Assembly: GCA_965207735.1 (NCBI GenBank)
Contig: OZ242296.1
Span: 5,024,001-5,088,000 of the forward strand
Direction of reading: 5' to 3'
Source of the DNA: Candidatus Versatilivorator sp.
GTDB lineage: Bacteria > Acidobacteriota > Terriglobia > Versatilivoradales > Versatilivoraceae
Length of the DNA: 64,000 nucleotides
Part shown: positions 1 to 64,000 of the stretch, one piece after another
Layout: the number at the start of each line of letters is the position of its first letter
How positions within the stretch are numbered: position 1 is the stretch's first letter
Program-made: the position numbers and the translations under genes
The notes under the pieces: model-generated
Databases searched by the model: none
Seen by the model: only the letters and a program-made list of their open reading frames with translations
What the model was told of the DNA's origin: nothing

Positions 1-2
1 TT

Positions 3-569
3 CCCCATGCTCTGGCCTACGCCCGTCAGAACCTGGGACTCAATGTGCCCATGGGCCTGGTGGCGCCCCTGATCGCCAGTCCGGTCTCGGGAGACCTGAG
101 CGGGGTGGTGATCGGAGCCCGGGTGGTGGCGCAGGCGGACACGCAAGACCCGAGCAAGGGGCAGTACGGCGTCTTCTTCACGGCGGTGCCCCGGGGTCAG
201 GGGTTCACCGGCAGCGCCTGGGTGGACGGGTTGCAACAGAATGAGGAGAACCGCAGCAACCTGGCCCTGATCAACACCGGAGAGGTCGACGACCAGGACA
301 TTGTCTTCGAGATCGACATCTACGACGGGGAGACCTCAACACTGAGCAAGACCGTTACCATGGGGGAGGAAGACAAGCTCGTGGTCCCGGCCAAGGGTTT
401 CAAGCAGATCGACCAGGTGCTGAAGCACGCTCCGGGAACCACGCAAGGCTACATTCGGATCCGCAGGGTCTCGGGCGCCAACCCCTTCCTGGCCTACGGG
501 GTGGTCAACGACGGCGGGTCTCCGGGTCAGAGAACCGGTGACGGCGCCTATATCCCGGCCAGGGAGTAG
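3..569 (+). CDS. 3' part of a large secreted/surface protein (runs off the left edge); paralog of the C-terminal module of 57428..60724
   Basis: Frame is open from position 3. GLQQNEENRSNLALINTGEVDD...RVSGANPFLAYGVVNDGGSPGQRTGDGA closely matches the C-terminus of the 1098-aa NHL protein. Confidence 0.8.
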   Translation, partial: PHALAYARQNLGLNVPMGLVAPLIASPVSGDLSGVVIGARVVAQADTQDPSKGQYGVFFTAVPRGQGFTGSAWVDGLQQNEENRSNLALINTGEVDDQDIVFEIDIYDGETSTLSKTVTMGEEDKLVVPAKGFKQIDQVLKHAPGTTQGYIRIRRVSGANPFLAYGVVNDGGSPGQRTGDGAYIPARE

Positions 570-659
570 GCGTCGGAGTTTTCACTGCGGGACGTCCGTT
601 TCTAATGGCATCGCCCGGCTCGCCCCCACGGCTACTCGCAGACGCCGCCTTCGCGGTTA

Positions 660-886
660 TACACCCCCCGCAGCCGCTCCAACACCACCGTCGTCTTGCG
701 ACGCGCCGACCATCGGCCCTTCCCCCGACCACCGACAGGTGTGGCGTCGCTCCGGTCGCCCTACGGGCTTCCTTCGCGCCCCCACCTGCCCCATTCCTTC
801 CTCTGGACATAGCCTGTTCCTACTCTCCTGTAGCTTCTTATACAGGTTCTCAAATCACTGTCCAAAGAAATCGTGGGGCGGGGGAG
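660..886 (-). mobile_element. Degenerate left-end remnant of an IS3-like element (truncated, frameshifted orfA)
   Basis: Minus strand: end-like sequence TCCCCCGCCCCACGATTTCTTTGGACAG, AGGAG RBS, ATG at 810 giving ...EARRATG..., then after a frameshift GRWSARRKTTVVLERLRG, typical of IS3-type orfA N-termini. It abuts the truncation point of the halogenase. Confidence 0.5.
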
Positions 887-2005
887 GGCGAAGGCAGTTG
901 GCCGAGCCTGGTTCAGGAGTTGCGGGAACTGACGAATCTTCCTCATGAAACCGTCCAGCAGCGCCTGAAGGGAACTCGCAAGTACGGTGTGGCATTCGAG
1001 GGATGGGGTCGGCGCCATCGAGACTTCACCCACTACTTCACGCCGCAACAGGTGTCCTACGCCTACCACCTGTCCGCCGACTCGATGGCGGAACTACTGC
1101 ACGAAAGCTCGCACGCCCGCCACATCGATGCCAAAGTGCTCAATATCACCCGGGTGGAGGGTGGCGCCCAGGTGGAATTCGAGGGTCTTGCGCCGGAACG
1201 CTACGACCTGGTCTTCGATGCCCGTGGGTTTCCACGCGAACTTCATCCGGACCGGCACATCGACATCTCATTCATCCCCACCAATACAGCCGTCATCCGG
1301 CGCTGTCCGGCAATCGTCAAAGAAGAGGGTGACGGGCCGGTTCTGCAACATACTTATACCCGTGCGGTTGCGCGTCCCCACGGTTGGATATTCATCATTC
1401 CGCTTACGGTCCACACCTCCTACGGGTACATCTTCAACCGCGATGTATCCGGCCTTGCCGAAGTCGAATCCGACTTTGACGCGTTCCTTGAAGCCGATGG
1501 CGTATCCGAATTCGAGCCACGAGCCGTCATTCCGTTTCCCAATTTCGTCCATCGCCACATGTACGATGGCGCGGTGGCCCGCATCGGCAACGCGGCGGCC
1601 TTTATGGAACCCCTGGAAGCAACGGCGATCGTATCCGCCCAGTTTCAGATCGGGATGGTTCTCCAGATGCGCCTTAACCGTTCGGTAGAGTATCTCGAGC
1701 GCGACGCTCCCGTGGTCAATCGATTTCTCGTCAACAAAATGCTCTGCTACGGTCTGTTCGTCGGCTGGCACTATTCCTGCGGCTCGAAGTACAACAGCGG
1801 ATTTTGGCGCCACGCTCGCGACCACGTCTGGCCACAGCACCGCAAGGCGACGGACCCCGAGGTGGTGGGTTGCGACGCGCTTGGCAGATTCGACTCAATG
1901 ATCGAACTGATGAACCAGTCGGTCATAGACAAGTCGGACTGGGATCGGATGTGTGCGGTCCCTCTCACCAGTTACTGCCAGGTGTCTCAGGGTCTTGGCT
2001 GTTAG
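887..2005 (+). pseudogene. Flavin-dependent (tryptophan) halogenase family gene, 5'-truncated; the 605..2005 ORF is a chimera with the IS remnant
   Basis: Motifs GEGSWP, GTRKYGVAF (catalytic Lys position), YAYHL, FDARGF, GWIFIIP and IGNAAAFMEPLEATAI are present. The N-terminal GxGxxG FAD-binding strand is absent. Confidence 0.75.
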
Positions 2006-2011
2006 CTCTAG

Positions 2012-3591
2012 GAGTCTGCGCCGCAGGACGATTTCGGAAAGTTCAAGAGCGAGAGGCTACTGCGCAAGGCCGGTTCCAAGGAGTGCTTGGGAGCCACTTG
2101 GGCGTTGATAGAGTCTCAAGCGTCCTGTGGGCTCCCACAATGGGCGGTTGAGGACCTCCGTGGCCCTGGGTATTGGGTGGAAATCCCTTGCTTCAGGCCG
2201 CCATCAACGCACTCATCCTCTTGATGTTGAGGGCCAGACACACCAAGTCCCACTCCCCCTGCACTGATTGCAAGCCCCGCAGACTGAACCGTCGGAATCC
2301 CAGCCCCTCCTTGATCCACCCATGAGGGGCTTCGGCAATCCACTTCCTCCGCCGATACTCCACCTGACCGGCTAGGCTGGCCAGCTTCTTCCTCATACGA
2401 CTCTTGGCCGGATGCTTCCTGGGATCGATCTCTACCGCCCGCTTCCCCTCGCGCCCCAGCGCAACATAACCGTCCACTCCTCTCTCTTCCAGGGCCTGCA
2501 AGTCCTCCTCATTGCAGTAGCCCGCATCCGCCAGCACCTGTTTCGGTATCTCCTGGAAGCTCTCCTCCACCTCCTCCAGCAACTCCATCATCTGCCCCTG
2601 ATCGCTCGCCTGCGCCGTTACCTCGGTGGCCACAATGATCTGGTGCTCTCCGTCCACCGCCACCTGCGCGTTGTAGCATTGCTGGAACCCCTCGGTGGAA
2701 GTCTTCATGATCCGGCTTTCCGGATCGGTGAAATTACTCTGCGCCTTCTCCTCCGGTTCTCCGTAGGCCCGCTTGTAGGGCCGTCGTGCTTTCGGGTTGC
2801 GGTCCTGTCCCGGTTTGCGCCCCCGCTCCTCATCGGCCTCCCGCTGGGCCGCCTCCAGCCGCTGCTTGGCCGCCTCGATCGCCGCCAGCCGGTCCTCCCG
2901 CCGCCGCAACTCCTCGGGCAACTCATCCCCACGCCGGTCTTCCCCGTACCGCTCATCTTCCTCCCGGTCCTCCCGCCGCGCCTTCTTCAACAACTCATGG
3001 ATCTCTGCCTTCAGTTGCCGCTCCCGCTCCTTCATCCGACCATAGCTCATCGCCTTGCGCCGGCTCGCGTTCGCCCGCACCTTCGTCCCGTCGATCCCCA
3101 ATCGCCCCAACCCCACCATCCCCATCTCCCGCGCCAAGCTCACCACCTGTACGAACAGCTGCTTGAAGTCCTTCAAATGCCGGCGGCGAAACTCGCACAA
3201 CGTCCGATGCTGCGGAAAGTTCCCCGCCGCCAGCATCCGAAACGCCACGTCTTCCTCCAGCTTCCTCGCGATCTTGCGCGACGAGAACACCCCTGTCGCA
3301 TAGGCGTAAATCAACACCTTCACCATCATCCGCGGCTCGTAGGGCGAGTTGCGCCTCCCGTCCTCTTCATAGGGCCGGTAAAACGCTCTCAACTCCAGCC
3401 CATCCACCAACTCACTCACCTGATGGGCCAAGTGCCCTTCCGGTACCCACTCCCCCAGGTCCGGCGGCAACATCAACAGTTGCTTCGGCTGATACGGGCG
3501 AAACCTTGTCCCCATCCACCACCTCCTATGATGTCTCTAAGCCCGTTATTGTATCATTCAGCCCTGCCCGGGTTTTCTGCGGCGCAGACTC
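2012..3591 (-). mobile_element. IS1182-family insertion sequence, copy 1
   Basis: 15-bp terminal IRs GAGTCTGCGCCGCAG (2012-2026 and 3577-3591), flanked by CTAG at 2008-2011 and 3592-3595; single transposase ORF. Confidence 0.92.
2193..3515 (-). CDS. IS1182-family DDE transposase (440 aa)
   Basis: DUF772-like N-terminus (YAYATGVFSSRKIA); IDGTKVRANAS, TDPESRIMK, YNAQVAVD, LADAGY, GFRRFSLRGL. Confidence 0.93.
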   Translation of the reverse strand: MGTRFRPYQPKQLLMLPPDLGEWVPEGHLAHQVSELVDGLELRAFYRPYEEDGRRNSPYEPRMMVKVLIYAYATGVFSSRKIARKLEEDVAFRMLAAGNFPQHRTLCEFRRRHLKDFKQLFVQVVSLAREMGMVGLGRLGIDGTKVRANASRRKAMSYGRMKERERQLKAEIHELLKKARREDREEDERYGEDRRGDELPEELRRREDRLAAIEAAKQRLEAAQREADEERGRKPGQDRNPKARRPYKRAYGEPEEKAQSNFTDPESRIMKTSTEGFQQCYNAQVAVDGEHQIIVATEVTAQASDQGQMMELLEEVEESFQEIPKQVLADAGYCNEEDLQALEERGVDGYVALGREGKRAVEIDPRKHPAKSRMRKKLASLAGQVEYRRRKWIAEAPHGWIKEGLGFRRFSLRGLQSVQGEWDLVCLALNIKRMSALMAA

Positions 3592-3595
3592 CTAG

Positions 3596-4707
3596 CCCGC
3601 ATTTCTCAGTGCGCCATGGAAAGGCGCCTTCTTCCAACGGGTGCGAAACCCGTCCAACAACTGTCGCTCCGGTTGGTAGCAGCCAGGGCGGATCATGGAG
3701 GTAACGATATGGTCTGAAGCCCTCTGGTGTCAAAGGGCCGCTTAAGGCGGTTCAGCGAGCATGCGGGCCGGAACGCGAGTGAACGTCGAGCAGGCCTCGA
3801 AACGGGCAATGCGGGGGCCGACCCACCTGAGAAATGGGGAAGGCCGAAGACGGAGGGGGAAGCGAGCGACGCGGGCACCCCTTTGGACCCGCCGGGGTAG
3901 TGGCGCTGGCACGCATGGAAGGGGAAGAAGGCAGCAACATGGGAAGCCCTGTGGGTGGTGAGGCACGCACCGAACCGGAAGCTCGCGAGAGTCAGTCTAG
4001 GCCGACAGGGTGGCGGAGAGGCCTGTAGTACCGGAGAAGCCGGGTAATACCGGTGGAGGGAAGGGGCCTCAGGTGAGGAGCGGTGACCGAAGGGGGAAGG
4101 GTCCCGGGAGTGGCGAAAGCCTGAAACCCCGACCAAAAAAGGGCCGGAGACTCCGGAAGCATCACATGCAAAAGTGAAAGGGTCGTCGGAGGAGGACGGC
4201 GTCGTCAGGGCATCAACAGGCCTGGCGGCAACCCGGGAGCGGAAGTGGATGGAGTGGGGGACGGGTGCCAATCCCATAGGAGTCGTCCACGGATGCGAGC
4301 GGGGACCTGTGTGCGAGACGCATGATCCCACTGGAGAGCCGAGATGCGGGAAAACCGCACGTCCGGTTCGGAGAGCGGGGACTGGAAACGTGATAAGGGA
4401 GCCGGACTGAGGCCCGAAGCGAAAGCGACGGAATAGCCACCGGACCCTATAGTCAACGCGCCAGTCCTCGACTCTACCCAGGTCGCTGGTGCCATGACGA
4501 CAAGTAGTTTATCTTCAGTACGTTGATTGGCTCTATGGTAAGGGCTTGCGGGTAACAGACTGCGCTGGGCATGCCTTGGCTTGTCTTTTTCCCTTCAGCG
4601 CGCACATGCTCCCTCGCGCGTAGTGACCGCTACGCTCTTCGGTCGCGAGCACGCGCTGAAGGGAAAAATCCTGCGCCATGTTCATGCCCCCTGGTGAGAA
4701 ATGCGGG
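3596..4707. mobile_element. MITE (~243 bp without the intron), left IR interrupted by a group II intron; copy 1
   Basis: Removing 3609-4477 restores CCCGCATTTCTCA|CCAGG, the exact inverse of the right end CCTGGTGAGAAATGCGGG (4690-4707). CTAG flanks both sides. Internal 17-bp-stem hairpin at 4586-4602/4652-4668. No ORF. Parent IS family uncertain (CC- ends resemble IS1380). Confidence 0.85.
3609..4477 (+). ncRNA. ORF-less group II intron (IIB-like), 869 nt, copy 1
   Basis: 5' GTGCG. Domain V GAGCCGAGATGCGGGAAAACCGCACGTCCGGTTC (4336-4369, AGC triad). Long domain VI with bulged A at 4471 and 3' AC. EBS1 TGAGAAA (3828-3834) and EBS2 GCGGGC (3763-3768) match the 5' exon. No RT ORF. Confidence 0.92.
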
Positions 4708-4718
4708 CTAGTCTTGCC

Positions 4719-6314
4719 TCAATCCTCCTCCACGAACTGGAAGCTGAACAGCTCGGCGTTCTGCAGGAAGAAGTGCAGCTTCAGGAATCTCTCCGCGGGA
4801 AGTCTGGATTGGCCTCGCCATCTCAGAGGGCAGCTCACGCTATCGGACTCGACGGTCAGGCAGTTTTGCCGCTCGAAACCGGGCAGCACTTTCCCCTGTC
4901 CGTCGGCGATGGCTGCCTGCAACCGGCCTCCGGGATGGCATTTCAGGTTGACGACCAGGCCGCCGCCGGTTGGAAAGAGGGGCCGGGTCGCCAGAATTCC
5001 GGTGCGGGCCGGACCCGCGGCCAGCGAGACGAAGCGGTCCCGCTTCATTTTGGCCAGGCCCAGGGCGTAGTTCACCCGGTCCAGCCTGCCGCTTTCGGCA
5101 ACCTCCAGTCCCTCGTGGAATCCCACCATCCACCAGTCGTGATGGACATTGGCGCCGCCGTGGTACACGTAGAGGTCGTCCCCCACCTCGATCGGCTTGC
5201 TGCACACGGTGGCCATGCATGGATACCAGCTCCCTTCGTTCCCCGGGGCCAGCCAGGGTTGTCCCGGACGGATCCGTTTGAAATCCTTCCCGTTGCGTGA
5301 ATAGGTCAACTGGACGTCCATGGTGTTGTCGGTGTTGTGAAGGACGTTGAGCAACCCCAGCCAATCATCCCCGATCCGGAACTGCTCCATGCCGTAGAAC
5401 TCGTCGTCGATGTTGTCGTGGTCGTGGTCGGGAACGACAAGCGGCGTCGGAGTGGACCAGTGGATCATGTCGCTGCTCTCCATCCGGAAAATCCGCCGCC
5501 GCCTTTCCTGGGCGAACCGATGCGGGTAGCTGGGTGCAATCCATCCGCCGTCGGTGGGGTTGCGCATGTCCTGGACGACGCTGGAGCCCATGTCGGGGTG
5601 GCGTCCGTTCAGACGATAGAGGCCCGATTCGGGATCGATCGAGACGGTCACCACGTCGCCTGCAACCGAGCCACAGTGGCCGTAGCGGACGGGCTCCGGG
5701 TGAACTATCCAGTGAATCCCGTCGCTTGAATAAGCGCTGCGAAACGTCCCGCTGATCGGGTCATCGTCTTCCGGGCTGGCTCCGTTCTCGAAGATCGCCT
5801 TGTAGCGGCGAGACGGGTCGGTTTCGTGCGTGTCCAGCAGAACGTAGGCGCAGTGGGCCGGGCCCACCGGCTCGTAGCCGCCAAGCACCACGTTGGTGCG
5901 CCGGCCCTTTTCGGTCACGATTCCCAAGGCGGGTTTTTCCCAGGCGATCCCGTCTTCGGACTGGGCGTACAGCACCCGGGAAGGACAGGCGCGGTGAAGA
6001 TTGACGCAGAGCTTGCGGTCCGAGGGGCGGACCCAGGAGGTGGCTCTGGAGAAGTCGTCGATCCGCCAGTCCTCGTACCAGCACTTGAAGAGGCCGTCTT
6101 GCGGATCCCGGATCACGTTCCAGGTGTTGCAGGTGAAATAAAGCACGTGTTCCCAGGGACGGTCCTTGCCCAGGACAGGGAGGTCGCCGGCCGGTTGGGG
6201 CGAATGGAATCGCCGCGTCAGGTTCTGGGTCTGCTCCAGCAACAGGTCGTCGAAGAAGAATTGCCTCCGGTTGCCCACGCGAAGGTAGACGCTGTCTGTG
6301 ATGAGAGGGTTCAT
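4719..6314 (-). CDS. Five-bladed beta-propeller glycoside-hydrolase-like protein (GH32/GH43-like, uncharacterised)
   Basis: YAQSEDGIAWEKP, SSDGIHW, SSDMIHW and SRNGKDF repeats; C-terminal LAKMKRDRFVSL. ATG at 6314 follows a GAGGT RBS. Confidence 0.7.
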   Translation of the reverse strand: MNPLITDSVYLRVGNRRQFFFDDLLLEQTQNLTRRFHSPQPAGDLPVLGKDRPWEHVLYFTCNTWNVIRDPQDGLFKCWYEDWRIDDFSRATSWVRPSDRKLCVNLHRACPSRVLYAQSEDGIAWEKPALGIVTEKGRRTNVVLGGYEPVGPAHCAYVLLDTHETDPSRRYKAIFENGASPEDDDPISGTFRSAYSSDGIHWIVHPEPVRYGHCGSVAGDVVTVSIDPESGLYRLNGRHPDMGSSVVQDMRNPTDGGWIAPSYPHRFAQERRRRIFRMESSDMIHWSTPTPLVVPDHDHDNIDDEFYGMEQFRIGDDWLGLLNVLHNTDNTMDVQLTYSRNGKDFKRIRPGQPWLAPGNEGSWYPCMATVCSKPIEVGDDLYVYHGGANVHHDWWMVGFHEGLEVAESGRLDRVNYALGLAKMKRDRFVSLAAGPARTGILATRPLFPTGGGLVVNLKCHPGGRLQAAIADGQGKVLPGFERQNCLTVESDSVSCPLRWRGQSRLPAERFLKLHFFLQNAELFSFQFVEED

Positions 6315-6612
6315 GGGTCGGACCTCGGGGATTCCTCGGGTTGTGGACAAGGGCTGGGGGATGTCGGCTCGGGTCGGTGGTAAGAATACAACTGTCGCTG
6401 ACCAAGTCACAAGATGCTGAAATCCCGGCCCATGGCTGCGTCTCGACCTGCAACGCAGCCCAAGCCCTGGCGACAGACGGCCGATCGCAGCCGGCTAATC
6501 TCTGCGGCGGGGATGTACGACCTGTCTACGGCGGTGTCGGCGCCGTTTATGGTACCCTCCATTTTCCACTGACCTCCGTCTTGTTCATCTTGGCCCGCCC
6601 CGGGAAAACGGC

Positions 6613-8115
6613 ATGCTTGGCCCCATCGGAGCTGTCGATACCGCCGTGGTATTGGTCTACTTCGCGGTGATCGTCTTGACCGGGATGTCGCTGTCCCGAA
6701 AGCAGAACTCAACCGAAGAGTATTTCCTCGGCCGCCGCGGCATGCACTGGCTGATGGTGGGCATCAGCATTCAGGCCTCCCTGATGTCGACAATCAGCTA
6801 TCTGTCCGTTCCCGGGGAACAGATCAAGAACGGCCTGATGTTTCACGCCGCCCAGTTGGGGGTTTTCCCCGCCATCCTGGTCATCAACCGCTTCCTATTG
6901 CCCTACTTCATGCGTAGGCGCATCACCACCGTTTACGAGTTGCTCGAACGCCGTTTTGACCTGAGGGTCCGCATGGTCGGGGCAGTCATCTTCATGGGGC
7001 TCCGCATCATCTGGATGGGCCTGGTGGTTTACACCGCCTCCTTCGCCCTGACCCGCATTACCGGCTGGGAACTTTCGACCATCATCGTGGGGGTGGCCGT
7101 GGTGGGCACGATCTACACCTGGTTGGGCGGGCTGCGGGCCGTGATGTGGACCGACGTCATCCAGTGGTCGGTGCTCCTCGGCGGCAGTCTCTTTTGCATC
7201 GGGTACATCATGGTCCGGACCTCGACCGGTCTGTTCGATTGGTGGGAGGCGGCCAGGCTGGTGCCCTACCAGCCCCAGCCGCTGTTCGACCTGGACCCCA
7301 GGGTGCGGATCACCGCCTTCGGAATCATCGTGCAGACCTTCTTCGCCAAGGTCTGCCTGCACGGTTCCGATCAGGTGGCGGTGCAGCGTTACCTGTCGAC
7401 GCCGTCGTCCCGGGCCGCCGGCCGCTCGTTCCTGGCCTACGTGGGGTGCGGCATGGTCCTGTCGGTGGTGATGGCCGTGCTGGGGTTGGCCCTGACCAGT
7501 TACTCTCAGTATGGTCCCCAGGGCGTCGGGTGGGAGGGGGCCTCGCATCCTGACGAGGTGTTTCCCTGGTTCATCGCCCACTCGCTGCCGGTGGGGGTTC
7601 GCGGTCTGGTGGTGGCGGGCCTTCTGTCGGCCGCCATGTCCAGCATAGACTCCGGAATCAACAGTCTCTCGGCCGTGGTCACCGTCGATTTCCACCAGCG
7701 GTTTCGCGCCGCCGCCGGCGACCCTCGGTCGGCGCTGCGGGTGGCCAAGCTGGTGACGCTTCTGTCCGGTTTGCTGGCCGTCGTCATGGCCTTCGGGATG
7801 CAGTCGATTCAGGGTAACCTGTACGAGGTGATGAACAAGTCCACCGGCGGTTTACCGGGCACGCTGGGCATGATTGTGCTGGCCGGGGTGCTGCTGCCCC
7901 GCTGCGGACCCCGGTCGGTGTTGGCCGGGGCCACGGTCAGCATGGTTTGCGGCTGGCTGATCGCCTTCAGCAGCGAGCTGTTCGGCCAGCCGTGGGGCAT
8001 CTCCTTCATGTGGATTATTCCGGGGGGATGCGTCTCAGGGCTGCTGGCGGCCGCAATCCTTTCCTGGATCTTTCCGGAGCCCGGCTGGGAGCGACAGCCG
8101 CGGGCAGCAACCTGA
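6613..8115 (+). CDS. Sodium:solute symporter (SSS family), sialic-acid/sugar transporter-like
   Basis: EEYFLGRR, ELLERRF, GGLRAVMWTDVIQ, DQVAVQRYL, SAAMSSIDSGINSL; about 13 hydrophobic segments. Confidence 0.9.
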   Translation: MLGPIGAVDTAVVLVYFAVIVLTGMSLSRKQNSTEEYFLGRRGMHWLMVGISIQASLMSTISYLSVPGEQIKNGLMFHAAQLGVFPAILVINRFLLPYFMRRRITTVYELLERRFDLRVRMVGAVIFMGLRIIWMGLVVYTASFALTRITGWELSTIIVGVAVVGTIYTWLGGLRAVMWTDVIQWSVLLGGSLFCIGYIMVRTSTGLFDWWEAARLVPYQPQPLFDLDPRVRITAFGIIVQTFFAKVCLHGSDQVAVQRYLSTPSSRAAGRSFLAYVGCGMVLSVVMAVLGLALTSYSQYGPQGVGWEGASHPDEVFPWFIAHSLPVGVRGLVVAGLLSAAMSSIDSGINSLSAVVTVDFHQRFRAAAGDPRSALRVAKLVTLLSGLLAVVMAFGMQSIQGNLYEVMNKSTGGLPGTLGMIVLAGVLLPRCGPRSVLAGATVSMVCGWLIAFSSELFGQPWGISFMWIIPGGCVSGLLAAAILSWIFPEPGWERQPRAAT

Positions 8116-8168
8116 CCCAGCGGTCTCCGATCACGGTGGCACCGCCATATGAATCCACCGGGCCACAA

Positions 8169-9350
8169 TCAGGGAGATCGGCCGCTGCCTGTCAGGCTGT
8201 CCTTGCCCTGGGTCAGCCATGTCAGGTCGAATCGGGCGAAGGTGATTTTTTCGTAGGGGGTCCGGTCGCCTCTCTCGTAGAGGCAGCCGGCCGTCATGTC
8301 GGGCAGCACCGTCAGGCAGGAGTAGGCGGACGGCCCGGCGTGAATCTGCCGGGAGGCGGGCCAGGTGCGGCCCTCGTCGTAGCTGAGACGGACCGTCATG
8401 TTGGTGCGATCGAGGGCGGACGGGTTGGAAAAGAGGAGCCGGTCCCTGTCGTGATCCAGCCGGTTGGTGAAGTTGGAGAGACTGGCCTGGCAGCGGGGCT
8501 CGATGAGAGCCGGGTCCAGACTGACTTTTGACCAGCTCATCCCCCCGTCGGTGCTTCTGCTGATTCTGCGCCGGTTCCCCTCGGTCCCGCGCATGTTGAG
8601 CAGAAGGGTTCCGTCGCTCAGTTCCGCTACCTGGCTTTCATTGGTGGTCCCGTTGGTGTAGGCTTCGCCGCCGATCTGCCAGGACTCTCCGTGGTCGTCG
8701 CTGAAGACCACGTGAGAAGCCGCGTAGCCGTCCTTTACAAAATACTTGGGAACGACCAGGCGTCCGCTTCGCATCTGCATGCCCTTGCCGGGTCCGGGGG
8801 ATCCGGAGTTCCACTCGGGCTTCTTGAACATGGGCGTGAGGTCTATCTTGTCCGACCAGGTCAGGCCGTCGTCGGTGCTCTTGATGGCCCAGTACATGAA
8901 GGTATCTCCGGACAATCCCGGTTTGGCGGTGCTGGTGCCCACTCCAACCGGACAGTAGACGGTGAAGACCCAGATAGTGCCCGTCTGCCGGTCCACCAGT
9001 CCGCAGGAATCGGCGGTGGCGCCCTCGCCGACGTCCAGCAACACCTGAAGAGGTCCCCAGGTCCGGCCCTGATCGGTGCTCCGTTTCATGACCAGGTCGA
9101 TGTTGTTGGGCGGATCTCCCGGCTTTTCCACCCGGGCGTCGCAGAACGCCAGCAGCGTCCCCCGGGTGGAGGTCAGCAGCACCGGGATGCGAAACTGGGC
9201 GATGCCGTCCTGGCCGGCGACGAAGACGTCGGTCTCCTCGAAGAGGCCGGTCTGCGACGGCCCGGTGTCCGGCTCGCCTGAGCCCGGACCGCAAGTCGGA
9301 GTGCACAGCATTACTGCCGCCAGCAGACAGTGGGGTAGGGGTGTCTTCAC
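8169..9350 (-). CDS. Exo-alpha-sialidase (GH33), secreted
   Basis: FRIP motif; Asp boxes STDQGRTW, STDDGLTW, SDDHGESW, STDGGMSW, SYDEGRTW; catalytic Tyr in SAYS. GTG start follows GAGGAG. Confidence 0.9.
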   Translation of the reverse strand: MKTPLPHCLLAAVMLCTPTCGPGSGEPDTGPSQTGLFEETDVFVAGQDGIAQFRIPVLLTSTRGTLLAFCDARVEKPGDPPNNIDLVMKRSTDQGRTWGPLQVLLDVGEGATADSCGLVDRQTGTIWVFTVYCPVGVGTSTAKPGLSGDTFMYWAIKSTDDGLTWSDKIDLTPMFKKPEWNSGSPGPGKGMQMRSGRLVVPKYFVKDGYAASHVVFSDDHGESWQIGGEAYTNGTTNESQVAELSDGTLLLNMRGTEGNRRRISRSTDGGMSWSKVSLDPALIEPRCQASLSNFTNRLDHDRDRLLFSNPSALDRTNMTVRLSYDEGRTWPASRQIHAGPSAYSCLTVLPDMTAGCLYERGDRTPYEKITFARFDLTWLTQGKDSLTGSGRSP

Positions 9351-9363
9351 GGGTGAGCTCCTC

Positions 9364-10380
9364 TCAGGACGCGGTCGCTTCGGCCGGGGAATGAGCCGCG
9401 CTGTGCTCCTCTGGTCCACCGGCGGGTGAATCGAGGGCGTAAAGGGTGGTGGATACCGGTCGATGGTCGACAGCCGAATGGTGATCGGTTTGAAACAGCT
9501 TGCGCAGCTGGTCGAAGGGCAGGGGCGGTTTCCACCCGCTGAAGAGGCGCTTCCGGATTCGATCGACCTGTTTGTCCGTCAGGGCCGGATTTCGGCGCGG
9601 AAGGTGGTCCGGGGGCTGGTAGGTGGCCCCCGAAAGAATGGAGGTCGGCTCCTCCAGGAAGCAGCGCACCCGGTCGAAAGAGCGATAGTCGAGGTAGGCC
9701 CACTGAAAATCGTCGAACTCCAGGCTGCGGGCTACCTCGGCCCGATTGGGATCCAGCAGGATCACCGGCCCCGTTTCCACACGGAAGGTATCGTCCGGGT
9801 TGCCGTCAGCCCATTTCACCGGGTACTCGATCCGGTAGCCACGCGAAGGATCCTCCCCCACAAACTCGCTTACGGCCACCAGAGGGCGCCAGGATTGGAC
9901 GGCTTCGCGAATCTCCTTTCCGGAATTCAGCTGTTTTGCCGGACTGGGCTGAAGGCGCCAACCGCTGGAATGGAACCGGTCCACTTTCGGCCGGCTGGGG
10001 TTGAGGTTGTAGGAGGAGGTGTGGACCCGCCGGATCAATACATGCTTTCCGGAAAATATCATCCAGAAGTCATACCCCGGATCGAGGTTGTCGGACGGTG
10101 GGTCGGTCCTCAGGCCGGTTTGGGTGCGGACCGTCAGGAAGTACTCGTCCGAGCGGCCGCTGGAGCGGTCGAAGACCTCACACCGGCATTCGATCTGGAT
10201 GCGGACCAGGATTTTCTGGTTCCTGGGGATGTAGTAGCAGAAGGAGCGTGAAAAGTCGGTGGCGGTGGTATCGGCGGGCTCCGACGGGCGTTTCAGGCAG
10301 GCGGCCAGGGGCAGCGAGCTCAGCGAGAGGGCGCCGGCCAGCCAGGTTCGGCGATTGACGGCCTTCGAGGGAGTTGCCAT
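9364..10380 (-). CDS. Hypothetical Tat-exported (lipo)protein
   Basis: 338-aa ORF; NRRTWL twin-arginine motif and LAAC lipobox; co-oriented with its neighbours. Confidence 0.65.
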   Translation of the reverse strand: MATPSKAVNRRTWLAGALSLSSLPLAACLKRPSEPADTTATDFSRSFCYYIPRNQKILVRIQIECRCEVFDRSSGRSDEYFLTVRTQTGLRTDPPSDNLDPGYDFWMIFSGKHVLIRRVHTSSYNLNPSRPKVDRFHSSGWRLQPSPAKQLNSGKEIREAVQSWRPLVAVSEFVGEDPSRGYRIEYPVKWADGNPDDTFRVETGPVILLDPNRAEVARSLEFDDFQWAYLDYRSFDRVRCFLEEPTSILSGATYQPPDHLPRRNPALTDKQVDRIRKRLFSGWKPPLPFDQLRKLFQTDHHSAVDHRPVSTTLYALDSPAGGPEEHSAAHSPAEATAS

Positions 10381-10476
10381 GGCATTCCTTTCGAACCGAA
10401 AAAGCAGGCGCCATGCGCCGGCAGTGAGGACTCGAGGCCGGGTCTGCAGATCTGGTTCAGCGGTTGAAAAACTCGA

Positions 10477-12384
10477 TCATTCTTTCAACTGCTGCTCGAG
10501 CAGAGAGCGTGAGACCCCAAGAAAATCGCTTTCGGTGACGATGCCGACCAGGCGGTCGTCCTGCACCACGGGGAGACACCCGATGCCGTGGCGTCGCATC
10601 GTGCGGATGGCCTCCAGGCTGGAGGTCTCGGGGGGAACCGTGACGGGGTTGGACTTCATGATGGCGCTGACCCTTTCCTGCTTGCTCTTCAACCCTTGAC
10701 GGCTGAACGACTTCAGCACCGAGCGGTAGGAGACCAAGCCCACCAGGCGCCCCCGGTCGTCCTCTACCGGCACGTGTCTCACCCGCTCCCAGTCCATGAT
10801 GTTGGCGACCAGATCGACCGGGTCCTCGGGATGGACGGTGAACAGCTCCACGCTCATGTATTGTTCCACACGCTGATAGTGCGCCCTCCAGTCCCCCACC
10901 TCCTCCGGTTCCGCCAGCGGCCAGGAGTGCCCGGCACGTCCGCTTTGCTGGTGACGGTAGGTAGCCGCGGTCACGGCCACCAGCGCGCTCCCCCTGAGGC
11001 GGTCGCCACCCATCTTGGAGCAGGACTTCAACAGCCAGTCAGCCCCCGTCTGCCGGCTCTCCACCCGCTGCCGGATCACCTCCAGGAAGCGTTCGATGTC
11101 GTCGGCGTCGATCCCGCAGTGGCGTAGCCCCCGGCCGGCCAACGGAAGCAGTTGGCCTTGAATCAGCTCGGGAGCCGGCAGGATTTTTCCGCCCAGCCAG
11201 TACAGTTGCGCATCCAGCCCGGATTGAGCCGCAACCGAGAAGTTGGACTTGACCTCTTCGAAGGAGATGAGCCGGGTGATGTCTTCATGCTCCTGGGCCA
11301 TGCCGGCGATGAGACCGCACAGAAAGGCCGTGTTGGCCACCTCGTCCTCCACCGTGGGTCCCGCCGGCAGCGCCCGATTCTCGATTCTCAGGTGGGGCTT
11401 TCCCTGCCAGACTCCATAGCAGGGACGATTCCAGCGGTAGACCGTGCCGTTGAAGAGGCTGAGGGACTCGAGCCGGGGCACTTCCTTTCGGGAAAGGACC
11501 TCAAAGGGATCCTCGGCGCCCTCGTGGGTCATCAGGGCCCGGAAGCGGGTAACGTCCTGCTGAAAGATCTCCAGCACCGAGTGGCGGACCCACTGGTCGC
11601 CGAAGCTGACGCGAGACCTGGAGCTGCGGACATGCGGCGAGGGCCGCCGCGTGTCGATGGAGCGCTCGAACAGAGCGATCCGAGTCTCTTTCCAGAGTCT
11701 CTTGCCCAGCAGGAAGGGAGAATTGGTGGCAGCCGCCAGCACGGGAGCCGTCACCAGTTGAGCGATGTTGTAGAGTTGGGGAAACCGGTCCGGGGCTGTC
11801 TGGTAGTGGATCTGAAAGGCAGTGTTGCAGGCCTCCAGCATGACGGTGTCGCCCTCCAGCATCAACTCGTCGATCCCCTTGATGTGGATCTGGTGGCTGT
11901 CTCCCCGAAGCTTCTTTACGGATTCCCACAGAAGCTCGTAACGGCGCTTGGGTGTCATGTTGCGGCGCTTGAGCTGGGAAAGGGTCAGTGAGGGCAGGAT
12001 ACCCGTAAGCAGGACGGCGGCTCCGTGACGTTCCGCCAGGGCGGCCACGTGGGCCATTGACCGGTTCAGTTGTTTCTCCAGTCGGGTGAGGCAGTCCCCT
12101 CGAAGCTCCAGGGGATCGCAGTTGAACTCCAGGTTGAAGCGCCCCAGCTCGGGAGTGAGATGGGGGTCCTGGCTCTCCGCCAGGATCTCGGTACCTAGCG
12201 GGGCCGGCTGCCAATGGTCGTCGACCAGGAAGAGCTCCTGCTCGGCCCCCACCCGCAGCGGCTCCGACTCGATCATGCCGCTATCGAGCATCAGTTGCAG
12301 GGCGCGCAAGTCGTTCAGCAGGGACTCCACGTAGTCCTGGCGCCCGTGTGTTCCTGAGGTCTCTTCTACGTTTTCTGTGCCCAT
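10477..12384 (-). CDS. Glutamate-cysteine ligase (GCS2-like) with a C-terminal CBS pair
   Basis: VGAEQELFLVD, ELGRFNLEFN, NSPFLLGKRLW, YRWNRPCY, HLRIENR; two CBS repeats (RHVPVED, GCLPVV...VGIVTESD). Confidence 0.85.
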   Translation of the reverse strand: MGTENVEETSGTHGRQDYVESLLNDLRALQLMLDSGMIESEPLRVGAEQELFLVDDHWQPAPLGTEILAESQDPHLTPELGRFNLEFNCDPLELRGDCLTRLEKQLNRSMAHVAALAERHGAAVLLTGILPSLTLSQLKRRNMTPKRRYELLWESVKKLRGDSHQIHIKGIDELMLEGDTVMLEACNTAFQIHYQTAPDRFPQLYNIAQLVTAPVLAAATNSPFLLGKRLWKETRIALFERSIDTRRPSPHVRSSRSRVSFGDQWVRHSVLEIFQQDVTRFRALMTHEGAEDPFEVLSRKEVPRLESLSLFNGTVYRWNRPCYGVWQGKPHLRIENRALPAGPTVEDEVANTAFLCGLIAGMAQEHEDITRLISFEEVKSNFSVAAQSGLDAQLYWLGGKILPAPELIQGQLLPLAGRGLRHCGIDADDIERFLEVIRQRVESRQTGADWLLKSCSKMGGDRLRGSALVAVTAATYRHQQSGRAGHSWPLAEPEEVGDWRAHYQRVEQYMSVELFTVHPEDPVDLVANIMDWERVRHVPVEDDRGRLVGLVSYRSVLKSFSRQGLKSKQERVSAIMKSNPVTVPPETSSLEAIRTMRRHGIGCLPVVQDDRLVGIVTESDFLGVSRSLLEQQLKE

Positions 12385-12395
12385 GATCGATACGG

Positions 12396-13487
12396 TCAAA
12401 CCACCGCGGCCTTGAGGCAGTGGATCGGCGGCAGCGAATGGAACAGGCAGTTCCAGTCCTCCCCGCCGTCCCGGCCTATCCAGAGTTGGCCGGTGGTGGT
12501 TCCGAAATATAGGGCCGGCGAGGCCAGCCGGTCGAAGTCGATGGCATCCCGCAGGACGGTGAAGTAGCTCTCTCTTTCGGGAAGTCCCCTGTCCAGCCGG
12601 TTCCAGGAGCCGCCGCCGTCCTGGCTGCGCCAGACCGCCGGCGCGCCTCCGGGACAGGTGCGGGTCATGGGTTCCAGCGGCACGACGTAGACGGTATCGG
12701 GGTCGTGGGGGTGAACGAGAATCGGCAACCCGAAATCGGAGGGAAGCCCTTCGGCGATCGACCGCCAACTGCGGCCGCGGTCGTCGCTGCGCAGGACGCC
12801 GATGCCTGGATGCTCGGGGAAGCCGCCGTGATTCTGAATGTAGAGTCTTTCGGGATTATCGGGGTGGATGGCGATCTTGTGGACGCACTGGCCGAACTCC
12901 GGATAGGGATCCGGCAGGAATGCCGCCGCGATTCCCTGGTTGAAGGCGTCAAAGGTCTCACCCCCGTCCTCGCTCAGGTAGTGGCCACCGGTTGAAATCC
13001 CCAGGTGAACCCGGTTCTCCGAGCGGACAATGGTATGCAGGCAGAGACCGCCGCCGCCGGGCTGCCAGTGAGGGGTGTGCCGGTGGTTGCTGATGGCGGA
13101 ATCCATCTCCCAGGAGTCTCCGCCGTCTCGACTCCGGAACAGCGCCGCGGGTTCGACCCCCGACAAGAGCTCCCCTTCGGCAGCGCACGCCTCCAGCGCC
13201 CACACGTTGATCAGGGTGCGTCCGTCCTCCTTGGAGAAGGCTGGCGCCGACCCCGTCTCCCGGAAATTACGTCCCAGGTTGGTGGAGACCAGGATCTTCA
13301 TGCCGAAAAACATGTTGCGGCTGGAGGCGTAGATGCGGGGGGCGCCGCGCCTGTCGATCAGGGTGGCATTGACCGGAGCGCCGGCCCCAAACGGCCCGCG
13401 CAGGTCAAACCCAACGCGGTCCCTGGGCGCTTCGGCCACAAAGAGTCCTTTCTTGGTTCCCACCGAGAGAATTACCCGTTCCGGCAC
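12396..13487 (-). CDS. BNR/Asp-box beta-propeller protein (type commonly paired with MoaD-like genes)
   Basis: VGTKKGLF, several SxDGGxW boxes, PGGGGLCLHTI, PEFGQCVHKI, GLPSDFG. Confidence 0.85.
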   Translation of the reverse strand: MPERVILSVGTKKGLFVAEAPRDRVGFDLRGPFGAGAPVNATLIDRRGAPRIYASSRNMFFGMKILVSTNLGRNFRETGSAPAFSKEDGRTLINVWALEACAAEGELLSGVEPAALFRSRDGGDSWEMDSAISNHRHTPHWQPGGGGLCLHTIVRSENRVHLGISTGGHYLSEDGGETFDAFNQGIAAAFLPDPYPEFGQCVHKIAIHPDNPERLYIQNHGGFPEHPGIGVLRSDDRGRSWRSIAEGLPSDFGLPILVHPHDPDTVYVVPLEPMTRTCPGGAPAVWRSQDGGGSWNRLDRGLPERESYFTVLRDAIDFDRLASPALYFGTTTGQLWIGRDGGEDWNCLFHSLPPIHCLKAAVV

Positions 13488-13765
13488 GGAGTACCTCCTG
13501 AAACCGCAGGCAGAACCGTGAGGATGTCGCCTGACTGAAGCCGGGTTTCCATTCCGTTCAGCTCGTCGATTCGGTCACTGTTGAGGAAGAGGTTGACATG
13601 GGGGCGAACGGCCCCCGATTCCTGGCAAATGGAGCGATACAGCCGGGGATGACTTGGCTCGAGTTGCCGCAGGGCCAAACCGACGGTGGCGGCGGCCAAT
13701 GCCAACTCCGAGGGGCAGCCGGCATAGCTGCAGAGTGCCGCTGAAAGCCGCATTTGGATCTGCAT
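13472..13765 (-). CDS. MoaD/ThiS-family ubiquitin-like protein with an extension after the GG motif
   Basis: RPHVNLFLN...TRLQSGDILTVLPAVSGG, followed by TPCRNG. Confidence 0.8.
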   Translation of the reverse strand: MQIQMRLSAALCSYAGCPSELALAAATVGLALRQLEPSHPRLYRSICQESGAVRPHVNLFLNSDRIDELNGMETRLQSGDILTVLPAVSGGTPCRNG

Positions 13766-13950
13766 AGACTTTCCCGCGCCGGTCAACGGTTCCTGTCCCT
13801 TCCTCGCGCCGGGTAGCCCCGGCGGCCCTGCAAGAATATGTCCGCGGAAATCACTTTGTCCAGTCTGCATCTACTGGAGGGGAGGACGGGCCGGACGCAT
13901 CAGTGTGTGAATTCTGCGAGGGTTGTTCATGCGCGTTAAATTCTTTATGA

Positions 13951-14104
13951 ACATCGATGCACAGGATGCACAGGATTTGCAGCACGAAAAGCTGATGCAC
14001 AGGGAGTTGACCGGCGAGATGATCCGAAGCGGGGTTGCGGATGCCCGGGATCAGGACACTGCAAACTCCCAAAACCCAATCCTGTACATCCTGTTCATCC
14101 ATGT
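13951..14104 (+). repeat. ~153-bp palindromic element (9-nt-period IR family), copy A
   Basis: ACATCGATGCACAGGATGCACAGGATT ... AATCCTGTACATCCTGTTCATCCATGT; interior homologous (in reverse) to copies B and C. Confidence 0.8.
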
Positions 14105-14326
14105 GGATTTGGCCGGTCGTATGGCATAATCGCCAGGGTTTGGCGGCTCACTGGGACCTCGGGCCGATACCTGAGCTGTGGAATTTCCGGCCTCCCGTAG
14201 TCCTGTCAGCGACAGATGAGTTGCGCTGTCCCCGAACGTGCTGACTCGCCCCGGCAACGTCAAGGCCAGTTCCAATCTTGATGCTGCGGAAATCATTCAA
14301 TCGACCGTTGATCTAAACAATTGCCC

Positions 14327-17300
14327 ATGAAAACCAATCGCCCGCTTTTCTGGATCGTGCTGGTGCTGCTCTCGCTGGGTTCCCTGGCGGGGGCGTACCG
14401 TTATTTTGGCGAGGCTTTCCCGCTCATCACGCTGGATCTGCAGATGGATCGGGCCACCGCCCTGGAGCAGGCCAAGGAACTGGCCGAGCGCTACCAATGG
14501 GGTCCGCTGGATTATGAGCAGGCGGCCTCCTTCGGTTCGAGTTCCCAGGTGCAGAATTACATCGAGCTGGAGGGTGGAGGAAAGGCAACCTTCTCCCGGG
14601 TGATGGCCGGTGACCTCTACTCCGCCTACACCTGGAGCGTCCGCCACTTCCGGGAGAAGGAGACCACCGAGAGCCTGATTCGCTTTACCCCGGCCGGAAA
14701 GCTGTGGGGGTTTCGCGAGACGCTTCCTGAAGACCAGGCTGGCGCCACTCTTTCGGAAGAGGAGGCTCGAAGCCTGGCCGAGACAAGCCTGAAGCAGATT
14801 CTGGGAATCGAACTCGGGCCATATGAGCTGGTGGAGCACGCCCAGGAGGTGCAACCGGGAGGGCGAGCCGATCACCGTCTGGTCTACGAGCACCAACGGA
14901 AGGATATCGGGGAAGCCCGCTACCGGCTGCGTTTGACCGTGAGCGGGGACCGGTTCACCGAGATCGAGCGGTTTATCAAGGTACCCGAGGCATTCAACCG
15001 GCGCTTTCAGGAGATGCGCTCTTCCAACAACGCCATCGGGGCCGTTGGAAGCGTGGCCATGGTGTTGGTCTATGTCCTGGGCGGGTGCCTCATAGGTCTC
15101 TTTTTTCTCCTGCGCCGCGGTTGGGTGCTGTGGAAGCAAGCGCTTTTCTGGGGTCTGCTGGTCGCCTTTCTGCAAGGACTGGTGGCTCTCAACCAGTTGC
15201 CGCTGGCCTGGATGAACTATGACACGGCCTTGTCCCGCCAGGGGTTCCTGGCCGACCAGATCGTGTGGGCGCTGGTCCAGTTCGTAGCCCTGGGCATTGT
15301 GCTGACTCTCTCCTTCATGGCCGCCGAGACGCTCTCGCGCAAGGCCTTTCCCCACCATATCCAGCTCTGGAAACTGGGATCTCGGGAAGTGGCCAATACC
15401 AGGCCGGTCCTGGGATATACGGTGGCGGGATATCTGCTGGTGCCGCTCTTCTTCGGGTATGAAGTGGCTCTCTATTTTTTCTCCAACAACGTGCTGGGTT
15501 GGTGGTCTCCCTCCAATGCGCTGCTGGAGCCGGACGTCCTGGCGACCTATCTCCCCTGGCTTTCATCCATTGCCATTTCGCTTCAGGCCGGCTTCTGGGA
15601 GGAGTGCCTGTTTCGGGCCGTCCCCCTGGCGGGTGCGGCGCTGCTGGGGCGCCGTTTCGGCAGGCCGGCCCTTTGGATCGGCTCGGCCATGGTTCTGCAG
15701 GCGCTTATTTTCGGCGCCGGCCACGCCGCCTATCCCACCCAGCCCGCCTATGCCCGGGTGGTGGAACTGATCCTGCCCTCCCTTTTCTTCGGCGCCATCT
15801 ACTTGAGGTACGGGCTGCTGCCGGCCATCGTCCTCCACTTCGCCTTCGACGTGGTCTGGTTCGCCATACCGCTGTTCGTGTCCGAGGCGCCCGGCGTCTG
15901 GGTGGACCAGGTTCTGGTGGTGCTGCTCACCCTGGTTCCCCTGGGCACCATCGGGTGGGTCCGATGGCGGGCGGGGGAATGGAGCGCACTCTCCCCCGAC
16001 AAGCTGAACGGAGCCTGGAGTCCCCCGTCACCACGGGAGCCCCAGGCCGAAGCGGAAGCGCCGCCGGTTGTGAGCGTCCCGGTGCTGGCTCCGGCCCTAC
16101 GCTCCGGGTTGCTGCTGGGAGGGATTGCCGGTCTGGCGGTATGGGTCCTGTTGGGGAAATTCCACACAGACGTGCCCGAGTTGAAGCTGGATCGGGAGCA
16201 GGCGGTGAAGATCGCCCGGGAAGCGCTGGAGGAAAGAGGCGTTCAAATTCCCTCGACCTGGCGGGAGATGGTCTCCATTCAGGGGGAAGCGACCCGGACC
16301 GGACGATTCATCTGGCAGACGGCCGGCTCGGAAACCCATGCGCAACTGGCCGGTTCCTATGTTCCGAGAGCGCGCTGGAGGATTCGGTACGCCATCTTTG
16401 AAGGAAGCGTGGAGGAACGGGCGGAGGAGTACCGGGTGATTGTGGCCGACTCGGACACGGTTCCCCGTGTCATCCACAGGCTTCCGGAAGCGAGCAAGGG
16501 TGCGGCTTTGTCCGAGGAGGAAGCGCGGTCAAAGGCTCAAGCCGCGGTGGCGGCCCGTTTCGGCCTCGAACCGGGAGATCTCGAGGAGGTTTCGGCCGAG
16601 CCCTCCCAGCGGCCGGCCCGCCGGGACTGGACCCTGGTCTACGCCGATCGTACCCTGTCGCTTCCCCATGGAGAGGCTCGAGTGGCTGCGGTGGTGGCGG
16701 GCGACGAGATCTCCGACGTCTACCGGCAGGTTCACCTGCCCGAAGAGTGGGAGAGGCGGGAGCGCAGCCGCCTCAATCTTGTCAGGATCCTCGGCGTTAT
16801 CCGTGGCGTCCTGTTGGCATTGGGGGCAGTGTTCGCAGCCGTGGTCGCCGTGGTCGGTTGGAGTCGGAAGGGGTTTTCGGCTCGGACGTTCTTCTGGCTG
16901 GCCCCGATCCTGTTCCTGCTCCAGCTCGCCGCTTTTTTCAACGGGTGGCCGGCCATGCTTTCGAACCTGGCCACGGCTCAGCCACTGAGCCACCAGCTTC
17001 TGACGCTGATCGCGGGCGGCCTGATCGGGACCCTCTTTCTCTCGCTCCTGTTGGCCTTGCTGTTCGGCTGGGTAAAGATCTCGGGCCGCTGGGGCGGTGA
17101 AACCACGGGAAGAAGAATGGCCTTAGGGGTGGCCGTGGGCGTTTTGGCCAAGGGGCTCCAAGTGCTGGCAACGGCTTTCACCAGCGCCAGGACTCCGGCA
17201 TGGCCGGAGTTCGGAGCTCTGGACAACGTCCTGCCGGCCCTGGGTCCACTGGTGCAGTCACTCACCCAATACTTCATCCTCCTGTGTATCTTGCTGGTGG

Positions 17301-17689
17301 CGGTCGCCGCCGTGGAAGTGCTGACCCGCGGCTGGAGCCGGCGGCGCTATGCCGGCGGCCTGTTCATTCTTCTGGGACTGGTGTGGCAGCCCATCGACGT
17401 CCAGGGCACGGGGGAATGGCTGGTAAAGGGCCTGCTCTTGGGGGCCGCGCTGCTGGCGGTCTATGTTTATCTGCGGGCCGAGGTGGGCCTGATCCCTCTG
17501 GCGCTGGCTACCTACCTGGCTCTCGGACTCCTCCAGCAGGCCGTCGACCAACCCTACGGGGGAGCCCTGCTGCACTATGGCCTGGCGGCGGCGGGTCCCT
17601 TGATTGCCGGCTGGCTGTTCTGGCGACATCTGAACGAGCCGGCCCAGAAGAGCCTTCCCCGGGCGCCGTCCTCGGCGCAACAGGCCTGA
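14327..17689 (+). CDS. Large CPBP-family (CAAX protease/Abi) intramembrane metalloprotease with a duplicated extracytoplasmic domain
   Basis: WEECLFR, FGAGH, AIVLHFAFD; two copies of LPE..GA.LSEEEAR...GEAR...V.GD; many TM segments. Confidence 0.85.
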   Translation: MKTNRPLFWIVLVLLSLGSLAGAYRYFGEAFPLITLDLQMDRATALEQAKELAERYQWGPLDYEQAASFGSSSQVQNYIELEGGGKATFSRVMAGDLYSAYTWSVRHFREKETTESLIRFTPAGKLWGFRETLPEDQAGATLSEEEARSLAETSLKQILGIELGPYELVEHAQEVQPGGRADHRLVYEHQRKDIGEARYRLRLTVSGDRFTEIERFIKVPEAFNRRFQEMRSSNNAIGAVGSVAMVLVYVLGGCLIGLFFLLRRGWVLWKQALFWGLLVAFLQGLVALNQLPLAWMNYDTALSRQGFLADQIVWALVQFVALGIVLTLSFMAAETLSRKAFPHHIQLWKLGSREVANTRPVLGYTVAGYLLVPLFFGYEVALYFFSNNVLGWWSPSNALLEPDVLATYLPWLSSIAISLQAGFWEECLFRAVPLAGAALLGRRFGRPALWIGSAMVLQALIFGAGHAAYPTQPAYARVVELILPSLFFGAIYLRYGLLPAIVLHFAFDVVWFAIPLFVSEAPGVWVDQVLVVLLTLVPLGTIGWVRWRAGEWSALSPDKLNGAWSPPSPREPQAEAEAPPVVSVPVLAPALRSGLLLGGIAGLAVWVLLGKFHTDVPELKLDREQAVKIAREALEERGVQIPSTWREMVSIQGEATRTGRFIWQTAGSETHAQLAGSYVPRARWRIRYAIFEGSVEERAEEYRVIVADSDTVPRVIHRLPEASKGAALSEEEARSKAQAAVAARFGLEPGDLEEVSAEPSQRPARRDWTLVYADRTLSLPHGEARVAAVVAGDEISDVYRQVHLPEEWERRERSRLNLVRILGVIRGVLLALGAVFAAVVAVVGWSRKGFSARTFFWLAPILFLLQLAAFFNGWPAMLSNLATAQPLSHQLLTLIAGGLIGTLFLSLLLALLFGWVKISGRWGGETTGRRMALGVAVGVLAKGLQVLATAFTSARTPAWPEFGALDNVLPALGPLVQSLTQYFILLCILLVAVAAVEVLTRGWSRRRYAGGLFILLGLVWQPIDVQGTGEWLVKGLLLGAALLAVYVYLRAEVGLIPLALATYLALGLLQQAVDQPYGGALLHYGLAAAGPLIAGWLFWRHLNEPAQKSLPRAPSSAQQA

Positions 17690-17782
17690 CGTGCCTTGAC
17701 TCGCGCCGTTGCCTCGACGCCTCCTGGAAACATGAGCTGGGGCGTGGCCGGCGGGACCGACGCCAACCCATAGGAGGTCGTG

Positions 17783-18103
17783 ATGATTCTGACGACAACT
17801 CCCTCGATCGAGGGTAAATCCATCCGCGAATATCGCGGCATCGTGACCGGTGAAGCCATTCTGGGGGCCAACCTGGTCAAGGATCTTTTTGCCGGGATAC
17901 GGGACCTGATCGGAGGCCGGTCCGCCGCCTACGAACAGGAAATGGCCAAGGCCAGGAGTATCGCCCTGGGAGAATTGGAGCAAGCCGCCAGGGACCTGGG
18001 GGCCAATGCCGTGGTGGGAATCGACCTCGACTACGAAGTCCTGGGCGGGAAGGGAAGCATGCTGATGGTCAGCGTCAGCGGCACCGCCGTTGTCATTATC
18101 TGA
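17783..18103 (+). CDS. ybjQ: YbjQ/UPF0145 putative heavy-metal-binding protein
   Basis: [12 protein letters not shown]...[13 protein letters not shown]...[13 protein letters not shown]...VSGTAV; AGGAGGT RBS. Confidence 0.92.
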
Positions 18104-18152
18104 ACTTGGGTGAGCACGTTGTTATAATTTTGGAGGATTTCGGAAACTTGGG

Positions 18153-19319
18153 ATGAAACGGCGATCCTTCTTAGAGGCGAGCCTGGCGGGGCTGGCGGCA
18201 ATGGGCTTGGCCGGACGAAAAAAATACCGCGTCGGGGTGATCGGCCACACCGGCCGCGGCAACTACGGGCACGGGCTCGACACGGTCTGGCGGGCCTTTG
18301 ACGATACGGAGGTGGTGGCGGTGGCGGACCCGGACGACCAGGGCCGCGCCCAGGCCAAAGAGCGCACGGGCGCCGACCGGGATTACCCCGACTACCGCCG
18401 GATGCTGGACCGCGAGAAGCTGGACATCGTGGCTGTCGCTCCACGTTGGCTGGACCAGCGGGCGGCCATGACCACTGCTGCCGCCGAGGCCGGATGCCAC
18501 ATCTTCCATGAGAAGTCCTTCGCTCCCAGCCTGACCGATGCCGATCGCATGGTGGAGGCGGTGGAGCGGAACCGGGTGAAGGTCCAGATGGCCCATCAGA
18601 TGCGGACCTCGCCCTTTGTCATCCGCGTCAAAGAGATGATTGAAGCCGGAGAGATCGGCCTGATTCAGGAGGTTCGCGGACGAGGCAAAGAGGATCGACG
18701 CGCCGGCGGAGAGGACCTGATGGTACTGGGTTCCCACATCTGCGACATGATGCGCTACTTCCTGGGCGACCCCGAGTGGGTCTTCTCCCACGTGACCGAG
18801 GATGGAAAGGAAGTAGGCCGGGGGCAGGTCCGGGAAGCGACCGAACCCATCGGTCCGGTGGCCGGCAACCAGATCGCGGCGGTCTTCGGTTTCGCCGGCG
18901 GCATCCACTCCTACTTCGGTTCCAAGGCCAGCGATCAAACCGACCGAAAGCGCTTCGGCCTCTGGATTTACGGCAGCAAGGGCGTGATTCACCTGCCGAA
19001 CGACGTCTACCCGAGAGGCCAGCCCTGGATCCTGCGCTCACCGGGCTGGCTGCCCGACGAGACCCACCGCTGGGAACCCATCGAGGCGAAGCCGCCGGCA
19101 TCGAGCCGCTTTCGGGCCGACAACCGTACCCTGGGCAACGCCCTGCTGGTCGCCGACCTGCTGGAGGCTATCGAGCGGGACCGCAAGCCGGCCTGCAGCG
19201 AGCAGGATGGACGTTGGACCATCGAGATGATCACCTCGGTCTACCAATCCCAGAAGACCGGAGCCCGAGTGAACCTGCCTCTCCAGGATCGCCGCCATCC
19301 TCTGAGGACTTGGGGGTAG
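18153..19319 (+). CDS. Gfo/Idh/MocA-family oxidoreductase with a Tat-like signal
   Basis: KRRSFL; RVGVIGHTGRGNYGH; HIFHEK; GSHICD. Confidence 0.88.
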   Translation: MKRRSFLEASLAGLAAMGLAGRKKYRVGVIGHTGRGNYGHGLDTVWRAFDDTEVVAVADPDDQGRAQAKERTGADRDYPDYRRMLDREKLDIVAVAPRWLDQRAAMTTAAAEAGCHIFHEKSFAPSLTDADRMVEAVERNRVKVQMAHQMRTSPFVIRVKEMIEAGEIGLIQEVRGRGKEDRRAGGEDLMVLGSHICDMMRYFLGDPEWVFSHVTEDGKEVGRGQVREATEPIGPVAGNQIAAVFGFAGGIHSYFGSKASDQTDRKRFGLWIYGSKGVIHLPNDVYPRGQPWILRSPGWLPDETHRWEPIEAKPPASSRFRADNRTLGNALLVADLLEAIERDRKPACSEQDGRWTIEMITSVYQSQKTGARVNLPLQDRRHPLRTWG

Positions 19320-19320
19320 G

Positions 19321-19398
19321 CACGAAAGCGCGAAAAAAATCCACGAAGGGGTAAAAAGGACTGCGAAGGGACACGAAGTTACACGGAAGTCACGAAAT
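19321..19398 (+). repeat. Degenerate CACGAAG short-period repeat cluster
   Basis: CACGAAAG, CCACGAAGG, GCGAAGGG, ACACGAAG and TCACGAAA right after the oxidoreductase stop; same motif family as 24848-24917 and 27754-28143. Confidence 0.5.
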
Positions 19399-19522
19399 CA
19401 TTTGGGGTTTTGGATTTTGGGCAAAATAAACGGTCAAGCCTCCCCAATCAACGATCAGAGGCCTTCCCGATACAATTTCCTGCGTTTAGTCTCGGCCTCG
19501 ACCAGGAGTAGATCTCTGTTTA

Positions 19523-19675
19523 ACATGGATGAACAGGATATACAGGATTGTATCTGGGAGTCCGGTGTCCTGTATCCCTGGGCATCCGTAAGCCCTCACC
19601 GGATCATCTCCCGAGCTATCTCAGCCAACAAAAGCTTTCCCTCTCGTTAATCCTGTCCATCCTGTCTATCCATGT
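19523..19675 (-). repeat. ~153-bp palindromic element, copy B
   Basis: ACATGGATGAACAGGATATACAGGATT ... AATCCTGTCCATCCTGTCTATCCATGT; interior shares GGGCATCCG.AA...CGGATCATCTC with the reverse of copy A. Confidence 0.8.
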
Positions 19676-19766
19676 TCCTTAATGCAACAAACCACTTTAG
19701 CGGAACATGGCCCTACTCCCGAAGGTCCATGCAGGACTCCTTTTTCACCCTCGAATGATTCGTGTG

Positions 19767-20807
19767 TCAAGGCCTGGGCTTGAATTCGCACCTGGGTTTG
19801 ACGGACCGATTGAAGGGGAAGGGAGGCCAGTATCCCTGGATCATGCTGGAGAGGGCCTCGGTCACGCCGCGGCGAAGGTCCTCGCCCGACTCCACCGAGC
19901 TGGATCCCTGATGGGGTGTGAGCACGACGTTGTCCAGGCTTCTGAGGGGGCTGTCGGCCCCCAGGGGCTCCTCCTCGGTCACGTCCAAAGCGGCGCCGCC
20001 GATCCGCCGTTCCTTCAGGGCTTGGATCAGCGCCTCCTCGTCCACCACTCCGCCCCGGCTGGTGTTGACCAGAAACGCCGAGGGCTTCATCAGACCCAAC
20101 TCCGGAGCCCCGATGAGATGCCGTGTCCCGGCGGTCAGGAAAGTGTGCAGGGAGACCACGTCCGACTCTCCCAGGACCCGTTCCAGCGAAGTCAGCTCCA
20201 CGCCGGCTTCAGCGGCCAAGCGGGGATCCACGTAGGGGTCGGTGGCCAGAATGCGCATGCCGAACCCGCCCAAACGGGGGACCATGTGGCGGCCGATGTT
20301 GCCGAAACCGACCAAACCCAACGTAAGGCGGCTGACCCGGCGCAGCGGGTGTTCCAGCGGAGGTTTGTCCCAATCGCCGGCTCTCACAAGACGGTCCAGG
20401 AAGACCACCCGCCGGGTGCAGGCCAGCACCAGGGCCGCCGCGTGGTCGGCAACTTCCTCGACGCAGTAGTCGGCCACGTTGAAGACCACGATGCCGCAGT
20501 CGGTGGCGGCCTCGACGTCGATATTGTCCACTCCGATCCCGTAGCGGCCCACTGCCCAGCAATCGGGCAGGGCCTCCAGGACTCTCCTGGTAATGGGCGT
20601 GAACAAGCCCTCGGTCAGGATGATTCGGGCCCCGGCGCAGGCTCGAATGATCTCCTCCTCGGTCTGTGCCGACAGCAGCACCAACTCTCCTCCCAGTTCC
20701 TCGACTGCCTTTCTCTCCGGGGCGTAGAGGCTGTCCTTCTCCTTCTGCGTACGGTCGCAGTCCACATTCACGACTTTGACGGGCTGGTCTCCCGATTGGC
20801 TGGCCAT
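19767..20807 (-). CDS. D-isomer-specific 2-hydroxyacid dehydrogenase (CtBP/SerA-like)
   Basis: RYGIGVDNID, YCVEEVADH, GLVGFGNIG, LVNTSRGGVVDE, AALDV..EEP, LTPH. Confidence 0.92.
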   Translation of the reverse strand: MASQSGDQPVKVVNVDCDRTQKEKDSLYAPERKAVEELGGELVLLSAQTEEEIIRACAGARIILTEGLFTPITRRVLEALPDCWAVGRYGIGVDNIDVEAATDCGIVVFNVADYCVEEVADHAAALVLACTRRVVFLDRLVRAGDWDKPPLEHPLRRVSRLTLGLVGFGNIGRHMVPRLGGFGMRILATDPYVDPRLAAEAGVELTSLERVLGESDVVSLHTFLTAGTRHLIGAPELGLMKPSAFLVNTSRGGVVDEEALIQALKERRIGGAALDVTEEEPLGADSPLRSLDNVVLTPHQGSSSVESGEDLRRGVTEALSSMIQGYWPPFPFNRSVKPRCEFKPRP

Positions 20808-21190
20808 GTTGTTCGCTCCTCACTAAGGTCGATGATTTCGTCTACTCCGATCCGTATTCGAGTAAATACGCCGGAGCATTGTACCCGAGCCCGGGGCAAT
20901 CGGAAGAGTGAATCGGGCCGTGTCGTCCTTGGTGGACCATGGTTTGCAAATGGTTGTCCCGTGCCCGGATGATTTCCCATTCTTGCGTCCCCTGCTTGAA
21001 ATTCGGACGCCGGTTGCAATGGCATTGAACATGATGCACAATCGAGAAAGATGGAGTCGTTGCGCCGGGGCGGAACCCTGACGATGAGACTCACCCATCC
21101 TTCCGATTGCCGCCCGGCCAAAGGTGGTTCCGGCCACCTTGAGAATTCTCGCGTATCAAGTTCGGGTCGGGGTGGCCCCAGGAGGCGACC

Positions 21191-24100
21191 GTGTTCGGTA
21201 GACCGTTTGCAATTCCAGGTTTTGCGCGTGGTGGGAGTGTAGTTGTCCTTGCGGTGGTGCTGCTTGTGGCGGCCATTCCCGCCAGCGGTCAGCTTTTGAC
21301 CTCCCGCGTGGACGGGAGGGTGCTGGATCAGACCGGCGCCGTGGTGCCGGGCGTGACGGTGACCTTGACCAACGCCGCCACCAACGTGGCCCGGGAGACT
21401 ACCACCAACAACTCCGGTCTCTACGTGTTTCCCAACGTCTCCCAGGGAACCTATAGCGTTGAAGCCGCCGCGGACGGCTTCAAGACTGCCCTGGTCGAAG
21501 AGGTTCGGGTCGAGCTGGGCACTCCCGCCAATGTCGACATCGTGGTGGAGGTGGGTGTGGTGACCCAGACGGTGGTGGTGACGGCGGCTGAGACTCAATC
21601 CGTGATGAATGAAGTCAACGCCGAAATCAGCACCAACCTCAACCGGGAGCAGGTCAAGGATCTTCCCCTGAACGGGCGCGGCGTGACCCAGTTGGCCCTT
21701 ACCCAGGCCGGCGTGACCAGCCCGGGCGGGACGCGCTCGGCCGCCATCAACGGCGGCAGAGGCACCTTCAACAACTTTACCCTGGACGGAATCAACAACC
21801 AGGACACCTTCATTCGAACCGATGCCCTCTTCGGAATCATTCCGGTGCAGGAGAGCTTCATCGAGGAGGTGAGCATCACCACCGCCAACGCCGACGTGGA
21901 TGCCGGCCTGGGAAGCTCCCAGACCCAGTTCGTGACCCGCTCCGGGGGCAATGCCTATCACGGCGAGGTCTTCTACTACCACCGCAACGATGCCCTCAAC
22001 GCCAACGACTACTTCAACAACGCCGCCGGACTCGACAAGGAGAGGACCTTCATCCACCAATTCGGCTTCAACGTTGGTGGTCCCATCCTGAAGGACAAGC
22101 TGTTCTTCTTTGTCAACTACGAGGAGGAGCGCAGCCCCGGTTCGGCATCGGTGGTTCGCACCGTCCTGACGGAATCGGCCCGGGCCGGCAATTTCAGCTA
22201 CGTCAGGCAGGACAACGGCCAGATTGCCACGATAAACCTTTTCCAGCTCTCCGGGTTCAGCCCCGACCCGGCCATCGCCTCCCTGGTGGACGTGACCCCG
22301 CTGCCCAACGACAGCAGCGTGGGCGATGGAAGAAACACTTCCGGCTATCGCTTCAACAGCCCCGATAACACCGATTCCGACTGGTTTGTGCTGAGGACGG
22401 ACTACGAGATCAACCCCAGCCACTCATTCACCGGGATTTTCCACCAGTTTCGCCTGGAGGCCCCCAACTCGGTGTTCAACGGCATCGACGCCGTCTTTCC
22501 CGGTCTGCCCGGCGCCGGGCAGGGTTCCAAGCGCAGGCTGGGTTCCTTCGCCGTGACCAGCCTGTTGAAGCCCAACGTCACCAACGAGGCCAGGGTGGGC
22601 TACCAGACCTCGAGTCCCCGGTTCTTCACCAACGAAACCTTTCCCCAGGGCTACCGGCTGTCGTTGTCGGGTGGTTTCAGCAACCCCGTCCAGGATTTCC
22701 TGGCTCAGGGCCGCGACACCCGCAACGTGGACATCATGGACCACATTTCCTGGGTCAAGGGGAACCACACCGTCAAGGTGGGGGGCAGCGTGCGCTTGAC
22801 ACAGGTGGATCAGTTCAATGACGGCGGCACCGTACCCACCTACAACCTGGGTTTCGGGCCCGGAAACCCCGATCCCCTGGTGCCCGATATTTTCCCCGGA
22901 GGGATTGCTTCCGGCGAGCTGGGCGCCGCCTCCGGACTCCTGGGAACCCTGGGAGGGTTCATCGACAGCGCCGATCAGACGTTCAATGCCTCCTCGCCCC
23001 ATTCGGGCTACGTCGACGGGGCCTCCAACACCAACCTGCTCAAGCAGAATTTCGTCAACTTCTACGTGGGAGACACCTGGCGGATCACCCGCTGTCTGAG
23101 CCTGAACCTGGGATTCCGCTGGGAGTATCACTCGGTGCCCGACGAGGCCAAGGGGCTGGCCCTCTTGCCGGTGGGCGGTTGGCAAGCGGTGCTGGACCCG
23201 GACGCGGTGGTGGATCTGGCCGGCTCCACCAACGGAAGGCCTTTTTACACCGGCGACGGCAACAACTTCGCTCCCAACATCGGCATCGCCTTTCAGCCCG
23301 GCCCCGGGCACCGGACCGTCATCCGGGCCGGCTACGGAATCAACTACGTGGTCGACAACGGCATTACCACGGTGCTGAACGCCCTGCGGGGCAACGACGG
23401 CCTGAGCCAGTCGGTGGCCCTTTCGGGACTCAGCGGCACGGTCAGCGGCGGCGGCCTGGTTCCCATTCCGGTGCCCGAGTTCAGGATTCCCCGCACCGCC
23501 CGCGACGGAATTCTGGCCGATTCCACGGCCGCCCTCTTCACCATCGATCCCGGCATGCGCACTCCCTACGTGCAGCAGTGGAACATCGGAGTGCAGCACA
23601 GGCTCATGCGGGACACTGCCGTTGAGGCACGCTACGTGGGCAACTATGGCGTCAAGTTGACTCGCGCCATCGATCTCAACCAGGTGCTGCTTCCCCCGGA
23701 CTTCATAGCGGACTTCCTGACGGCGCAACGCAACCTGGCCGCCAACGGGGACCCCAGGGTCGGTGAACCGCTGCAGATTTTTCCGCAACTGGGTTTTGCC
23801 GGTTTCCTGCAATCGGGGGGCGTCCAAAACTGGATCCGCAACGGGGAGATCGGCCAGTACATCGGAGGTTTTCTAGCTCCCAACCGCATTTTCTTCTTCA
23901 ACGGCGAGGGAGGCGAGCGCTTCGGGGCCACGCTGCCCGCCAGCTATTTCTTGCGCAATCCCAACACCTTCGTGGGCGACGTGGTGGGCAACAACGCCTT
24001 CTCCAAGTACCACGCCCTCCAAGTCGAGATCAGGCGGCGCTTGCGCTCGGGCCTGACGGGCCAGTTCAACTACACCTGGGGGAAGGTGCTGACCAATTTC

Positions 24101-24823
24101 TCCGGCAGCCAGTCCAATTTCCGAGGGCTCTTCGACAACGCCCAGCCCGAGCTGGAGATCCTGCGTCCCGATTTCGACATCACCCACACCTTCAACGGCA
24201 ACTGGGTGTGGGAGATCCCCTTCGGCGCCGGACGCCGGTGGATGAACAGCGGCAGCATCCTGGACACAATCGCCGGCGGCTGGGACCTCAGCGGATTCTT
24301 CAGGATGCGGTCGGGAGAGGTGGTCAACATCATCTCCCAAAGAGGAACCATCAATCGCGGCGGTTCCCGCGCGCTGACCAATACCGTGCACCTGGAGGGG
24401 ATCGATATCAAGGCTCTCCAGACCAAGACGGGGGCCCACCGCCACCCGGACGGTCGGGTTACCCTGTTCGACTCCAGCCTCATTGACGAGGGCGGCTTCG
24501 GAAATGCCAACGTCTTCAAGAATCCGGCCATCCTGCAGGCGGGAACTCTGGGCATGTCCCCTGTCAGCGGGCCCTGGTTCACCACGCTGGACGTCGGACT
24601 CCGCAAGAGCATTGCGCTGCCCTTCACGGAAGAGTCGCGGTTGCAGCTCCGGGTCGACGCCTTCAACGTGCTCAACCACACCAACTTCAGCGTGACCAGC
24701 ACGTCAGGAATCACTGGCTTGGGGGTTGTCAACATGCACAATCCCAACACCACCGACTTCGGCCTCATCAGTTCGGCCTTCCCCGCCCGCACCCTCCAGG
24801 TGGGGTTGAAGGTGGAATTCTAA
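21191..24823 (+). CDS. TonB-dependent receptor, Oar-like, with an N-terminal carboxypeptidase-regulatory-like domain
   Basis: GRVLDQTGAVVPGVTVTL, LPLNGR, TRSGGNAYHG, NNFAPNIG, PYVQQWN, FNVLNHTNF; C-terminal LKVEF. Confidence 0.92.
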   Translation: MFGRPFAIPGFARGGSVVVLAVVLLVAAIPASGQLLTSRVDGRVLDQTGAVVPGVTVTLTNAATNVARETTTNNSGLYVFPNVSQGTYSVEAAADGFKTALVEEVRVELGTPANVDIVVEVGVVTQTVVVTAAETQSVMNEVNAEISTNLNREQVKDLPLNGRGVTQLALTQAGVTSPGGTRSAAINGGRGTFNNFTLDGINNQDTFIRTDALFGIIPVQESFIEEVSITTANADVDAGLGSSQTQFVTRSGGNAYHGEVFYYHRNDALNANDYFNNAAGLDKERTFIHQFGFNVGGPILKDKLFFFVNYEEERSPGSASVVRTVLTESARAGNFSYVRQDNGQIATINLFQLSGFSPDPAIASLVDVTPLPNDSSVGDGRNTSGYRFNSPDNTDSDWFVLRTDYEINPSHSFTGIFHQFRLEAPNSVFNGIDAVFPGLPGAGQGSKRRLGSFAVTSLLKPNVTNEARVGYQTSSPRFFTNETFPQGYRLSLSGGFSNPVQDFLAQGRDTRNVDIMDHISWVKGNHTVKVGGSVRLTQVDQFNDGGTVPTYNLGFGPGNPDPLVPDIFPGGIASGELGAASGLLGTLGGFIDSADQTFNASSPHSGYVDGASNTNLLKQNFVNFYVGDTWRITRCLSLNLGFRWEYHSVPDEAKGLALLPVGGWQAVLDPDAVVDLAGSTNGRPFYTGDGNNFAPNIGIAFQPGPGHRTVIRAGYGINYVVDNGITTVLNALRGNDGLSQSVALSGLSGTVSGGGLVPIPVPEFRIPRTARDGILADSTAALFTIDPGMRTPYVQQWNIGVQHRLMRDTAVEARYVGNYGVKLTRAIDLNQVLLPPDFIADFLTAQRNLAANGDPRVGEPLQIFPQLGFAGFLQSGGVQNWIRNGEIGQYIGGFLAPNRIFFFNGEGGERFGATLPASYFLRNPNTFVGDVVGNNAFSKYHALQVEIRRRLRSGLTGQFNYTWGKVLTNFSGSQSNFRGLFDNAQPELEILRPDFDITHTFNGNWVWEIPFGAGRRWMNSGSILDTIAGGWDLSGFFRMRSGEVVNIISQRGTINRGGSRALTNTVHLEGIDIKALQTKTGAHRHPDGRVTLFDSSLIDEGGFGNANVFKNPAILQAGTLGMSPVSGPWFTTLDVGLRKSIALPFTEESRLQLRVDAFNVLNHTNFSVTSTSGITGLGVVNMHNPNTTDFGLISSAFPARTLQVGLKVEF

Positions 24824-24847
24824 GCGGCCCCGGGAGTCGACGGAAAG

Positions 24848-24917
24848 AACCACGAATGAACACGAATCGACACCAATAAACGGATCGATGATCTGTCCTG
24901 GTGTCCATTCGTGGTTC
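24848..24917. repeat. Hairpin element AACCACGAATG...CATTCGTGGTT with internal CACGAAT repeats
   Basis: Inverted ends just downstream of the TBDR stop, followed by TGATCCGC.CGGCAGGGCGGGGG, which also occurs in the 27754-28143 units. Confidence 0.55.
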
Positions 24918-25050
24918 GTCTCCTCAATGGACGATCGGCTGTTTTTCCCGGAGTGATCCGCCCGGCAGGGCGGGGGCACGGGACAACCACCGGCAGATTG
25001 CTCCAGCCTGATTGTTTTCAGCAAGCAACTCGCATAGAATACGCTCCGTT

Positions 25051-26319
25051 ATGGACACCGCACCCGGCCAACCCTGGCACAAGAAGCTGCACTGGCGGAT
25101 CGCGATAGCGATGCTGCTGGGCATCGTCGCCGGTCTGATCGGCGGGGAGCCCCTGGCCGACAAGGTCGGCTGGCTGGGCGATCTCTTCATACGCCTGCTG
25201 AAGATGATTATCGTGCCCCTGGTGCTGACTTCGATCATTTCGGGCGTGGCTTCGGTCGGGGCGGGGGCCGGCCTGAAGCGCCTGTTCGGGAAGACCCTGG
25301 GTTACTACGTGATGACCAGCCTGGCCGCCTGCCTGGTGGGCCTGGTGATGGTGAACACCATCCGCCCCGGTGTCGGCGCGGACCTGGGGGGTGCCGAGGT
25401 CGAGGAGATGCCCGATCTCACCGTCATCCAGTCTCCGGTGGACCTGATCCTGGACATCGTGCCCGAGAACATCGTTTCGGCAGCGGCCAAGCCGAATATG
25501 CTCTCGATCATCTTCTTCTCGATCGTGGTGGGCATCAGCATCAGCAGCCTCCGGCAGCGTTACCGTGAGCCCTTGCTGAATTTTTTCGAGGCCGGCTTCG
25601 AAGCCATGATGCGCCTGACCGGCGGAATCATTCGCATCGTGGCTCCGTTGGGAGTATTCGGTCTGATCGTTCGCCTGGTGGGCACCACTGGCCTGGGCGC
25701 CTTCAAGGCTCTGGGGCTTTATGCCCTGATGCTGGTTTGCGGCCTGACGATACACCTGTTCCTCACCCTGCCACTCGTCCTGCGTTTCCTGGGCGGGATC
25801 AATCCCATAGTGCACTTCAAGAACATGGTCGAGCCGATCGTGATGGCCTTTTCCACCAGTTCGTCGGGCGCAACCTTGCCCGTCACCATCAATGCCGTGG
25901 AAAACAAGGTCGGCGTCTCCAACCGGGTCAGTTCCTTCGTCCTGCCCATGGGCGCCACCGTCAACATGGACGGCACGGCGCTCTACGAGTGCGCGGGGGT
26001 GCTCTTTATCGCCCAGGCGATGGGGGTTTCACTGGGCCTGGAACAGCAGTTGCTGGTGGTGTTCACGGCGCTGTTGGCCTCGATTGGAGCAGCGGCCGTT
26101 CCCTCTGCCGGGCTGGTGGTGATTTTCATTGTGCTGGAGGCTGTCAACCTGAGGGGACCCCAGGTGGAACTGATCGTGGGAGCCATGCTGGCGGTGGACC
26201 GTCCCCTGGACATGTACCGCACTGTGGTCAACGTTTTCAGCGATTCCTGCGGCGCCGCCATCATCGCACGCTCCGAAGGCGAGACCGGAGTGGACGAGAC
26301 GGTTGTACAAACGTCGTGA
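25051..26319 (+). CDS. Dicarboxylate/amino acid:cation symporter (DAACS, GltP-like)
   Basis: LFIRLLKMIIVPLV, AFSTSSSGATLP, FVLPMGATVNMDGTALY, VDRPLDMYRTVVNV. Confidence 0.93.
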   Translation: MDTAPGQPWHKKLHWRIAIAMLLGIVAGLIGGEPLADKVGWLGDLFIRLLKMIIVPLVLTSIISGVASVGAGAGLKRLFGKTLGYYVMTSLAACLVGLVMVNTIRPGVGADLGGAEVEEMPDLTVIQSPVDLILDIVPENIVSAAAKPNMLSIIFFSIVVGISISSLRQRYREPLLNFFEAGFEAMMRLTGGIIRIVAPLGVFGLIVRLVGTTGLGAFKALGLYALMLVCGLTIHLFLTLPLVLRFLGGINPIVHFKNMVEPIVMAFSTSSSGATLPVTINAVENKVGVSNRVSSFVLPMGATVNMDGTALYECAGVLFIAQAMGVSLGLEQQLLVVFTALLASIGAAAVPSAGLVVIFIVLEAVNLRGPQVELIVGAMLAVDRPLDMYRTVVNVFSDSCGAAIIARSEGETGVDETVVQTS

Positions 26320-26458
26320 AGGGCGTTGTCGATTCGGGCTTGAGGCCTACATCGCTGCCTGCGGTGGACCCGGAAAAACGTGGCGATCCTGGTTGAGTTC
26401 ATATAAACTCACCCGTTCAGCAGTCAGTCTGAAGTTCCTTGAAGACCAGCGAGGCGCT

Positions 26459-26974
26459 ATGCAGAAAGGGAAAAACACTGGAATGGAATCCCAAACCTTG
26501 TCGTCCGCATCCGAACCGTTGAAGACCGGGGCTCCCGTTCAATCTTCTGCCGCGACTCCGGCTGTAGCGAGATCCGCCCGTGGGAACGCCGGGGGGACCG
26601 CGGCCATCGGAAAATCGCTGGTGCTCACCGGAACTCTGGCCGGCCAGGAAGACGTCTATATTGACGGAACTGTGGAAGGGACCATCGACTTGCAGGACAG
26701 CGACCTGACCATCGGTCCCAACGGACACGTGAAGGCCGACATCAAGGCCAGGAAGATTACGGTATTCGGGCGAGTAACCGGGAAAATGTTTCCAGCGGAG
26801 AGAGTTGAGATCCTCAAGACCGCCTCAGTCAATGGCACGGTAAGGACACCTCGAATTGTGGTTGAGGAGGGGGCGGTCATCCATGGAAAGATCGAGTCTC
26901 TCGGACAAGAGATGAACTTCCCGGCAGCCAAGCAAACCAAACCCCTGATCATTCGGCAGGAAAGCCGCAGTTGA
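26459..26974 (+). CDS. Bactofilin (polymer-forming cytoskeletal protein) 1
   Basis: IGKSLVLTGTL...IDGTVEG...LTIGPNGHVKADIKA...VEEGAVIHG. Confidence 0.9.
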   Translation: MQKGKNTGMESQTLSSASEPLKTGAPVQSSAATPAVARSARGNAGGTAAIGKSLVLTGTLAGQEDVYIDGTVEGTIDLQDSDLTIGPNGHVKADIKARKITVFGRVTGKMFPAERVEILKTASVNGTVRTPRIVVEEGAVIHGKIESLGQEMNFPAAKQTKPLIIRQESRS

Positions 26975-27159
26975 ACCCCTTCCGGTTGGCGTAATATCGC
27001 TTTTCGTTCAGGTCGGCCGGACGATTCGGCGGAATTGCGGATACCACTGAAGAGGACATTTGAGCCGCCGGCTTTGGTGGGTTCGGCAATTGGATGCTGC
27101 AGGCGGCCATTGCCGGAGCAATGTGGGGCCAGGTAGTCTCGCAACGGAAGGGACATCCC

Positions 27160-27681
27160 ATGGCGACAGAAAATGAAAGCCAGGTGCAGGCGTTGCAGCA
27201 GCAGAACACCGTGGGGACCGCCCAGCAGTCGTCACGACTGAGGCCGTCGAGCGAGGCGCTGGCGATGCCTAGCGGTCGCGGCCAGATGAGGACAGCCAAC
27301 ATCGGGGAATCCCTCAGATTCGAGGGGACTCTCTGCGGACTTGAGGACGTGGTGGTCGACGGAGAGGTGGAAGGAGCCATCCGGCTCCAGCAAAGCAGCT
27401 TGACCGTCGGCCCCAGCGGAAGGATCAATGCCGACATCCAGGCCAGGAACGTGACGGTTCTCGGTCACGTCACCGGTAATATCGTCTGCCTGGATCGCAT
27501 GAGACTTTGCAGCACCGGCTCCATCGACGGCGACGTGAAGGCGCCCCGAATCCTCATCGAAGATGGCGCCGTTGTCCGTGGGAACATCGACGTGGCAAGA
27601 ACGCCCGCGGCGTCCGAAGCCGAACCGCAGACGAAGTCTCCCTTCCCATCCACTCAAGCCGGCACCCCTGCCGATTCCTGA
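27160..27681 (+). CDS. Bactofilin 2 (tandem paralog)
   Basis: IGESLRFEGTL...VDGEVEG...LTVGPSGRINADIQA...IEDGAVVRG. Confidence 0.9.
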   Translation: MATENESQVQALQQQNTVGTAQQSSRLRPSSEALAMPSGRGQMRTANIGESLRFEGTLCGLEDVVVDGEVEGAIRLQQSSLTVGPSGRINADIQARNVTVLGHVTGNIVCLDRMRLCSTGSIDGDVKAPRILIEDGAVVRGNIDVARTPAASEAEPQTKSPFPSTQAGTPADS

Positions 27682-27753
27682 AGATCTTCCCGGAGCCGGC
27701 GCCAGTTCCCGCCTTTGCCGGCACATTAGCCCCCTGGTTCCGCAAGGGACCGC

Positions 27754-28143
27754 CTTGTCTGAAACAACCGAAAAACGACAAGAGACAAAAGAAAAAAGAC
27801 TTATCCACGAAGGGGCACGAAGGACCACGAAGGGCCACTAAGGCGCTGAGGTTAACCGAGACGGGATACCAAGTTCGCGAAGGGATTGTCGATTTCAGAT
27901 TGTTTCACTCTCGTATGATCCGCACGGCAGGGCGGGGGGCCGGCTTGTCTGCAACAACCGAAAAAAGACAAAAGAAAAAAGACTTATCCACGAAGGAGCA
28001 CGAAGAACGACGAAGGGCCACTAAGGCGCTGAGGTTGGCCGCGACGGGGTACCAAGTTCGCGAAGGGTTGATCGATTTCTGATTGTTTCACTCTATGGAT
28101 GATCCGCACACCAGGGCGGGGGCGGGACTTGTCTGAAACAACC
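27754..28143 (+). repeat. Tandem duplication of a ~184-190-bp non-coding unit containing CACGAAG repeats
   Basis: CTTGTCTG(A/C)AACAACC at 27754, 27944 and 28128 delimits two diverged units. Confidence 0.85.
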
Positions 28144-28200
28144 CTGGCGCCGGGTGGCTGGAGACCGGCTCAAGGTCAAGCATGGGCAGTTGGTTTATTC

Positions 28201-28352
28201 ACATGGATGCACAGGATGCACAGGATTTTTTCTGAAGACGGCTGGCTTGCAGTCCTGGACATCCGCAAATCCGCACCGGATCTTCGCCCGAGTTGGCTTC
28301 TGGTGCAGGAAGCTCTCGTCCTGTAAATCCTGTGCATCCTGTGCATCCATGT
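28201..28352 (-). repeat. ~153-bp palindromic element, copy C
   Basis: ACATGGATGCACAGGATGCACAGGATTT ... AAATCCTGTGCATCCTGTGCATCCATGT (perfect IR); interior homologous to copy B. Confidence 0.85.
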
Positions 28353-28590
28353 TCAATTCTTAGTTCTTCTCGATTGATCTTCCCCGTGGCGGGCCTTGGC
28401 CGTGCCCAACGCCCCGATTCCCAGTCAGCGTCCCGTGCAGCAACATCTTGTCTTATTCCAGCAACGTCTACTGTCTTCCATTACAGTCTATAACTGTATT
28501 TATTATCATCAGTTTATCTGAGTTCCGCCATCGCTTGACCGGCTCGCAACATCTCTTGCAATCCACTACCATCCCCCATATAATTAGGGG

Positions 28591-29823
28591 ATGATTACTG
28601 GATCACATACCGCCCGTCTGCTACCCAGAACCAAACCCAAGGGCCGCCATCCCCAAAAGGCCCTCTCTCCTGCCTTCATTCGCTCCGCTCCGCCCGGAAG
28701 ACACGCCGATGGAAACGGATTGTACCTCTTCGTCCAGCCTTCCGGAACCAGCAGCTGGATTCAACGCCTCCTCATCCGTGGCCGCCGCCGTGAGCTCGGA
28801 CTCGGCAGCGTTGCCCTCGTTTCCCTGGCCGAGGCCCGGGAGAAGGCGCTCGCCAACCGCAAGCTTGCCCGTACGGGCGGGGACCCCCTTGCCGAGAAGC
28901 GACGTAGCCAGGGCATTCCCACCTTCGCCGAAGCCGCCATGCGTGTGCTGGAACAGAAGCAGGGCGGATGGCGGAACCCGAGACATTCCCGGGAGTGGCA
29001 GTCGAGCTTGAGGCGGTTCGCTTTCCCGCGCATTGGCAAGATGCCGGTCTCAGAGGTCACGAGCGCCGATCTGCTTGAGATCCTCACGCCCCTTTGGCAC
29101 CGGAAGGTAGACACAGCCAAGCGGGTGCGCCAGCGCCTGCGGGCGGTCCTGGAATGGGCCGTAGCCATGGAGTACCGCATTGACAACCCCTGCGACAGGA
29201 TCGGTCCGGTGCTGGGTCCACAAAAGGACGTGACCGAGCACATGCAGGCCGTGCCGCATCGGGAGGCGGCTGCGGTGATCCGGAGAGTGCGGACATCGAC
29301 GGCATTGCCGGCCGCCAGGTTGGCCCTTGAGTTCCTGGTGCTGACGGCAGCCAGGTGGGGAGAGGTGCGGTGGGCCGAGTGGGCGGAGATTGATCGAGAC
29401 GGGAGAGTGTGGACCGTCCCGGCCAGGCGGGCGAAGACGAACCGCCGGCACCGGGTGCCGCTGTGTGGACGTGCCCTGGAGATTCTCGATGCGGCCCGAG
29501 CACTCGGAGAGGGAGCCGTTCCGCTGGTGTTCACCCATGGAGGCGGGAGGCCGCTGCATGACAGCGCGGTGCGCCGCCTGCTGCGCCAGCTTGGGATTGC
29601 GGCGGTGCCGCACGGGTTCCGCTCGACCTTCCGGGACTGGGCGGCTGAGGAGACAGACCATCCCCGGGAGGTGATCGAGGCGGCCCTGGCGCATGTGGTC
29701 CGGAACCGGGTGGAGGCGGCCTATGCCCGCTCGGACCTGTTCGAGCGCCGGCGTGTCCTGATGGACGACTGGGCGCGTTATCTGGCCCAGGGGATGGGGG
29801 AGGACCGGAAGCCCCGAGAGTAA
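28591..29823 (+). CDS. P4-like tyrosine integrase (DUF4102 arm-binding domain plus catalytic domain)
   Basis: HADGNGLYL...LGLG..VSLAEAR; catalytic R (AARWGE), K (AKTN), HGFRSTFRDW, ALAH, AAYARSDL. Confidence 0.93.
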   Translation: MITGSHTARLLPRTKPKGRHPQKALSPAFIRSAPPGRHADGNGLYLFVQPSGTSSWIQRLLIRGRRRELGLGSVALVSLAEAREKALANRKLARTGGDPLAEKRRSQGIPTFAEAAMRVLEQKQGGWRNPRHSREWQSSLRRFAFPRIGKMPVSEVTSADLLEILTPLWHRKVDTAKRVRQRLRAVLEWAVAMEYRIDNPCDRIGPVLGPQKDVTEHMQAVPHREAAAVIRRVRTSTALPAARLALEFLVLTAARWGEVRWAEWAEIDRDGRVWTVPARRAKTNRRHRVPLCGRALEILDAARALGEGAVPLVFTHGGGRPLHDSAVRRLLRQLGIAAVPHGFRSTFRDWAAEETDHPREVIEAALAHVVRNRVEAAYARSDLFERRRVLMDDWARYLAQGMGEDRKPRE

Positions 29824-29931
29824 AAAGGCCCACGGGGATCGGTCCTGGAACGATCCTTTGAGATCTCCCTGCTCTTTGGCGGTGAAACGTAGCTCCCCGC
29901 CGAACCATCGTTTGTTTCCCTGTGGAACCCC

Positions 29932-30927
29932 ATGGGAATCCTGATGACCTTTCTCCAGGTCGGCCGACCCAAGGAACCGGCGCAGTTTCCTCACCTGAAG
30001 GGACGGGAACAACTGCTGAGGCCTCTTGGCTTCACCCCCCAACAGGCCGAATGGATCACCCTGGTCTGCCTGCACTCGGGCCTGTTCACCCGGGACCAGG
30101 TCGAGGCCTTCTTCGGATACGCCAAGTCCAGCGCCAACCGCTTTATCCGGGCGTTGCTCCGCACACGCATATCCCACAAGCCGATGGCGTCGGAGACCGT
30201 CACCGACGGCCGCCGGATTTGCCGCATCTTCGGCAAGCAGATCTACCGGGAACTGGAGATCCCCCCCATCCGCCACCGCCGGGAGACCTCGCTGGAAGTC
30301 ACCCGGCGGCGACTGCTATCGCTCGATTTCGTGCTCGATCATCCGGAGTTGGCTTGGCTACCGACAGAGCGGGAGAAGCTCGCTTGCTTTGAGCAGCTCG
30401 GGATCGAACCATTCATGCTGCCCCGGACGATCTACGCCGGCCATGCCAAGGGGCGGGTTCAGTATTTTCCCCTCAGGATGCCGGTTGCCATGGGGCCGGA
30501 GGCGGCCGTATTCGTCTACATCGACCCCGGCATGGGAACCCGTACGGAGCTGGACTCCTGGAGAGAGGCCCACCGGCCGCTCTGGCAGATGCTCCGCGAG
30601 TTAGGGTGGCGGGTCGAGGTGGTTGCCGTCGCCTGGGAGCAGGAACTGCTGGACCGCGCCGAGCGGGTGATGCGATCCTGGGTAGGCGGAGACCTGACTG
30701 AGGCCGGCAGAGAGCTTCTCAATCTCCGGTGGGCTGTCTCCAGCGCCGACTGGGAAACAGTCGAACGCTATGGCGGGCTCAATGCCGCCCTCAAGAAAAT
30801 CAACCAATTGAAGCAGGCAGCGCCGGAGCCCCAGGGCCTGGGAATGATCGACGATTTCCGCCTCTGGGGGTCAAGGCGGTGCCGTCGTATGGGTGGCCAC
30901 CTTACAAAAGGGGGGCGGCTCACCTAG
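29932..30927 (+). CDS. Hypothetical protein of the integrative element (possible replication/relaxation or DNA-binding protein)
   Basis: 331-aa ORF directly after the integrase with the same GC style; winged-HTH-like N-terminus; followed by a large cruciform. Function is inferred. Confidence 0.65.
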   Translation: MGILMTFLQVGRPKEPAQFPHLKGREQLLRPLGFTPQQAEWITLVCLHSGLFTRDQVEAFFGYAKSSANRFIRALLRTRISHKPMASETVTDGRRICRIFGKQIYRELEIPPIRHRRETSLEVTRRRLLSLDFVLDHPELAWLPTEREKLACFEQLGIEPFMLPRTIYAGHAKGRVQYFPLRMPVAMGPEAAVFVYIDPGMGTRTELDSWREAHRPLWQMLRELGWRVEVVAVAWEQELLDRAERVMRSWVGGDLTEAGRELLNLRWAVSSADWETVERYGGLNAALKKINQLKQAAPEPQGLGMIDDFRLWGSRRCRRMGGHLTKGGRLT

Positions 30928-31137
30928 GTGGCTCACTGAGGTGGCGCACGCTTTTGACCACCACAACGCTTCTCTCTCAGAGGGCGCGCCCTCGCTGCTG
31001 TGGTCGAGGCCTTGCCTGGAAAGCCTTATGGGAAGCGGGTTGGCACGGATTCCCCGCGTCGGCTGAGACAACCGTGGCGGGCCGGTGCCCGGCGTGTCCC
31101 CGCGTCAGCCGGTGCGCCGCGCCTGGAGGGGTAGGAA

Positions 31138-31248
31138 GTGGAGGGAGCGACCCCCCTCTTTTTGCCGCTGGTGCGGCACCGGGGAGGGGGAGGTGGCGCA
31201 TGGCAAAATTCACCACCTCACCTCCCCTAGGGGGGTCGCTCCCTCCAC
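31138..31248. repeat. Large cruciform: perfect 20-bp IR with a nested imperfect IR (candidate origin/oriT)
   Basis: GTGGAGGGAGCGACCCCCCT (31138-31157) pairs with AGGGGGGTCGCTCCCTCCAC (31229-31248); inner GGGGAGGGGGAGGTGG with CCACCTCACCTCCCC. Confidence 0.75.
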
Positions 31249-31371
31249 AGTGATCCCTGGCGGGAAGGCCATCGAGCACCTTTTCGCGCTCACAGTGGAT
31301 GCGTGTGTCGCCGTGTAGTGTTGTAACGTGAATGTTGTTCTATGTGTTATTGTGTGTCTCTATGTTGCACC

Positions 31372-31653
31372 ATGTACCGCTTCATATCCGTGTCTCTCCC
31401 GAAACCCGTCAAAGTCTCCAGCGCCTCGGCACCCAGCGGCGCCGAAGAACTGGTCGCGCCGGTCAAGGCCGCGCACCCCGAACCGATCACTGGATGGATC
31501 CCGGCTAGGCTGGAGGGTGGTGTCTGGGGAGCTCGCTTCCAAGGGGACACCCGCTACCTCCCAACCGACCTCGAGGGCCTCACCATCGCTGTTCAGAGCA
31601 GTCTGATCTTCGGCTGGTTTCTACTCGGCTATGCCAAGTGCAGTTCCAATTAG
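31372..31653 (+). CDS. Small hypothetical protein, probably truncated at the junction with low-GC cargo
   Basis: Plausible coding stretch GWIPARLEGGVWGARFQG..LP..LEGLTIAV; composition shifts near 31600. Confidence 0.3.
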   Translation: MYRFISVSLPKPVKVSSASAPSGAEELVAPVKAAHPEPITGWIPARLEGGVWGARFQGDTRYLPTDLEGLTIAVQSSLIFGWFLLGYAKCSSN

Positions 31654-31655
31654 AG

Positions 31656-32141
31656 ATGACGGTAATAGGGCTATGGCAACTGTTCGCGTGCCTAAGCCGA
31701 TGGCTGGAGTTGGCATTAGCTTTTGCAGGCTTGGTCTGGATCAGCGGCAACTCGGCCTGGTTGCTGAGTGCCTTTGAATCCGAACCATCGCTCGCACGAG
31801 TCTATATCGTCGAAGACATCATTCTGGCCACTCTGGTCTTCTTGGCATTACTAGTGCAATTCCACTTTGGAGTCCCATGGCTCAAAGTGATGTGGTTCTG
31901 TCTTGGGATGTCAACCGGATTGGTTGCCCTTGGAATGATGACCATCGGCCCAACCCTGCTGCCAGGGCTGGCTCTAGGGTGTATCGCAGGGTTTCTGGCA
32001 GCCTTGAGAACTCAGGCTCACTTGATATTCCTCGCTGGCTGGTTCCTGGCGGGATTGATGTCTCAAGCAGGACTCATGCTTGTGCTCTTGTTCATCGGCT
32101 TGATAGTCATATCTTACAGCGAACTTGTCAACTTGCCTTGA
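31656..32141 (+). CDS. Hypothetical integral membrane protein
   Basis: About 161 aa, almost entirely hydrophobic segments (4-5 TM). Confidence 0.55.
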   Translation: MTVIGLWQLFACLSRWLELALAFAGLVWISGNSAWLLSAFESEPSLARVYIVEDIILATLVFLALLVQFHFGVPWLKVMWFCLGMSTGLVALGMMTIGPTLLPGLALGCIAGFLAALRTQAHLIFLAGWFLAGLMSQAGLMLVLLFIGLIVISYSELVNLP

Positions 32142-32250
32142 AGCCAGCAAAGTCCTCTTTGGTCGCCCGCTACGCAATGACTGGAATTCGCGCTTTGTGG
32201 GTGGCCTGGATGCCGGGTCTGTGCTCCTGCGGGTTTCGTACTTTCGCCCC

Positions 32251-33459
32251 TTACCGAAGTGCAGAATCCAAGACATCCTTTACAAAACAAACAGCCTGGG
32301 AAATTTCGTCATCTGTGGTGAAGCGGCCAAAGCTAAAGCGCACAGAAGCATCTGCTTGTTCTCCATTGAGTCCGATAGATCGCAGCACGTGAGACGGTTC
32401 GGGAATGCCGGAGGTACATGCTGACCCTGTAGAAGCTGCGAGCTGCGGCTGAAGTGAGTTAAGTATGTCCTTAGCGCTAAAACCATCGAATTGCAGATTC
32501 GCGTTCCCGGGATGGCGCATCTCTCCGACCGGTCCGTTGAGCGTAACAGGAACAGCCCCATCCGTTAGCAAGCGCACAAAGCAATCTCGTTGGCCCGCGA
32601 CCCTCTCGCGTTCCGCTTGCAGTTCAGGACCGTGCAACATCTTAGCAGCGGCACCCATTCCGACGGCTAAAGCCAGCGGAACGGTGCCCGAACGCAACCC
32701 CTCCTGTTGCCCGCCACCGTAGATCAACGGCTCGATCCGACTCAGGGCATCTCGACGAACGTAAAGGGCACCAATGCCTTGCGGACCGTACATCTTGTGG
32801 GCCGATAAGCTCACAAGGTCTGCAAAGGTAGCGAGCTCACTCAAGTCCATCGCACAGGGGGCTTGAGCGGCGTCACAATGGAACAGGACACCATAGTGCG
32901 CCAACAAGACAGAAATGGCAGGGATATCCTGAATCGTGCCGATTTCGTTGTTGACTGCCATTATTGATACCGCAAGGACCGAATCGTCAAGCTCCGCCCT
33001 GAGAAGGTTCAAGTCAACGAACCCATCATGGTCAACGGGGATTGTATCTATACTGATGCCATAGCGCTTGCCAATCACACTTGCCGCTGCGAGCACACAC
33101 TTGTGTTCAATTGTGCTGACTAGAATTCGACGACGAGACGGCGGAGCTTTGTGCGCCAAACCTAGAAGCGCAAAGTTGTTGGCCTCAGTCGCACCAGATG
33201 TGAAGACTATCTCATCCGGGTCAGCTCCGACGAGGGTTGCAACAGCGTCAGCCGCTTCTTGAACCGCTTTAGCCGCGCTCCAACCCACCGCGTGGTCGAC
33301 AGAGTGCGGGTTACCAAACGCTTCCTCCCAATAGGGCATCATGCGTTTCACGACTCTCGGATCCACCGGAGTCGTAGCTTGGTAGTCCGCATATACTTTT
33401 GCTGTAAGCCCTCTTTCCAAAAAACAGCCCCACTTTCCATAGACATTAGCTGTCCGCAA
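32251..33459 (-). CDS. iscS: Cysteine desulfurase (IscS family; SspA/DndA role by context); start uncertain
   Basis: YADYQATTP, FGNPHS, FTSGATEANN, NNEIGTIQ, HCDAAQ, SAHKMYGPQG (PLP Lys), RSGT, GSACTS (catalytic Cys). Confidence 0.93.
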   Translation of the reverse strand: MRTANVYGKWGCFLERGLTAKVYADYQATTPVDPRVVKRMMPYWEEAFGNPHSVDHAVGWSAAKAVQEAADAVATLVGADPDEIVFTSGATEANNFALLGLAHKAPPSRRRILVSTIEHKCVLAAASVIGKRYGISIDTIPVDHDGFVDLNLLRAELDDSVLAVSIMAVNNEIGTIQDIPAISVLLAHYGVLFHCDAAQAPCAMDLSELATFADLVSLSAHKMYGPQGIGALYVRRDALSRIEPLIYGGGQQEGLRSGTVPLALAVGMGAAAKMLHGPELQAERERVAGQRDCFVRLLTDGAVPVTLNGPVGEMRHPGNANLQFDGFSAKDILNSLQPQLAASTGSACTSGIPEPSHVLRSIGLNGEQADASVRFSFGRFTTDDEISQAVCFVKDVLDSALR

Positions 33460-33503
33460 AGTGTAACCTCCTACTGGATGGATCGTCCAGTAGGAGAGTT
33501 AAC

Positions 33504-34469
33504 TTGCCGCGGGGGCCGCTGTACCAAGACGGTTACCGACCGCAGTTTGCGGGACATGAGACCTTTCCGCTCAGATATGGGTGGCTGAAGAAGGCATTCG
33601 ACGCAGTACAAGCCACTGAGAGCGGTGACGACAACAAGAGTGTCTTCACCGGTGCCGACGCAATCGCAAAATTTGGCGTTGGCAAGAACATGGTGGCGTC
33701 AATGCGTCATTGGGCAATAGCCTCCGGGGTTCTAAGCGAGCCGGACGGTCGGCAGCGCATTGAAACGACATCTCTAGGCCGTCTTTTTTTTGGCAACGAC
33801 GGCATCGACCCATACATGGAGTCCCCTGATACGTCGTGGGTGATTCACTGGCAACTGAGTTCGCATGCGACTAAGACTACGTGGTTTTGGGCGTTCAACC
33901 ACTACCCTGCCTTGTCCTTCGAGCGCGACATGTTGGCACGCGGGATTGATAGACTTGCCCGCGACCTCGATTGGAGCCGTGCTTCCCCCGCAACCATAAG
34001 ACGGGACGTATCTTGCTTCGTTCGGACATACGTTCCGCAGCCGCTATCACGTCATGTGAGCTACGAAGACGCGCTCGAGTCACCACTGACCGAACTCGGT
34101 CTAATCAAGCCGGTTGGCAGGCGCGATGGATTTAGATTCGTACGTGGTCCGAAACCCTCGCTCGGCAATTTTGTTTTCTGCTACAGCGTAGCCGATTTCT
34201 GGAACGAGCATTTCCCCAACGTTAACACCTTGTCCTTTGAGGCGCTCGCTCACGAGCCCGGCTCGCCAGGAAGAGTGTTTCTGCTAGATGAGAACGCCTT
34301 GGTGGACAGACTCAGCAGCCTAGAAGCAACGACAGACGGCGTTTTCAGGTGGTCCGAGTCGGCCGGACTCAAACAGCTTATCCGAGAGCGTGAGTTGCGC
34401 ACCGAGGAAGTATTAAATCGGCTAGCAGCTACCTTCGATAGCAATCCACACGACAAGGCTTCTGTTTAA
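33504..34469 (+). CDS. sspB: DUF4007 protein (SspB-like)
   Basis: FAGHETFPLRYGWLKK, FGVGKNMVASMRHW, DPYME...WVIHWQL, SPLTELGLI, PGSPGRVF; AGGAG RBS before TTG. Confidence 0.88.
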   Translation: MPRGPLYQDGYRPQFAGHETFPLRYGWLKKAFDAVQATESGDDNKSVFTGADAIAKFGVGKNMVASMRHWAIASGVLSEPDGRQRIETTSLGRLFFGNDGIDPYMESPDTSWVIHWQLSSHATKTTWFWAFNHYPALSFERDMLARGIDRLARDLDWSRASPATIRRDVSCFVRTYVPQPLSRHVSYEDALESPLTELGLIKPVGRRDGFRFVRGPKPSLGNFVFCYSVADFWNEHFPNVNTLSFEALAHEPGSPGRVFLLDENALVDRLSSLEATTDGVFRWSESAGLKQLIRERELRTEEVLNRLAATFDSNPHDKASV

Positions 34470-37400
34470 TGTCCCTCACTGACCGAGTTCACATTGCCCG
34501 GCGATTCCAAAGGTCCATTCGCATCGACACGGACCTTAAGGAACGAGCAGCGATAGAGGGATTCGTCTGCCCTCAGTCTTCGGCCGTTCTGCTGGAGACG
34601 ATGGCCCATCACATTTCGCAATCGGGTCAAGGAGCTTTCACTTGGACGGGGCCTTACGGCAGCGGGAAGTCGAGTCTGGTAGTCGCGCTCAGTGCGGCAC
34701 TCAGTGGGAATACTCAGGTAAGGCGCCTCGCGGCACAGATTCTTGGTGAACAAACGGCAGAAGAGGTTTGGAAGGCGCTTCCACCTGGTGAAAAAGGCTG
34801 GTGTATTCTTCCCATCGTCGGGCGGCGGGAGCAACCTGCACAGGTAGTCGGCGAGGCCATCTGCAAGCAGAGGTATGTCCGAAACGGCTCAATGGGGCTC
34901 TGGACCGATCAGGTTGTGTTTGACGCTCTGACCAGAATTTCCAAACGTGCACCAAAACAGGGCGGTGGGCTCATCGTCTTCATCGATGAGATGGGAAAAT
35001 TCTTGGAGGGTGCAGCCTACGACGGAACGGACATCTACTTTTTCCAGCAACTCGCTGAGCTAGCTTCGCGTAGCAACGGACGCCTCATAGTGGTAGGCAT
35101 ACTGCACCAAGCGTTCGAAGAATATGCCCATCGCCTATCTCGGGAGATGCGCGATGAATGGGCCAAGATTCAAGGGCGGTTCATAGACCTGGCCGTCAAC
35201 ACTGGCTGGGAGGAACAACTTGATCTGTTGGGTCGCGCGATCGAGAGTGATCAAAAACCATCGCCTGCCTCCAACGGAATTGTGGAGCGTGTGGCTCGAC
35301 TGACTCGCCCACATGTAGATGCGAGGCTCCTAGCATCATGCTGGCCGCTACATCCAATTGTGGCTTGCTTGCTTGGCCCAATCTCACGCAGACGGTTTGG
35401 CCAAAACCAGCGAAGCATCTTCGGATTCTTGAACTCAACAGAGCCGCAGGGTTTCCGGGACTTCTTGCAAACAGCCGACGACGACAGTCTATATACGCCA
35501 GACAGACTTTGGGACTACCTGAAATTCAACCTCGAACCGTCGATCATGGCCTCGCCTGACGGCCATCGCTGGGCAATGGCCGTGGACGCACTCGACCGAT
35601 GCCAGGGGGCAGGAGGAGACGAATTCCATCTACGAATTCTGAAGACCATCGCACTTGTTGAGCTGTTCAAAGAGCGTTCCGGTCTAACATCAAGTCTGGA
35701 ACTACTCAGCCTTGTCCTGCCCAGTCAGAACACACTCAGCGTTGAAGAAGCAGTCAGCAAACTGGAGGAGTGGTCATTAGTCCTTCACCGTAAGTTCTCC
35801 AACTCCTACGGCGTCTTCGAGGGCAGTGACTTCGACATAGAACGGGCAATTGATCAAGCCTACGAGGGCGTCGGCGAGTTGGATTGGGGTCGGCTCACGC
35901 AGCTTGCCGGACTCCAACCAGTGATTGCTAAACGGCACTACCACAAGACTGGCGCGATCAGATGGTGCGATACGGCACTCGTCGCGCTTAGCGAACTCGA
36001 CAGGACGGTCACCGAATATGTCCCTAGCAACGGCGCGATAGGGGCATTTTTCCTAGCTTTACCAATCCAGGGAGACGCCCCGGATATGGTCGAGAGAATC
36101 GTCAAACGCGCCTCGTCTATCTCAACGGAATGGGAAGTCGTTGTGGGCGTACCTGAGCGTACCGGCTGGTCAATTACAAGTCTGGCGCGAGATCTGATGG
36201 CATTGGAAAAAGTCAGGGACGGCACACCGGAATTGCAGGGCGACCGGATTGCCCGTCGCGAAGTTCAGGCCCGGATTGCGGATTTGCAGGGTTATATAGA
36301 GAGTGAACTCGGCCGAGCATTAGACCAGGCATGGTGGCATCGAAGACAAGGAAGAGCGCAGCGTCTCGACAGTGTCGAACTGAATAGTTTGGCATCGGAC
36401 TTGGCCAATACCAGATTCCCTCACGCTCCGCACATCCACAACGAGTTGTTAAACCGCATGAAGCCTTCGACTAATGCAGTTGCAGCACGCAATGCGCTAC
36501 TGAAACATATGGCGCTCCATGAAGGGGAGAAGCGGCTTGGGATCAAGGGGTATCCACCCGAAGGGGGCCTGTTCGACTCACTGCTGCTTGCGACTGGTCT
36601 TTACGCTGAGACAGCGGGAGAATGGCGAATCGTCGATCCAAATTTCGCTGGCATGGATCCGAGCGGGCTGTCTCCAGCATGGCAAGCAGCTACGGATTAC
36701 CTGAAGCATAATTCCCACATAGCTGTCCCGGTGTCCGACATATACGATATCTGGAGGAAAGCGCCTTTCGGGATTAGAGAGGGTCTGCTGCCCTTGCTCG
36801 CTGTTGCATTCCTTCAGTCTCGTCGGGGAGACCTCGCCCTCTATCGGGAAGGTGTTTTTCAACCACGACTGACCGAGCTCGATGCGGAATACCTGACCAA
36901 CGACCCCTCCGACGTCCAGCTTCGATGGATGGAGATGTCGGGCATCTCTCGTCAACTTCTTTCTGACTTGGCTGAGATAGTACGGCACATGGATCCAACA
37001 AATGCTCTGAGCCATCTTGAACCCATTGACGTGGCTCGCGGTTTGGTCTCGATATACGACCGTCTCCCTGTCTGGGTCGGACGCACTCAACGTCTGTCGA
37101 ACGAAGCGAAACGAGTCAGGCAGCTATTCAAGCGAGCCAGTGACCCCAACAGGTTCATTTTTGACGACATCCCTCACCTCGTGTTGGGTCAAAAAGAGGA
37201 TTCAACGGTTGTTCCTGACGTAGCCGTCATGGTCAGGCAGGGTCTAACTGAACTTTCGGATGCGTACCCCAACATGTTGCGCCGGTTGAGGGAAACTCTG
37301 CTCGTAGAGCTAGGCGTTCCGAGCACGTCACCGTCGATGTTGGCAGAACTTCGCGCCAGAGCGGAGAATATTCGGCAGTTGAGCGGTAACCACAGACTTG

Positions 37401-37837
37401 AAGCGTTTATCCTGCGAATGTCGCAATACCAAGGAACTGACTCGGATATGGAGTCGCTTGCAAGCATGGCCGTAAACAAGCCTCCTCGACAGTGGACGGA
37501 CGCTGACATCGACCGCGCAGCCGTTGAGTTAGCAGACATGGCGCGCGACTTCACCAGACATGAGGCCTATGCACATGTCAAGGGAAGGCCGGACCATCGC
37601 CTTGCGATGGCTGTCGTGGTTGGGCTGGACGGCGAGCCGATTCACGACGATTTTGAGGTTACCGAGCGAGAGCAATCGCAGGTAGACGTCATCATCCAGC
37701 GGATGAGGCAAAGCTTGAGCGAAAGTGGCGAATCCGAACAAAACGTCATCTTGGCTGCACTCGCCAGAATTACAGCCGAGTACCTGGGATCTAGGGGAGA
37801 ATCAAGCGTCTCGGGGTCGAAAGAGGAGGCTTCGTGA
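34469..37837 (+). CDS. sspC: Large P-loop ATPase (SspC-like)
   Basis: RSIRIDTD, Walker A TGPYGSGKS, Walker B FIDEMGK, LHQ, EWAKIQGRF, WPLHP, FGQNQRSIF; overlaps the DUF4007 stop. Confidence 0.82.
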   Translation: MSLTDRVHIARRFQRSIRIDTDLKERAAIEGFVCPQSSAVLLETMAHHISQSGQGAFTWTGPYGSGKSSLVVALSAALSGNTQVRRLAAQILGEQTAEEVWKALPPGEKGWCILPIVGRREQPAQVVGEAICKQRYVRNGSMGLWTDQVVFDALTRISKRAPKQGGGLIVFIDEMGKFLEGAAYDGTDIYFFQQLAELASRSNGRLIVVGILHQAFEEYAHRLSREMRDEWAKIQGRFIDLAVNTGWEEQLDLLGRAIESDQKPSPASNGIVERVARLTRPHVDARLLASCWPLHPIVACLLGPISRRRFGQNQRSIFGFLNSTEPQGFRDFLQTADDDSLYTPDRLWDYLKFNLEPSIMASPDGHRWAMAVDALDRCQGAGGDEFHLRILKTIALVELFKERSGLTSSLELLSLVLPSQNTLSVEEAVSKLEEWSLVLHRKFSNSYGVFEGSDFDIERAIDQAYEGVGELDWGRLTQLAGLQPVIAKRHYHKTGAIRWCDTALVALSELDRTVTEYVPSNGAIGAFFLALPIQGDAPDMVERIVKRASSISTEWEVVVGVPERTGWSITSLARDLMALEKVRDGTPELQGDRIARREVQARIADLQGYIESELGRALDQAWWHRRQGRAQRLDSVELNSLASDLANTRFPHAPHIHNELLNRMKPSTNAVAARNALLKHMALHEGEKRLGIKGYPPEGGLFDSLLLATGLYAETAGEWRIVDPNFAGMDPSGLSPAWQAATDYLKHNSHIAVPVSDIYDIWRKAPFGIREGLLPLLAVAFLQSRRGDLALYREGVFQPRLTELDAEYLTNDPSDVQLRWMEMSGISRQLLSDLAEIVRHMDPTNALSHLEPIDVARGLVSIYDRLPVWVGRTQRLSNEAKRVRQLFKRASDPNRFIFDDIPHLVLGQKEDSTVVPDVAVMVRQGLTELSDAYPNMLRRLRETLLVELGVPSTSPSMLAELRARAENIRQLSGNHRLEAFILRMSQYQGTDSDMESLASMAVNKPPRQWTDADIDRAAVELADMARDFTRHEAYAHVKGRPDHRLAMAVVVGLDGEPIHDDFEVTEREQSQVDVIIQRMRQSLSESGESEQNVILAALARITAEYLGSRGESSVSGSKEEAS

Positions 37838-38676
37838 TGTCTTCCGGCTCTAAACACCACGTTCTAGGACTGTCAGGGGGACGCGACAGCGCTGCACTGG
37901 CAATCTACATGCGAGAGATCCATCCTGACCTGGAGGTGAAATATTTTTTCACTGACACCGGCAAAGAGTTGCCGGAGGTATACGAGTTTTTGGTCAAGCT
38001 AGAAGGCTTCCTGGGTAAGCCTATCCTTCGATTGAACCCAGACCGGGACTTCGACTTCTGGTTAAAGCAATACAACAACTTTCTGCCTTCGGCTCAGACG
38101 CGGTGGTGTACGAGGCAATTGAAGCTGAGACCATTTGAGAAGTGGGTGCGCCCAATGCTCGAAGCGGGAGACACCGTCTACAGCTACGTAGCCATCCGTG
38201 CTGACGAAGAGTACCGGGAGGGGTATTCTTCCAAACACGACCTACTAATAGTCAAACTTCCGCTGAAGGATGCTGGAATTGACAAGTCCGGTGTTATGGA
38301 GATATTGGAAGGCACGGGGATCGGCCTGCCGGAATATTACGAGTGGCGCACACGTAGCGGTTGTACATTCTGCTTCTTCCAACAAAAGATCGAGTGGGTG
38401 CGCTTAATGGACCGACACCCTGGATACTTCGAGGAGGCCAAGAAGTACGAGAAGAACGCGCTCGAACACGGTTCTCCCTTCACCTGGAGCCAGGGGGAGT
38501 CACTCGATGCGTTATCGAGGCCAGAGCGCATTGCACAGATCAGGAAAGACCACGAGGATCGTTTAAAGCGGATGCGAATCAAGAGACAGGTCAACCCCCT
38601 CCGCCCAGATGCCGAACCACTAGATATTGACGACCTGTACGGTCAGGCCAAGGTCTGTCTTGCCTGCCACAAGTGA
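37834..38676 (+). CDS. sspD: PAPS-reductase-family protein (SspD-like)
   Basis: PP-loop LSGGRDS, DTGKELPE, RWCTRQLK, IRADE, RSGCTFCFFQ; terminal CLACHK. Confidence 0.88.
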   Translation: MMSSGSKHHVLGLSGGRDSAALAIYMREIHPDLEVKYFFTDTGKELPEVYEFLVKLEGFLGKPILRLNPDRDFDFWLKQYNNFLPSAQTRWCTRQLKLRPFEKWVRPMLEAGDTVYSYVAIRADEEYREGYSSKHDLLIVKLPLKDAGIDKSGVMEILEGTGIGLPEYYEWRTRSGCTFCFFQQKIEWVRLMDRHPGYFEEAKKYEKNALEHGSPFTWSQGESLDALSRPERIAQIRKDHEDRLKRMRIKRQVNPLRPDAEPLDIDDLYGQAKVCLACHK

Positions 38677-38924
38677 AGGGATTTCCGATAGCTAGTGGGG
38701 ATACCGTCCAAACTGCAATGTCGAACGCTAAACCGTCTCGCCTCAAGGTTGCCCTTGCGGATGCAAATCCTCTTTACATCCTTCCGAAGGAACCAATAGC
38801 CGCGCAGGTACTCATCCCCGCGTTGATGACCACGGCATCTTTGGACGTAATGATGGGATACTTCTCCAGCTCGTCCTTTGCTGAAATCGCCCCCGGTCTA
38901 GCGACATTCCTGCGGAACACTAAG

Positions 38925-40853
38925 CCGAAGTTCCTGACCCACCGACAAGATAACTCCTTTATCTTCAATCATCAATCAGGAATCTCAGGTTGTCTTGCCT
39001 GGGAACATCCTGATGAGCTCGAAGGCCCTTTGCTGTAGCGGGGTCGGCTCGGTCAATCGCTGGACTCGCGGACCATCGGGTTCGGAGGGCAATCGGCACT
39101 GGTGGCGGGCCCGCGTCGCCATCTGCGCCATCAACGTCTCCAGGCTCTGCAGCGGCAAGCCGTCCTCGGTGAGGCGTTTGCTCTTCTTCCGTTTGGCGGA
39201 GTCCGACGGCTGGGCCGCCAGCACCGGGTCTCGCCGTGCCCGTTCCGCTTCCAACTCCTCGTCATCGAACAGCAACGGAGCCAGGGCCAGCCGCAGATGC
39301 CACTGAACGTAATAGGCCAGCAGGCACAGGAACAGATGAGCCCGCACCCGGCTCTCCACCCGATGACGGATGGGGCGGATGTGCAGGTCGACGGTCTTGA
39401 GGGAGCGGAAGGCCCGCTCCACCCGCGTCAGGTCCTTGTAGCGGCGCACCACCGCGGCTGTTGGCAGGCGATCGGCTGGCTCGCTGGTCCTCAGCATGTA
39501 GAACCCGTCCAGTTGCGCCTCCCGGATGATGGCGTCGGTGCGCCGTTCATAGTGGAAGGACCCGTCTGCGATCTGGGTCCGGAAGTGTTTGGCCACCTGG
39601 AAGCGGTTCTTGACCCGGCCGACTTTCTCGGCGATCTCGGTCGCCGACAAGGGCGTGCGGGTCCGTCTGGCCACCTGGCGGGCGATTCCGGCCAGCGCCT
39701 CCTCGGTGGCTGTCAGCAAAGCCTCCCGCTTCCGCCGCCGATGCTCGGCCAGCAGCGGGTTGTGGCAGACGATGAGCCTCTCGCCCGGATAGTCCGGGCT
39801 GCGGACTTCGGCCAGATGACGCTCGTCGAACAGGGAGAGCTGAACCGCCTCGCTCTCCACCAGACGGCGTATCTGGTGGTGGCGCAGGGCTGAGACCCAC
39901 CCCACTCCCGGATGACGCTTCAGATGGCTGATCTGCGTCTCGGTCAGCAGCCCGCGGTCCCCCACCAGCACCACCCGCTCCAGACCAAACCGACCCCGCA
40001 CCTTCTCCACCTGATCCCCCACCGTGGTCGGATCCCCCGTGTTGCCGGCATAGGCCTGCACCGACAGCGGCCGCCCCATCTGGTCGGCCAGCACCCCGTA
40101 GACCACCATGGGCCGGTCCCGCCTGCCGTCCCGGTTGTGGCCGAACTGCATCAGCGAGCAGGTCTGGCCTTCGTAGTAACTGCTGCTGACGTCATAGAGC
40201 ACCGCATCCCCTTCCGCCAGGTGCCGCTTGGCCAGCTTGCGCTCAATCCGGTCCTGACGCTCCAGCAACCAGTCCATGGCCTCATAGAGATCGTCCTCGT
40301 CGGTGTCCTCAAGGGACAGTTCCTCACCCAACGTGGTGGTGTGCCAAAGACGGGTGGTGGCCAGCTTGGAGGCCGGATAGAGCAGACGCTGCAGGATCAT
40401 GGCCAAGACCCGGTCCCGTTGGGGAGAGGGTCGGGAATCGATCAGCGCCGGCAGCTTCAGCTGCCGCACCACTTCCAGCAGCAACTCGACGTGGCCATGA
40501 GGCAGGGAGCGTTCGATGGCGAAGAGTTGGTCGGGATGGACCAGGGGTTCGTTCTTGAGCACGCGCCGGAGGCGCTCGATCTTGTCCTTGGGCCAATGGG
40601 AGAGATTGGCCAGGGTGCGTTTATGGACCTTTTTACCCTCACGGCGGCCTTCGCGCAGGAGGATGGCAGGGGGAGAGTTGCGGTTGGGGACGGTTTCGAC
40701 GTACATGGGACTACGATATCACATACAACTATCATGTCAAGATAAATGCTAATCATATACATGGGAACAACACTCCACACGCCTCAATCCTCTTCCCCAA
40801 GAAAACAAATGGCTTAAGGCGATTTTTTGGGTGTAAAATGGGAGGAACTTCGG
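38925..40853 (-). mobile_element. IS1634-family insertion sequence
   Basis: IRs CCGAAGTTCCT / AGGAACTTCGG; 6-bp target duplication ACTAAG (38919-38924 and 40854-40859). Confidence 0.92.
38985..40706 (-). CDS. IS1634-family transposase (573 aa)
   Basis: LLREGRREGKKV.KRTLANLS, LYDVSSSYYEG, VGDRG, YKDL..VERAFRSLK, IRPIRH, RVRAHLFLCLLAYY. Confidence 0.92.
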   Translation of the reverse strand: MYVETVPNRNSPPAILLREGRREGKKVHKRTLANLSHWPKDKIERLRRVLKNEPLVHPDQLFAIERSLPHGHVELLLEVVRQLKLPALIDSRPSPQRDRVLAMILQRLLYPASKLATTRLWHTTTLGEELSLEDTDEDDLYEAMDWLLERQDRIERKLAKRHLAEGDAVLYDVSSSYYEGQTCSLMQFGHNRDGRRDRPMVVYGVLADQMGRPLSVQAYAGNTGDPTTVGDQVEKVRGRFGLERVVLVGDRGLLTETQISHLKRHPGVGWVSALRHHQIRRLVESEAVQLSLFDERHLAEVRSPDYPGERLIVCHNPLLAEHRRRKREALLTATEEALAGIARQVARRTRTPLSATEIAEKVGRVKNRFQVAKHFRTQIADGSFHYERRTDAIIREAQLDGFYMLRTSEPADRLPTAAVVRRYKDLTRVERAFRSLKTVDLHIRPIRHRVESRVRAHLFLCLLAYYVQWHLRLALAPLLFDDEELEAERARRDPVLAAQPSDSAKRKKSKRLTEDGLPLQSLETLMAQMATRARHQCRLPSEPDGPRVQRLTEPTPLQQRAFELIRMFPGKTT

Positions 40854-42015
40854 ACTAAGGCCCCCCTACGCATGGTCGTTAGTCCGTTCCTCACGGACGA
40901 CGACTTTGATGCGTTGACACAGGACGATGATCGATTAGTTTCTCTTGCGCAGCAAATTCTAATCGATGACGTGCCAGGAGAAGATGCTATTGTCCGTCAC
41001 ACACTTGAATGCCTAGCCTACCTCATCACGCAGAAACGGCTCATTCTGAAGTTCGCGGTGATGCGGCGGGCAATGTTCCACCCTAAGGTGTGGTTATTTG
41101 AGGACAGTGTGAATCGGGTAGCCCTTCACGGTTCGACGAACCTAACGAAGACCGCTCTTTCCCGCAATTGGGAACAGCTCACCCTGTCCCGTGACTGGAA
41201 GGGCGAGGAGGCGATCTTTCATGTCGAACGACTACGACATGAGTTCGATGATCTGTGGTCAGGTGGAGATGAAGATTGCTGCGTCCTTCCGCTGCCCGAT
41301 GCCGTCACTAGAAGGGTAATTGAGAGATACAAGACGAATGGCATGCCGGATGAAGACGTCCTTGGTGCGCTCTGGAGAAAGGCCCATGGTGTGGAAGTGC
41401 CTATGGCGCTACGCGACAGGCCACGGACGGCGGCACTGAAGATCCCGCGATGCCTTGTTTACGAGACAGGAGACTTTGCCCACCAAGGCATGGCCGTTAG
41501 AGCCTGGGAGGCATCCGGCCGCAGAGGCATTCTCGAAATGGCCACCGGCGCTGGCAAAACGATCACGTCGATGATCTGCGCCACAAGGTTGCAAAATGAA
41601 ATCGGGAATCTGCTCGTCGTCGTATCTGCTCCCTACCGCCCCTTGATCGAGCAATGGTGCGAGGAAATACTCGCATTTGGTGTCCGCCCAATTAATCTCA
41701 CCGCATTTAGTGGACTGGCGGCGCGCAACAGGGAAATCAAGCAGGTAGGCCGCCGACTGTATATGGGTTATTCACGCGCCGAGGTGCTGGTTGTCAGCAA
41801 CGACACGTTGTGCACAGAGCAGTTCATTCGATCCGTCTCAGAAGTCGGAGCTAACAAACTGCTGATTGGCGACGAGTGTCACAACCTTGGTGCAGCGTCT
41901 TTTACCGCAAACCCACCGGAGGAATTCAACTACCGGCTCGGCCTTTCCGCCACACCCATCCGCCAGTATGACGAAGAAGGAACGGAAGCTCTCATCGCTT
42001 TTTTCGGTGACATTT

Positions 42016-43502
42016 GAGCCTTTTGCAAAATTCGGAATCGGGCATGACATTGGGCTGGCAACAGTGATGTTCCGGCGGTGACTACCCAGCTGCAAAGACC
42101 CTTTTGAAGGAAAAAGCCCGAATCTGATGGCCGGATGGCCAGCGGTCGCCGGACGCAGGCACAGCTTACCCTCTCCCGGCCTTGAGGCGGGCGAACCTGC
42201 TGTGCGGTTGGGGGTGGCAACCCGGTCTTCAGAGCGTCAGGCGCATCAACTGATCCACCGTCAGGGCCAGAATGCCGAACATCAGGTGGCACCTCACCTT
42301 GTCGGGGCCGCGAACCCTCACCTGCCTCCCGCCAAACTCCTCCTTGAGCCGTCCGTTGACCCGCTCCACCGTCGAGCGTTCCCGGTAGCGCCGCGCCTCG
42401 GGAGTCACTTGGCCGATACAGCGCCGGGCCAGTGCCTCCCGCTTCCGCTCGGCTTTCAAGGTAGCTCTTCGGCGGGGGTTGACGTCAATAATCGGCACAT
42501 GCCCCAGCTTCTCACTGAAGGCCCGGATCTCCGGCGCATCGTAGGCGCTGTCCATCAAGTCGTAGAGACTCTCGACCCGCCTTGCCGTCAGCGTCGCCAG
42601 CGGAATGGCTGCCTGAGAGTCATGCACCGAGGCCGAGGTCAGCAGACAACTGACCGGAATCCCGCCGTCAATGGCGTCGAGGTGTAGCTTGTAGCCGGTC
42701 CAGCTCTCCTGATGCCCCTTGGCGTTGCGCTTGACGCCGATGTCGCAGGCCTTGGGCAACTCCTTCAACATTTCCTCCAGCGTCATCGACCCCTGCCGCT
42801 CCAGCCGGCTCAACCGCTTGGGCCGTCGCTCGCCCTTCGGCGGCCGGCCCCGCCGGCGTTTCCGCTTGGCCTCCGGCGCAGCCTTGGCCGCTGGCTTTTC
42901 CCGTCCCGCAATCGCCGTCGAGTCCCTCGACACATGCCCCGCCAAGTGGCCCTTCAGCGTCTCCTCCAGCAATGCCTCGTGCAAACGCCCCGGCAGGTCG
43001 CTCTCAGCGAATTCCGCAAAGGCCCGCGAGAAGGTCGACTCGCTCGGTACCTCCCACGCCCTCTCCCAGCCGCACAGCCGCCGCAGCCTCCCCTCACTCC
43101 TCAGCCGCTCCACCAATCCCCGCGTGGTCGCCACCTCCAGCATCGACTTCGCCAGATAGGCTCGCGCCAGCACTGCCCGATCCTCCAGCGGCCGGCCACG
43201 CCAGCCCCGACTGTAAGGCAGCAACTCCTCCACCCGCACCAACTCCAATACCTGCACCAGCCGCTGGTAACGCTCTCCCAGAGGCCCCAAAACTTCCTCC
43301 AGCAGGGGAAACAGCTCTCGTTGAAACCGGAACCAGTGTCGTGATAGGGTTTCCCTAAGGGGCAAGTTCCACCTCCGTTCATCATGTGGTTCAGACACCT
43401 TCATGATACAACAGACAGTGGTCTTGCCCCTCCTTCCACCTGCCCTCCTTGATCTTTCCCCACGTGAAAATTCCCGCTATCTGCGAATTTTGCAAAAGGC
43501 TC
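42016..43502 (-). mobile_element. IS5/IS1182-like insertion sequence
   Basis: 19-bp IRs GAGCCTTTTGCAAAATTCG; 4-bp target duplication ATTT (42012-42015 and 43503-43506). Confidence 0.9.
42229..43404 (-). CDS. DDE transposase (IS5/IS1182-like, 391 aa)
   Basis: PSESTFSRAF, RDSTAI, WTGYKLHL, SASVHDS, MDSAYD, RSTVERVNGRLK. Confidence 0.9.
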   Translation of the reverse strand: MKVSEPHDERRWNLPLRETLSRHWFRFQRELFPLLEEVLGPLGERYQRLVQVLELVRVEELLPYSRGWRGRPLEDRAVLARAYLAKSMLEVATTRGLVERLRSEGRLRRLCGWERAWEVPSESTFSRAFAEFAESDLPGRLHEALLEETLKGHLAGHVSRDSTAIAGREKPAAKAAPEAKRKRRRGRPPKGERRPKRLSRLERQGSMTLEEMLKELPKACDIGVKRNAKGHQESWTGYKLHLDAIDGGIPVSCLLTSASVHDSQAAIPLATLTARRVESLYDLMDSAYDAPEIRAFSEKLGHVPIIDVNPRRRATLKAERKREALARRCIGQVTPEARRYRERSTVERVNGRLKEEFGGRQVRVRGPDKVRCHLMFGILALTVDQLMRLTL

Positions 43503-44305
43503 ATTTGTTTCTCTTTTACTCTTGAAGAGGCGATCGGGAAGTGCCTTACCAACTATGACTACCACGTGCACCCTGTCGAGCTTAATATTGGAGAGATGCA
43601 GGAGTGGAGTGATCTTACAGACCAAATAGCGAGCCAAGCCTGGAAACTGGAATCCGGAAAGAGCAACGACCCCTATCTTGAAAACCTATTGCGCAAGCGC
43701 CGCCTAGTGCTGGAGACCGCAAGCACCAAACTTGACATGCTATCCCGTTTATTGGACACCGAGGGGCCACGCGATCTCCAATACACTCTAATCTATGCCA
43801 CTGACAAGAAGCCGGAGCAACTCAAAGAGGTGAACCGTTTGCTGGCGAGCCGACGTGTGTTGTTCCATCAGCTCACCCAAGAAGAAACAAATAGTCGCCA
43901 GCAAACCAATCGCATACTCTCGGCGTTCCAGGAAGGAGTGACTCAGGTGCTAACCGCCAAGCGTGTGCTGGACGAAGGTGTCAACATTCCGCAAATAAAG
44001 CTCGCCTTTATCCTTGCGAGCACTACGGTAAAGAGGCAGTGGGTGCAGCGCCGGGGGCGTTTGCTGCGCACATGCAAAGCCATCGGCAAAACTCACGCCG
44101 TGATTCACGATTTCGTCGTATTGCCGCCGGGCACATCCTCATCAAAGGTTGCCCAGCTTGATAAGGATGCACGCAATCTAGTACGTTCGGAATTAAATCG
44201 TGTCTGGGAATTTGCGCGACTCAGCCGTAACGGCCCACTACCTGGTGGGCCGTATGAAGCCGTGCAACACCTTCAGAGGCTGGCAAATGAAAGGGTTGTA
44301 CACTG

Positions 44306-44545
44306 ATGGCATACAACGACGATAGAATTCTTTTTGTACTTATCGGTGAGCTTGAAAAAGTGCCGGAAAGGTGCGAAGGCTATCGGGAAAGATTGAGACA
44401 CCTACTCCGTGACGTACTGCGCTACGAGGAGAAGCATGCACTGTCCAGGAGAACCATAGTCAAGGACATTGCCAACCTAGTGAATAAGGTTGGGATGAAT
44501 TTGTACAAGTCCCCACCGAAAGCTGACGAGCAAGAAGGCCGATGA
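44306..44545 (+). CDS. Small helical protein (PbeB position)
   Basis: 79 aa; start and stop overlap the helicase and the SMC-like ATPase. Confidence 0.75.
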   Translation: MAYNDDRILFVLIGELEKVPERCEGYRERLRHLLRDVLRYEEKHALSRRTIVKDIANLVNKVGMNLYKSPPKADEQEGR

Positions 44546-46656
44546 AGTTACTACACGCTCATATCGAGAGATTCAGACTGCTGAAGGATATTGCGATTGA
44601 GTTCTCCACGCACAGCGATCGTAATTTGACGGTTATTCGAGCCGCGAACGAGAGCGGCAAGACGACTCTGTTAACCGCATTACAGTGGGGGCTATTTGGA
44701 GACGAGGCGTTGCCGAACGATAAGGCTGAATTTCGCCTCAGCCCTATTGACACATCCTCTGGTGCAAGGGTGCCCGTTACAGTCTCTGTTGAAATCGACT
44801 ACGAAATAAGCAAGGGCAACGATGTCCGTAAGTACCGATTAATACGATTTGCTGGAGAGATCGCGAGCGGTGCAAAGTGGAAGCGCGATAGCACTAACAT
44901 CAAACTGTTTCGCCTAGGAGCGAACGGCGCCGAATCCCTTCGCAATCCAGAAGCCCATATCCATTCCCATTTGCCGAAGGAGTTGCGGGAGCTTTTTTTC
45001 ACTGACGGAGATCGTGCTCTGAGCTTCATTGAAGGCAGCAAGGGCGATCAAATGGATAGGGTTGAGGGTGCAATCCGCTCTCAGCTAGGCATTAGTGTCG
45101 TCGAAGATGCCCTCAACCACGCCCGCAAGGTCAGAACCGATCTAAATCAAAAGCTTCGCAAGAACGCTGGAAATCGGCAGGAACTTCAAACCGTGTCCGA
45201 CCGGCTAACGGCGTTGCATGAACAGATGCCTAGCCTTGAAAATGAGATCCGTAAGGCTAAGAAAGCCCGCCTCCGGCTCGAAGACCTGGAGGAGGATGCT
45301 GATCGAAAGCTTTCTGATGCCCTGCGTAAAGGGAACAGGGAAGAATTGGAAAAGCAGCGTCAATTAGTCAAACGCAGCCGACTGTCTGCAGAAAGGGATG
45401 CAACCCAGGCTGCTCGCGATCATGCGGATTTATTCAAGAGCGAACTTATTGGCAAGCAGTTGCTTGTCGGCCCATTCGCAAAGGCCAAAGCAGTGCTAGA
45501 CGGTCTGCACAAGCAGGGCAAGATACCGAACCAGACAATACCAGTTCTTGAAGACCGGCTAAACCAGCCTACCTGCATTTGCGGCGAAACACTTGAACCA
45601 AGTGAATTGAACGGCCGGCTACGCCGTACACACATCCAGCATTTGATCGAAGAGAGCCGCAATGCTGATGTGATCCAAGAGAAAGTCACAGCGCTCTATT
45701 ACGGGGCGCAGGAACTCTTGAGGCCAGTGAAGGAGCGCAAATGGTCCGATGAGTATAGCGATGTTTTTGGACGTCGCCAGAGAGCGTCAACTCGGCGCGC
45801 GGAACTCGGCGGGGCGGAGGCTGCTATAGAGGCGAAAATCAAGGCACTGCCGGATGTGGATATCCAACAGCTACGCACCGCCCGAAACCGTTATCGCGAC
45901 CAGTCCAAGGAGTTCCAGAGAAAAGAAATTCGCCTAAACGCACAATTAGAGACCACGCAGCGCGACATCAAGCTCAACGAAACAAAGAGAGAAAAACTCT
46001 CCCAACACGACGAGAAGAGCAGGCAGATTGCAGCAGAGTTTAAGGTTGCCGATGATTTGCTGCAAGTGCTTTCCAACGCGATTGAAACCATGAAGACGAG
46101 AGACCTTAAGAAGGTCAGCGATCGCATGAATGTTCTGTTTCTCGACATGATTGGCTCTGATCGGGCACAAAGGTCGATCATCACCCGCGCATCTATCACA
46201 CCTGAATTTCATATAGTCGTTTTCGGTCGAAACGACCATCCACTTGATCCTTCTCAGGACCTAAATGGCGCATCACGTCGTGCATTGACGATCGCTTTCA
46301 TTCTGGCTCTCGCACGTGTCAGTAAGGTGAAAGCACCCAACGTGATCGACACGCCTCTCGGAATGATGAGCGGTTACGTTAAACAAGCGGTTCTTCAACT
46401 CGCGTGCCAACAAAGCTCACAGTTAATTTTGTTTCTGACCCACTCAGAGATCGCCGGGTGTGAGGACATATTAGACGAGCGGGCCGGGCGCATTTATACG
46501 CTAACGAACCCTGCCCATTTCCCAAAGATTCTCGTTCATGACCCCGGGGTGGACGATGCGCAGGTATTATTGTGTAGCTGCAGCCACAGAACAACCTGTC
46601 AGGTGTGTGAACGGCGAGAGGTGGCAGACCTCAATGCTGAACAATTGAAGGCATAG
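44542..46656 (+). CDS. pbeC: SMC/Rad50-like ABC ATPase (PbeC/DndD-like) with a CxC hook
   Basis: Walker A AANESGKT, LFFTDGD, coiled coils around CICG, signature LNGASRR, Walker B VIDTP, H-loop FLTH; C-terminal CSCSHRTTCQVC. Confidence 0.85.
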   Translation: MKLLHAHIERFRLLKDIAIEFSTHSDRNLTVIRAANESGKTTLLTALQWGLFGDEALPNDKAEFRLSPIDTSSGARVPVTVSVEIDYEISKGNDVRKYRLIRFAGEIASGAKWKRDSTNIKLFRLGANGAESLRNPEAHIHSHLPKELRELFFTDGDRALSFIEGSKGDQMDRVEGAIRSQLGISVVEDALNHARKVRTDLNQKLRKNAGNRQELQTVSDRLTALHEQMPSLENEIRKAKKARLRLEDLEEDADRKLSDALRKGNREELEKQRQLVKRSRLSAERDATQAARDHADLFKSELIGKQLLVGPFAKAKAVLDGLHKQGKIPNQTIPVLEDRLNQPTCICGETLEPSELNGRLRRTHIQHLIEESRNADVIQEKVTALYYGAQELLRPVKERKWSDEYSDVFGRRQRASTRRAELGGAEAAIEAKIKALPDVDIQQLRTARNRYRDQSKEFQRKEIRLNAQLETTQRDIKLNETKREKLSQHDEKSRQIAAEFKVADDLLQVLSNAIETMKTRDLKKVSDRMNVLFLDMIGSDRAQRSIITRASITPEFHIVVFGRNDHPLDPSQDLNGASRRALTIAFILALARVSKVKAPNVIDTPLGMMSGYVKQAVLQLACQQSSQLILFLTHSEIAGCEDILDERAGRIYTLTNPAHFPKILVHDPGVDDAQVLLCSCSHRTTCQVCERREVADLNAEQLKA

Positions 46657-46658
46657 CG

Positions 46659-47117
46659 ATGTCTATAAATGCATTTGCGACATCTGATATTGAACTACCT
46701 GAGAAGTATCGGAAATACTTCCACGCTTATTGCCTTACGCGCACGGAAGGGTCTCAAAACAACCCCGAGGACAGTCCCTTCCCGAGAATGGTCGATATGT
46801 GGTTTCTAGCCCTTTGCATTGCCGTCAAGGAGGATCTGAAGCCGGAGTTCAATTCCACGGGGAAGACCTATAAGGCCATCCCGGGGGTCGTTTTCGGAAG
46901 CGATAGTTGGCGGTCTAACGCACTCATGCTTCTCGCCATCGCTCACACCGGTGACGTTGAGATCACCGACAAGCCGCATGAAATGATGAGAATTGCTAAT
47001 GGCTACGCATTGGCTGGATTGCCACGTCTCATAGGAATACTAAATGAACGGGAAGATGATACCGCGATTGACTATCTATCAGATATTGTCAAAGAGATGA
47101 CAACGGCTGGACCGTGA
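46659..47117 (+). CDS. Small protein resembling Dnd-associated protein 4 (PbeD position)
   Basis: PF..VDMWFLA...LLAIAHTGD...ANGYALAGL pattern; starts 2 bp after the ATPase stop. Confidence 0.65.
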   Translation: MSINAFATSDIELPEKYRKYFHAYCLTRTEGSQNNPEDSPFPRMVDMWFLALCIAVKEDLKPEFNSTGKTYKAIPGVVFGSDSWRSNALMLLAIAHTGDVEITDKPHEMMRIANGYALAGLPRLIGILNEREDDTAIDYLSDIVKEMTTAGP

Positions 47118-47977
47118 CGTAGTCACCGGATTATTCCCTTTCCAGGAAAGATTGACAGAGCGGCATTAACGAAAAACGATCTGTCAGGAGGTCTTTGGGG
47201 CGAGTCTTGTGGGATGAATTGAAGTGTCCTGCGGGAAGACTTTCCGGTCGGCTAAAAAAACAACAGGGAAAAGCAGGAGACCACAAGTGGCCTAAAAGGC
47301 CGAGAGAGGCAAGCCTAGGGGATGCACACCACCCGATATCTCCGATCCGCAGCAAGGGCAGCTTGCCACTCCACTTGATGGCCTCGGACTCAGGGTTGAT
47401 ACTCGGCTGACCTGTCCGCCAGTAACCATTCGGCAGAGCCGTGGAAGACGGTCGGTCGGCATCCTCCCCAAGCGATCAAGCCACATTGCGTCGGTGTCGC
47501 CGCTGAGCCACCAATGCAGCGGCTCGACCACCCCCCGGACAGGCGAGCCGCGAAACCCCGCTAAACAGCTGGCGAACCGACCATATCGTTCCGACACCGC
47601 GGGTCCCATCTCCGCTGTCTGCCCCCGGTCCCGATAGAGGTGGAAGGGGGATGCTTCGTCGGTTGCTCGGTCGGCGTAGAGGATAAACCTGCAGGAGGTC
47701 AAGCCCACGGCTTGACCGAACAGTTACCGTCCATGAACGTCCTGGATGGTCCAATGGATTCCCATATAGAAAGAGGGATTTATTGAGGGGAATGCAGCTG
47801 GCATATCCTGGCTAAGTCCTTTATAAGTAATAGGTTACAGTTGATTAATTGCAGTCCGTGCAGCGGCCTCTGGTCCTATTAATCCTGTCTCTTTCCAAAA
47901 CGCAAACAGCTGGCTGTTTCTCCTCTGAATGACCCGTCCCGTCGTCGGGGACGGGGGGTCGCCTGACCATCGTGCCG

Positions 47978-48010
47978 TCTGATACTGTTATGATATCATT
48001 ATGATATTAA
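47978..48010 (+). promoter_or_regulatory. Probable TA autoregulatory operator/promoter
   Basis: Palindrome ATGATATCAT (47990-47999) and repeated TGATA boxes just upstream of the RHH antitoxin. Confidence 0.5.
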
Positions 48011-48030
48011 ACTTGCCGAAGGAGGTCGAT

Positions 48031-48273
48031 ATGCCAGACGTAGCGCTTCGTGGAATTCCCGATTCCCTGCACCGGGAACTCAAGTCATCTGCGAGTCGGA
48101 ACCACCGCAGCCTCAATGGGGAGATCCTCGCGAGGTTAACGGAGTCGGTTCGCCCTGAACCGGTAGACCCGCAGGACCTCCTGAATCGCATCCGGCAGCG
48201 AAACGAGAAACTTGGACCGGTCGATCTCAGTGAGGCCACGCTACGTGAGATGCGGAACTCCGGACGACCATGA
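48031..48273 (+). CDS. Arc/FitA-like ribbon-helix-helix antitoxin
   Basis: VALRGIPDSLHRELKSSASRNHRSLNGEILARL; GGAGGT RBS; overlaps the PIN gene. Confidence 0.88.
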   Translation: MPDVALRGIPDSLHRELKSSASRNHRSLNGEILARLTESVRPEPVDPQDLLNRIRQRNEKLGPVDLSEATLREMRNSGRP

Positions 48274-48671
48274 TTGTAGTTGACACGAATGTGATGGTTC
48301 GTCTGGTAGTGGGCGGAGCAGACGGCATCGAGGCGGCCATGTTGTTCGAGCGGGAGACTGAGTGGGCGGCCCCCAGCATCCTCCTGAGTGAGTTGCAAAA
48401 CGTCCTGGTCGGCTTCGTGCGCCGGGGCGCGGTAACCTCGGAGCAGGCCAAAGCGATGAGCGATGACGCTGCTGTCGTTCTGGGACACCGCATCGCCAGC
48501 GTGCCTGGAAACCAGGTGATTGATGTCGCGCTGGAGTGCGGCCTGACCGCCTACGATGCCGAGTTCGTCGCGCTCGCTCGAACCCTGGGCGTTGGGTTGG
48601 CTACTCTGGACAACGCGGTCCTGCACGGCGCCGCAGACGTGGCAGTGTCGTTGCGGACTCTGGTGCGCTAG
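48270..48671 (+). CDS. vapC: VapC-family PIN-domain toxin
   Basis: IVVDTNV, ELQNVL, LTAYDAEFVALA, LATLD; the TAG stop lies inside the CTAG target of the adjacent IS. Confidence 0.92.
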   Translation: MIVVDTNVMVRLVVGGADGIEAAMLFERETEWAAPSILLSELQNVLVGFVRRGAVTSEQAKAMSDDAAVVLGHRIASVPGNQVIDVALECGLTAYDAEFVALARTLGVGLATLDNAVLHGAADVAVSLRTLVR

Positions 48672-50251
48672 GAGTCTGCGCCGCAGGACGATTTCGGAAA
48701 GTTCAAGAGCGAGAGGCTACTGCGCAATGCCGGTTCCAAGGAGTGCTTGGGAGCCGCTTGGGCGTTGATAGAGTCTCAAGCACCCTGTGGGCTCCCACAA
48801 TGGGCGGTTGAGGACCTCCGTGGTCCTGGGTATTGGGTGGAAATCCCTTGCTTCAGGCTGCCATCAGCGCACTCATCCTCTTGATGTTGAGGGCCAGACA
48901 CACCAAGTCCCACTCCCCCTGCACTGACTGCAAGCCCCGCAGACTGAACCGTCGGAATCCCAGCCCCTCCTTGATCCACCCATGAGGGGCTTCGGCAATC
49001 CACTTCCTCCGCCGATACTCCACCTGACCGGCTAGGCTGGCCAGCTTCTTCCTCATACGACTCTTGGCCGGATGCTTCCTGGGATCGATCTCTACCGCCC
49101 GCTTCCCCTCGCGCCCCAGCGCAACATAACCGTCCACTCCTCTCTCTTCCAGGGCCTGCAAGTCCGCCTCATTGCAGTAGCCCGCATCCGCCAGCACCTG
49201 TTTCGGTATCTCCTGGAAGCTCTCCTCCACCTCCTCCAGCAACTCCATCATCTGCCCCTGATCGCTCGCCTGCGCCGTTACCTCGGTGGCCACAATGATC
49301 TGGTGCTCTCCGTCCACCGCCACCTGCGCGTTGTAGCACTGCTGGAACCCCTCGGTGGAAGTCTTCATGATCCGGCTTTCCGGATCGGTGAAATTGCTCT
49401 GCGCCTTCTCCTCCGGTTCTCCGTAGGCCCGCTTGTAGGGCCGTCGTGCTTTCGGGTTACGGTCCTGTCCCGGTTTGCGCCCCCGCTCCTCATCAGCCTC
49501 CCGCTGGGCCGCCTCCAGCCGCTGCTTGGCCGCCTCGATCGCCGCCAGCCGGTCCTCCCGCCGACGCAACTCCTCGGGCAACTCGTCCCCACGCCGGTCT
49601 TCCCCGTAGCGCTCATCTTCCTCCCGGTCCTCCCGCCGCGCCTGCTTCAACAACTCTTCGATCTCTTCCCTCAGTTGCCGCTCCCGCTCCCGCATCCGAC
49701 CGTAGCTCATCGCCTTGCGCCGGCTCGCGTTCGCCCGCACCTTCGTCCCGTCGATCCCCAATCGCCCCAACCCCACCATCCCCATCTCCCGCGCCAAACG
49801 CACCACTTGCACCAACAGCCGCTTGAAGTCCTTCAAGTGCCGCCGGCGAAACTCGCTCAGCGTCCGATGCTGCGGAAAGTTCCCCGCCGCCAGCATCCGA
49901 AACGCCACGTCCTCCTCCAACTTCCTGGCTATCTTGCGCGACGAGAACACCCCCGTCGCATAGGCGTAGATCAATACCTTCACCATCATCCCCGGCTCAT
50001 AGGGCGAGTTGCGCCTCCCGTCCTCTTCATACCGCCGGTAGAACGCTCCCAACTCCAGCCCATCCACCAACTCGCTCACCTGATGCGCCAAGTGTCCTTC
50101 CGGTACCCACTCCCGCAGGTCCGGCGGCAGCATCAACAACTGCTTCGGTTGATACGGGCGAAACCTCGTCCCCATTCACCACCTCCCATGATGTCTCTAA
50201 GCCCGTTATTCTATCATTCAGCCCTGCCTGGGTTTTCTGCGGCGCAGACTC
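48672..50251 (-). mobile_element. IS1182-family insertion sequence, copy 2
   Basis: Same 15-bp IRs; CTAG at 48668-48671 and 50252-50255; colinear with copy 1 (offset 46660). Confidence 0.92.
48853..50175 (-). CDS. IS1182-family DDE transposase (440 aa)
   Basis: Differs from copy 1 at about 14 residues (counted by eye). Confidence 0.93.
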   Translation of the reverse strand: MGTRFRPYQPKQLLMLPPDLREWVPEGHLAHQVSELVDGLELGAFYRRYEEDGRRNSPYEPGMMVKVLIYAYATGVFSSRKIARKLEEDVAFRMLAAGNFPQHRTLSEFRRRHLKDFKRLLVQVVRLAREMGMVGLGRLGIDGTKVRANASRRKAMSYGRMRERERQLREEIEELLKQARREDREEDERYGEDRRGDELPEELRRREDRLAAIEAAKQRLEAAQREADEERGRKPGQDRNPKARRPYKRAYGEPEEKAQSNFTDPESRIMKTSTEGFQQCYNAQVAVDGEHQIIVATEVTAQASDQGQMMELLEEVEESFQEIPKQVLADAGYCNEADLQALEERGVDGYVALGREGKRAVEIDPRKHPAKSRMRKKLASLAGQVEYRRRKWIAEAPHGWIKEGLGFRRFSLRGLQSVQGEWDLVCLALNIKRMSALMAA

Positions 50252-50255
50252 CTAG

Positions 50256-51367
50256 CCCGCATTTCTCAGTGCGCCATGGAAAGGCGCCTTCTTCCAACGG
50301 GTGCGAAACCCGTCCAACAACTGTCGCTCCGGTTGGTAGCAGCCAGGGCGGATCATGGAGGTAACGATATGGTCTGAAGCCCTCTGGTGTCAAAGGGCCG
50401 CTTAAGGCGGTTCAGCGAGCATGCGGGCCGGAACGCGAGTGAACGTCGAGCAGGCCTCGAAACGGGCAATGCGGGGGCCGACCCACCTGAGAAATGGGGA
50501 AGGCCGAAGACGGAGGGGGAAGCGAGCGACGCGGGCACCCCTTTGGACCCGCCGGGGTAGTGGCGCTGGCACGCATGGAAGGGGAAGAAGGCAGCAACAT
50601 GGGAAGCCCTGTGGGTGGTGAGGCACGCACCGAACCGGAAGCTCGCGAGAGTCAGTCTAGGCCGACAGGGTGGCGGAGAGGCCTGTAGTACCGGAGAAGC
50701 CGGGTAATACCGGTGGAGGGAAGGGGCCTCAGGTGAGGAGCGGTGACCGAAGGGGGAAGGGTCCCGGGAGTGGCGAAAGCCTGAAACCCCGACCAAAAAA
50801 GGGCCGGAGACTCCGGAAGCATCACATGCAAAAGTGAAAGGGTCGTCGGAGGAGGACGGCGTCGTCAGGGCATCAACAGGCCTGGCGGCAACCCGGGAGC
50901 GGAAGTGGATGGAGTGGGGGACGGGTGCCAATCCCATAGGAGTCGTCCACGGATGCGAGCGGGGACCTGTGTGCGAGACGCATGATCCCACTGGAGAGCC
51001 GAGATGCGGGAAAACCGCACGTCCGGTTCGGAGAGCGGGGACTGGAAACGTGATAAGGGAGCCGGACTGAGGCCCGAAGCGAAAGCGACGGAATAGCCAC
51101 CGGACCCTATAGTCAACGCGCCAGTCCTCGACTCTACCCAGGCCGCTGGTGCCATGACGAAAAGTAGTTCATCTTCAGTACTTTGATTGGCTCCATGGTA
51201 AGGGCTTGCGGGCAACAGACAGCGCTGGGCATGCCCTGGCTTGTCTTTTTCCCTTCAGCGCGCACATGCTCCCTCGCGCGTAGTGACCGCTACGCTCTTC
51301 GGTCGCGAGCACGCGCTGAAGGGAAAAATCCTGCGCCATGATCATGCCCCCTGGTGAGAAATGCGGG
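50256..51367. mobile_element. MITE with intron-split left IR, copy 2
   Basis: Same ends as copy 1; CTAG at 50252-50255 and 51368-51371; about 9 substitutions versus copy 1. Confidence 0.85.
50269..51137 (+). ncRNA. ORF-less group II intron, copy 2
   Basis: GTGCG...CTCGACTCTAC; I found no differences from 3609-4477 by eye. Confidence 0.92.
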
Positions 51368-51464
51368 CTAGGGTTTGCTCTGGTGAAGATGGGAACCTGT
51401 CTCCGCTGACAGCTCGACAGGATACACAGGAGAGACCGTTCCGGGCTGCCCGATCTGGGCGTGG

Positions 51465-51631
51465 CCGGCCGGGACCACAATCCCCGGGGCTTCAGTCTCT
51501 GGATGGCCGGTGGAGGAGTCAAGGGCGGAACGGTCCATGGCTCGACCGACGACTTCGGCTACCGGGCCGTGGAGAACCCGGTGAGCATCGAGGACCTGCA
51601 CGCCACCATCCTGCACCTGCTGGGCCTGCAC
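51465..51631 (+). pseudogene. Fragment of a DUF1501 paralog (C-terminus), inverted relative to the adjacent gene
   Basis: Encodes [56 protein letters not shown]; no 5' part of the gene. Confidence 0.75.
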
Positions 51632-51714
51632 ACAGAAGCCGAGCCGAATGGCGAAGGCTGATGCCGAGGGGGGCAATCGTGGCGTCCTGTCGGTGCGGGC
51701 TTCACCCCCACCCA

Positions 51715-53232
51715 TCACGCCAAAATTTCCCGGACGATTCTGGGTTCGTGGGTGGAGGTGAGCTTCTCGGTCAGGCCGCTGCGCTCGAAGAAGAGCTTTT
51801 CGTGGTGCAGGCCCAGCAGGTGCAGGATGGTGGCGTGCCAGTCGGCCACGCTGACGGGGTTTTCGACGGCCCGGTAGCCGAAGTCGTCGGTCGAGCCATG
51901 GACCGTTCCGCCCTTGACTCCTCCACCGGCCATCCAGACCGTGAAGGCGTAGGGATTGTGATCCCGGCCGGCGTCCTTGCCGTCGGCATGCTGCGCGATG
52001 GGCAGGCGTCCGAACTCACCGTTCCAGATCAGCAGGGTGCTGTCCAGCAGTCCACGCTGCTTCAGGTCATGGATCAGGGCGGCGACCGGCTGGTCGGTCT
52101 TCTTGCAGGCGGCTCGAATGTCGTTTTCGATGTGGTTGTGCATGTCCCAGATCTGGTTGTTGATATAGATCTGCACGAAGCGCACTCCCCGCTCCACCAG
52201 GCGGCGGGCCATGATGCAGCGCCGGGCATAGGAGTCGGGTCCGCCGATGGGATGGGTCCGCCCCCGGTATTGGGACTTCACCCCCACGCCGTACATGTCC
52301 AACGTTTCCTTACTCTCCCGGGAGAGGTCCAGGGCATCGGTGGCCGCCAACTGCATGCGGGCCGCCAGCTCGTAGCTGGCGATGCGGGCATCCAGCCGAG
52401 GTTGGCCCGGGCGGCCGCGTTTGTGGATATGGTCCAGCCGCCGCAACAGATCCTGGCCGGCCTTGACGAACGGGCGGGGCTCCTCGACCTCGGAACGCAG
52501 ATTCAGCAGGGGAGACCCGACGGAACGCACCGGCGTCCCCTGATAGAGCGGAGGCAGGTAACCGGCCTGCCAGCCCTGTGAGCCGTTCACCGGCGGCCCC
52601 ATGGGGTCTTCCAGCACCACGTAGGCGGGAAGGTTCCGGCTTTCGCTGCCCAGCCCGTAGGTCACCCAGGAGCCCAGGCTGGGGTGGCCTGGGAACATCT
52701 GACCCGAGTTGGCCATGAAGCAGGCGCCCCCATGATCGGGCGTGGTGGTGACCATGGAGCGGATAAAGGCCAGCTCGTCCACCTGCCCGGCCAGATGGGG
52801 CAGGACTTCCGACAGCCAGATGCCCGACTGCCCGTGGCGGGCGAACTTGAAGGGACTGCGCATCAGGGCCCCGGCGTCTTCGAGGTCCTGCACGTCGGCG
52901 GCGGCCATCTTGTCCAGGTAGGGCTGTCCGTGATGCTTGTCCAGCAGGGGCTTGGGGTCGAACAGGTCCATCTGGCTGGGGCCGCCGTTCATGAAGAAGT
53001 GAATGACGGCCTTGGCCTTGGGCTCGAAATGAGGGCGGCGGGGCTTGAGGTCGTACACCCGCCCGGCGGGGACAGACTTTGGGCCGGCGGACAGCGGGGC
53101 GTCTGCAAACAGCTCCCGGTTGAACAGATAGGCCAGGGCCGCACCCGCGATTCCGTCGGTCATATTGGAGAAGAAACCGCGGCGAGAAAGCAGCTGTCCC
53201 ATTGGCGATTTCCTGAGGGAATGAGGATCCAT
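51715..53232 (-). CDS. DUF1501 domain protein (Tat signal)
   Basis: SRRGFF, FMNGGPSQMDLFDPKP, SLGSWVTYGLG, ARRLVERGVRFVQ, GEFGR, GRDHNP. Start could instead be 53202. Confidence 0.9.
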   Translation of the reverse strand: MDPHSLRKSPMGQLLSRRGFFSNMTDGIAGAALAYLFNRELFADAPLSAGPKSVPAGRVYDLKPRRPHFEPKAKAVIHFFMNGGPSQMDLFDPKPLLDKHHGQPYLDKMAAADVQDLEDAGALMRSPFKFARHGQSGIWLSEVLPHLAGQVDELAFIRSMVTTTPDHGGACFMANSGQMFPGHPSLGSWVTYGLGSESRNLPAYVVLEDPMGPPVNGSQGWQAGYLPPLYQGTPVRSVGSPLLNLRSEVEEPRPFVKAGQDLLRRLDHIHKRGRPGQPRLDARIASYELAARMQLAATDALDLSRESKETLDMYGVGVKSQYRGRTHPIGGPDSYARRCIMARRLVERGVRFVQIYINNQIWDMHNHIENDIRAACKKTDQPVAALIHDLKQRGLLDSTLLIWNGEFGRLPIAQHADGKDAGRDHNPYAFTVWMAGGGVKGGTVHGSTDDFGYRAVENPVSVADWHATILHLLGLHHEKLFFERSGLTEKLTSTHEPRIVREILA

Positions 53233-53292
53233 AGGGTCTACCGTGTTGGGGGACGGATCTGCCGGAGGCCGCACCTCCGAGGCTCGGCCGGG

Positions 53293-56200
53293 TCAATCGA
53301 TATAAAGGAACCCTGCCGAGTTTAAAAGAGTGTGACAGAACTTGGCAAGCGCCTGCCGGGAAACTTCCTCTTCCCCGCCACTGCCTGCACGTTTCTCCAG
53401 CTCCTCCAGCGCCTGCCGGCTGACGGTTTTCTCCTCCGGTGTCGGCGGCCGGTTTAGCACGATCCAGTAGGCCTGTTCGATCCGTCGGGCCGGGTCGCTG
53501 CCGGCCACTCTTCGCACTCTCTCGGCCAGGGAGTCCGCCAACTGGCGCACGGTCGGGTCGTTGAGCAGGTGCAGGGCCTGGGGCACCACCGTGGATTCGA
53601 CCCGCTCCAGGCAGTTGGGGGTCATCTCGGGAAAGTCGAAGGTGTCCAGGATGGTGGGGTTGCTGGTCCCCATGCGGTGGCTGGTCTGCTGAGTGATGTA
53701 GATGCTCCGGCGCCATCCCCCGGGGGTCGGGACCGCGGTGGCCAGGCCGTCCTTCCGCTGCAGGACCGGGTCGGGCAATCCTCCCGGCGTCTGGTCCAGG
53801 CGGTCCGAGATCAGGAAAAGGGTGTCCCGCAACACCTCGGCATCCATGCGGCGCAGGGGCATCCGGGAGAGCCGGAGATTCTCGGGATCCAGCCGCTCAT
53901 GCTGCGGCGTCACCTTCGAGCTCTGCCGGTAGGTGGCCGAGGTCATGATCAGACGATGCATGGCCTTGGGACTCCAGTTCTGCCGGATGAACTCCAGAGC
54001 CAGCCAATCCAGTAGTTCGGGATGGGTCGGCCGGGCGCCGGTTCGGCCGAAATTTCCCAGCGTGCTGACGATGCCCCGGCCGAAATGGTGCTTCCAGATG
54101 CGATTGACCATGACCCTGGCCGTAAGGGGATGGTCGGGCCCCACCAGCCAGCGGGCCAGGGCCAGGCGGCGGCCGGTCTTTTGCGCTCCTTCCCAGGGGG
54201 GGGTGATTTCCAAGGGCGAATGTCCCTGCGTCAGAACCGCCGGGACCCCCGGTTCCACCCAGCGGCCGGGGCTCATGGGATCGCCCCGCCTCAGGATGTA
54301 GGTGGGCGAAGGGCTCCCGCGATCCCACAAGGCCCGAATCAGGGGTTCGGGTCTGAGTTTGGCCCTGAGCAGCTTGACCTTCCCGGCGGTTTTCTCCGAT
54401 GCCTTGCGGTAGTCCGGATCGATGTCTTCCAGGTCGCTGAATCGAATCTTCAGACCCTGTTCATACTTGCTGGCCAGTTCCTTCTGGGCCGGGGTTCGAT
54501 CCTCGGGCGGGGTGTCCAGCATTTCGCGCAGGTCCGGTCGCAGGGCCTCGGGCATCTCGGCCAGCCTCAGGTTGATGAACCTTTCCTCCACCGGCTTGGC
54601 CTTCTGCTTGAGCGCGGCTTGCAGGGTTTCGATTTCACCGTTGATCTTGCTGTTGTGGGCCTCGCGCCTGGAACGTTCTTCATGGAGCCGAAATGGGTTT
54701 GCCGCCGGCGTGAAGAAGGGCAGCAGCCGTTTCTCCTTGGCCAGCATGGGACGGTTGGGATCGTCGGTAATGGCCGGGGGCAGCCAGTCGTGCTCGTCGA
54801 AGGCCCCTTTGAACAGGGCGGCCAAGCGGTAGTAGTCCCGCTGCGGGATGGGGTCGAACTTGTGGTTGTGGCAGCGGGCGCAGCCCATGGTCAGCCCCAG
54901 CAGGCTGGAGCTGAAGATCTGGATCTGCTCGTTGATGACCTGGATGCGGTGGGACACGAAGTTGGTCAGGCGGTTGCCGGTCTCGTCGTTCACCATTCTC
55001 AGGAAACCGGTGGCGATCAGGTTGTCCATGGCTTCCCGAGTGAGGACGGGCTGGCTGGACAGGTCGGCCAACTCGTCGCCGGCCAGTTGCTCCAGCAGGA
55101 AGCGGTCGTAGGGCTTGCCGGCGTTGAGCGAGCGAATGACGTAGTCCCGGTAGCGCCAGGCATGGCGGCGGTCGGAATAGCCGACCAGGTCCAGCCAGTG
55201 GCGGCCCCAGCGCTCCCCGAAGCGGGGTGAGTCCAGCAGCCGCTCGATGAGGGCCTCGTAGGCGGCGGGGTCGGGGTCGGCCAGGAACCGCCGAATCTCC
55301 TCGGGTTCCGGCGGCAGTCCGGTCAGGTCGAAGCTGGCGCGCCGGATCAGGGTGAGGCGGTCGGCCTCGGGCGAGAGGCGGAGTCCTTTTTCCTCGAGCC
55401 CGGCAGAAATGAATGCATCCACCGGGTTGCGCAGCCGGGATGGCTCGGCCGAGTCCGGCATAGGCGGCAGGGTCGCTCTCGGCGGCTGGAAGGACCAGAA
55501 GCGGCGGTCCTCTTCGCTCACAAGCGGATCGGACCCGTTCTCTTCATTCCGATCGTTGCCGTTCACTTCCGGGGCGCCCAGGGAGATCCAGCGGACGAGC
55601 TGCTCCAGCCCTCGGGAACTCATGGGCCGCAGGCTGGCCTCCACTTCTCGTTCGCTGGGAGGCATCTCCCGGGCCCGGATCCGTTGAACGATCAGGCTCT
55701 CTTTCGGCTTGCCGGGCACGATGGCCGGTCCCGATTTGCCACCCTTCAGCATGGAAGCCTTGCTGCGCAGGTCCAGGCCCGCCTCCTGGATGCGCTGCCC
55801 GTGACAGGCGGTGCAGTGCAGCAGCATCAGGGGGATGACCTCCCGCTGGCTGACCATTGGAAGTTGGGATTGGGAGGCATGCGGGTGCTCGGTCGAACCG
55901 GGAACAGGCAGCGAGGCGATCCAGGTCTGGAGGGTGGCTATCTCCGATGGAGAGGGTTCCGTCTGCTTGTCCGGCGGCATCTGCCCCTTGTGGACCATCC
56001 GGTAGAGCGGACTCTCCTGGGGCCGGCCGGGGACCAGCACGCTGCCCGAGGCGCTGCCCTGGAAAAGGGCGGCTTCCGTGCTCAGGTCGAGGCCGGCCAG
56101 ACGGGCTTCGGCGTTGTGGCAGCGCAGACAGTGGGTCTGCAGGATGGGAAACAGGTCGGCTTGAAACTCGGGGGGAGGGGCAGGGGAGACCGGTTCCGAA

Positions 56201-56343
56201 GTTGCCGCGACGGGGGCATCGAGCGGCGTCAGGCCGGGGGGAATCAGCAGCAGACCGGCCAGAACGGTTGCCGGCCCCACGGCTGAGGAAGCCAGAGACC
56301 CGCAGTTCCGTTTCCAGACTTTTCTGACAGAGCCTATCGCCAT
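53293..56343 (-). CDS. PSD1/planctomycete cytochrome c domain protein (DUF1549/DUF1553)
   Basis: CLRCH, CTACH, CARCHNHKFDP; LIRRASFDLTGLPP, GERWGRHWLD, TARVMVNRIW; usual partner of DUF1501. Confidence 0.92.
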   Translation of the reverse strand: MAIGSVRKVWKRNCGSLASSAVGPATVLAGLLLIPPGLTPLDAPVAATSEPVSPAPPPEFQADLFPILQTHCLRCHNAEARLAGLDLSTEAALFQGSASGSVLVPGRPQESPLYRMVHKGQMPPDKQTEPSPSEIATLQTWIASLPVPGSTEHPHASQSQLPMVSQREVIPLMLLHCTACHGQRIQEAGLDLRSKASMLKGGKSGPAIVPGKPKESLIVQRIRAREMPPSEREVEASLRPMSSRGLEQLVRWISLGAPEVNGNDRNEENGSDPLVSEEDRRFWSFQPPRATLPPMPDSAEPSRLRNPVDAFISAGLEEKGLRLSPEADRLTLIRRASFDLTGLPPEPEEIRRFLADPDPAAYEALIERLLDSPRFGERWGRHWLDLVGYSDRRHAWRYRDYVIRSLNAGKPYDRFLLEQLAGDELADLSSQPVLTREAMDNLIATGFLRMVNDETGNRLTNFVSHRIQVINEQIQIFSSSLLGLTMGCARCHNHKFDPIPQRDYYRLAALFKGAFDEHDWLPPAITDDPNRPMLAKEKRLLPFFTPAANPFRLHEERSRREAHNSKINGEIETLQAALKQKAKPVEERFINLRLAEMPEALRPDLREMLDTPPEDRTPAQKELASKYEQGLKIRFSDLEDIDPDYRKASEKTAGKVKLLRAKLRPEPLIRALWDRGSPSPTYILRRGDPMSPGRWVEPGVPAVLTQGHSPLEITPPWEGAQKTGRRLALARWLVGPDHPLTARVMVNRIWKHHFGRGIVSTLGNFGRTGARPTHPELLDWLALEFIRQNWSPKAMHRLIMTSATYRQSSKVTPQHERLDPENLRLSRMPLRRMDAEVLRDTLFLISDRLDQTPGGLPDPVLQRKDGLATAVPTPGGWRRSIYITQQTSHRMGTSNPTILDTFDFPEMTPNCLERVESTVVPQALHLLNDPTVRQLADSLAERVRRVAGSDPARRIEQAYWIVLNRPPTPEEKTVSRQALEELEKRAGSGGEEEVSRQALAKFCHTLLNSAGFLYID

Positions 56344-56450
56344 TTCCAGCACGACTTGATCTCCCGCTTCCGGGACTCAGCCGGGTTCATTTTCTGCGGA
56401 CCGCGGAATGCGCGTGTTGGCCCGGACCCGCCACCCCGGCGGGAGGCAGA

Positions 56451-57200
56451 TTACTTCAGGGGACGGATGCGCACGTTGCGATAAGCCACCGGTCCGTGGT
56501 CGCCCTGGAGCATCAAGGGACCCTTGGGGGCCTCCGGGATGGGCATGTGGGCGCTGTTGGGGCCTTCCATCTCGACGTTTTCGTGGATGACGTGCCCGTT
56601 GTAGCGGACTTCCAGGAACCTGGCGTTCTCGATTTTGTTCCCGTTGGTATCGAAGCGGGGCGCTCGGAATTTGATGTCGAAGGCCTGCCACTCCCCCGGG
56701 GGCTTGCAGGCGTTCATGCGGGGAGGGGTGCCCCCGATCCACTCGTCGTTGATTTTTCGCGCGTAGAAGCCGCCCGACATGGAGAAGACGATGTCCGGCC
56801 TGCCGTAGTCGTCCTGCACCTGCACTTCATAGAGTCCCATCAGGAAGACTCCCGAGTTGGACTTGTAGGACACATTGAACTCGACGTGGACTTCCACATC
56901 GCCGAATTTTTCCAGCGTGACCAGGTTCTGGGTTCTGCCGGTCTTGCCGTTGACGAAGATCCCCTTGCCGGGCTCGGCCAAAAAGAAGCGGTTTTCCTTC
57001 CCTGTGAGGTGAACCGCCATGGCCGTGCGCCATTCGTGGGGCTTGGAGGGGTCCTGGGCCTGCCATCCCTCCAGGCTCTGGCCGTCGACCAGTGTCCGCC
57101 AGCCATGGGACGAGGCGGAAAGGATGCCGGCATCCTGGACGGAGAGCAGGGTTAGCATCAGGCAGGAGAGGACAAGAAACAGAATCCGGTGGATTGTCAT
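56451..57200 (-). CDS. DUF1080 (3-keto-disaccharide hydrolase) family secreted protein
   Basis: Signal peptide; LVDGQSLEGW, SNSGVFL, YEVQVQD, PGEWQ, LQGDHGPVAYRNVRI. Confidence 0.9.
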   Translation of the reverse strand: MTIHRILFLVLSCLMLTLLSVQDAGILSASSHGWRTLVDGQSLEGWQAQDPSKPHEWRTAMAVHLTGKENRFFLAEPGKGIFVNGKTGRTQNLVTLEKFGDVEVHVEFNVSYKSNSGVFLMGLYEVQVQDDYGRPDIVFSMSGGFYARKINDEWIGGTPPRMNACKPPGEWQAFDIKFRAPRFDTNGNKIENARFLEVRYNGHVIHENVEMEGPNSAHMPIPEAPKGPLMLQGDHGPVAYRNVRIRPLK

Positions 57201-57427
57201 GGGTGCTCCGTGAGCGAAGAGGTTCGATTTCTTCCGAGGGGATTCATTTTACTAGAACTGGACTGTGAGGAACCACCAATTGCTTGTCCAACGGGAAGAA
57301 CCCGGCTTGGTTATCCTGTCTCCCCCTCCGGAGCAAGCGCATTCCAGTGGAGATCGGTTTTCCGGTTTGAACGAATCCGGATCCGGCCAGTGCTTGGGTT
57401 CCCGCCCCACCGCCCGCGACGCAACCC

Positions 57428-60400
57428 CTACTCCTGGCTGAGGAGGAAAGCGCCGTCGCCGCTACGTTCGCCGGGCCTGCCGCCGTCGTTGATCACGCCA
57501 TAGGCAACGAAGGGATTGTTGCCCGAGACCTTCCTGACCTGAACGTACCCCTGACTGATCTTGCCTAGAATCCCGTTCTCCTGAGTCCAACGGCGGGGAG
57601 CGAGCGTCACGCTTTTCGTTCTCGGTCGGGACTCCCCGCTGCCGTCGTAAATGGTGATCTCGAAAGTGCTGGAGCTGTCGTCGATTTCGCCCGTATTGAC
57701 CAGGGCCAGGTTGCTGCGGTTCTCCGCGTTCTGCTGCAACCCGTAGATCCAGGCGCTCTCCGTTGAAGCCGAGCCATAGGGCACCCCGTTGTAGAAGAGG
57801 CTGTACTGTCCCCCTCTATTGTCCGGAGCCCCCGTCCTCGCTCCGATCACGACCCCGCTCAGGTCGCCCTGGGCCGGTGTGGCGAATAGCGCTCCCACAA
57901 AGGCTCGGTTGGCCTGAACGATTCCCTCCACCTCCCGACGCCGCAGTTCCTCCACGATGTCGGGCAGGATAAGCTGCTGCCCGGCCTCCAGCTCCAGGCT
58001 GAACGTTGCCGTGTCGTCGCCCCTGTCAACCGCATCGGCCACGAAGCTGAATTTGACGGTCTTCTCCGTGACCGAGAAGTTGGTGACGGTCAGCTCGCTC
58101 TGGAAGTTGCCGGTGTCGATGATGACCGGCAGGGTCTGTCCACTCTTGCCCACCAGGGAGGATTCGGTCACCGGAAAGACGAAGGAGCCGTCCGAGTTGA
58201 AATTGTCGTTGATGACCCCGTAAACGTAGAAGGGGGCTGTCCCGCTCACTCGTTCGACCCTTACATAGCCATTTCGGTAACCGGCCGCGTTCAGGACTTG
58301 GTTGTACTGATGGAATCCCCCCGGAGGCAGTCTGCGGTCGGGTAAGACCATGCTCACTCCCGCTGACGCCGCGTCCCCGGAGAAGACCGTCAGCCTCAGG
58401 GTGATGGCTCCGTCGTTTAAGCCTCCGGCGTGCTGAACGGCCAGGTTGGAGCGGTCCTGGCTGTTCTGACGCAATCCGGCAATGACGGCGGAGCCCGTCA
58501 GCAGCCCCCCAGGGCTCAATCCCACGTATGACAAGCCGGCGCGTCCTCGTCCCTCCTCTACCGGAGTGCTGACCCTCAGGGTGACCGCGGCATCCGAAGC
58601 GGAGGAAAGATTGGAGAAATCGACCTGCAGGGTCCCACCCACTGAACCGCCCCCGATGGGAACGCCCAGGGAGGTCAGGTAGGCGATGGCATCGGGAACG
58701 ATCCGTTGCCGGCCGGCTCCCAGGGAATCCATGGCCGTGCCCGTGCCTCCTCCGAAGGCCGCCGTGTAAACGTACCTGATGTCTGCCGTGGTGTTCCCCC
58801 GGTTGGTAAGGGTCATCTCGGAAGTAAAGAAGGAGCCCGCCCGGCCCATGGCCCTCAGTACGATGGGCACGAACAAGCGGCTGTGGCCTCCGCTCGTCAC
58901 GGTGAAGGATTCGGCACTCACCGCCGTCCCGCCCGGCGTGACCACGCTGATCGGTCCGCTGGTGGCATCCGGTGGCGCGAAAGCCAGGATTGTGGAGGCC
59001 GACTGAACCCGGAACTGGAGGCTGCTCACCCCGTTGAACAGGACGGCAGTGGCGCCCAGGAAATGGGCGCCGGTGAGAGTGACCCGGGTTCCCGGCGGAC
59101 CCCATAGTGGATCAAAGCCGGTCACGGTAGGTGGAAGCGCTTTTGACGTGGTCGCCCTGGCCTCGTTGGAGAAGACCGAAGCAGTTATGTCGTTGAAGGC
59201 TTGCAGGCGGTAATGGTAGAGAGTGGTCGGCAACAATCCTTCGTCGGAAAACCGGGTGGCGTTGGCGGGTGCGATTGCGATTTCAACCCAATCCATCGAG
59301 GCTTCTCGCCGTCGCTGTACCCTGAAACCCGTCTCATCGGCGCTGTTGTCCTGCCAGGCCAGGTCGATCCGGGATGAGGAAACCGCCGCGGCTTTCAGGT
59401 TGGTGGGAGGCGGCACCGGGACAACTCGCTTCAAGATTCGAACGCGGTGGTTCAGGGTGTCGGTGATGTAGATATTGCCGGCAGCGTCCACGGCCACGTC
59501 GTGGGGATTCCATAGCTGCGCCTGGACTGCCGGGCCGTTGTCACCGCTGTAGCCCCTTGTATCGGTGCCGGCGATGGTGGTGATGGTCCCGGAGGAATCC
59601 ACCCGGCGGATGCGGTCGTTACCCGTGTCGGCTATGTAGAGGTTTCCCTCGCCGCCCACCGCCACGCCTTGAGGCTCGAACAAAGACGCCTCGACGGCTG
59701 GCCCGCCGTCCCCCGGTCCGTCGCCGTACTCCCCGATCCCGGCGACGGTGGTGATGATTCCGGAGGGATCCACCCGGCGGATGCGGTCGTTACCCAAATC
59801 GGCTATGTAGAGGCTTCCCTCGCCGTCCACCGCCACGCCTCGAGGCCCCTTCAAAGACGCCTCGACGGCCGGCCCGCCGTCCCCCGGTCCGTCGCCGTAC
59901 TCCCCGATCCCGGCGACGGTGGTGATGATTCCGGAGGGATCCACCCGGCGGATGCGGTCGTTACCCAAATCGGCTATGTAGAGGCTTCCCTCGCCGTCCA
60001 CCGCCACGCCTCGAGGCCCCTTCAAAGACGCCTCGACGGCCGGCCCGCCGTCCCCCACATCTGACCCGAATCTCCCTGCGTCCCTCGCGTAAGTGGTGAT
60101 GGTCCCGGAGGGATCCACCCGGCGAACGCTGAATTGGCTGCCAACTGAGAAATAGAGGTTGCCGGTGCGGTCCACGGTCACGCGTTCGGTAGTGCCTATT
60201 GCCGCTTGGACGGCCGGTCCACCATCCCCGCTGGGTCCCTCCTCCCCGGTGCCGGCGAAGGTGGTGATGATTCCCGAGGGATCCACCTGGCGTATGCGGC
60301 GGTTGTTGGAATCGGCGATGTAGAGATTGCCGGCGCGGTCCACGGCCACGCCACGGGGAAATTGTAGCTGTGCCCGGCTTGCCGGGCCGTTGTCACCGCT

Positions 60401-60724
60401 GTAGCCCCTCGTACCGGTTCCAGCGATGGTGGTGATGGTCCCGGAGGGATCCACCCGGCGGATGCGGTGGTTACTGACGTCGGCGATGTAGAGATTGCCG
60501 TCGGGGTCGACAGCCAAGCCGTGAGGTCGGGCCAACTGCGCGTCGACAGCCGGCCCGCCGTCTCCGCTGAAACCGCGCTTTCCGTTCCCGGCGACCGTAT
60601 CAATGGTGTAGTAGACCTCGGATTCCTGTGAATCGTCTTGCGCCCAGCATAGGGGCCCGGCCGCCAACACTGCCAGCATCCCGCACAGGCAGAATTTCAC
60701 CAGCAACAACGTCGACTGTTTCAT
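57428..60724 (-). CDS. Secreted NHL-repeat protein with FN3, IPT/TIG and a duplicated C-terminal module
   Basis: Signal peptide; about 6-7 P.GVAVD..GNLYIAD..N.RIRRVD repeats; FN3 (LAWQDNS..ETGF); IPT (GTRVTLTG.HF); two RSNLA...YGVIND modules. Confidence 0.9.
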   Translation of the reverse strand: MKQSTLLLVKFCLCGMLAVLAAGPLCWAQDDSQESEVYYTIDTVAGNGKRGFSGDGGPAVDAQLARPHGLAVDPDGNLYIADVSNHRIRRVDPSGTITTIAGTGTRGYSGDNGPASRAQLQFPRGVAVDRAGNLYIADSNNRRIRQVDPSGIITTFAGTGEEGPSGDGGPAVQAAIGTTERVTVDRTGNLYFSVGSQFSVRRVDPSGTITTYARDAGRFGSDVGDGGPAVEASLKGPRGVAVDGEGSLYIADLGNDRIRRVDPSGIITTVAGIGEYGDGPGDGGPAVEASLKGPRGVAVDGEGSLYIADLGNDRIRRVDPSGIITTVAGIGEYGDGPGDGGPAVEASLFEPQGVAVGGEGNLYIADTGNDRIRRVDSSGTITTIAGTDTRGYSGDNGPAVQAQLWNPHDVAVDAAGNIYITDTLNHRVRILKRVVPVPPPTNLKAAAVSSSRIDLAWQDNSADETGFRVQRRREASMDWVEIAIAPANATRFSDEGLLPTTLYHYRLQAFNDITASVFSNEARATTSKALPPTVTGFDPLWGPPGTRVTLTGAHFLGATAVLFNGVSSLQFRVQSASTILAFAPPDATSGPISVVTPGGTAVSAESFTVTSGGHSRLFVPIVLRAMGRAGSFFTSEMTLTNRGNTTADIRYVYTAAFGGGTGTAMDSLGAGRQRIVPDAIAYLTSLGVPIGGGSVGGTLQVDFSNLSSASDAAVTLRVSTPVEEGRGRAGLSYVGLSPGGLLTGSAVIAGLRQNSQDRSNLAVQHAGGLNDGAITLRLTVFSGDAASAGVSMVLPDRRLPPGGFHQYNQVLNAAGYRNGYVRVERVSGTAPFYVYGVINDNFNSDGSFVFPVTESSLVGKSGQTLPVIIDTGNFQSELTVTNFSVTEKTVKFSFVADAVDRGDDTATFSLELEAGQQLILPDIVEELRRREVEGIVQANRAFVGALFATPAQGDLSGVVIGARTGAPDNRGGQYSLFYNGVPYGSASTESAWIYGLQQNAENRSNLALVNTGEIDDSSSTFEITIYDGSGESRPRTKSVTLAPRRWTQENGILGKISQGYVQVRKVSGNNPFVAYGVINDGGRPGERSGDGAFLLSQE
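59681..60056. repeat. Near-exact in-frame 171-bp tandem duplication (one NHL repeat)
   Basis: CAAAGACGCCTCGACGGC at 59681, 59852 and 60023; the 57-aa unit is repeated verbatim in the protein. Confidence 0.9.
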
Positions 60725-61168
60725 CGGTTGGTGCCTTTCGCTCGAAGAGGGCGGTGTTGAGGGTTCGTTTCCGCCTTGCCGATGCGGGTGGGTGGACAGG
60801 TGGCAGAATATTGTATCGCGCCTGGATTGGCAAGGGCAGGTGGGAGCGATCGGACCCGCCGTTCAATTGAGAAGACGATGGGCCGCCCGCGAGGGATGCT
60901 TTGGATTGGGTGCTCGCCACTTTCGTGGTTGAGTCGACCAGCGGTTCCCTGTTGGAAATTCGCACGATGGAACCCTCGTCTTTCTACCCTTGTTCCCGGG
61001 TCGGTTTTGTGAATCTCGACCGCCCACCGAGGGCTGTGGCGTTCTTGCCAATACTTCGGCGAGTCGGGCCCAGCGCCCCTCCGGCGTAGGATTGACATTC
61101 CCGGAGAGGAAACATAGGATGGGTGCCCTCGCAAGGCACCTTTTCTTCAAAACTCCAGGAGATTCCCA

Positions 61169-63394
61169 GTGAACCGTCGAGAGTTTTTGGAGGTTTCCGG
61201 GGCCGTGACCGCCTCCGGCGGGCTGGCCTGGGCCTCGCCGGCAGCCGTCGCCCCCGTGAAATCGGGCAAGACCTCCAACTACCATGTGGGCGTGGAGTAC
61301 TACCGCGCCCCCATGCCGCCCATGGAGATGTGGGACGAAGATTTTGCCGCCATCAAGAGGGCCGGCTTCGACTCGGTCCGAAGCTTTACCTCCTGGAACT
61401 GGATAGCTCCGGAACCGGGCAAGATCGAGCTCGGCGACTTCGACCGCATGTTCGAGCTGGCTGCCAAGCACGACTTGAAGGTCATCTTCGACTTCACGCT
61501 GTCGACCCACATGGCCTGTCCCGACTGGATGATGCGCAAGCACCCCGACATGCGGGTGGTCTACCACACCGGGGAGGTGGCCGAGCCCTTTGCCAACTCG
61601 GCCGGCGTGCAGGGAGGCAATCGACACTGCTTCGACCATCCCATGTGGAAGGTTTACGCCGAAGAGGCGCTGCGGGCGGTGGTCAACCGTTACAAGGACT
61701 CGCCGGCCATGGGCATGTGGGTCGTCTGGGACGGTCCCGGGCTTCAGGGGATGGGCAGCGACGTGAACCGGCCCGGCTGGAGTTGTTACTGCGTCCACAC
61801 CCGAGCCAAGTACAAACAGTGGCTGAAGCAGCACTTCACCCTGGAGCAGTTGAGCGAGCGCCTGGGGATGCGATACCGGACCTGGGAGGATGTGGCGGCT
61901 CCGCAGTCCAAGAACCTCCTCATGGCCATGCTGCTGTTCCGGCAGTTTCTCTACGAGAACGTGGCCCAGATCCTGAAATGGCAGGTGGAGATCGTGCGCG
62001 GCCTGGATCCCAAGCATGAGCTTCACAGCCACGGTTTCCGCTACAACAACCCCCTGGACGAGAGATGTGCCCAGGAGTGCGACAGTTGGGGCTTTGCGTC
62101 CCACAGCACCAACCTGTTCGCCAGCGAGGACCCCTATCAGTACAGCAATATCGCCTATGCCAGCCAGTGGTCTCGGGCGGTGGGGAAGAACCACCAGTGG
62201 TGGTACACCGAGATCTATTCGGGGTTCTACCACGGCGGCATGACCTATCGGAAGCAGACACTGCCCGAGGATCTGGCCATGTGTCTGTGGATGGGACTGA
62301 TCTATGGCGCCAAGGGAGCCATCTTCTGGCAGTACCGTCCCGAATACGGCACCCACGAGGCGCCGGGTCTCAACCTGGTGACCATGAGTGGCAAGCCCCT
62401 GCCGCAGCTCAAGGCCATCGAAAAGGCCATCGGGTCCATTCGATCCATCGAGTCCCACCTGCCGCTGAAGATCCCGCGGGCCGAGATAGCCATAGCCTAC
62501 GACAGCGACAACGCCATCATCATGGAGATGGAGAATGCCAAGGGGCAGCAGTTGCGCTTCATCCGCGGCATTCACCGCAGCCTGTGGGAGAACAACATCC
62601 CGGTGGACCTGGTGACCACCCGGATGGACTGGTCGGGCTACAAGCTGGTGTTTCTGCCCAGCCTGATGTTGCTGACCGAGTCGACCATCGACAAGATCCG
62701 CCGGGTCCGGCGGGACCACCCGCAGATCCACCTGTTTGCCGATGGGATCCTGGGGACCAACGCGCCCACCGGAAGGTTCAGCTACAATCCTCCCGAAGGG
62801 CTGACGGAATTGCTGGGGGTCCAGGTGCTGGACTACTCCCGCATCGACGCCCTGGACCTGCGTGAGGGGCGGGACCGGATTCGCACCGATTTCGGGGAAT
62901 TCACCCTCGAGCAGGCTTGCAATTACGCCAGCCTGGAGCCTCAGGGCAAGACGCGTGCCGTTGCCACCTTCGGCAGGGAAGTGGTGGGGGTGCAGACGGC
63001 CGACGGGCGCTTCACCTGGCTGACGGTACCCATTGGAGCCGCCTTCGGGGGGCTTCCCGAATCCGTTCTCAAGGACCTGCCTGCCGGGCATGCCCTGGAC
63101 GGCGTGGCCCCCATGGCCTTGCTGGAACCCTTTCTGGAGGCAGCCGGGGTGCGCCGGCCCCTGTCGACCCAGGGGAGCAAGGTGATTGCCCTGACCCGGG
63201 AGTCGCCGGCCGGCGGCAGCCTGGTGTTCGTCCTCAACCTGGAAAATTCGGTCGCCGATGTGCGCGTGGCTCTGGCGGAGAAGCCGGGCCGGGCCGAGGA
63301 CCTGATCCAAAAGAGCCAATTGAATGTGGCCGACGGCGCTTTCTCGCTTCAGATCCCGCCACGCAGCCTGAAGGTTGTGCATTGCCGGGCTTGA
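61169..63394 (+). CDS. GH42-like beta-galactosidase family protein with a Tat signal
   Basis: NRREFL; GVEYY, W.EDF..IK.AGF, WNWIAPEPG, CYC, WWYTE, GAKGAIFWQYR; trimerisation-like C-terminal region. Confidence 0.82.
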   Translation: MNRREFLEVSGAVTASGGLAWASPAAVAPVKSGKTSNYHVGVEYYRAPMPPMEMWDEDFAAIKRAGFDSVRSFTSWNWIAPEPGKIELGDFDRMFELAAKHDLKVIFDFTLSTHMACPDWMMRKHPDMRVVYHTGEVAEPFANSAGVQGGNRHCFDHPMWKVYAEEALRAVVNRYKDSPAMGMWVVWDGPGLQGMGSDVNRPGWSCYCVHTRAKYKQWLKQHFTLEQLSERLGMRYRTWEDVAAPQSKNLLMAMLLFRQFLYENVAQILKWQVEIVRGLDPKHELHSHGFRYNNPLDERCAQECDSWGFASHSTNLFASEDPYQYSNIAYASQWSRAVGKNHQWWYTEIYSGFYHGGMTYRKQTLPEDLAMCLWMGLIYGAKGAIFWQYRPEYGTHEAPGLNLVTMSGKPLPQLKAIEKAIGSIRSIESHLPLKIPRAEIAIAYDSDNAIIMEMENAKGQQLRFIRGIHRSLWENNIPVDLVTTRMDWSGYKLVFLPSLMLLTESTIDKIRRVRRDHPQIHLFADGILGTNAPTGRFSYNPPEGLTELLGVQVLDYSRIDALDLREGRDRIRTDFGEFTLEQACNYASLEPQGKTRAVATFGREVVGVQTADGRFTWLTVPIGAAFGGLPESVLKDLPAGHALDGVAPMALLEPFLEAAGVRRPLSTQGSKVIALTRESPAGGSLVFVLNLENSVADVRVALAEKPGRAEDLIQKSQLNVADGAFSLQIPPRSLKVVHCRA

Positions 63395-63470
63395 GGCTGC
63401 CGGCGGCCCTGTCTTGAGCGACCGGGTGGCCCGATCGCTCTTGGAAGTCATCCATCAGGAGGAATCATCC

Positions 63471-63956
63471 ATGTTCAAGGTAGAGTTCGGAGTCGTGCAT
63501 CGCGGGTGCCTGGTGAACCAGTTGTCCCGGGCGGTTCCCAGCGTGAGATTCATTTGCCCGGGCGGTTTCATTCTGGGGCCCACCTCGGCGGAAGAGATCC
63601 TGGTTTTGGACGATCCCAGCGAGCAGGAGCTTCAAGCCGTGCTGGACCACCTGGAGAAGGATTCCGGTATCGCCGAGTGCAGCCTGCTGGAACGATCGGG
63701 AGACAAGGCCTTCGTTCGTATCCTGACCTCGGCCAGTCCGGGCGAGGGGTATTGCTCGGAGGTGGTCGCCAGGAACAACGGCTTTCGCATCGGGATGGAA
63801 ATCCAGCAGGGCGGTGTCGAAAAATGGAAGGTCGGCTGCTTTGAACGCGCCAACGCCGAGCAATTGCTGCAGGATCTGGCAAAGCTGGGCGAGATCAAAT
63901 CGCAATCCATCAGTGAAGTGAGCTGGCAGGAACTGCTCGGGCAGGGTCCGGCATGA
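63471..63956 (+). CDS. Hypothetical protein resembling the N-terminal sensor part of Bat/HTH_10 regulators
   Basis: AGGAGG RBS; HRGC..., GGVEKW...L..L..LGEI..SI pattern; no HTH. Confidence 0.6.
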   Translation: MFKVEFGVVHRGCLVNQLSRAVPSVRFICPGGFILGPTSAEEILVLDDPSEQELQAVLDHLEKDSGIAECSLLERSGDKAFVRILTSASPGEGYCSEVVARNNGFRIGMEIQQGGVEKWKVGCFERANAEQLLQDLAKLGEIKSQSISEVSWQELLGQGPA

Positions 63957-64000
63957 GAATCGTCTACTCCAGGGAAGAACCCATCGATCGCAGCGACCCC
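63953..64000 (+). CDS. Start of a downstream CDS (partial)
   Basis: ATGA overlap with the previous stop; MRIVYSREEPIDRSDP stays open to the window edge. Confidence 0.45.
   Translation, partial: MRIVYSREEPIDRSDP

Follow-up and report, generated by a model that had tools for sequence, protein, structure and literature searches.

Two nested stacks of an IS1182-family element, an IS1380-type MITE, and an ORF-less group II intron in a Candidatus Versatilivorator genome

Results

The window, meaning the whole 64,000-nucleotide stretch of Candidatus Versatilivorator sp. contig OZ242296.1 that we analysed, contains two stacks of mobile elements of the form CTAG-IS1182-CTAG-MITE[intron]-CTAG. Copy 1 begins with a CTAG at 2008..2011, identified as the target duplication on the outer side of an IS1182-family element from the sequence and from seven relatives in which the empty site is 4 nt. 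The element itself (2012..3591, minus strand) is 1580 bp long with 15-bp terminal inverted repeats; it represents isoform A, has the same sequence as eight other genomic copies, and has its left end facing the terminal repeat of the adjacent IS1380-type MITE (hereafter TIR). It encodes an intact 440-aa transposase (2193..3515, minus strand) with DUF772 and DDE_Tnp_1 domains, assigned to the IS1182 family by its NF033551 score (389.6 bits; cut-off: 270). The next CTAG (3592..3595) is common to IS1182 and the MITE as target duplication, and it is followed by the outer 13 nt of the TIR (3596..3608, plus strand), a half-site that contains both IBS2 (3596-3601) and IBS1 (3603-3608) of an ORF-less group II intron. 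The intron (3609..4477, plus strand; Rfam RF02003 and RF00029) is 869 nt long, with a predicted EBS2 at 3810-3815, the EBS1 loop at 3828-3834, and D5-D6 at 4334-4477. The remainder of the 243-bp MITE, comprising an internal hairpin and the right TIR (4478..4707, plus strand; fold z = -3.57), ends at a CTAG target duplication (4708..4711).

Copy 2 has its CTAGs at 48668, 50252, and 51368. The TAG of the first (48668..48671) doubles as stop codon for a gene encoding a PIN-domain protein (48270-48671). The IS1182 element that follows (48672..50251, minus strand; transposase: 48853-50175) is isoform B. Beyond it lie the shared CTAG with the outer 13 nt of the TIR (50252..50268), the intron (50269..51137), and the remainder of the MITE with the closing CTAG (51138..51371), all on the plus strand.

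The preliminary description of this DNA reported that the stacks are colinear and that their layers differ in divergence, and our alignments bear out each figure. A gap-free alignment of positions 2008-4711 with 48668-51371 gives 97.4% identity; layer by layer, the IS copies differ by 60 nt (14 of 440 aa in the transposase) and the MITE bodies at 9 of 230 nt, whereas the introns differ at 0 of 869 nt. Based on pairwise comparison, the flanks of the two stacks are unrelated to each other. The differences among layers are real, but they do not provide a clock for a single composite, because the window contains one IS copy of each isoform and its MITEs come from an old family (34 alleles among 35 full-length copies in the genome).

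In 7 of 13 congeneric genomes, the sequences that flank copy 1 run directly into one another, and none of the three elements is present at this orthologous site. At the site orthologous to copy 2, congeners carry other insertions or unrelated sequence. With no informative layers at either site, these genomes do not date the layers.

The landing site shared by the elements is a 17-bp sequence, CTAG plus the TIR. The autonomous IS1380 element is 1698 bp long and encodes a 455-aa transposase (NF033539: 410.6 bits; cut-off: 180); we found 21 copies, with matching target duplications in 20. The MITE is assigned to the IS1380 type as a non-autonomous, multicopy element that lacks an ORF, has 17 bp of TIR in common with IS1380, and is bounded by a target duplication, which matches in 25 of the 35 full-length copies.

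Group II introns are characterized by a 5' GUGYG, a 3' AY, and domains that include D1 and D5-D6. The ends of the window introns, as read from the sequence, fit this pattern, and Rfam matched D1-D4 and D5-D6 in both copies above the gathering thresholds (RF02003: 80.8 bits; RF00029: 41.2 bits). The genome contains 28 copies of the ORF-less intron, 22 of them identical and all located inside TIRs. Together with one RT-bearing copy, these make up 29 TIR introns; all 29 are inserted after TIR position 13, at both ends of IS1380 and of the MITE, and 25 of 29 lie in leading-strand sense relative to dnaA at 3.54 Mb (p=5e-5), a lagging-template bias. Based on predicted pairing, EBS1 and EBS2 of the TIR lineage are perfectly complementary to the TIR; in sister lineages, the EBS1 loop varies with the target and EBS2 pairs poorly. 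Genomes G005, G009, and G011 also contain this 865-869-nt lineage with an unchanged EBS1 loop.

Fifteen RT-bearing relatives of the intron occur in the same genome and could, judging from their sequences, mobilise the ORF-less form in trans. One of them (G000 5004992) has the same EBS1 and EBS2 and encodes an intact 452-aa RT (TIGR04416: 332.9 bits; cut-off: 300) with RVT_1 and GIIM domains and no endonuclease domain. Copy number and strand bias suggest that the intron splices and retrohomes. The earlier proposal that it entered both window sites recently and independently is supported by the 28 copies, their different 3' exons, the replication-strand bias, and the RT-bearing relatives; homing in trans is the most likely route.

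The preliminary description also raised the concern that the intron identity might be a consensus artefact. We used unitigs from short-read runs X1 and X2, which derive from one sample, possibly the source sample, and whose unitigs are short, none bridging repeats. A 570-nt intron piece showed 0 differences at depths of 241.5 and 222.9, compared with single-copy flank depths of 9.69 (X1) and 8.91 (X2), corresponding to ~25 identical intron copies. The identity is therefore not a consensus artefact, and this depth rules out assembler collapse. We also ruled out that RecA-type copying carried the intron from one IS-flanked site to another: on the 3' side, the seven genomic sites that carry all three elements (triple sites) diverge within 13 nt, and the window copies also diverge no more than 23 nt from the IS end.

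IS1182 is present in 13 genomic copies of two isoforms, all with 15-bp inverted repeats and with CTAG on both sides. The nine copies of isoform A are identical and hence very young. TIRs adjoin 10 of the 13 copies, and the remaining three sites are TIR-like. TIRs account for 95 of 1692 CTAG sites in the genome (p=8e-11), or for 95 of 853 if only TIR and intergenic sites are counted (p=6e-8), a share of 5.6-11% that relies on crude gene calls (3401 ORFs). CTAG itself occurs 1718 times, compared with ~18,300 expected from base composition. The TIRs that adjoin IS1182 come from either end of the MITE, from shortened MITEs, and from either end of full IS1380 elements; the target is thus the IS1380-type TIR in general and not, as had been suggested, the left end of the MITE. 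Similarly, 11 of the 13 copies have the left end of IS1182 toward the better half-site, so that orientation is biased but not fixed. The idea that one site of ~17-20 bp draws two unrelated elements stands.

Use by IS1182 differed with the state of the TIR: 7 of 19 intron-split ends were occupied compared with 2 of 54 intact 17-mers, a roughly tenfold difference (p=0.0008) in a test that was prompted by the finding itself and draws mainly on one genome. Occupancy was 1/27 at other near-perfect TIRs, 3/47 at sites matching 8-10 of 13 positions, and 0/1545 below 8 of 13. After stratification by replication and transcription direction, the contrast was 6/13 vs 0/9 (p=0.023). IS1182 used none of the 49 CTAGs that lie within introns, within IS1182 itself, or at the termini of other ISs; the intron's internal CTAG, ~400 nt away, was IS1182-free in 28 of 28 copies. 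Among the genomic copies, none had part of an intron on the far side of IS1182, and together with the unused internal CTAG this excludes circle or cointegrate routes through that CTAG. The 5' end of the intron does not mimic the IS1182 inverted repeat; its best match is 10 of 19 positions, which 15% of random genome stretches equal. By matrices built from non-TIR flanks (81 from congeners and 142 from a wide sample), the TIR scores among the best 1-2% of CTAG half-sites, yet the intrinsic preference is weak, consisting mainly of T at +7 and +8, and it fades without TIR-like flanks. In the wide genome sample, 2 of 146 flanks match the TIR at ≥11 of 13 positions.

Genome G011 carries ~36 IS1182-type elements, three of them beside a TIR. 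In its triple, the closest sibling of the intron differs by 10-12 nt, and that of the IS1182-type MITE by ~2/160. In G009, five TIRs adjoin an IS1182-type end, and none of the five is intron-split. Metagenome contigs contain at least 123 loci, at least 110 of them distinct, in which an IS1182-type end abuts a TIR, with the intron absent from all such junctions among the matches listed; as these were counted against no baseline, they show spread and not enrichment.

Discussion

Each stack was almost certainly assembled independently. The preliminary description considered that an older composite might move as one, and the equal length and colinearity of the window copies, as well as a MITE-plus-intron pair that is identical over 1112 nt (G000 5027596 and 5213340), would fit a composite that was transposed or duplicated whole. 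We regard this as extremely improbable, and existing data already contradict it: the layers assort independently instead of moving together between cognate ends, as those of a composite transposon would; our census found most MITEs and introns without IS1182; the seven triple sites vary in their right-hand element and their 3' exons differ within 13 nt of the intron; the window copies carry different IS isoforms; the outer ends are those of two different transposase families; and the identical pair lacks IS1182 at one of its two sites.

We narrowly favor an account of separate arrivals in a given order, with shielding. An IS1380-type MITE would insert and supply the 17-bp site, and the protein-less intron would then likely home in trans into the MITE terminal repeat, probably by reverse splicing into the lagging-strand template with the endonuclease-less RT of a relative, for which the copy at G000 5004992 is the best candidate donor. 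IS1182, likely last, would enter the CTAG beside the repeat, gaining access once the intron splits the TIR. This supposes that IS1182 intrinsically prefers CTAG followed by a TIR-like half-site and that the IS1380 transposase shields intact TIRs and leaves split ends free; the excess of IS1182 at split ends would then likely arise because splitting frees the site. The full chain, in which the intron splits IS1380 ends, lifts transposase shielding, keeps the outer 13 bp, and so makes these ends preferred, oriented targets for an IS1182 whose site preference fits the half-site, is a tentative proposal that we would not expect to hold in every link. The split-vs-intact difference is the only unexplained result, of which IS1182 arriving last is the best reading. 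In support of this order, 7 of 9 TIRs facing an IS1182 left end lie in the intron-permissive orientation (p=0.065); a host gene points into 6 of 7 triple sites and 14 of 17 other intron sites, compared with 20 of 40 empty sites; and G005 has an intact 440-aa IS1182 beside a decayed TIR and an intron relic. Against it, two of the seven triple sites carry isoform-B copies that are 12 differences apart, ~9 of which are not explained as A-type tracts. If these copies diverged in place, two unmutated adjacent introns are unlikely (Poisson 0.007), which points to the intron arriving last at those two sites.

The reverse order, in which IS1182 came first and outward transcription from its left end or a better distal 5' exon improved the TIR for homing, is a minority possibility, to which we give roughly one chance in several. 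The unmutated introns beside diverged isoform-B copies fit it, as does the presence of the intron in 7/7 perfect, permissively oriented TIRs beside IS1182 vs 8/26 others (p=0.0015), and intron occupancy follows sense transcription of upstream genes (14/34 vs 3/23, p=0.02). However, we found no outward sigma-70-like promoter at the IS left end, and the other occupied sites show no enrichment of IS-end bases at -14 to -28 (1 of 15 positions at p=0.02), so the distal-exon version was rejected; the nine identical isoform-A copies are very young, and the orientation (7/9) and host-gene (6/7) biases would require an additional cause. Somewhat less probable again is that neither element helps the other and that both favor the same accessible, transcribed, fork-entry TIRs, so that site quality and small numbers produce the association. 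Stratification does weaken the association (p from 0.0008 to 0.023), it is absent in G009, and ISs generally cluster, according to one preprint (bioRxiv 10.1101/2025.07.22.666184); but the intron's internal CTAG goes unused, intact TIRs of the same leading, sense stratum lack IS1182, and two more IS-plus-intron junctions occur in G011 and G005. Ordinary stacking, in which two families that both use a rare CTAG come to adjoin by chance, seems very improbable. The scarcity of CTAG, the 2/146 wide-sample flanks, and the many unrelated metagenome contigs, which in lacking a baseline are compatible with chance, accord with it. TIR sites nevertheless received 10 of 13 insertions despite their small share of candidate CTAGs, non-TIR-like CTAGs were used in 0/1545 cases, and the split-vs-intact contrast is left unexplained; chance stacking is therefore contradicted in this genome unless nearly all non-TIR CTAGs are lethal.

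If the coupling proposed in our favored reading is true, one mobile element alters the target quality of another through a defined 17-bp sequence. Safe-haven arguments for IS clustering would then be joined by a concrete mechanism, and IS1182 target choice would acquire a flanking-sequence rule.

Comparison with known systems

Every layer has precedent, so the nested appearance is itself ordinary. RmInt2 of Sinorhizobium meliloti GR4 is an endonuclease-less group II intron that homes into the ISRm17 inverted repeats, with identical copies, a lagging-template bias, and a doubling of targets through use of both IS ends (PMC4615759). The present intron, with its fixed point in both terminal repeats, is alike in these respects; however, RmInt2 has its own RT, whereas the present introns are predominantly ORF-less (28 copies), reside in IS1380 and its MITEs, and have a second IS family at the same ends. 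Thermosynechococcus elongatus has ~28 related group II introns, of which ORF-less ones are spliced and mobilised by the RTs of relatives, with diverged target specificity and insertion into other mobile elements (PMC2882425; PMC8643678). Copy number (~28), ORF-less introns with RT-bearing relatives in one genome, target divergence, and mobile-element hosts are all shared with our case, but those introns are thermophilic IIB1, whereas here the RT is endonuclease-less, a TIR is targeted, and four congeneric genomes have conserved the ORF-less lineage.

A CTAG-specific subgroup exists within the IS1182 family, as ISfinder reviews set out. Its members resemble the present element in their single DUF772 + DDE transposase, short terminal repeats, 4-bp duplication, and strict CTAG target; ISPse1 likewise makes a 4-bp duplication (PMC3281130). 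The element described here differs in that it also prefers, in an oriented manner, a CTAG next to an IS1380-type TIR, most strongly if the TIR is intron-split, a preference that we did not find in the literature searched. Finally, IS1380 is typical of its family in element size, transposase, 4-bp YTAR duplications, and a MITE with a common TIR, but here two other types of element land at its ends.

Structure of the two stacks

The two copies of the stack (copy 1, window 2008-4711; copy 2, window 48668-51371) align without gaps, as the preliminary description had reported, at 97.4% identity, and their flanks are unrelated. Each consists, in order, of CTAG, an IS1182 element (1580 bp; 440-aa transposase encoded on the minus strand), CTAG, the outermost 13 nt of a terminal inverted repeat (TIR), a group II intron (869 nt), the MITE remainder (230 nt), and CTAG; the MITE totals 243 bp, with 13 nt of TIR outside the intron and 230 nt beyond it. 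Direct counts bore out the layer-specific divergence initially described: 60 nt and 14 aa between the IS1182 copies, 9 nt between the MITE bodies, and 0 nt between the introns. The 14-residue difference arises because the window carries one isoform A and one isoform B IS1182. The proposed read check for assembler collapse was run on short-read unitigs from X1 and X2, two runs of a single sample that may be the source sample; the intron identity is real, because a 570-nt intron piece is invariant at ~25x single-copy depth, and isoform-A IS1182 pieces are at ~9-10x. The suggested empty-site comparison covered 13 congeneric genomes; 7 of them have an empty copy 1 site, its flanks meeting across ~4 nt. 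The stacked feature is real, and its components are known kinds of element.

The suggestion that the stack is a composite moving as a unit was rejected, as layers and partners differ between sites. Seven IS-plus-intron sites have differing right-hand partners and 3' exons, the majority of MITEs and introns lack IS1182, and the transposase family differs between the two outer ends.

IS1380 and its MITEs as host site

The source genome (G000; a single contig, C1, of 5.26 Mb) contains 21 full copies of IS1380 (1698 bp; profile NF033539), of which 18 are identical. Its 35 full MITEs fall into 34 alleles, and their per-copy median distances are mostly 6-13 of 243 nt; from these numbers, we infer that the MITE family is old and that IS1380 was recently active. 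The two have 17 bp of their ends in common, and both have target duplications of CTAG, CTAA, TTAG, or TTAA.

The sole identical pair among the 35 MITEs, at C1 5027596 (window 3596-4707) and 5213340, matches across 1112 nt of MITE and intron; since the duplication at 5213340 is mismatched and identity continues 3 nt past the far CTAG, this pair looks like gene conversion via intron homology. At C1 572744, all that remains of the intron in a MITE TIR is its initial 7 nt, as expected if a short microhomology had mediated its loss.

The ORF-less intron

The 28 ORF-less introns in G000 (868-870 nt; 22 identical) all lie after TIR position 13, at left and right MITE ends, both IS1380 ends, and solo ends. 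The predicted EBS1 loop is the exact complement of TIR positions 7-13, and the predicted EBS2 of positions 1-6. Among 15 RT-bearing relatives in G000, the one at 5004992 lies inside an IS1380 TIR and has EBS1 and EBS2 identical to those of the ORF-less introns; its RT is intact (452 aa), lacks an endonuclease domain, and is 83% identical to the RT of a 13-copy sister lineage. The same ORF-less TIR lineage occurs in three other genomes (G005, G009, and G011), where copies are often near-identical within one genome.

Replication direction was set from dnaA (3.54 Mb) and the skew maximum (~0.70 Mb); on that basis, 25/29 TIR introns are in leading-strand sense (p=5e-5), and the intron occupies 24/65 perfect TIRs in one replication orientation vs 3/78 in the other. 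Such a strand pattern is described for endonuclease-less introns reverse-splicing into the lagging-strand template (PMC4615759). At permissive TIRs without IS1182, the upstream gene points in at 14/17 intron-occupied vs 20/40 empty sites (p=0.02), counts that rest on crude gene calls. Within the right replichore, GC skew is reversed at C1 ~3.84-4.48 Mb, where a large inversion may have occurred.

Sister lineages of the intron, whose EBS1 loops differ, occupy other repeats in G000 and congeners. Those at C1 409328 (plus 12 similar sites), 4589468, 1135573, and 4261108 target two other dispersed repeats; one of these lineages comprises one copy with an RT, one of 866 nt that is ORF-less, and a remnant of 117 nt. 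In genome G002, the orthologue of window 48668 (L344) holds the relic of a group II intron, 13 nt in from the end of another IS type, which suggests a separate lineage that homes, with an equal offset, to the end of another IS; genome G003 has the end of that IS type at the same stop-codon site.

Target choice by IS1182

The IS1182 family includes CTAG-specific members. G000 has 13 copies, 10 of isoform A (9 of which differ by at most 1 nt) and 3 of isoform B, the latter partly mosaic with A. Ten of the 13 occupy a TIR-touching CTAG, vs 95/1692 of all CTAG sites (p=8e-11) or 95/853 when the baseline is limited to TIR and intergenic sites (p=6e-8). The half-sites (13 nt beside CTAG) of the remaining three match the TIR at 8, 10, and 9 of 13 positions (background tails 1.5%, 0.24%, and 0.54%), and IS1182 used none of 1545 G000 CTAGs with poorer half-sites and none of 49 within other mobile DNA. 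CTAG rarity alone therefore does not account for the distribution of IS1182 here. In 11/13 copies, IS1182 is oriented with its left end towards the better half-site. Young, identical IS1182 copies adjoin diverged MITEs and decayed half-sites; IS1182 therefore probably arrived later than the TIR.

Matrices built from non-TIR flanks (81 from related genomes; 142 of 146 from a wide sample) place the TIR within the top 1-2% of CTAG half-sites. Their signal, chiefly T at +7 and +8, is weak and fades once TIR-like flanks are removed, and thus explains just part of the excess. IS1182-type elements touch a TIR (at least 11/13) in 5/9 cases in G009, ~3/36 in G011, and 1/3 in G005, raw fractions counted by hand.

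Among the matches listed (L076-L198), many unrelated metagenome contigs join this IS1380-type TIR to IS1182-type ends of three subtypes, which documents occurrence rather than enrichment. IS1182-derived MITE families of ~110-170 bp occur in G011 (L016-L048), G009 (L049-L056), and genome G034 (L066-L073); in three cases one such MITE and a second IS1182-type end meet at a single CTAG, and several of those in G034 adjoin the end of another repeated element.

Excess at intron-split ends and order of arrival

IS1182 occupies 7/19 intron-split CTAG-TIRs (counting one 7-nt intron scar among the 19), 2/54 intact ones, and 1/27 other near-perfect ones (p=0.0008). In the permissive orientation only, the counts are 7/16 split vs 0/18 intact (p=0.002), and with sense host transcription added, 6/13 vs 0/9 (p=0.023). 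Outside G000, IS-plus-intron junctions were seen twice more, in G011 and G005; in G009, 0/5 TIRs beside IS1182-type ends carry the intron.

Either element could have come last. IS1182 likely arrived after the intron had split the TIR: orientation is skewed at 7/9 (p=0.065), the host gene is in sense at 6/7 triple sites, an intact IS1182 in G005 adjoins a decayed intron relic, and a search of the IS1182 left end for an outward promoter match found none. Diverged isoform-B copies, however, adjoin unmutated introns, which argues for the intron arriving last; this point is softened because a cut-and-paste copy can bring old differences to a new site. The intact TIR may be shielded by IS1380 transposase; splitting by the intron would then free the perfect outer 13 bp for IS1182. 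Usage of the perfect outer 13 bp, heavy if split and rare if intact, fits such shielding.

A sigma-70-like match (10/12; 0.6 expected by chance) lies inside the intron at window 3704-3733, minus strand, facing the IS1182 transposase gene.

Other features of the window

A lower-GC island (52-62%) at window ~28600-48000 encodes a phage-type integrase, cysteine desulfurase-like, DUF4007, and PAPS reductase-like proteins, an ATPase, and a split helicase; we take it to resemble a phosphorothioate-type defence cluster. It holds two other ISs and ~30 CTAGs, none of the latter used by IS1182. Two further features, at window 57428-60724 and 51464-51972, are a large NHL-repeat protein that contains tandem repeats and an inverted repeat pair of 168 nt.

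Comparison with known systems

IS1182 prefers ends of the IS1380 type, in an oriented manner, and is in excess at those split by the intron; both effects are statistically clear in one genome. General IS clustering is treated in bioRxiv 10.1101/2025.07.22.666184. We found no report of IS1182 favouring IS1380 ends or intron-split ends in the accessible portions of mostly non-subscription papers, including PMC3281130. RmInt2 homes to the inverted repeats of an IS and is biased towards the lagging template (PMC4615759), and the intron described here is alike in TIR site and strand bias. The Thermosynechococcus-type case is represented by T. elongatus introns, which are described as ORF-less, trans-mobilised, and nested in ISs, with diversifying targets (PMC2882425; PMC8643678).
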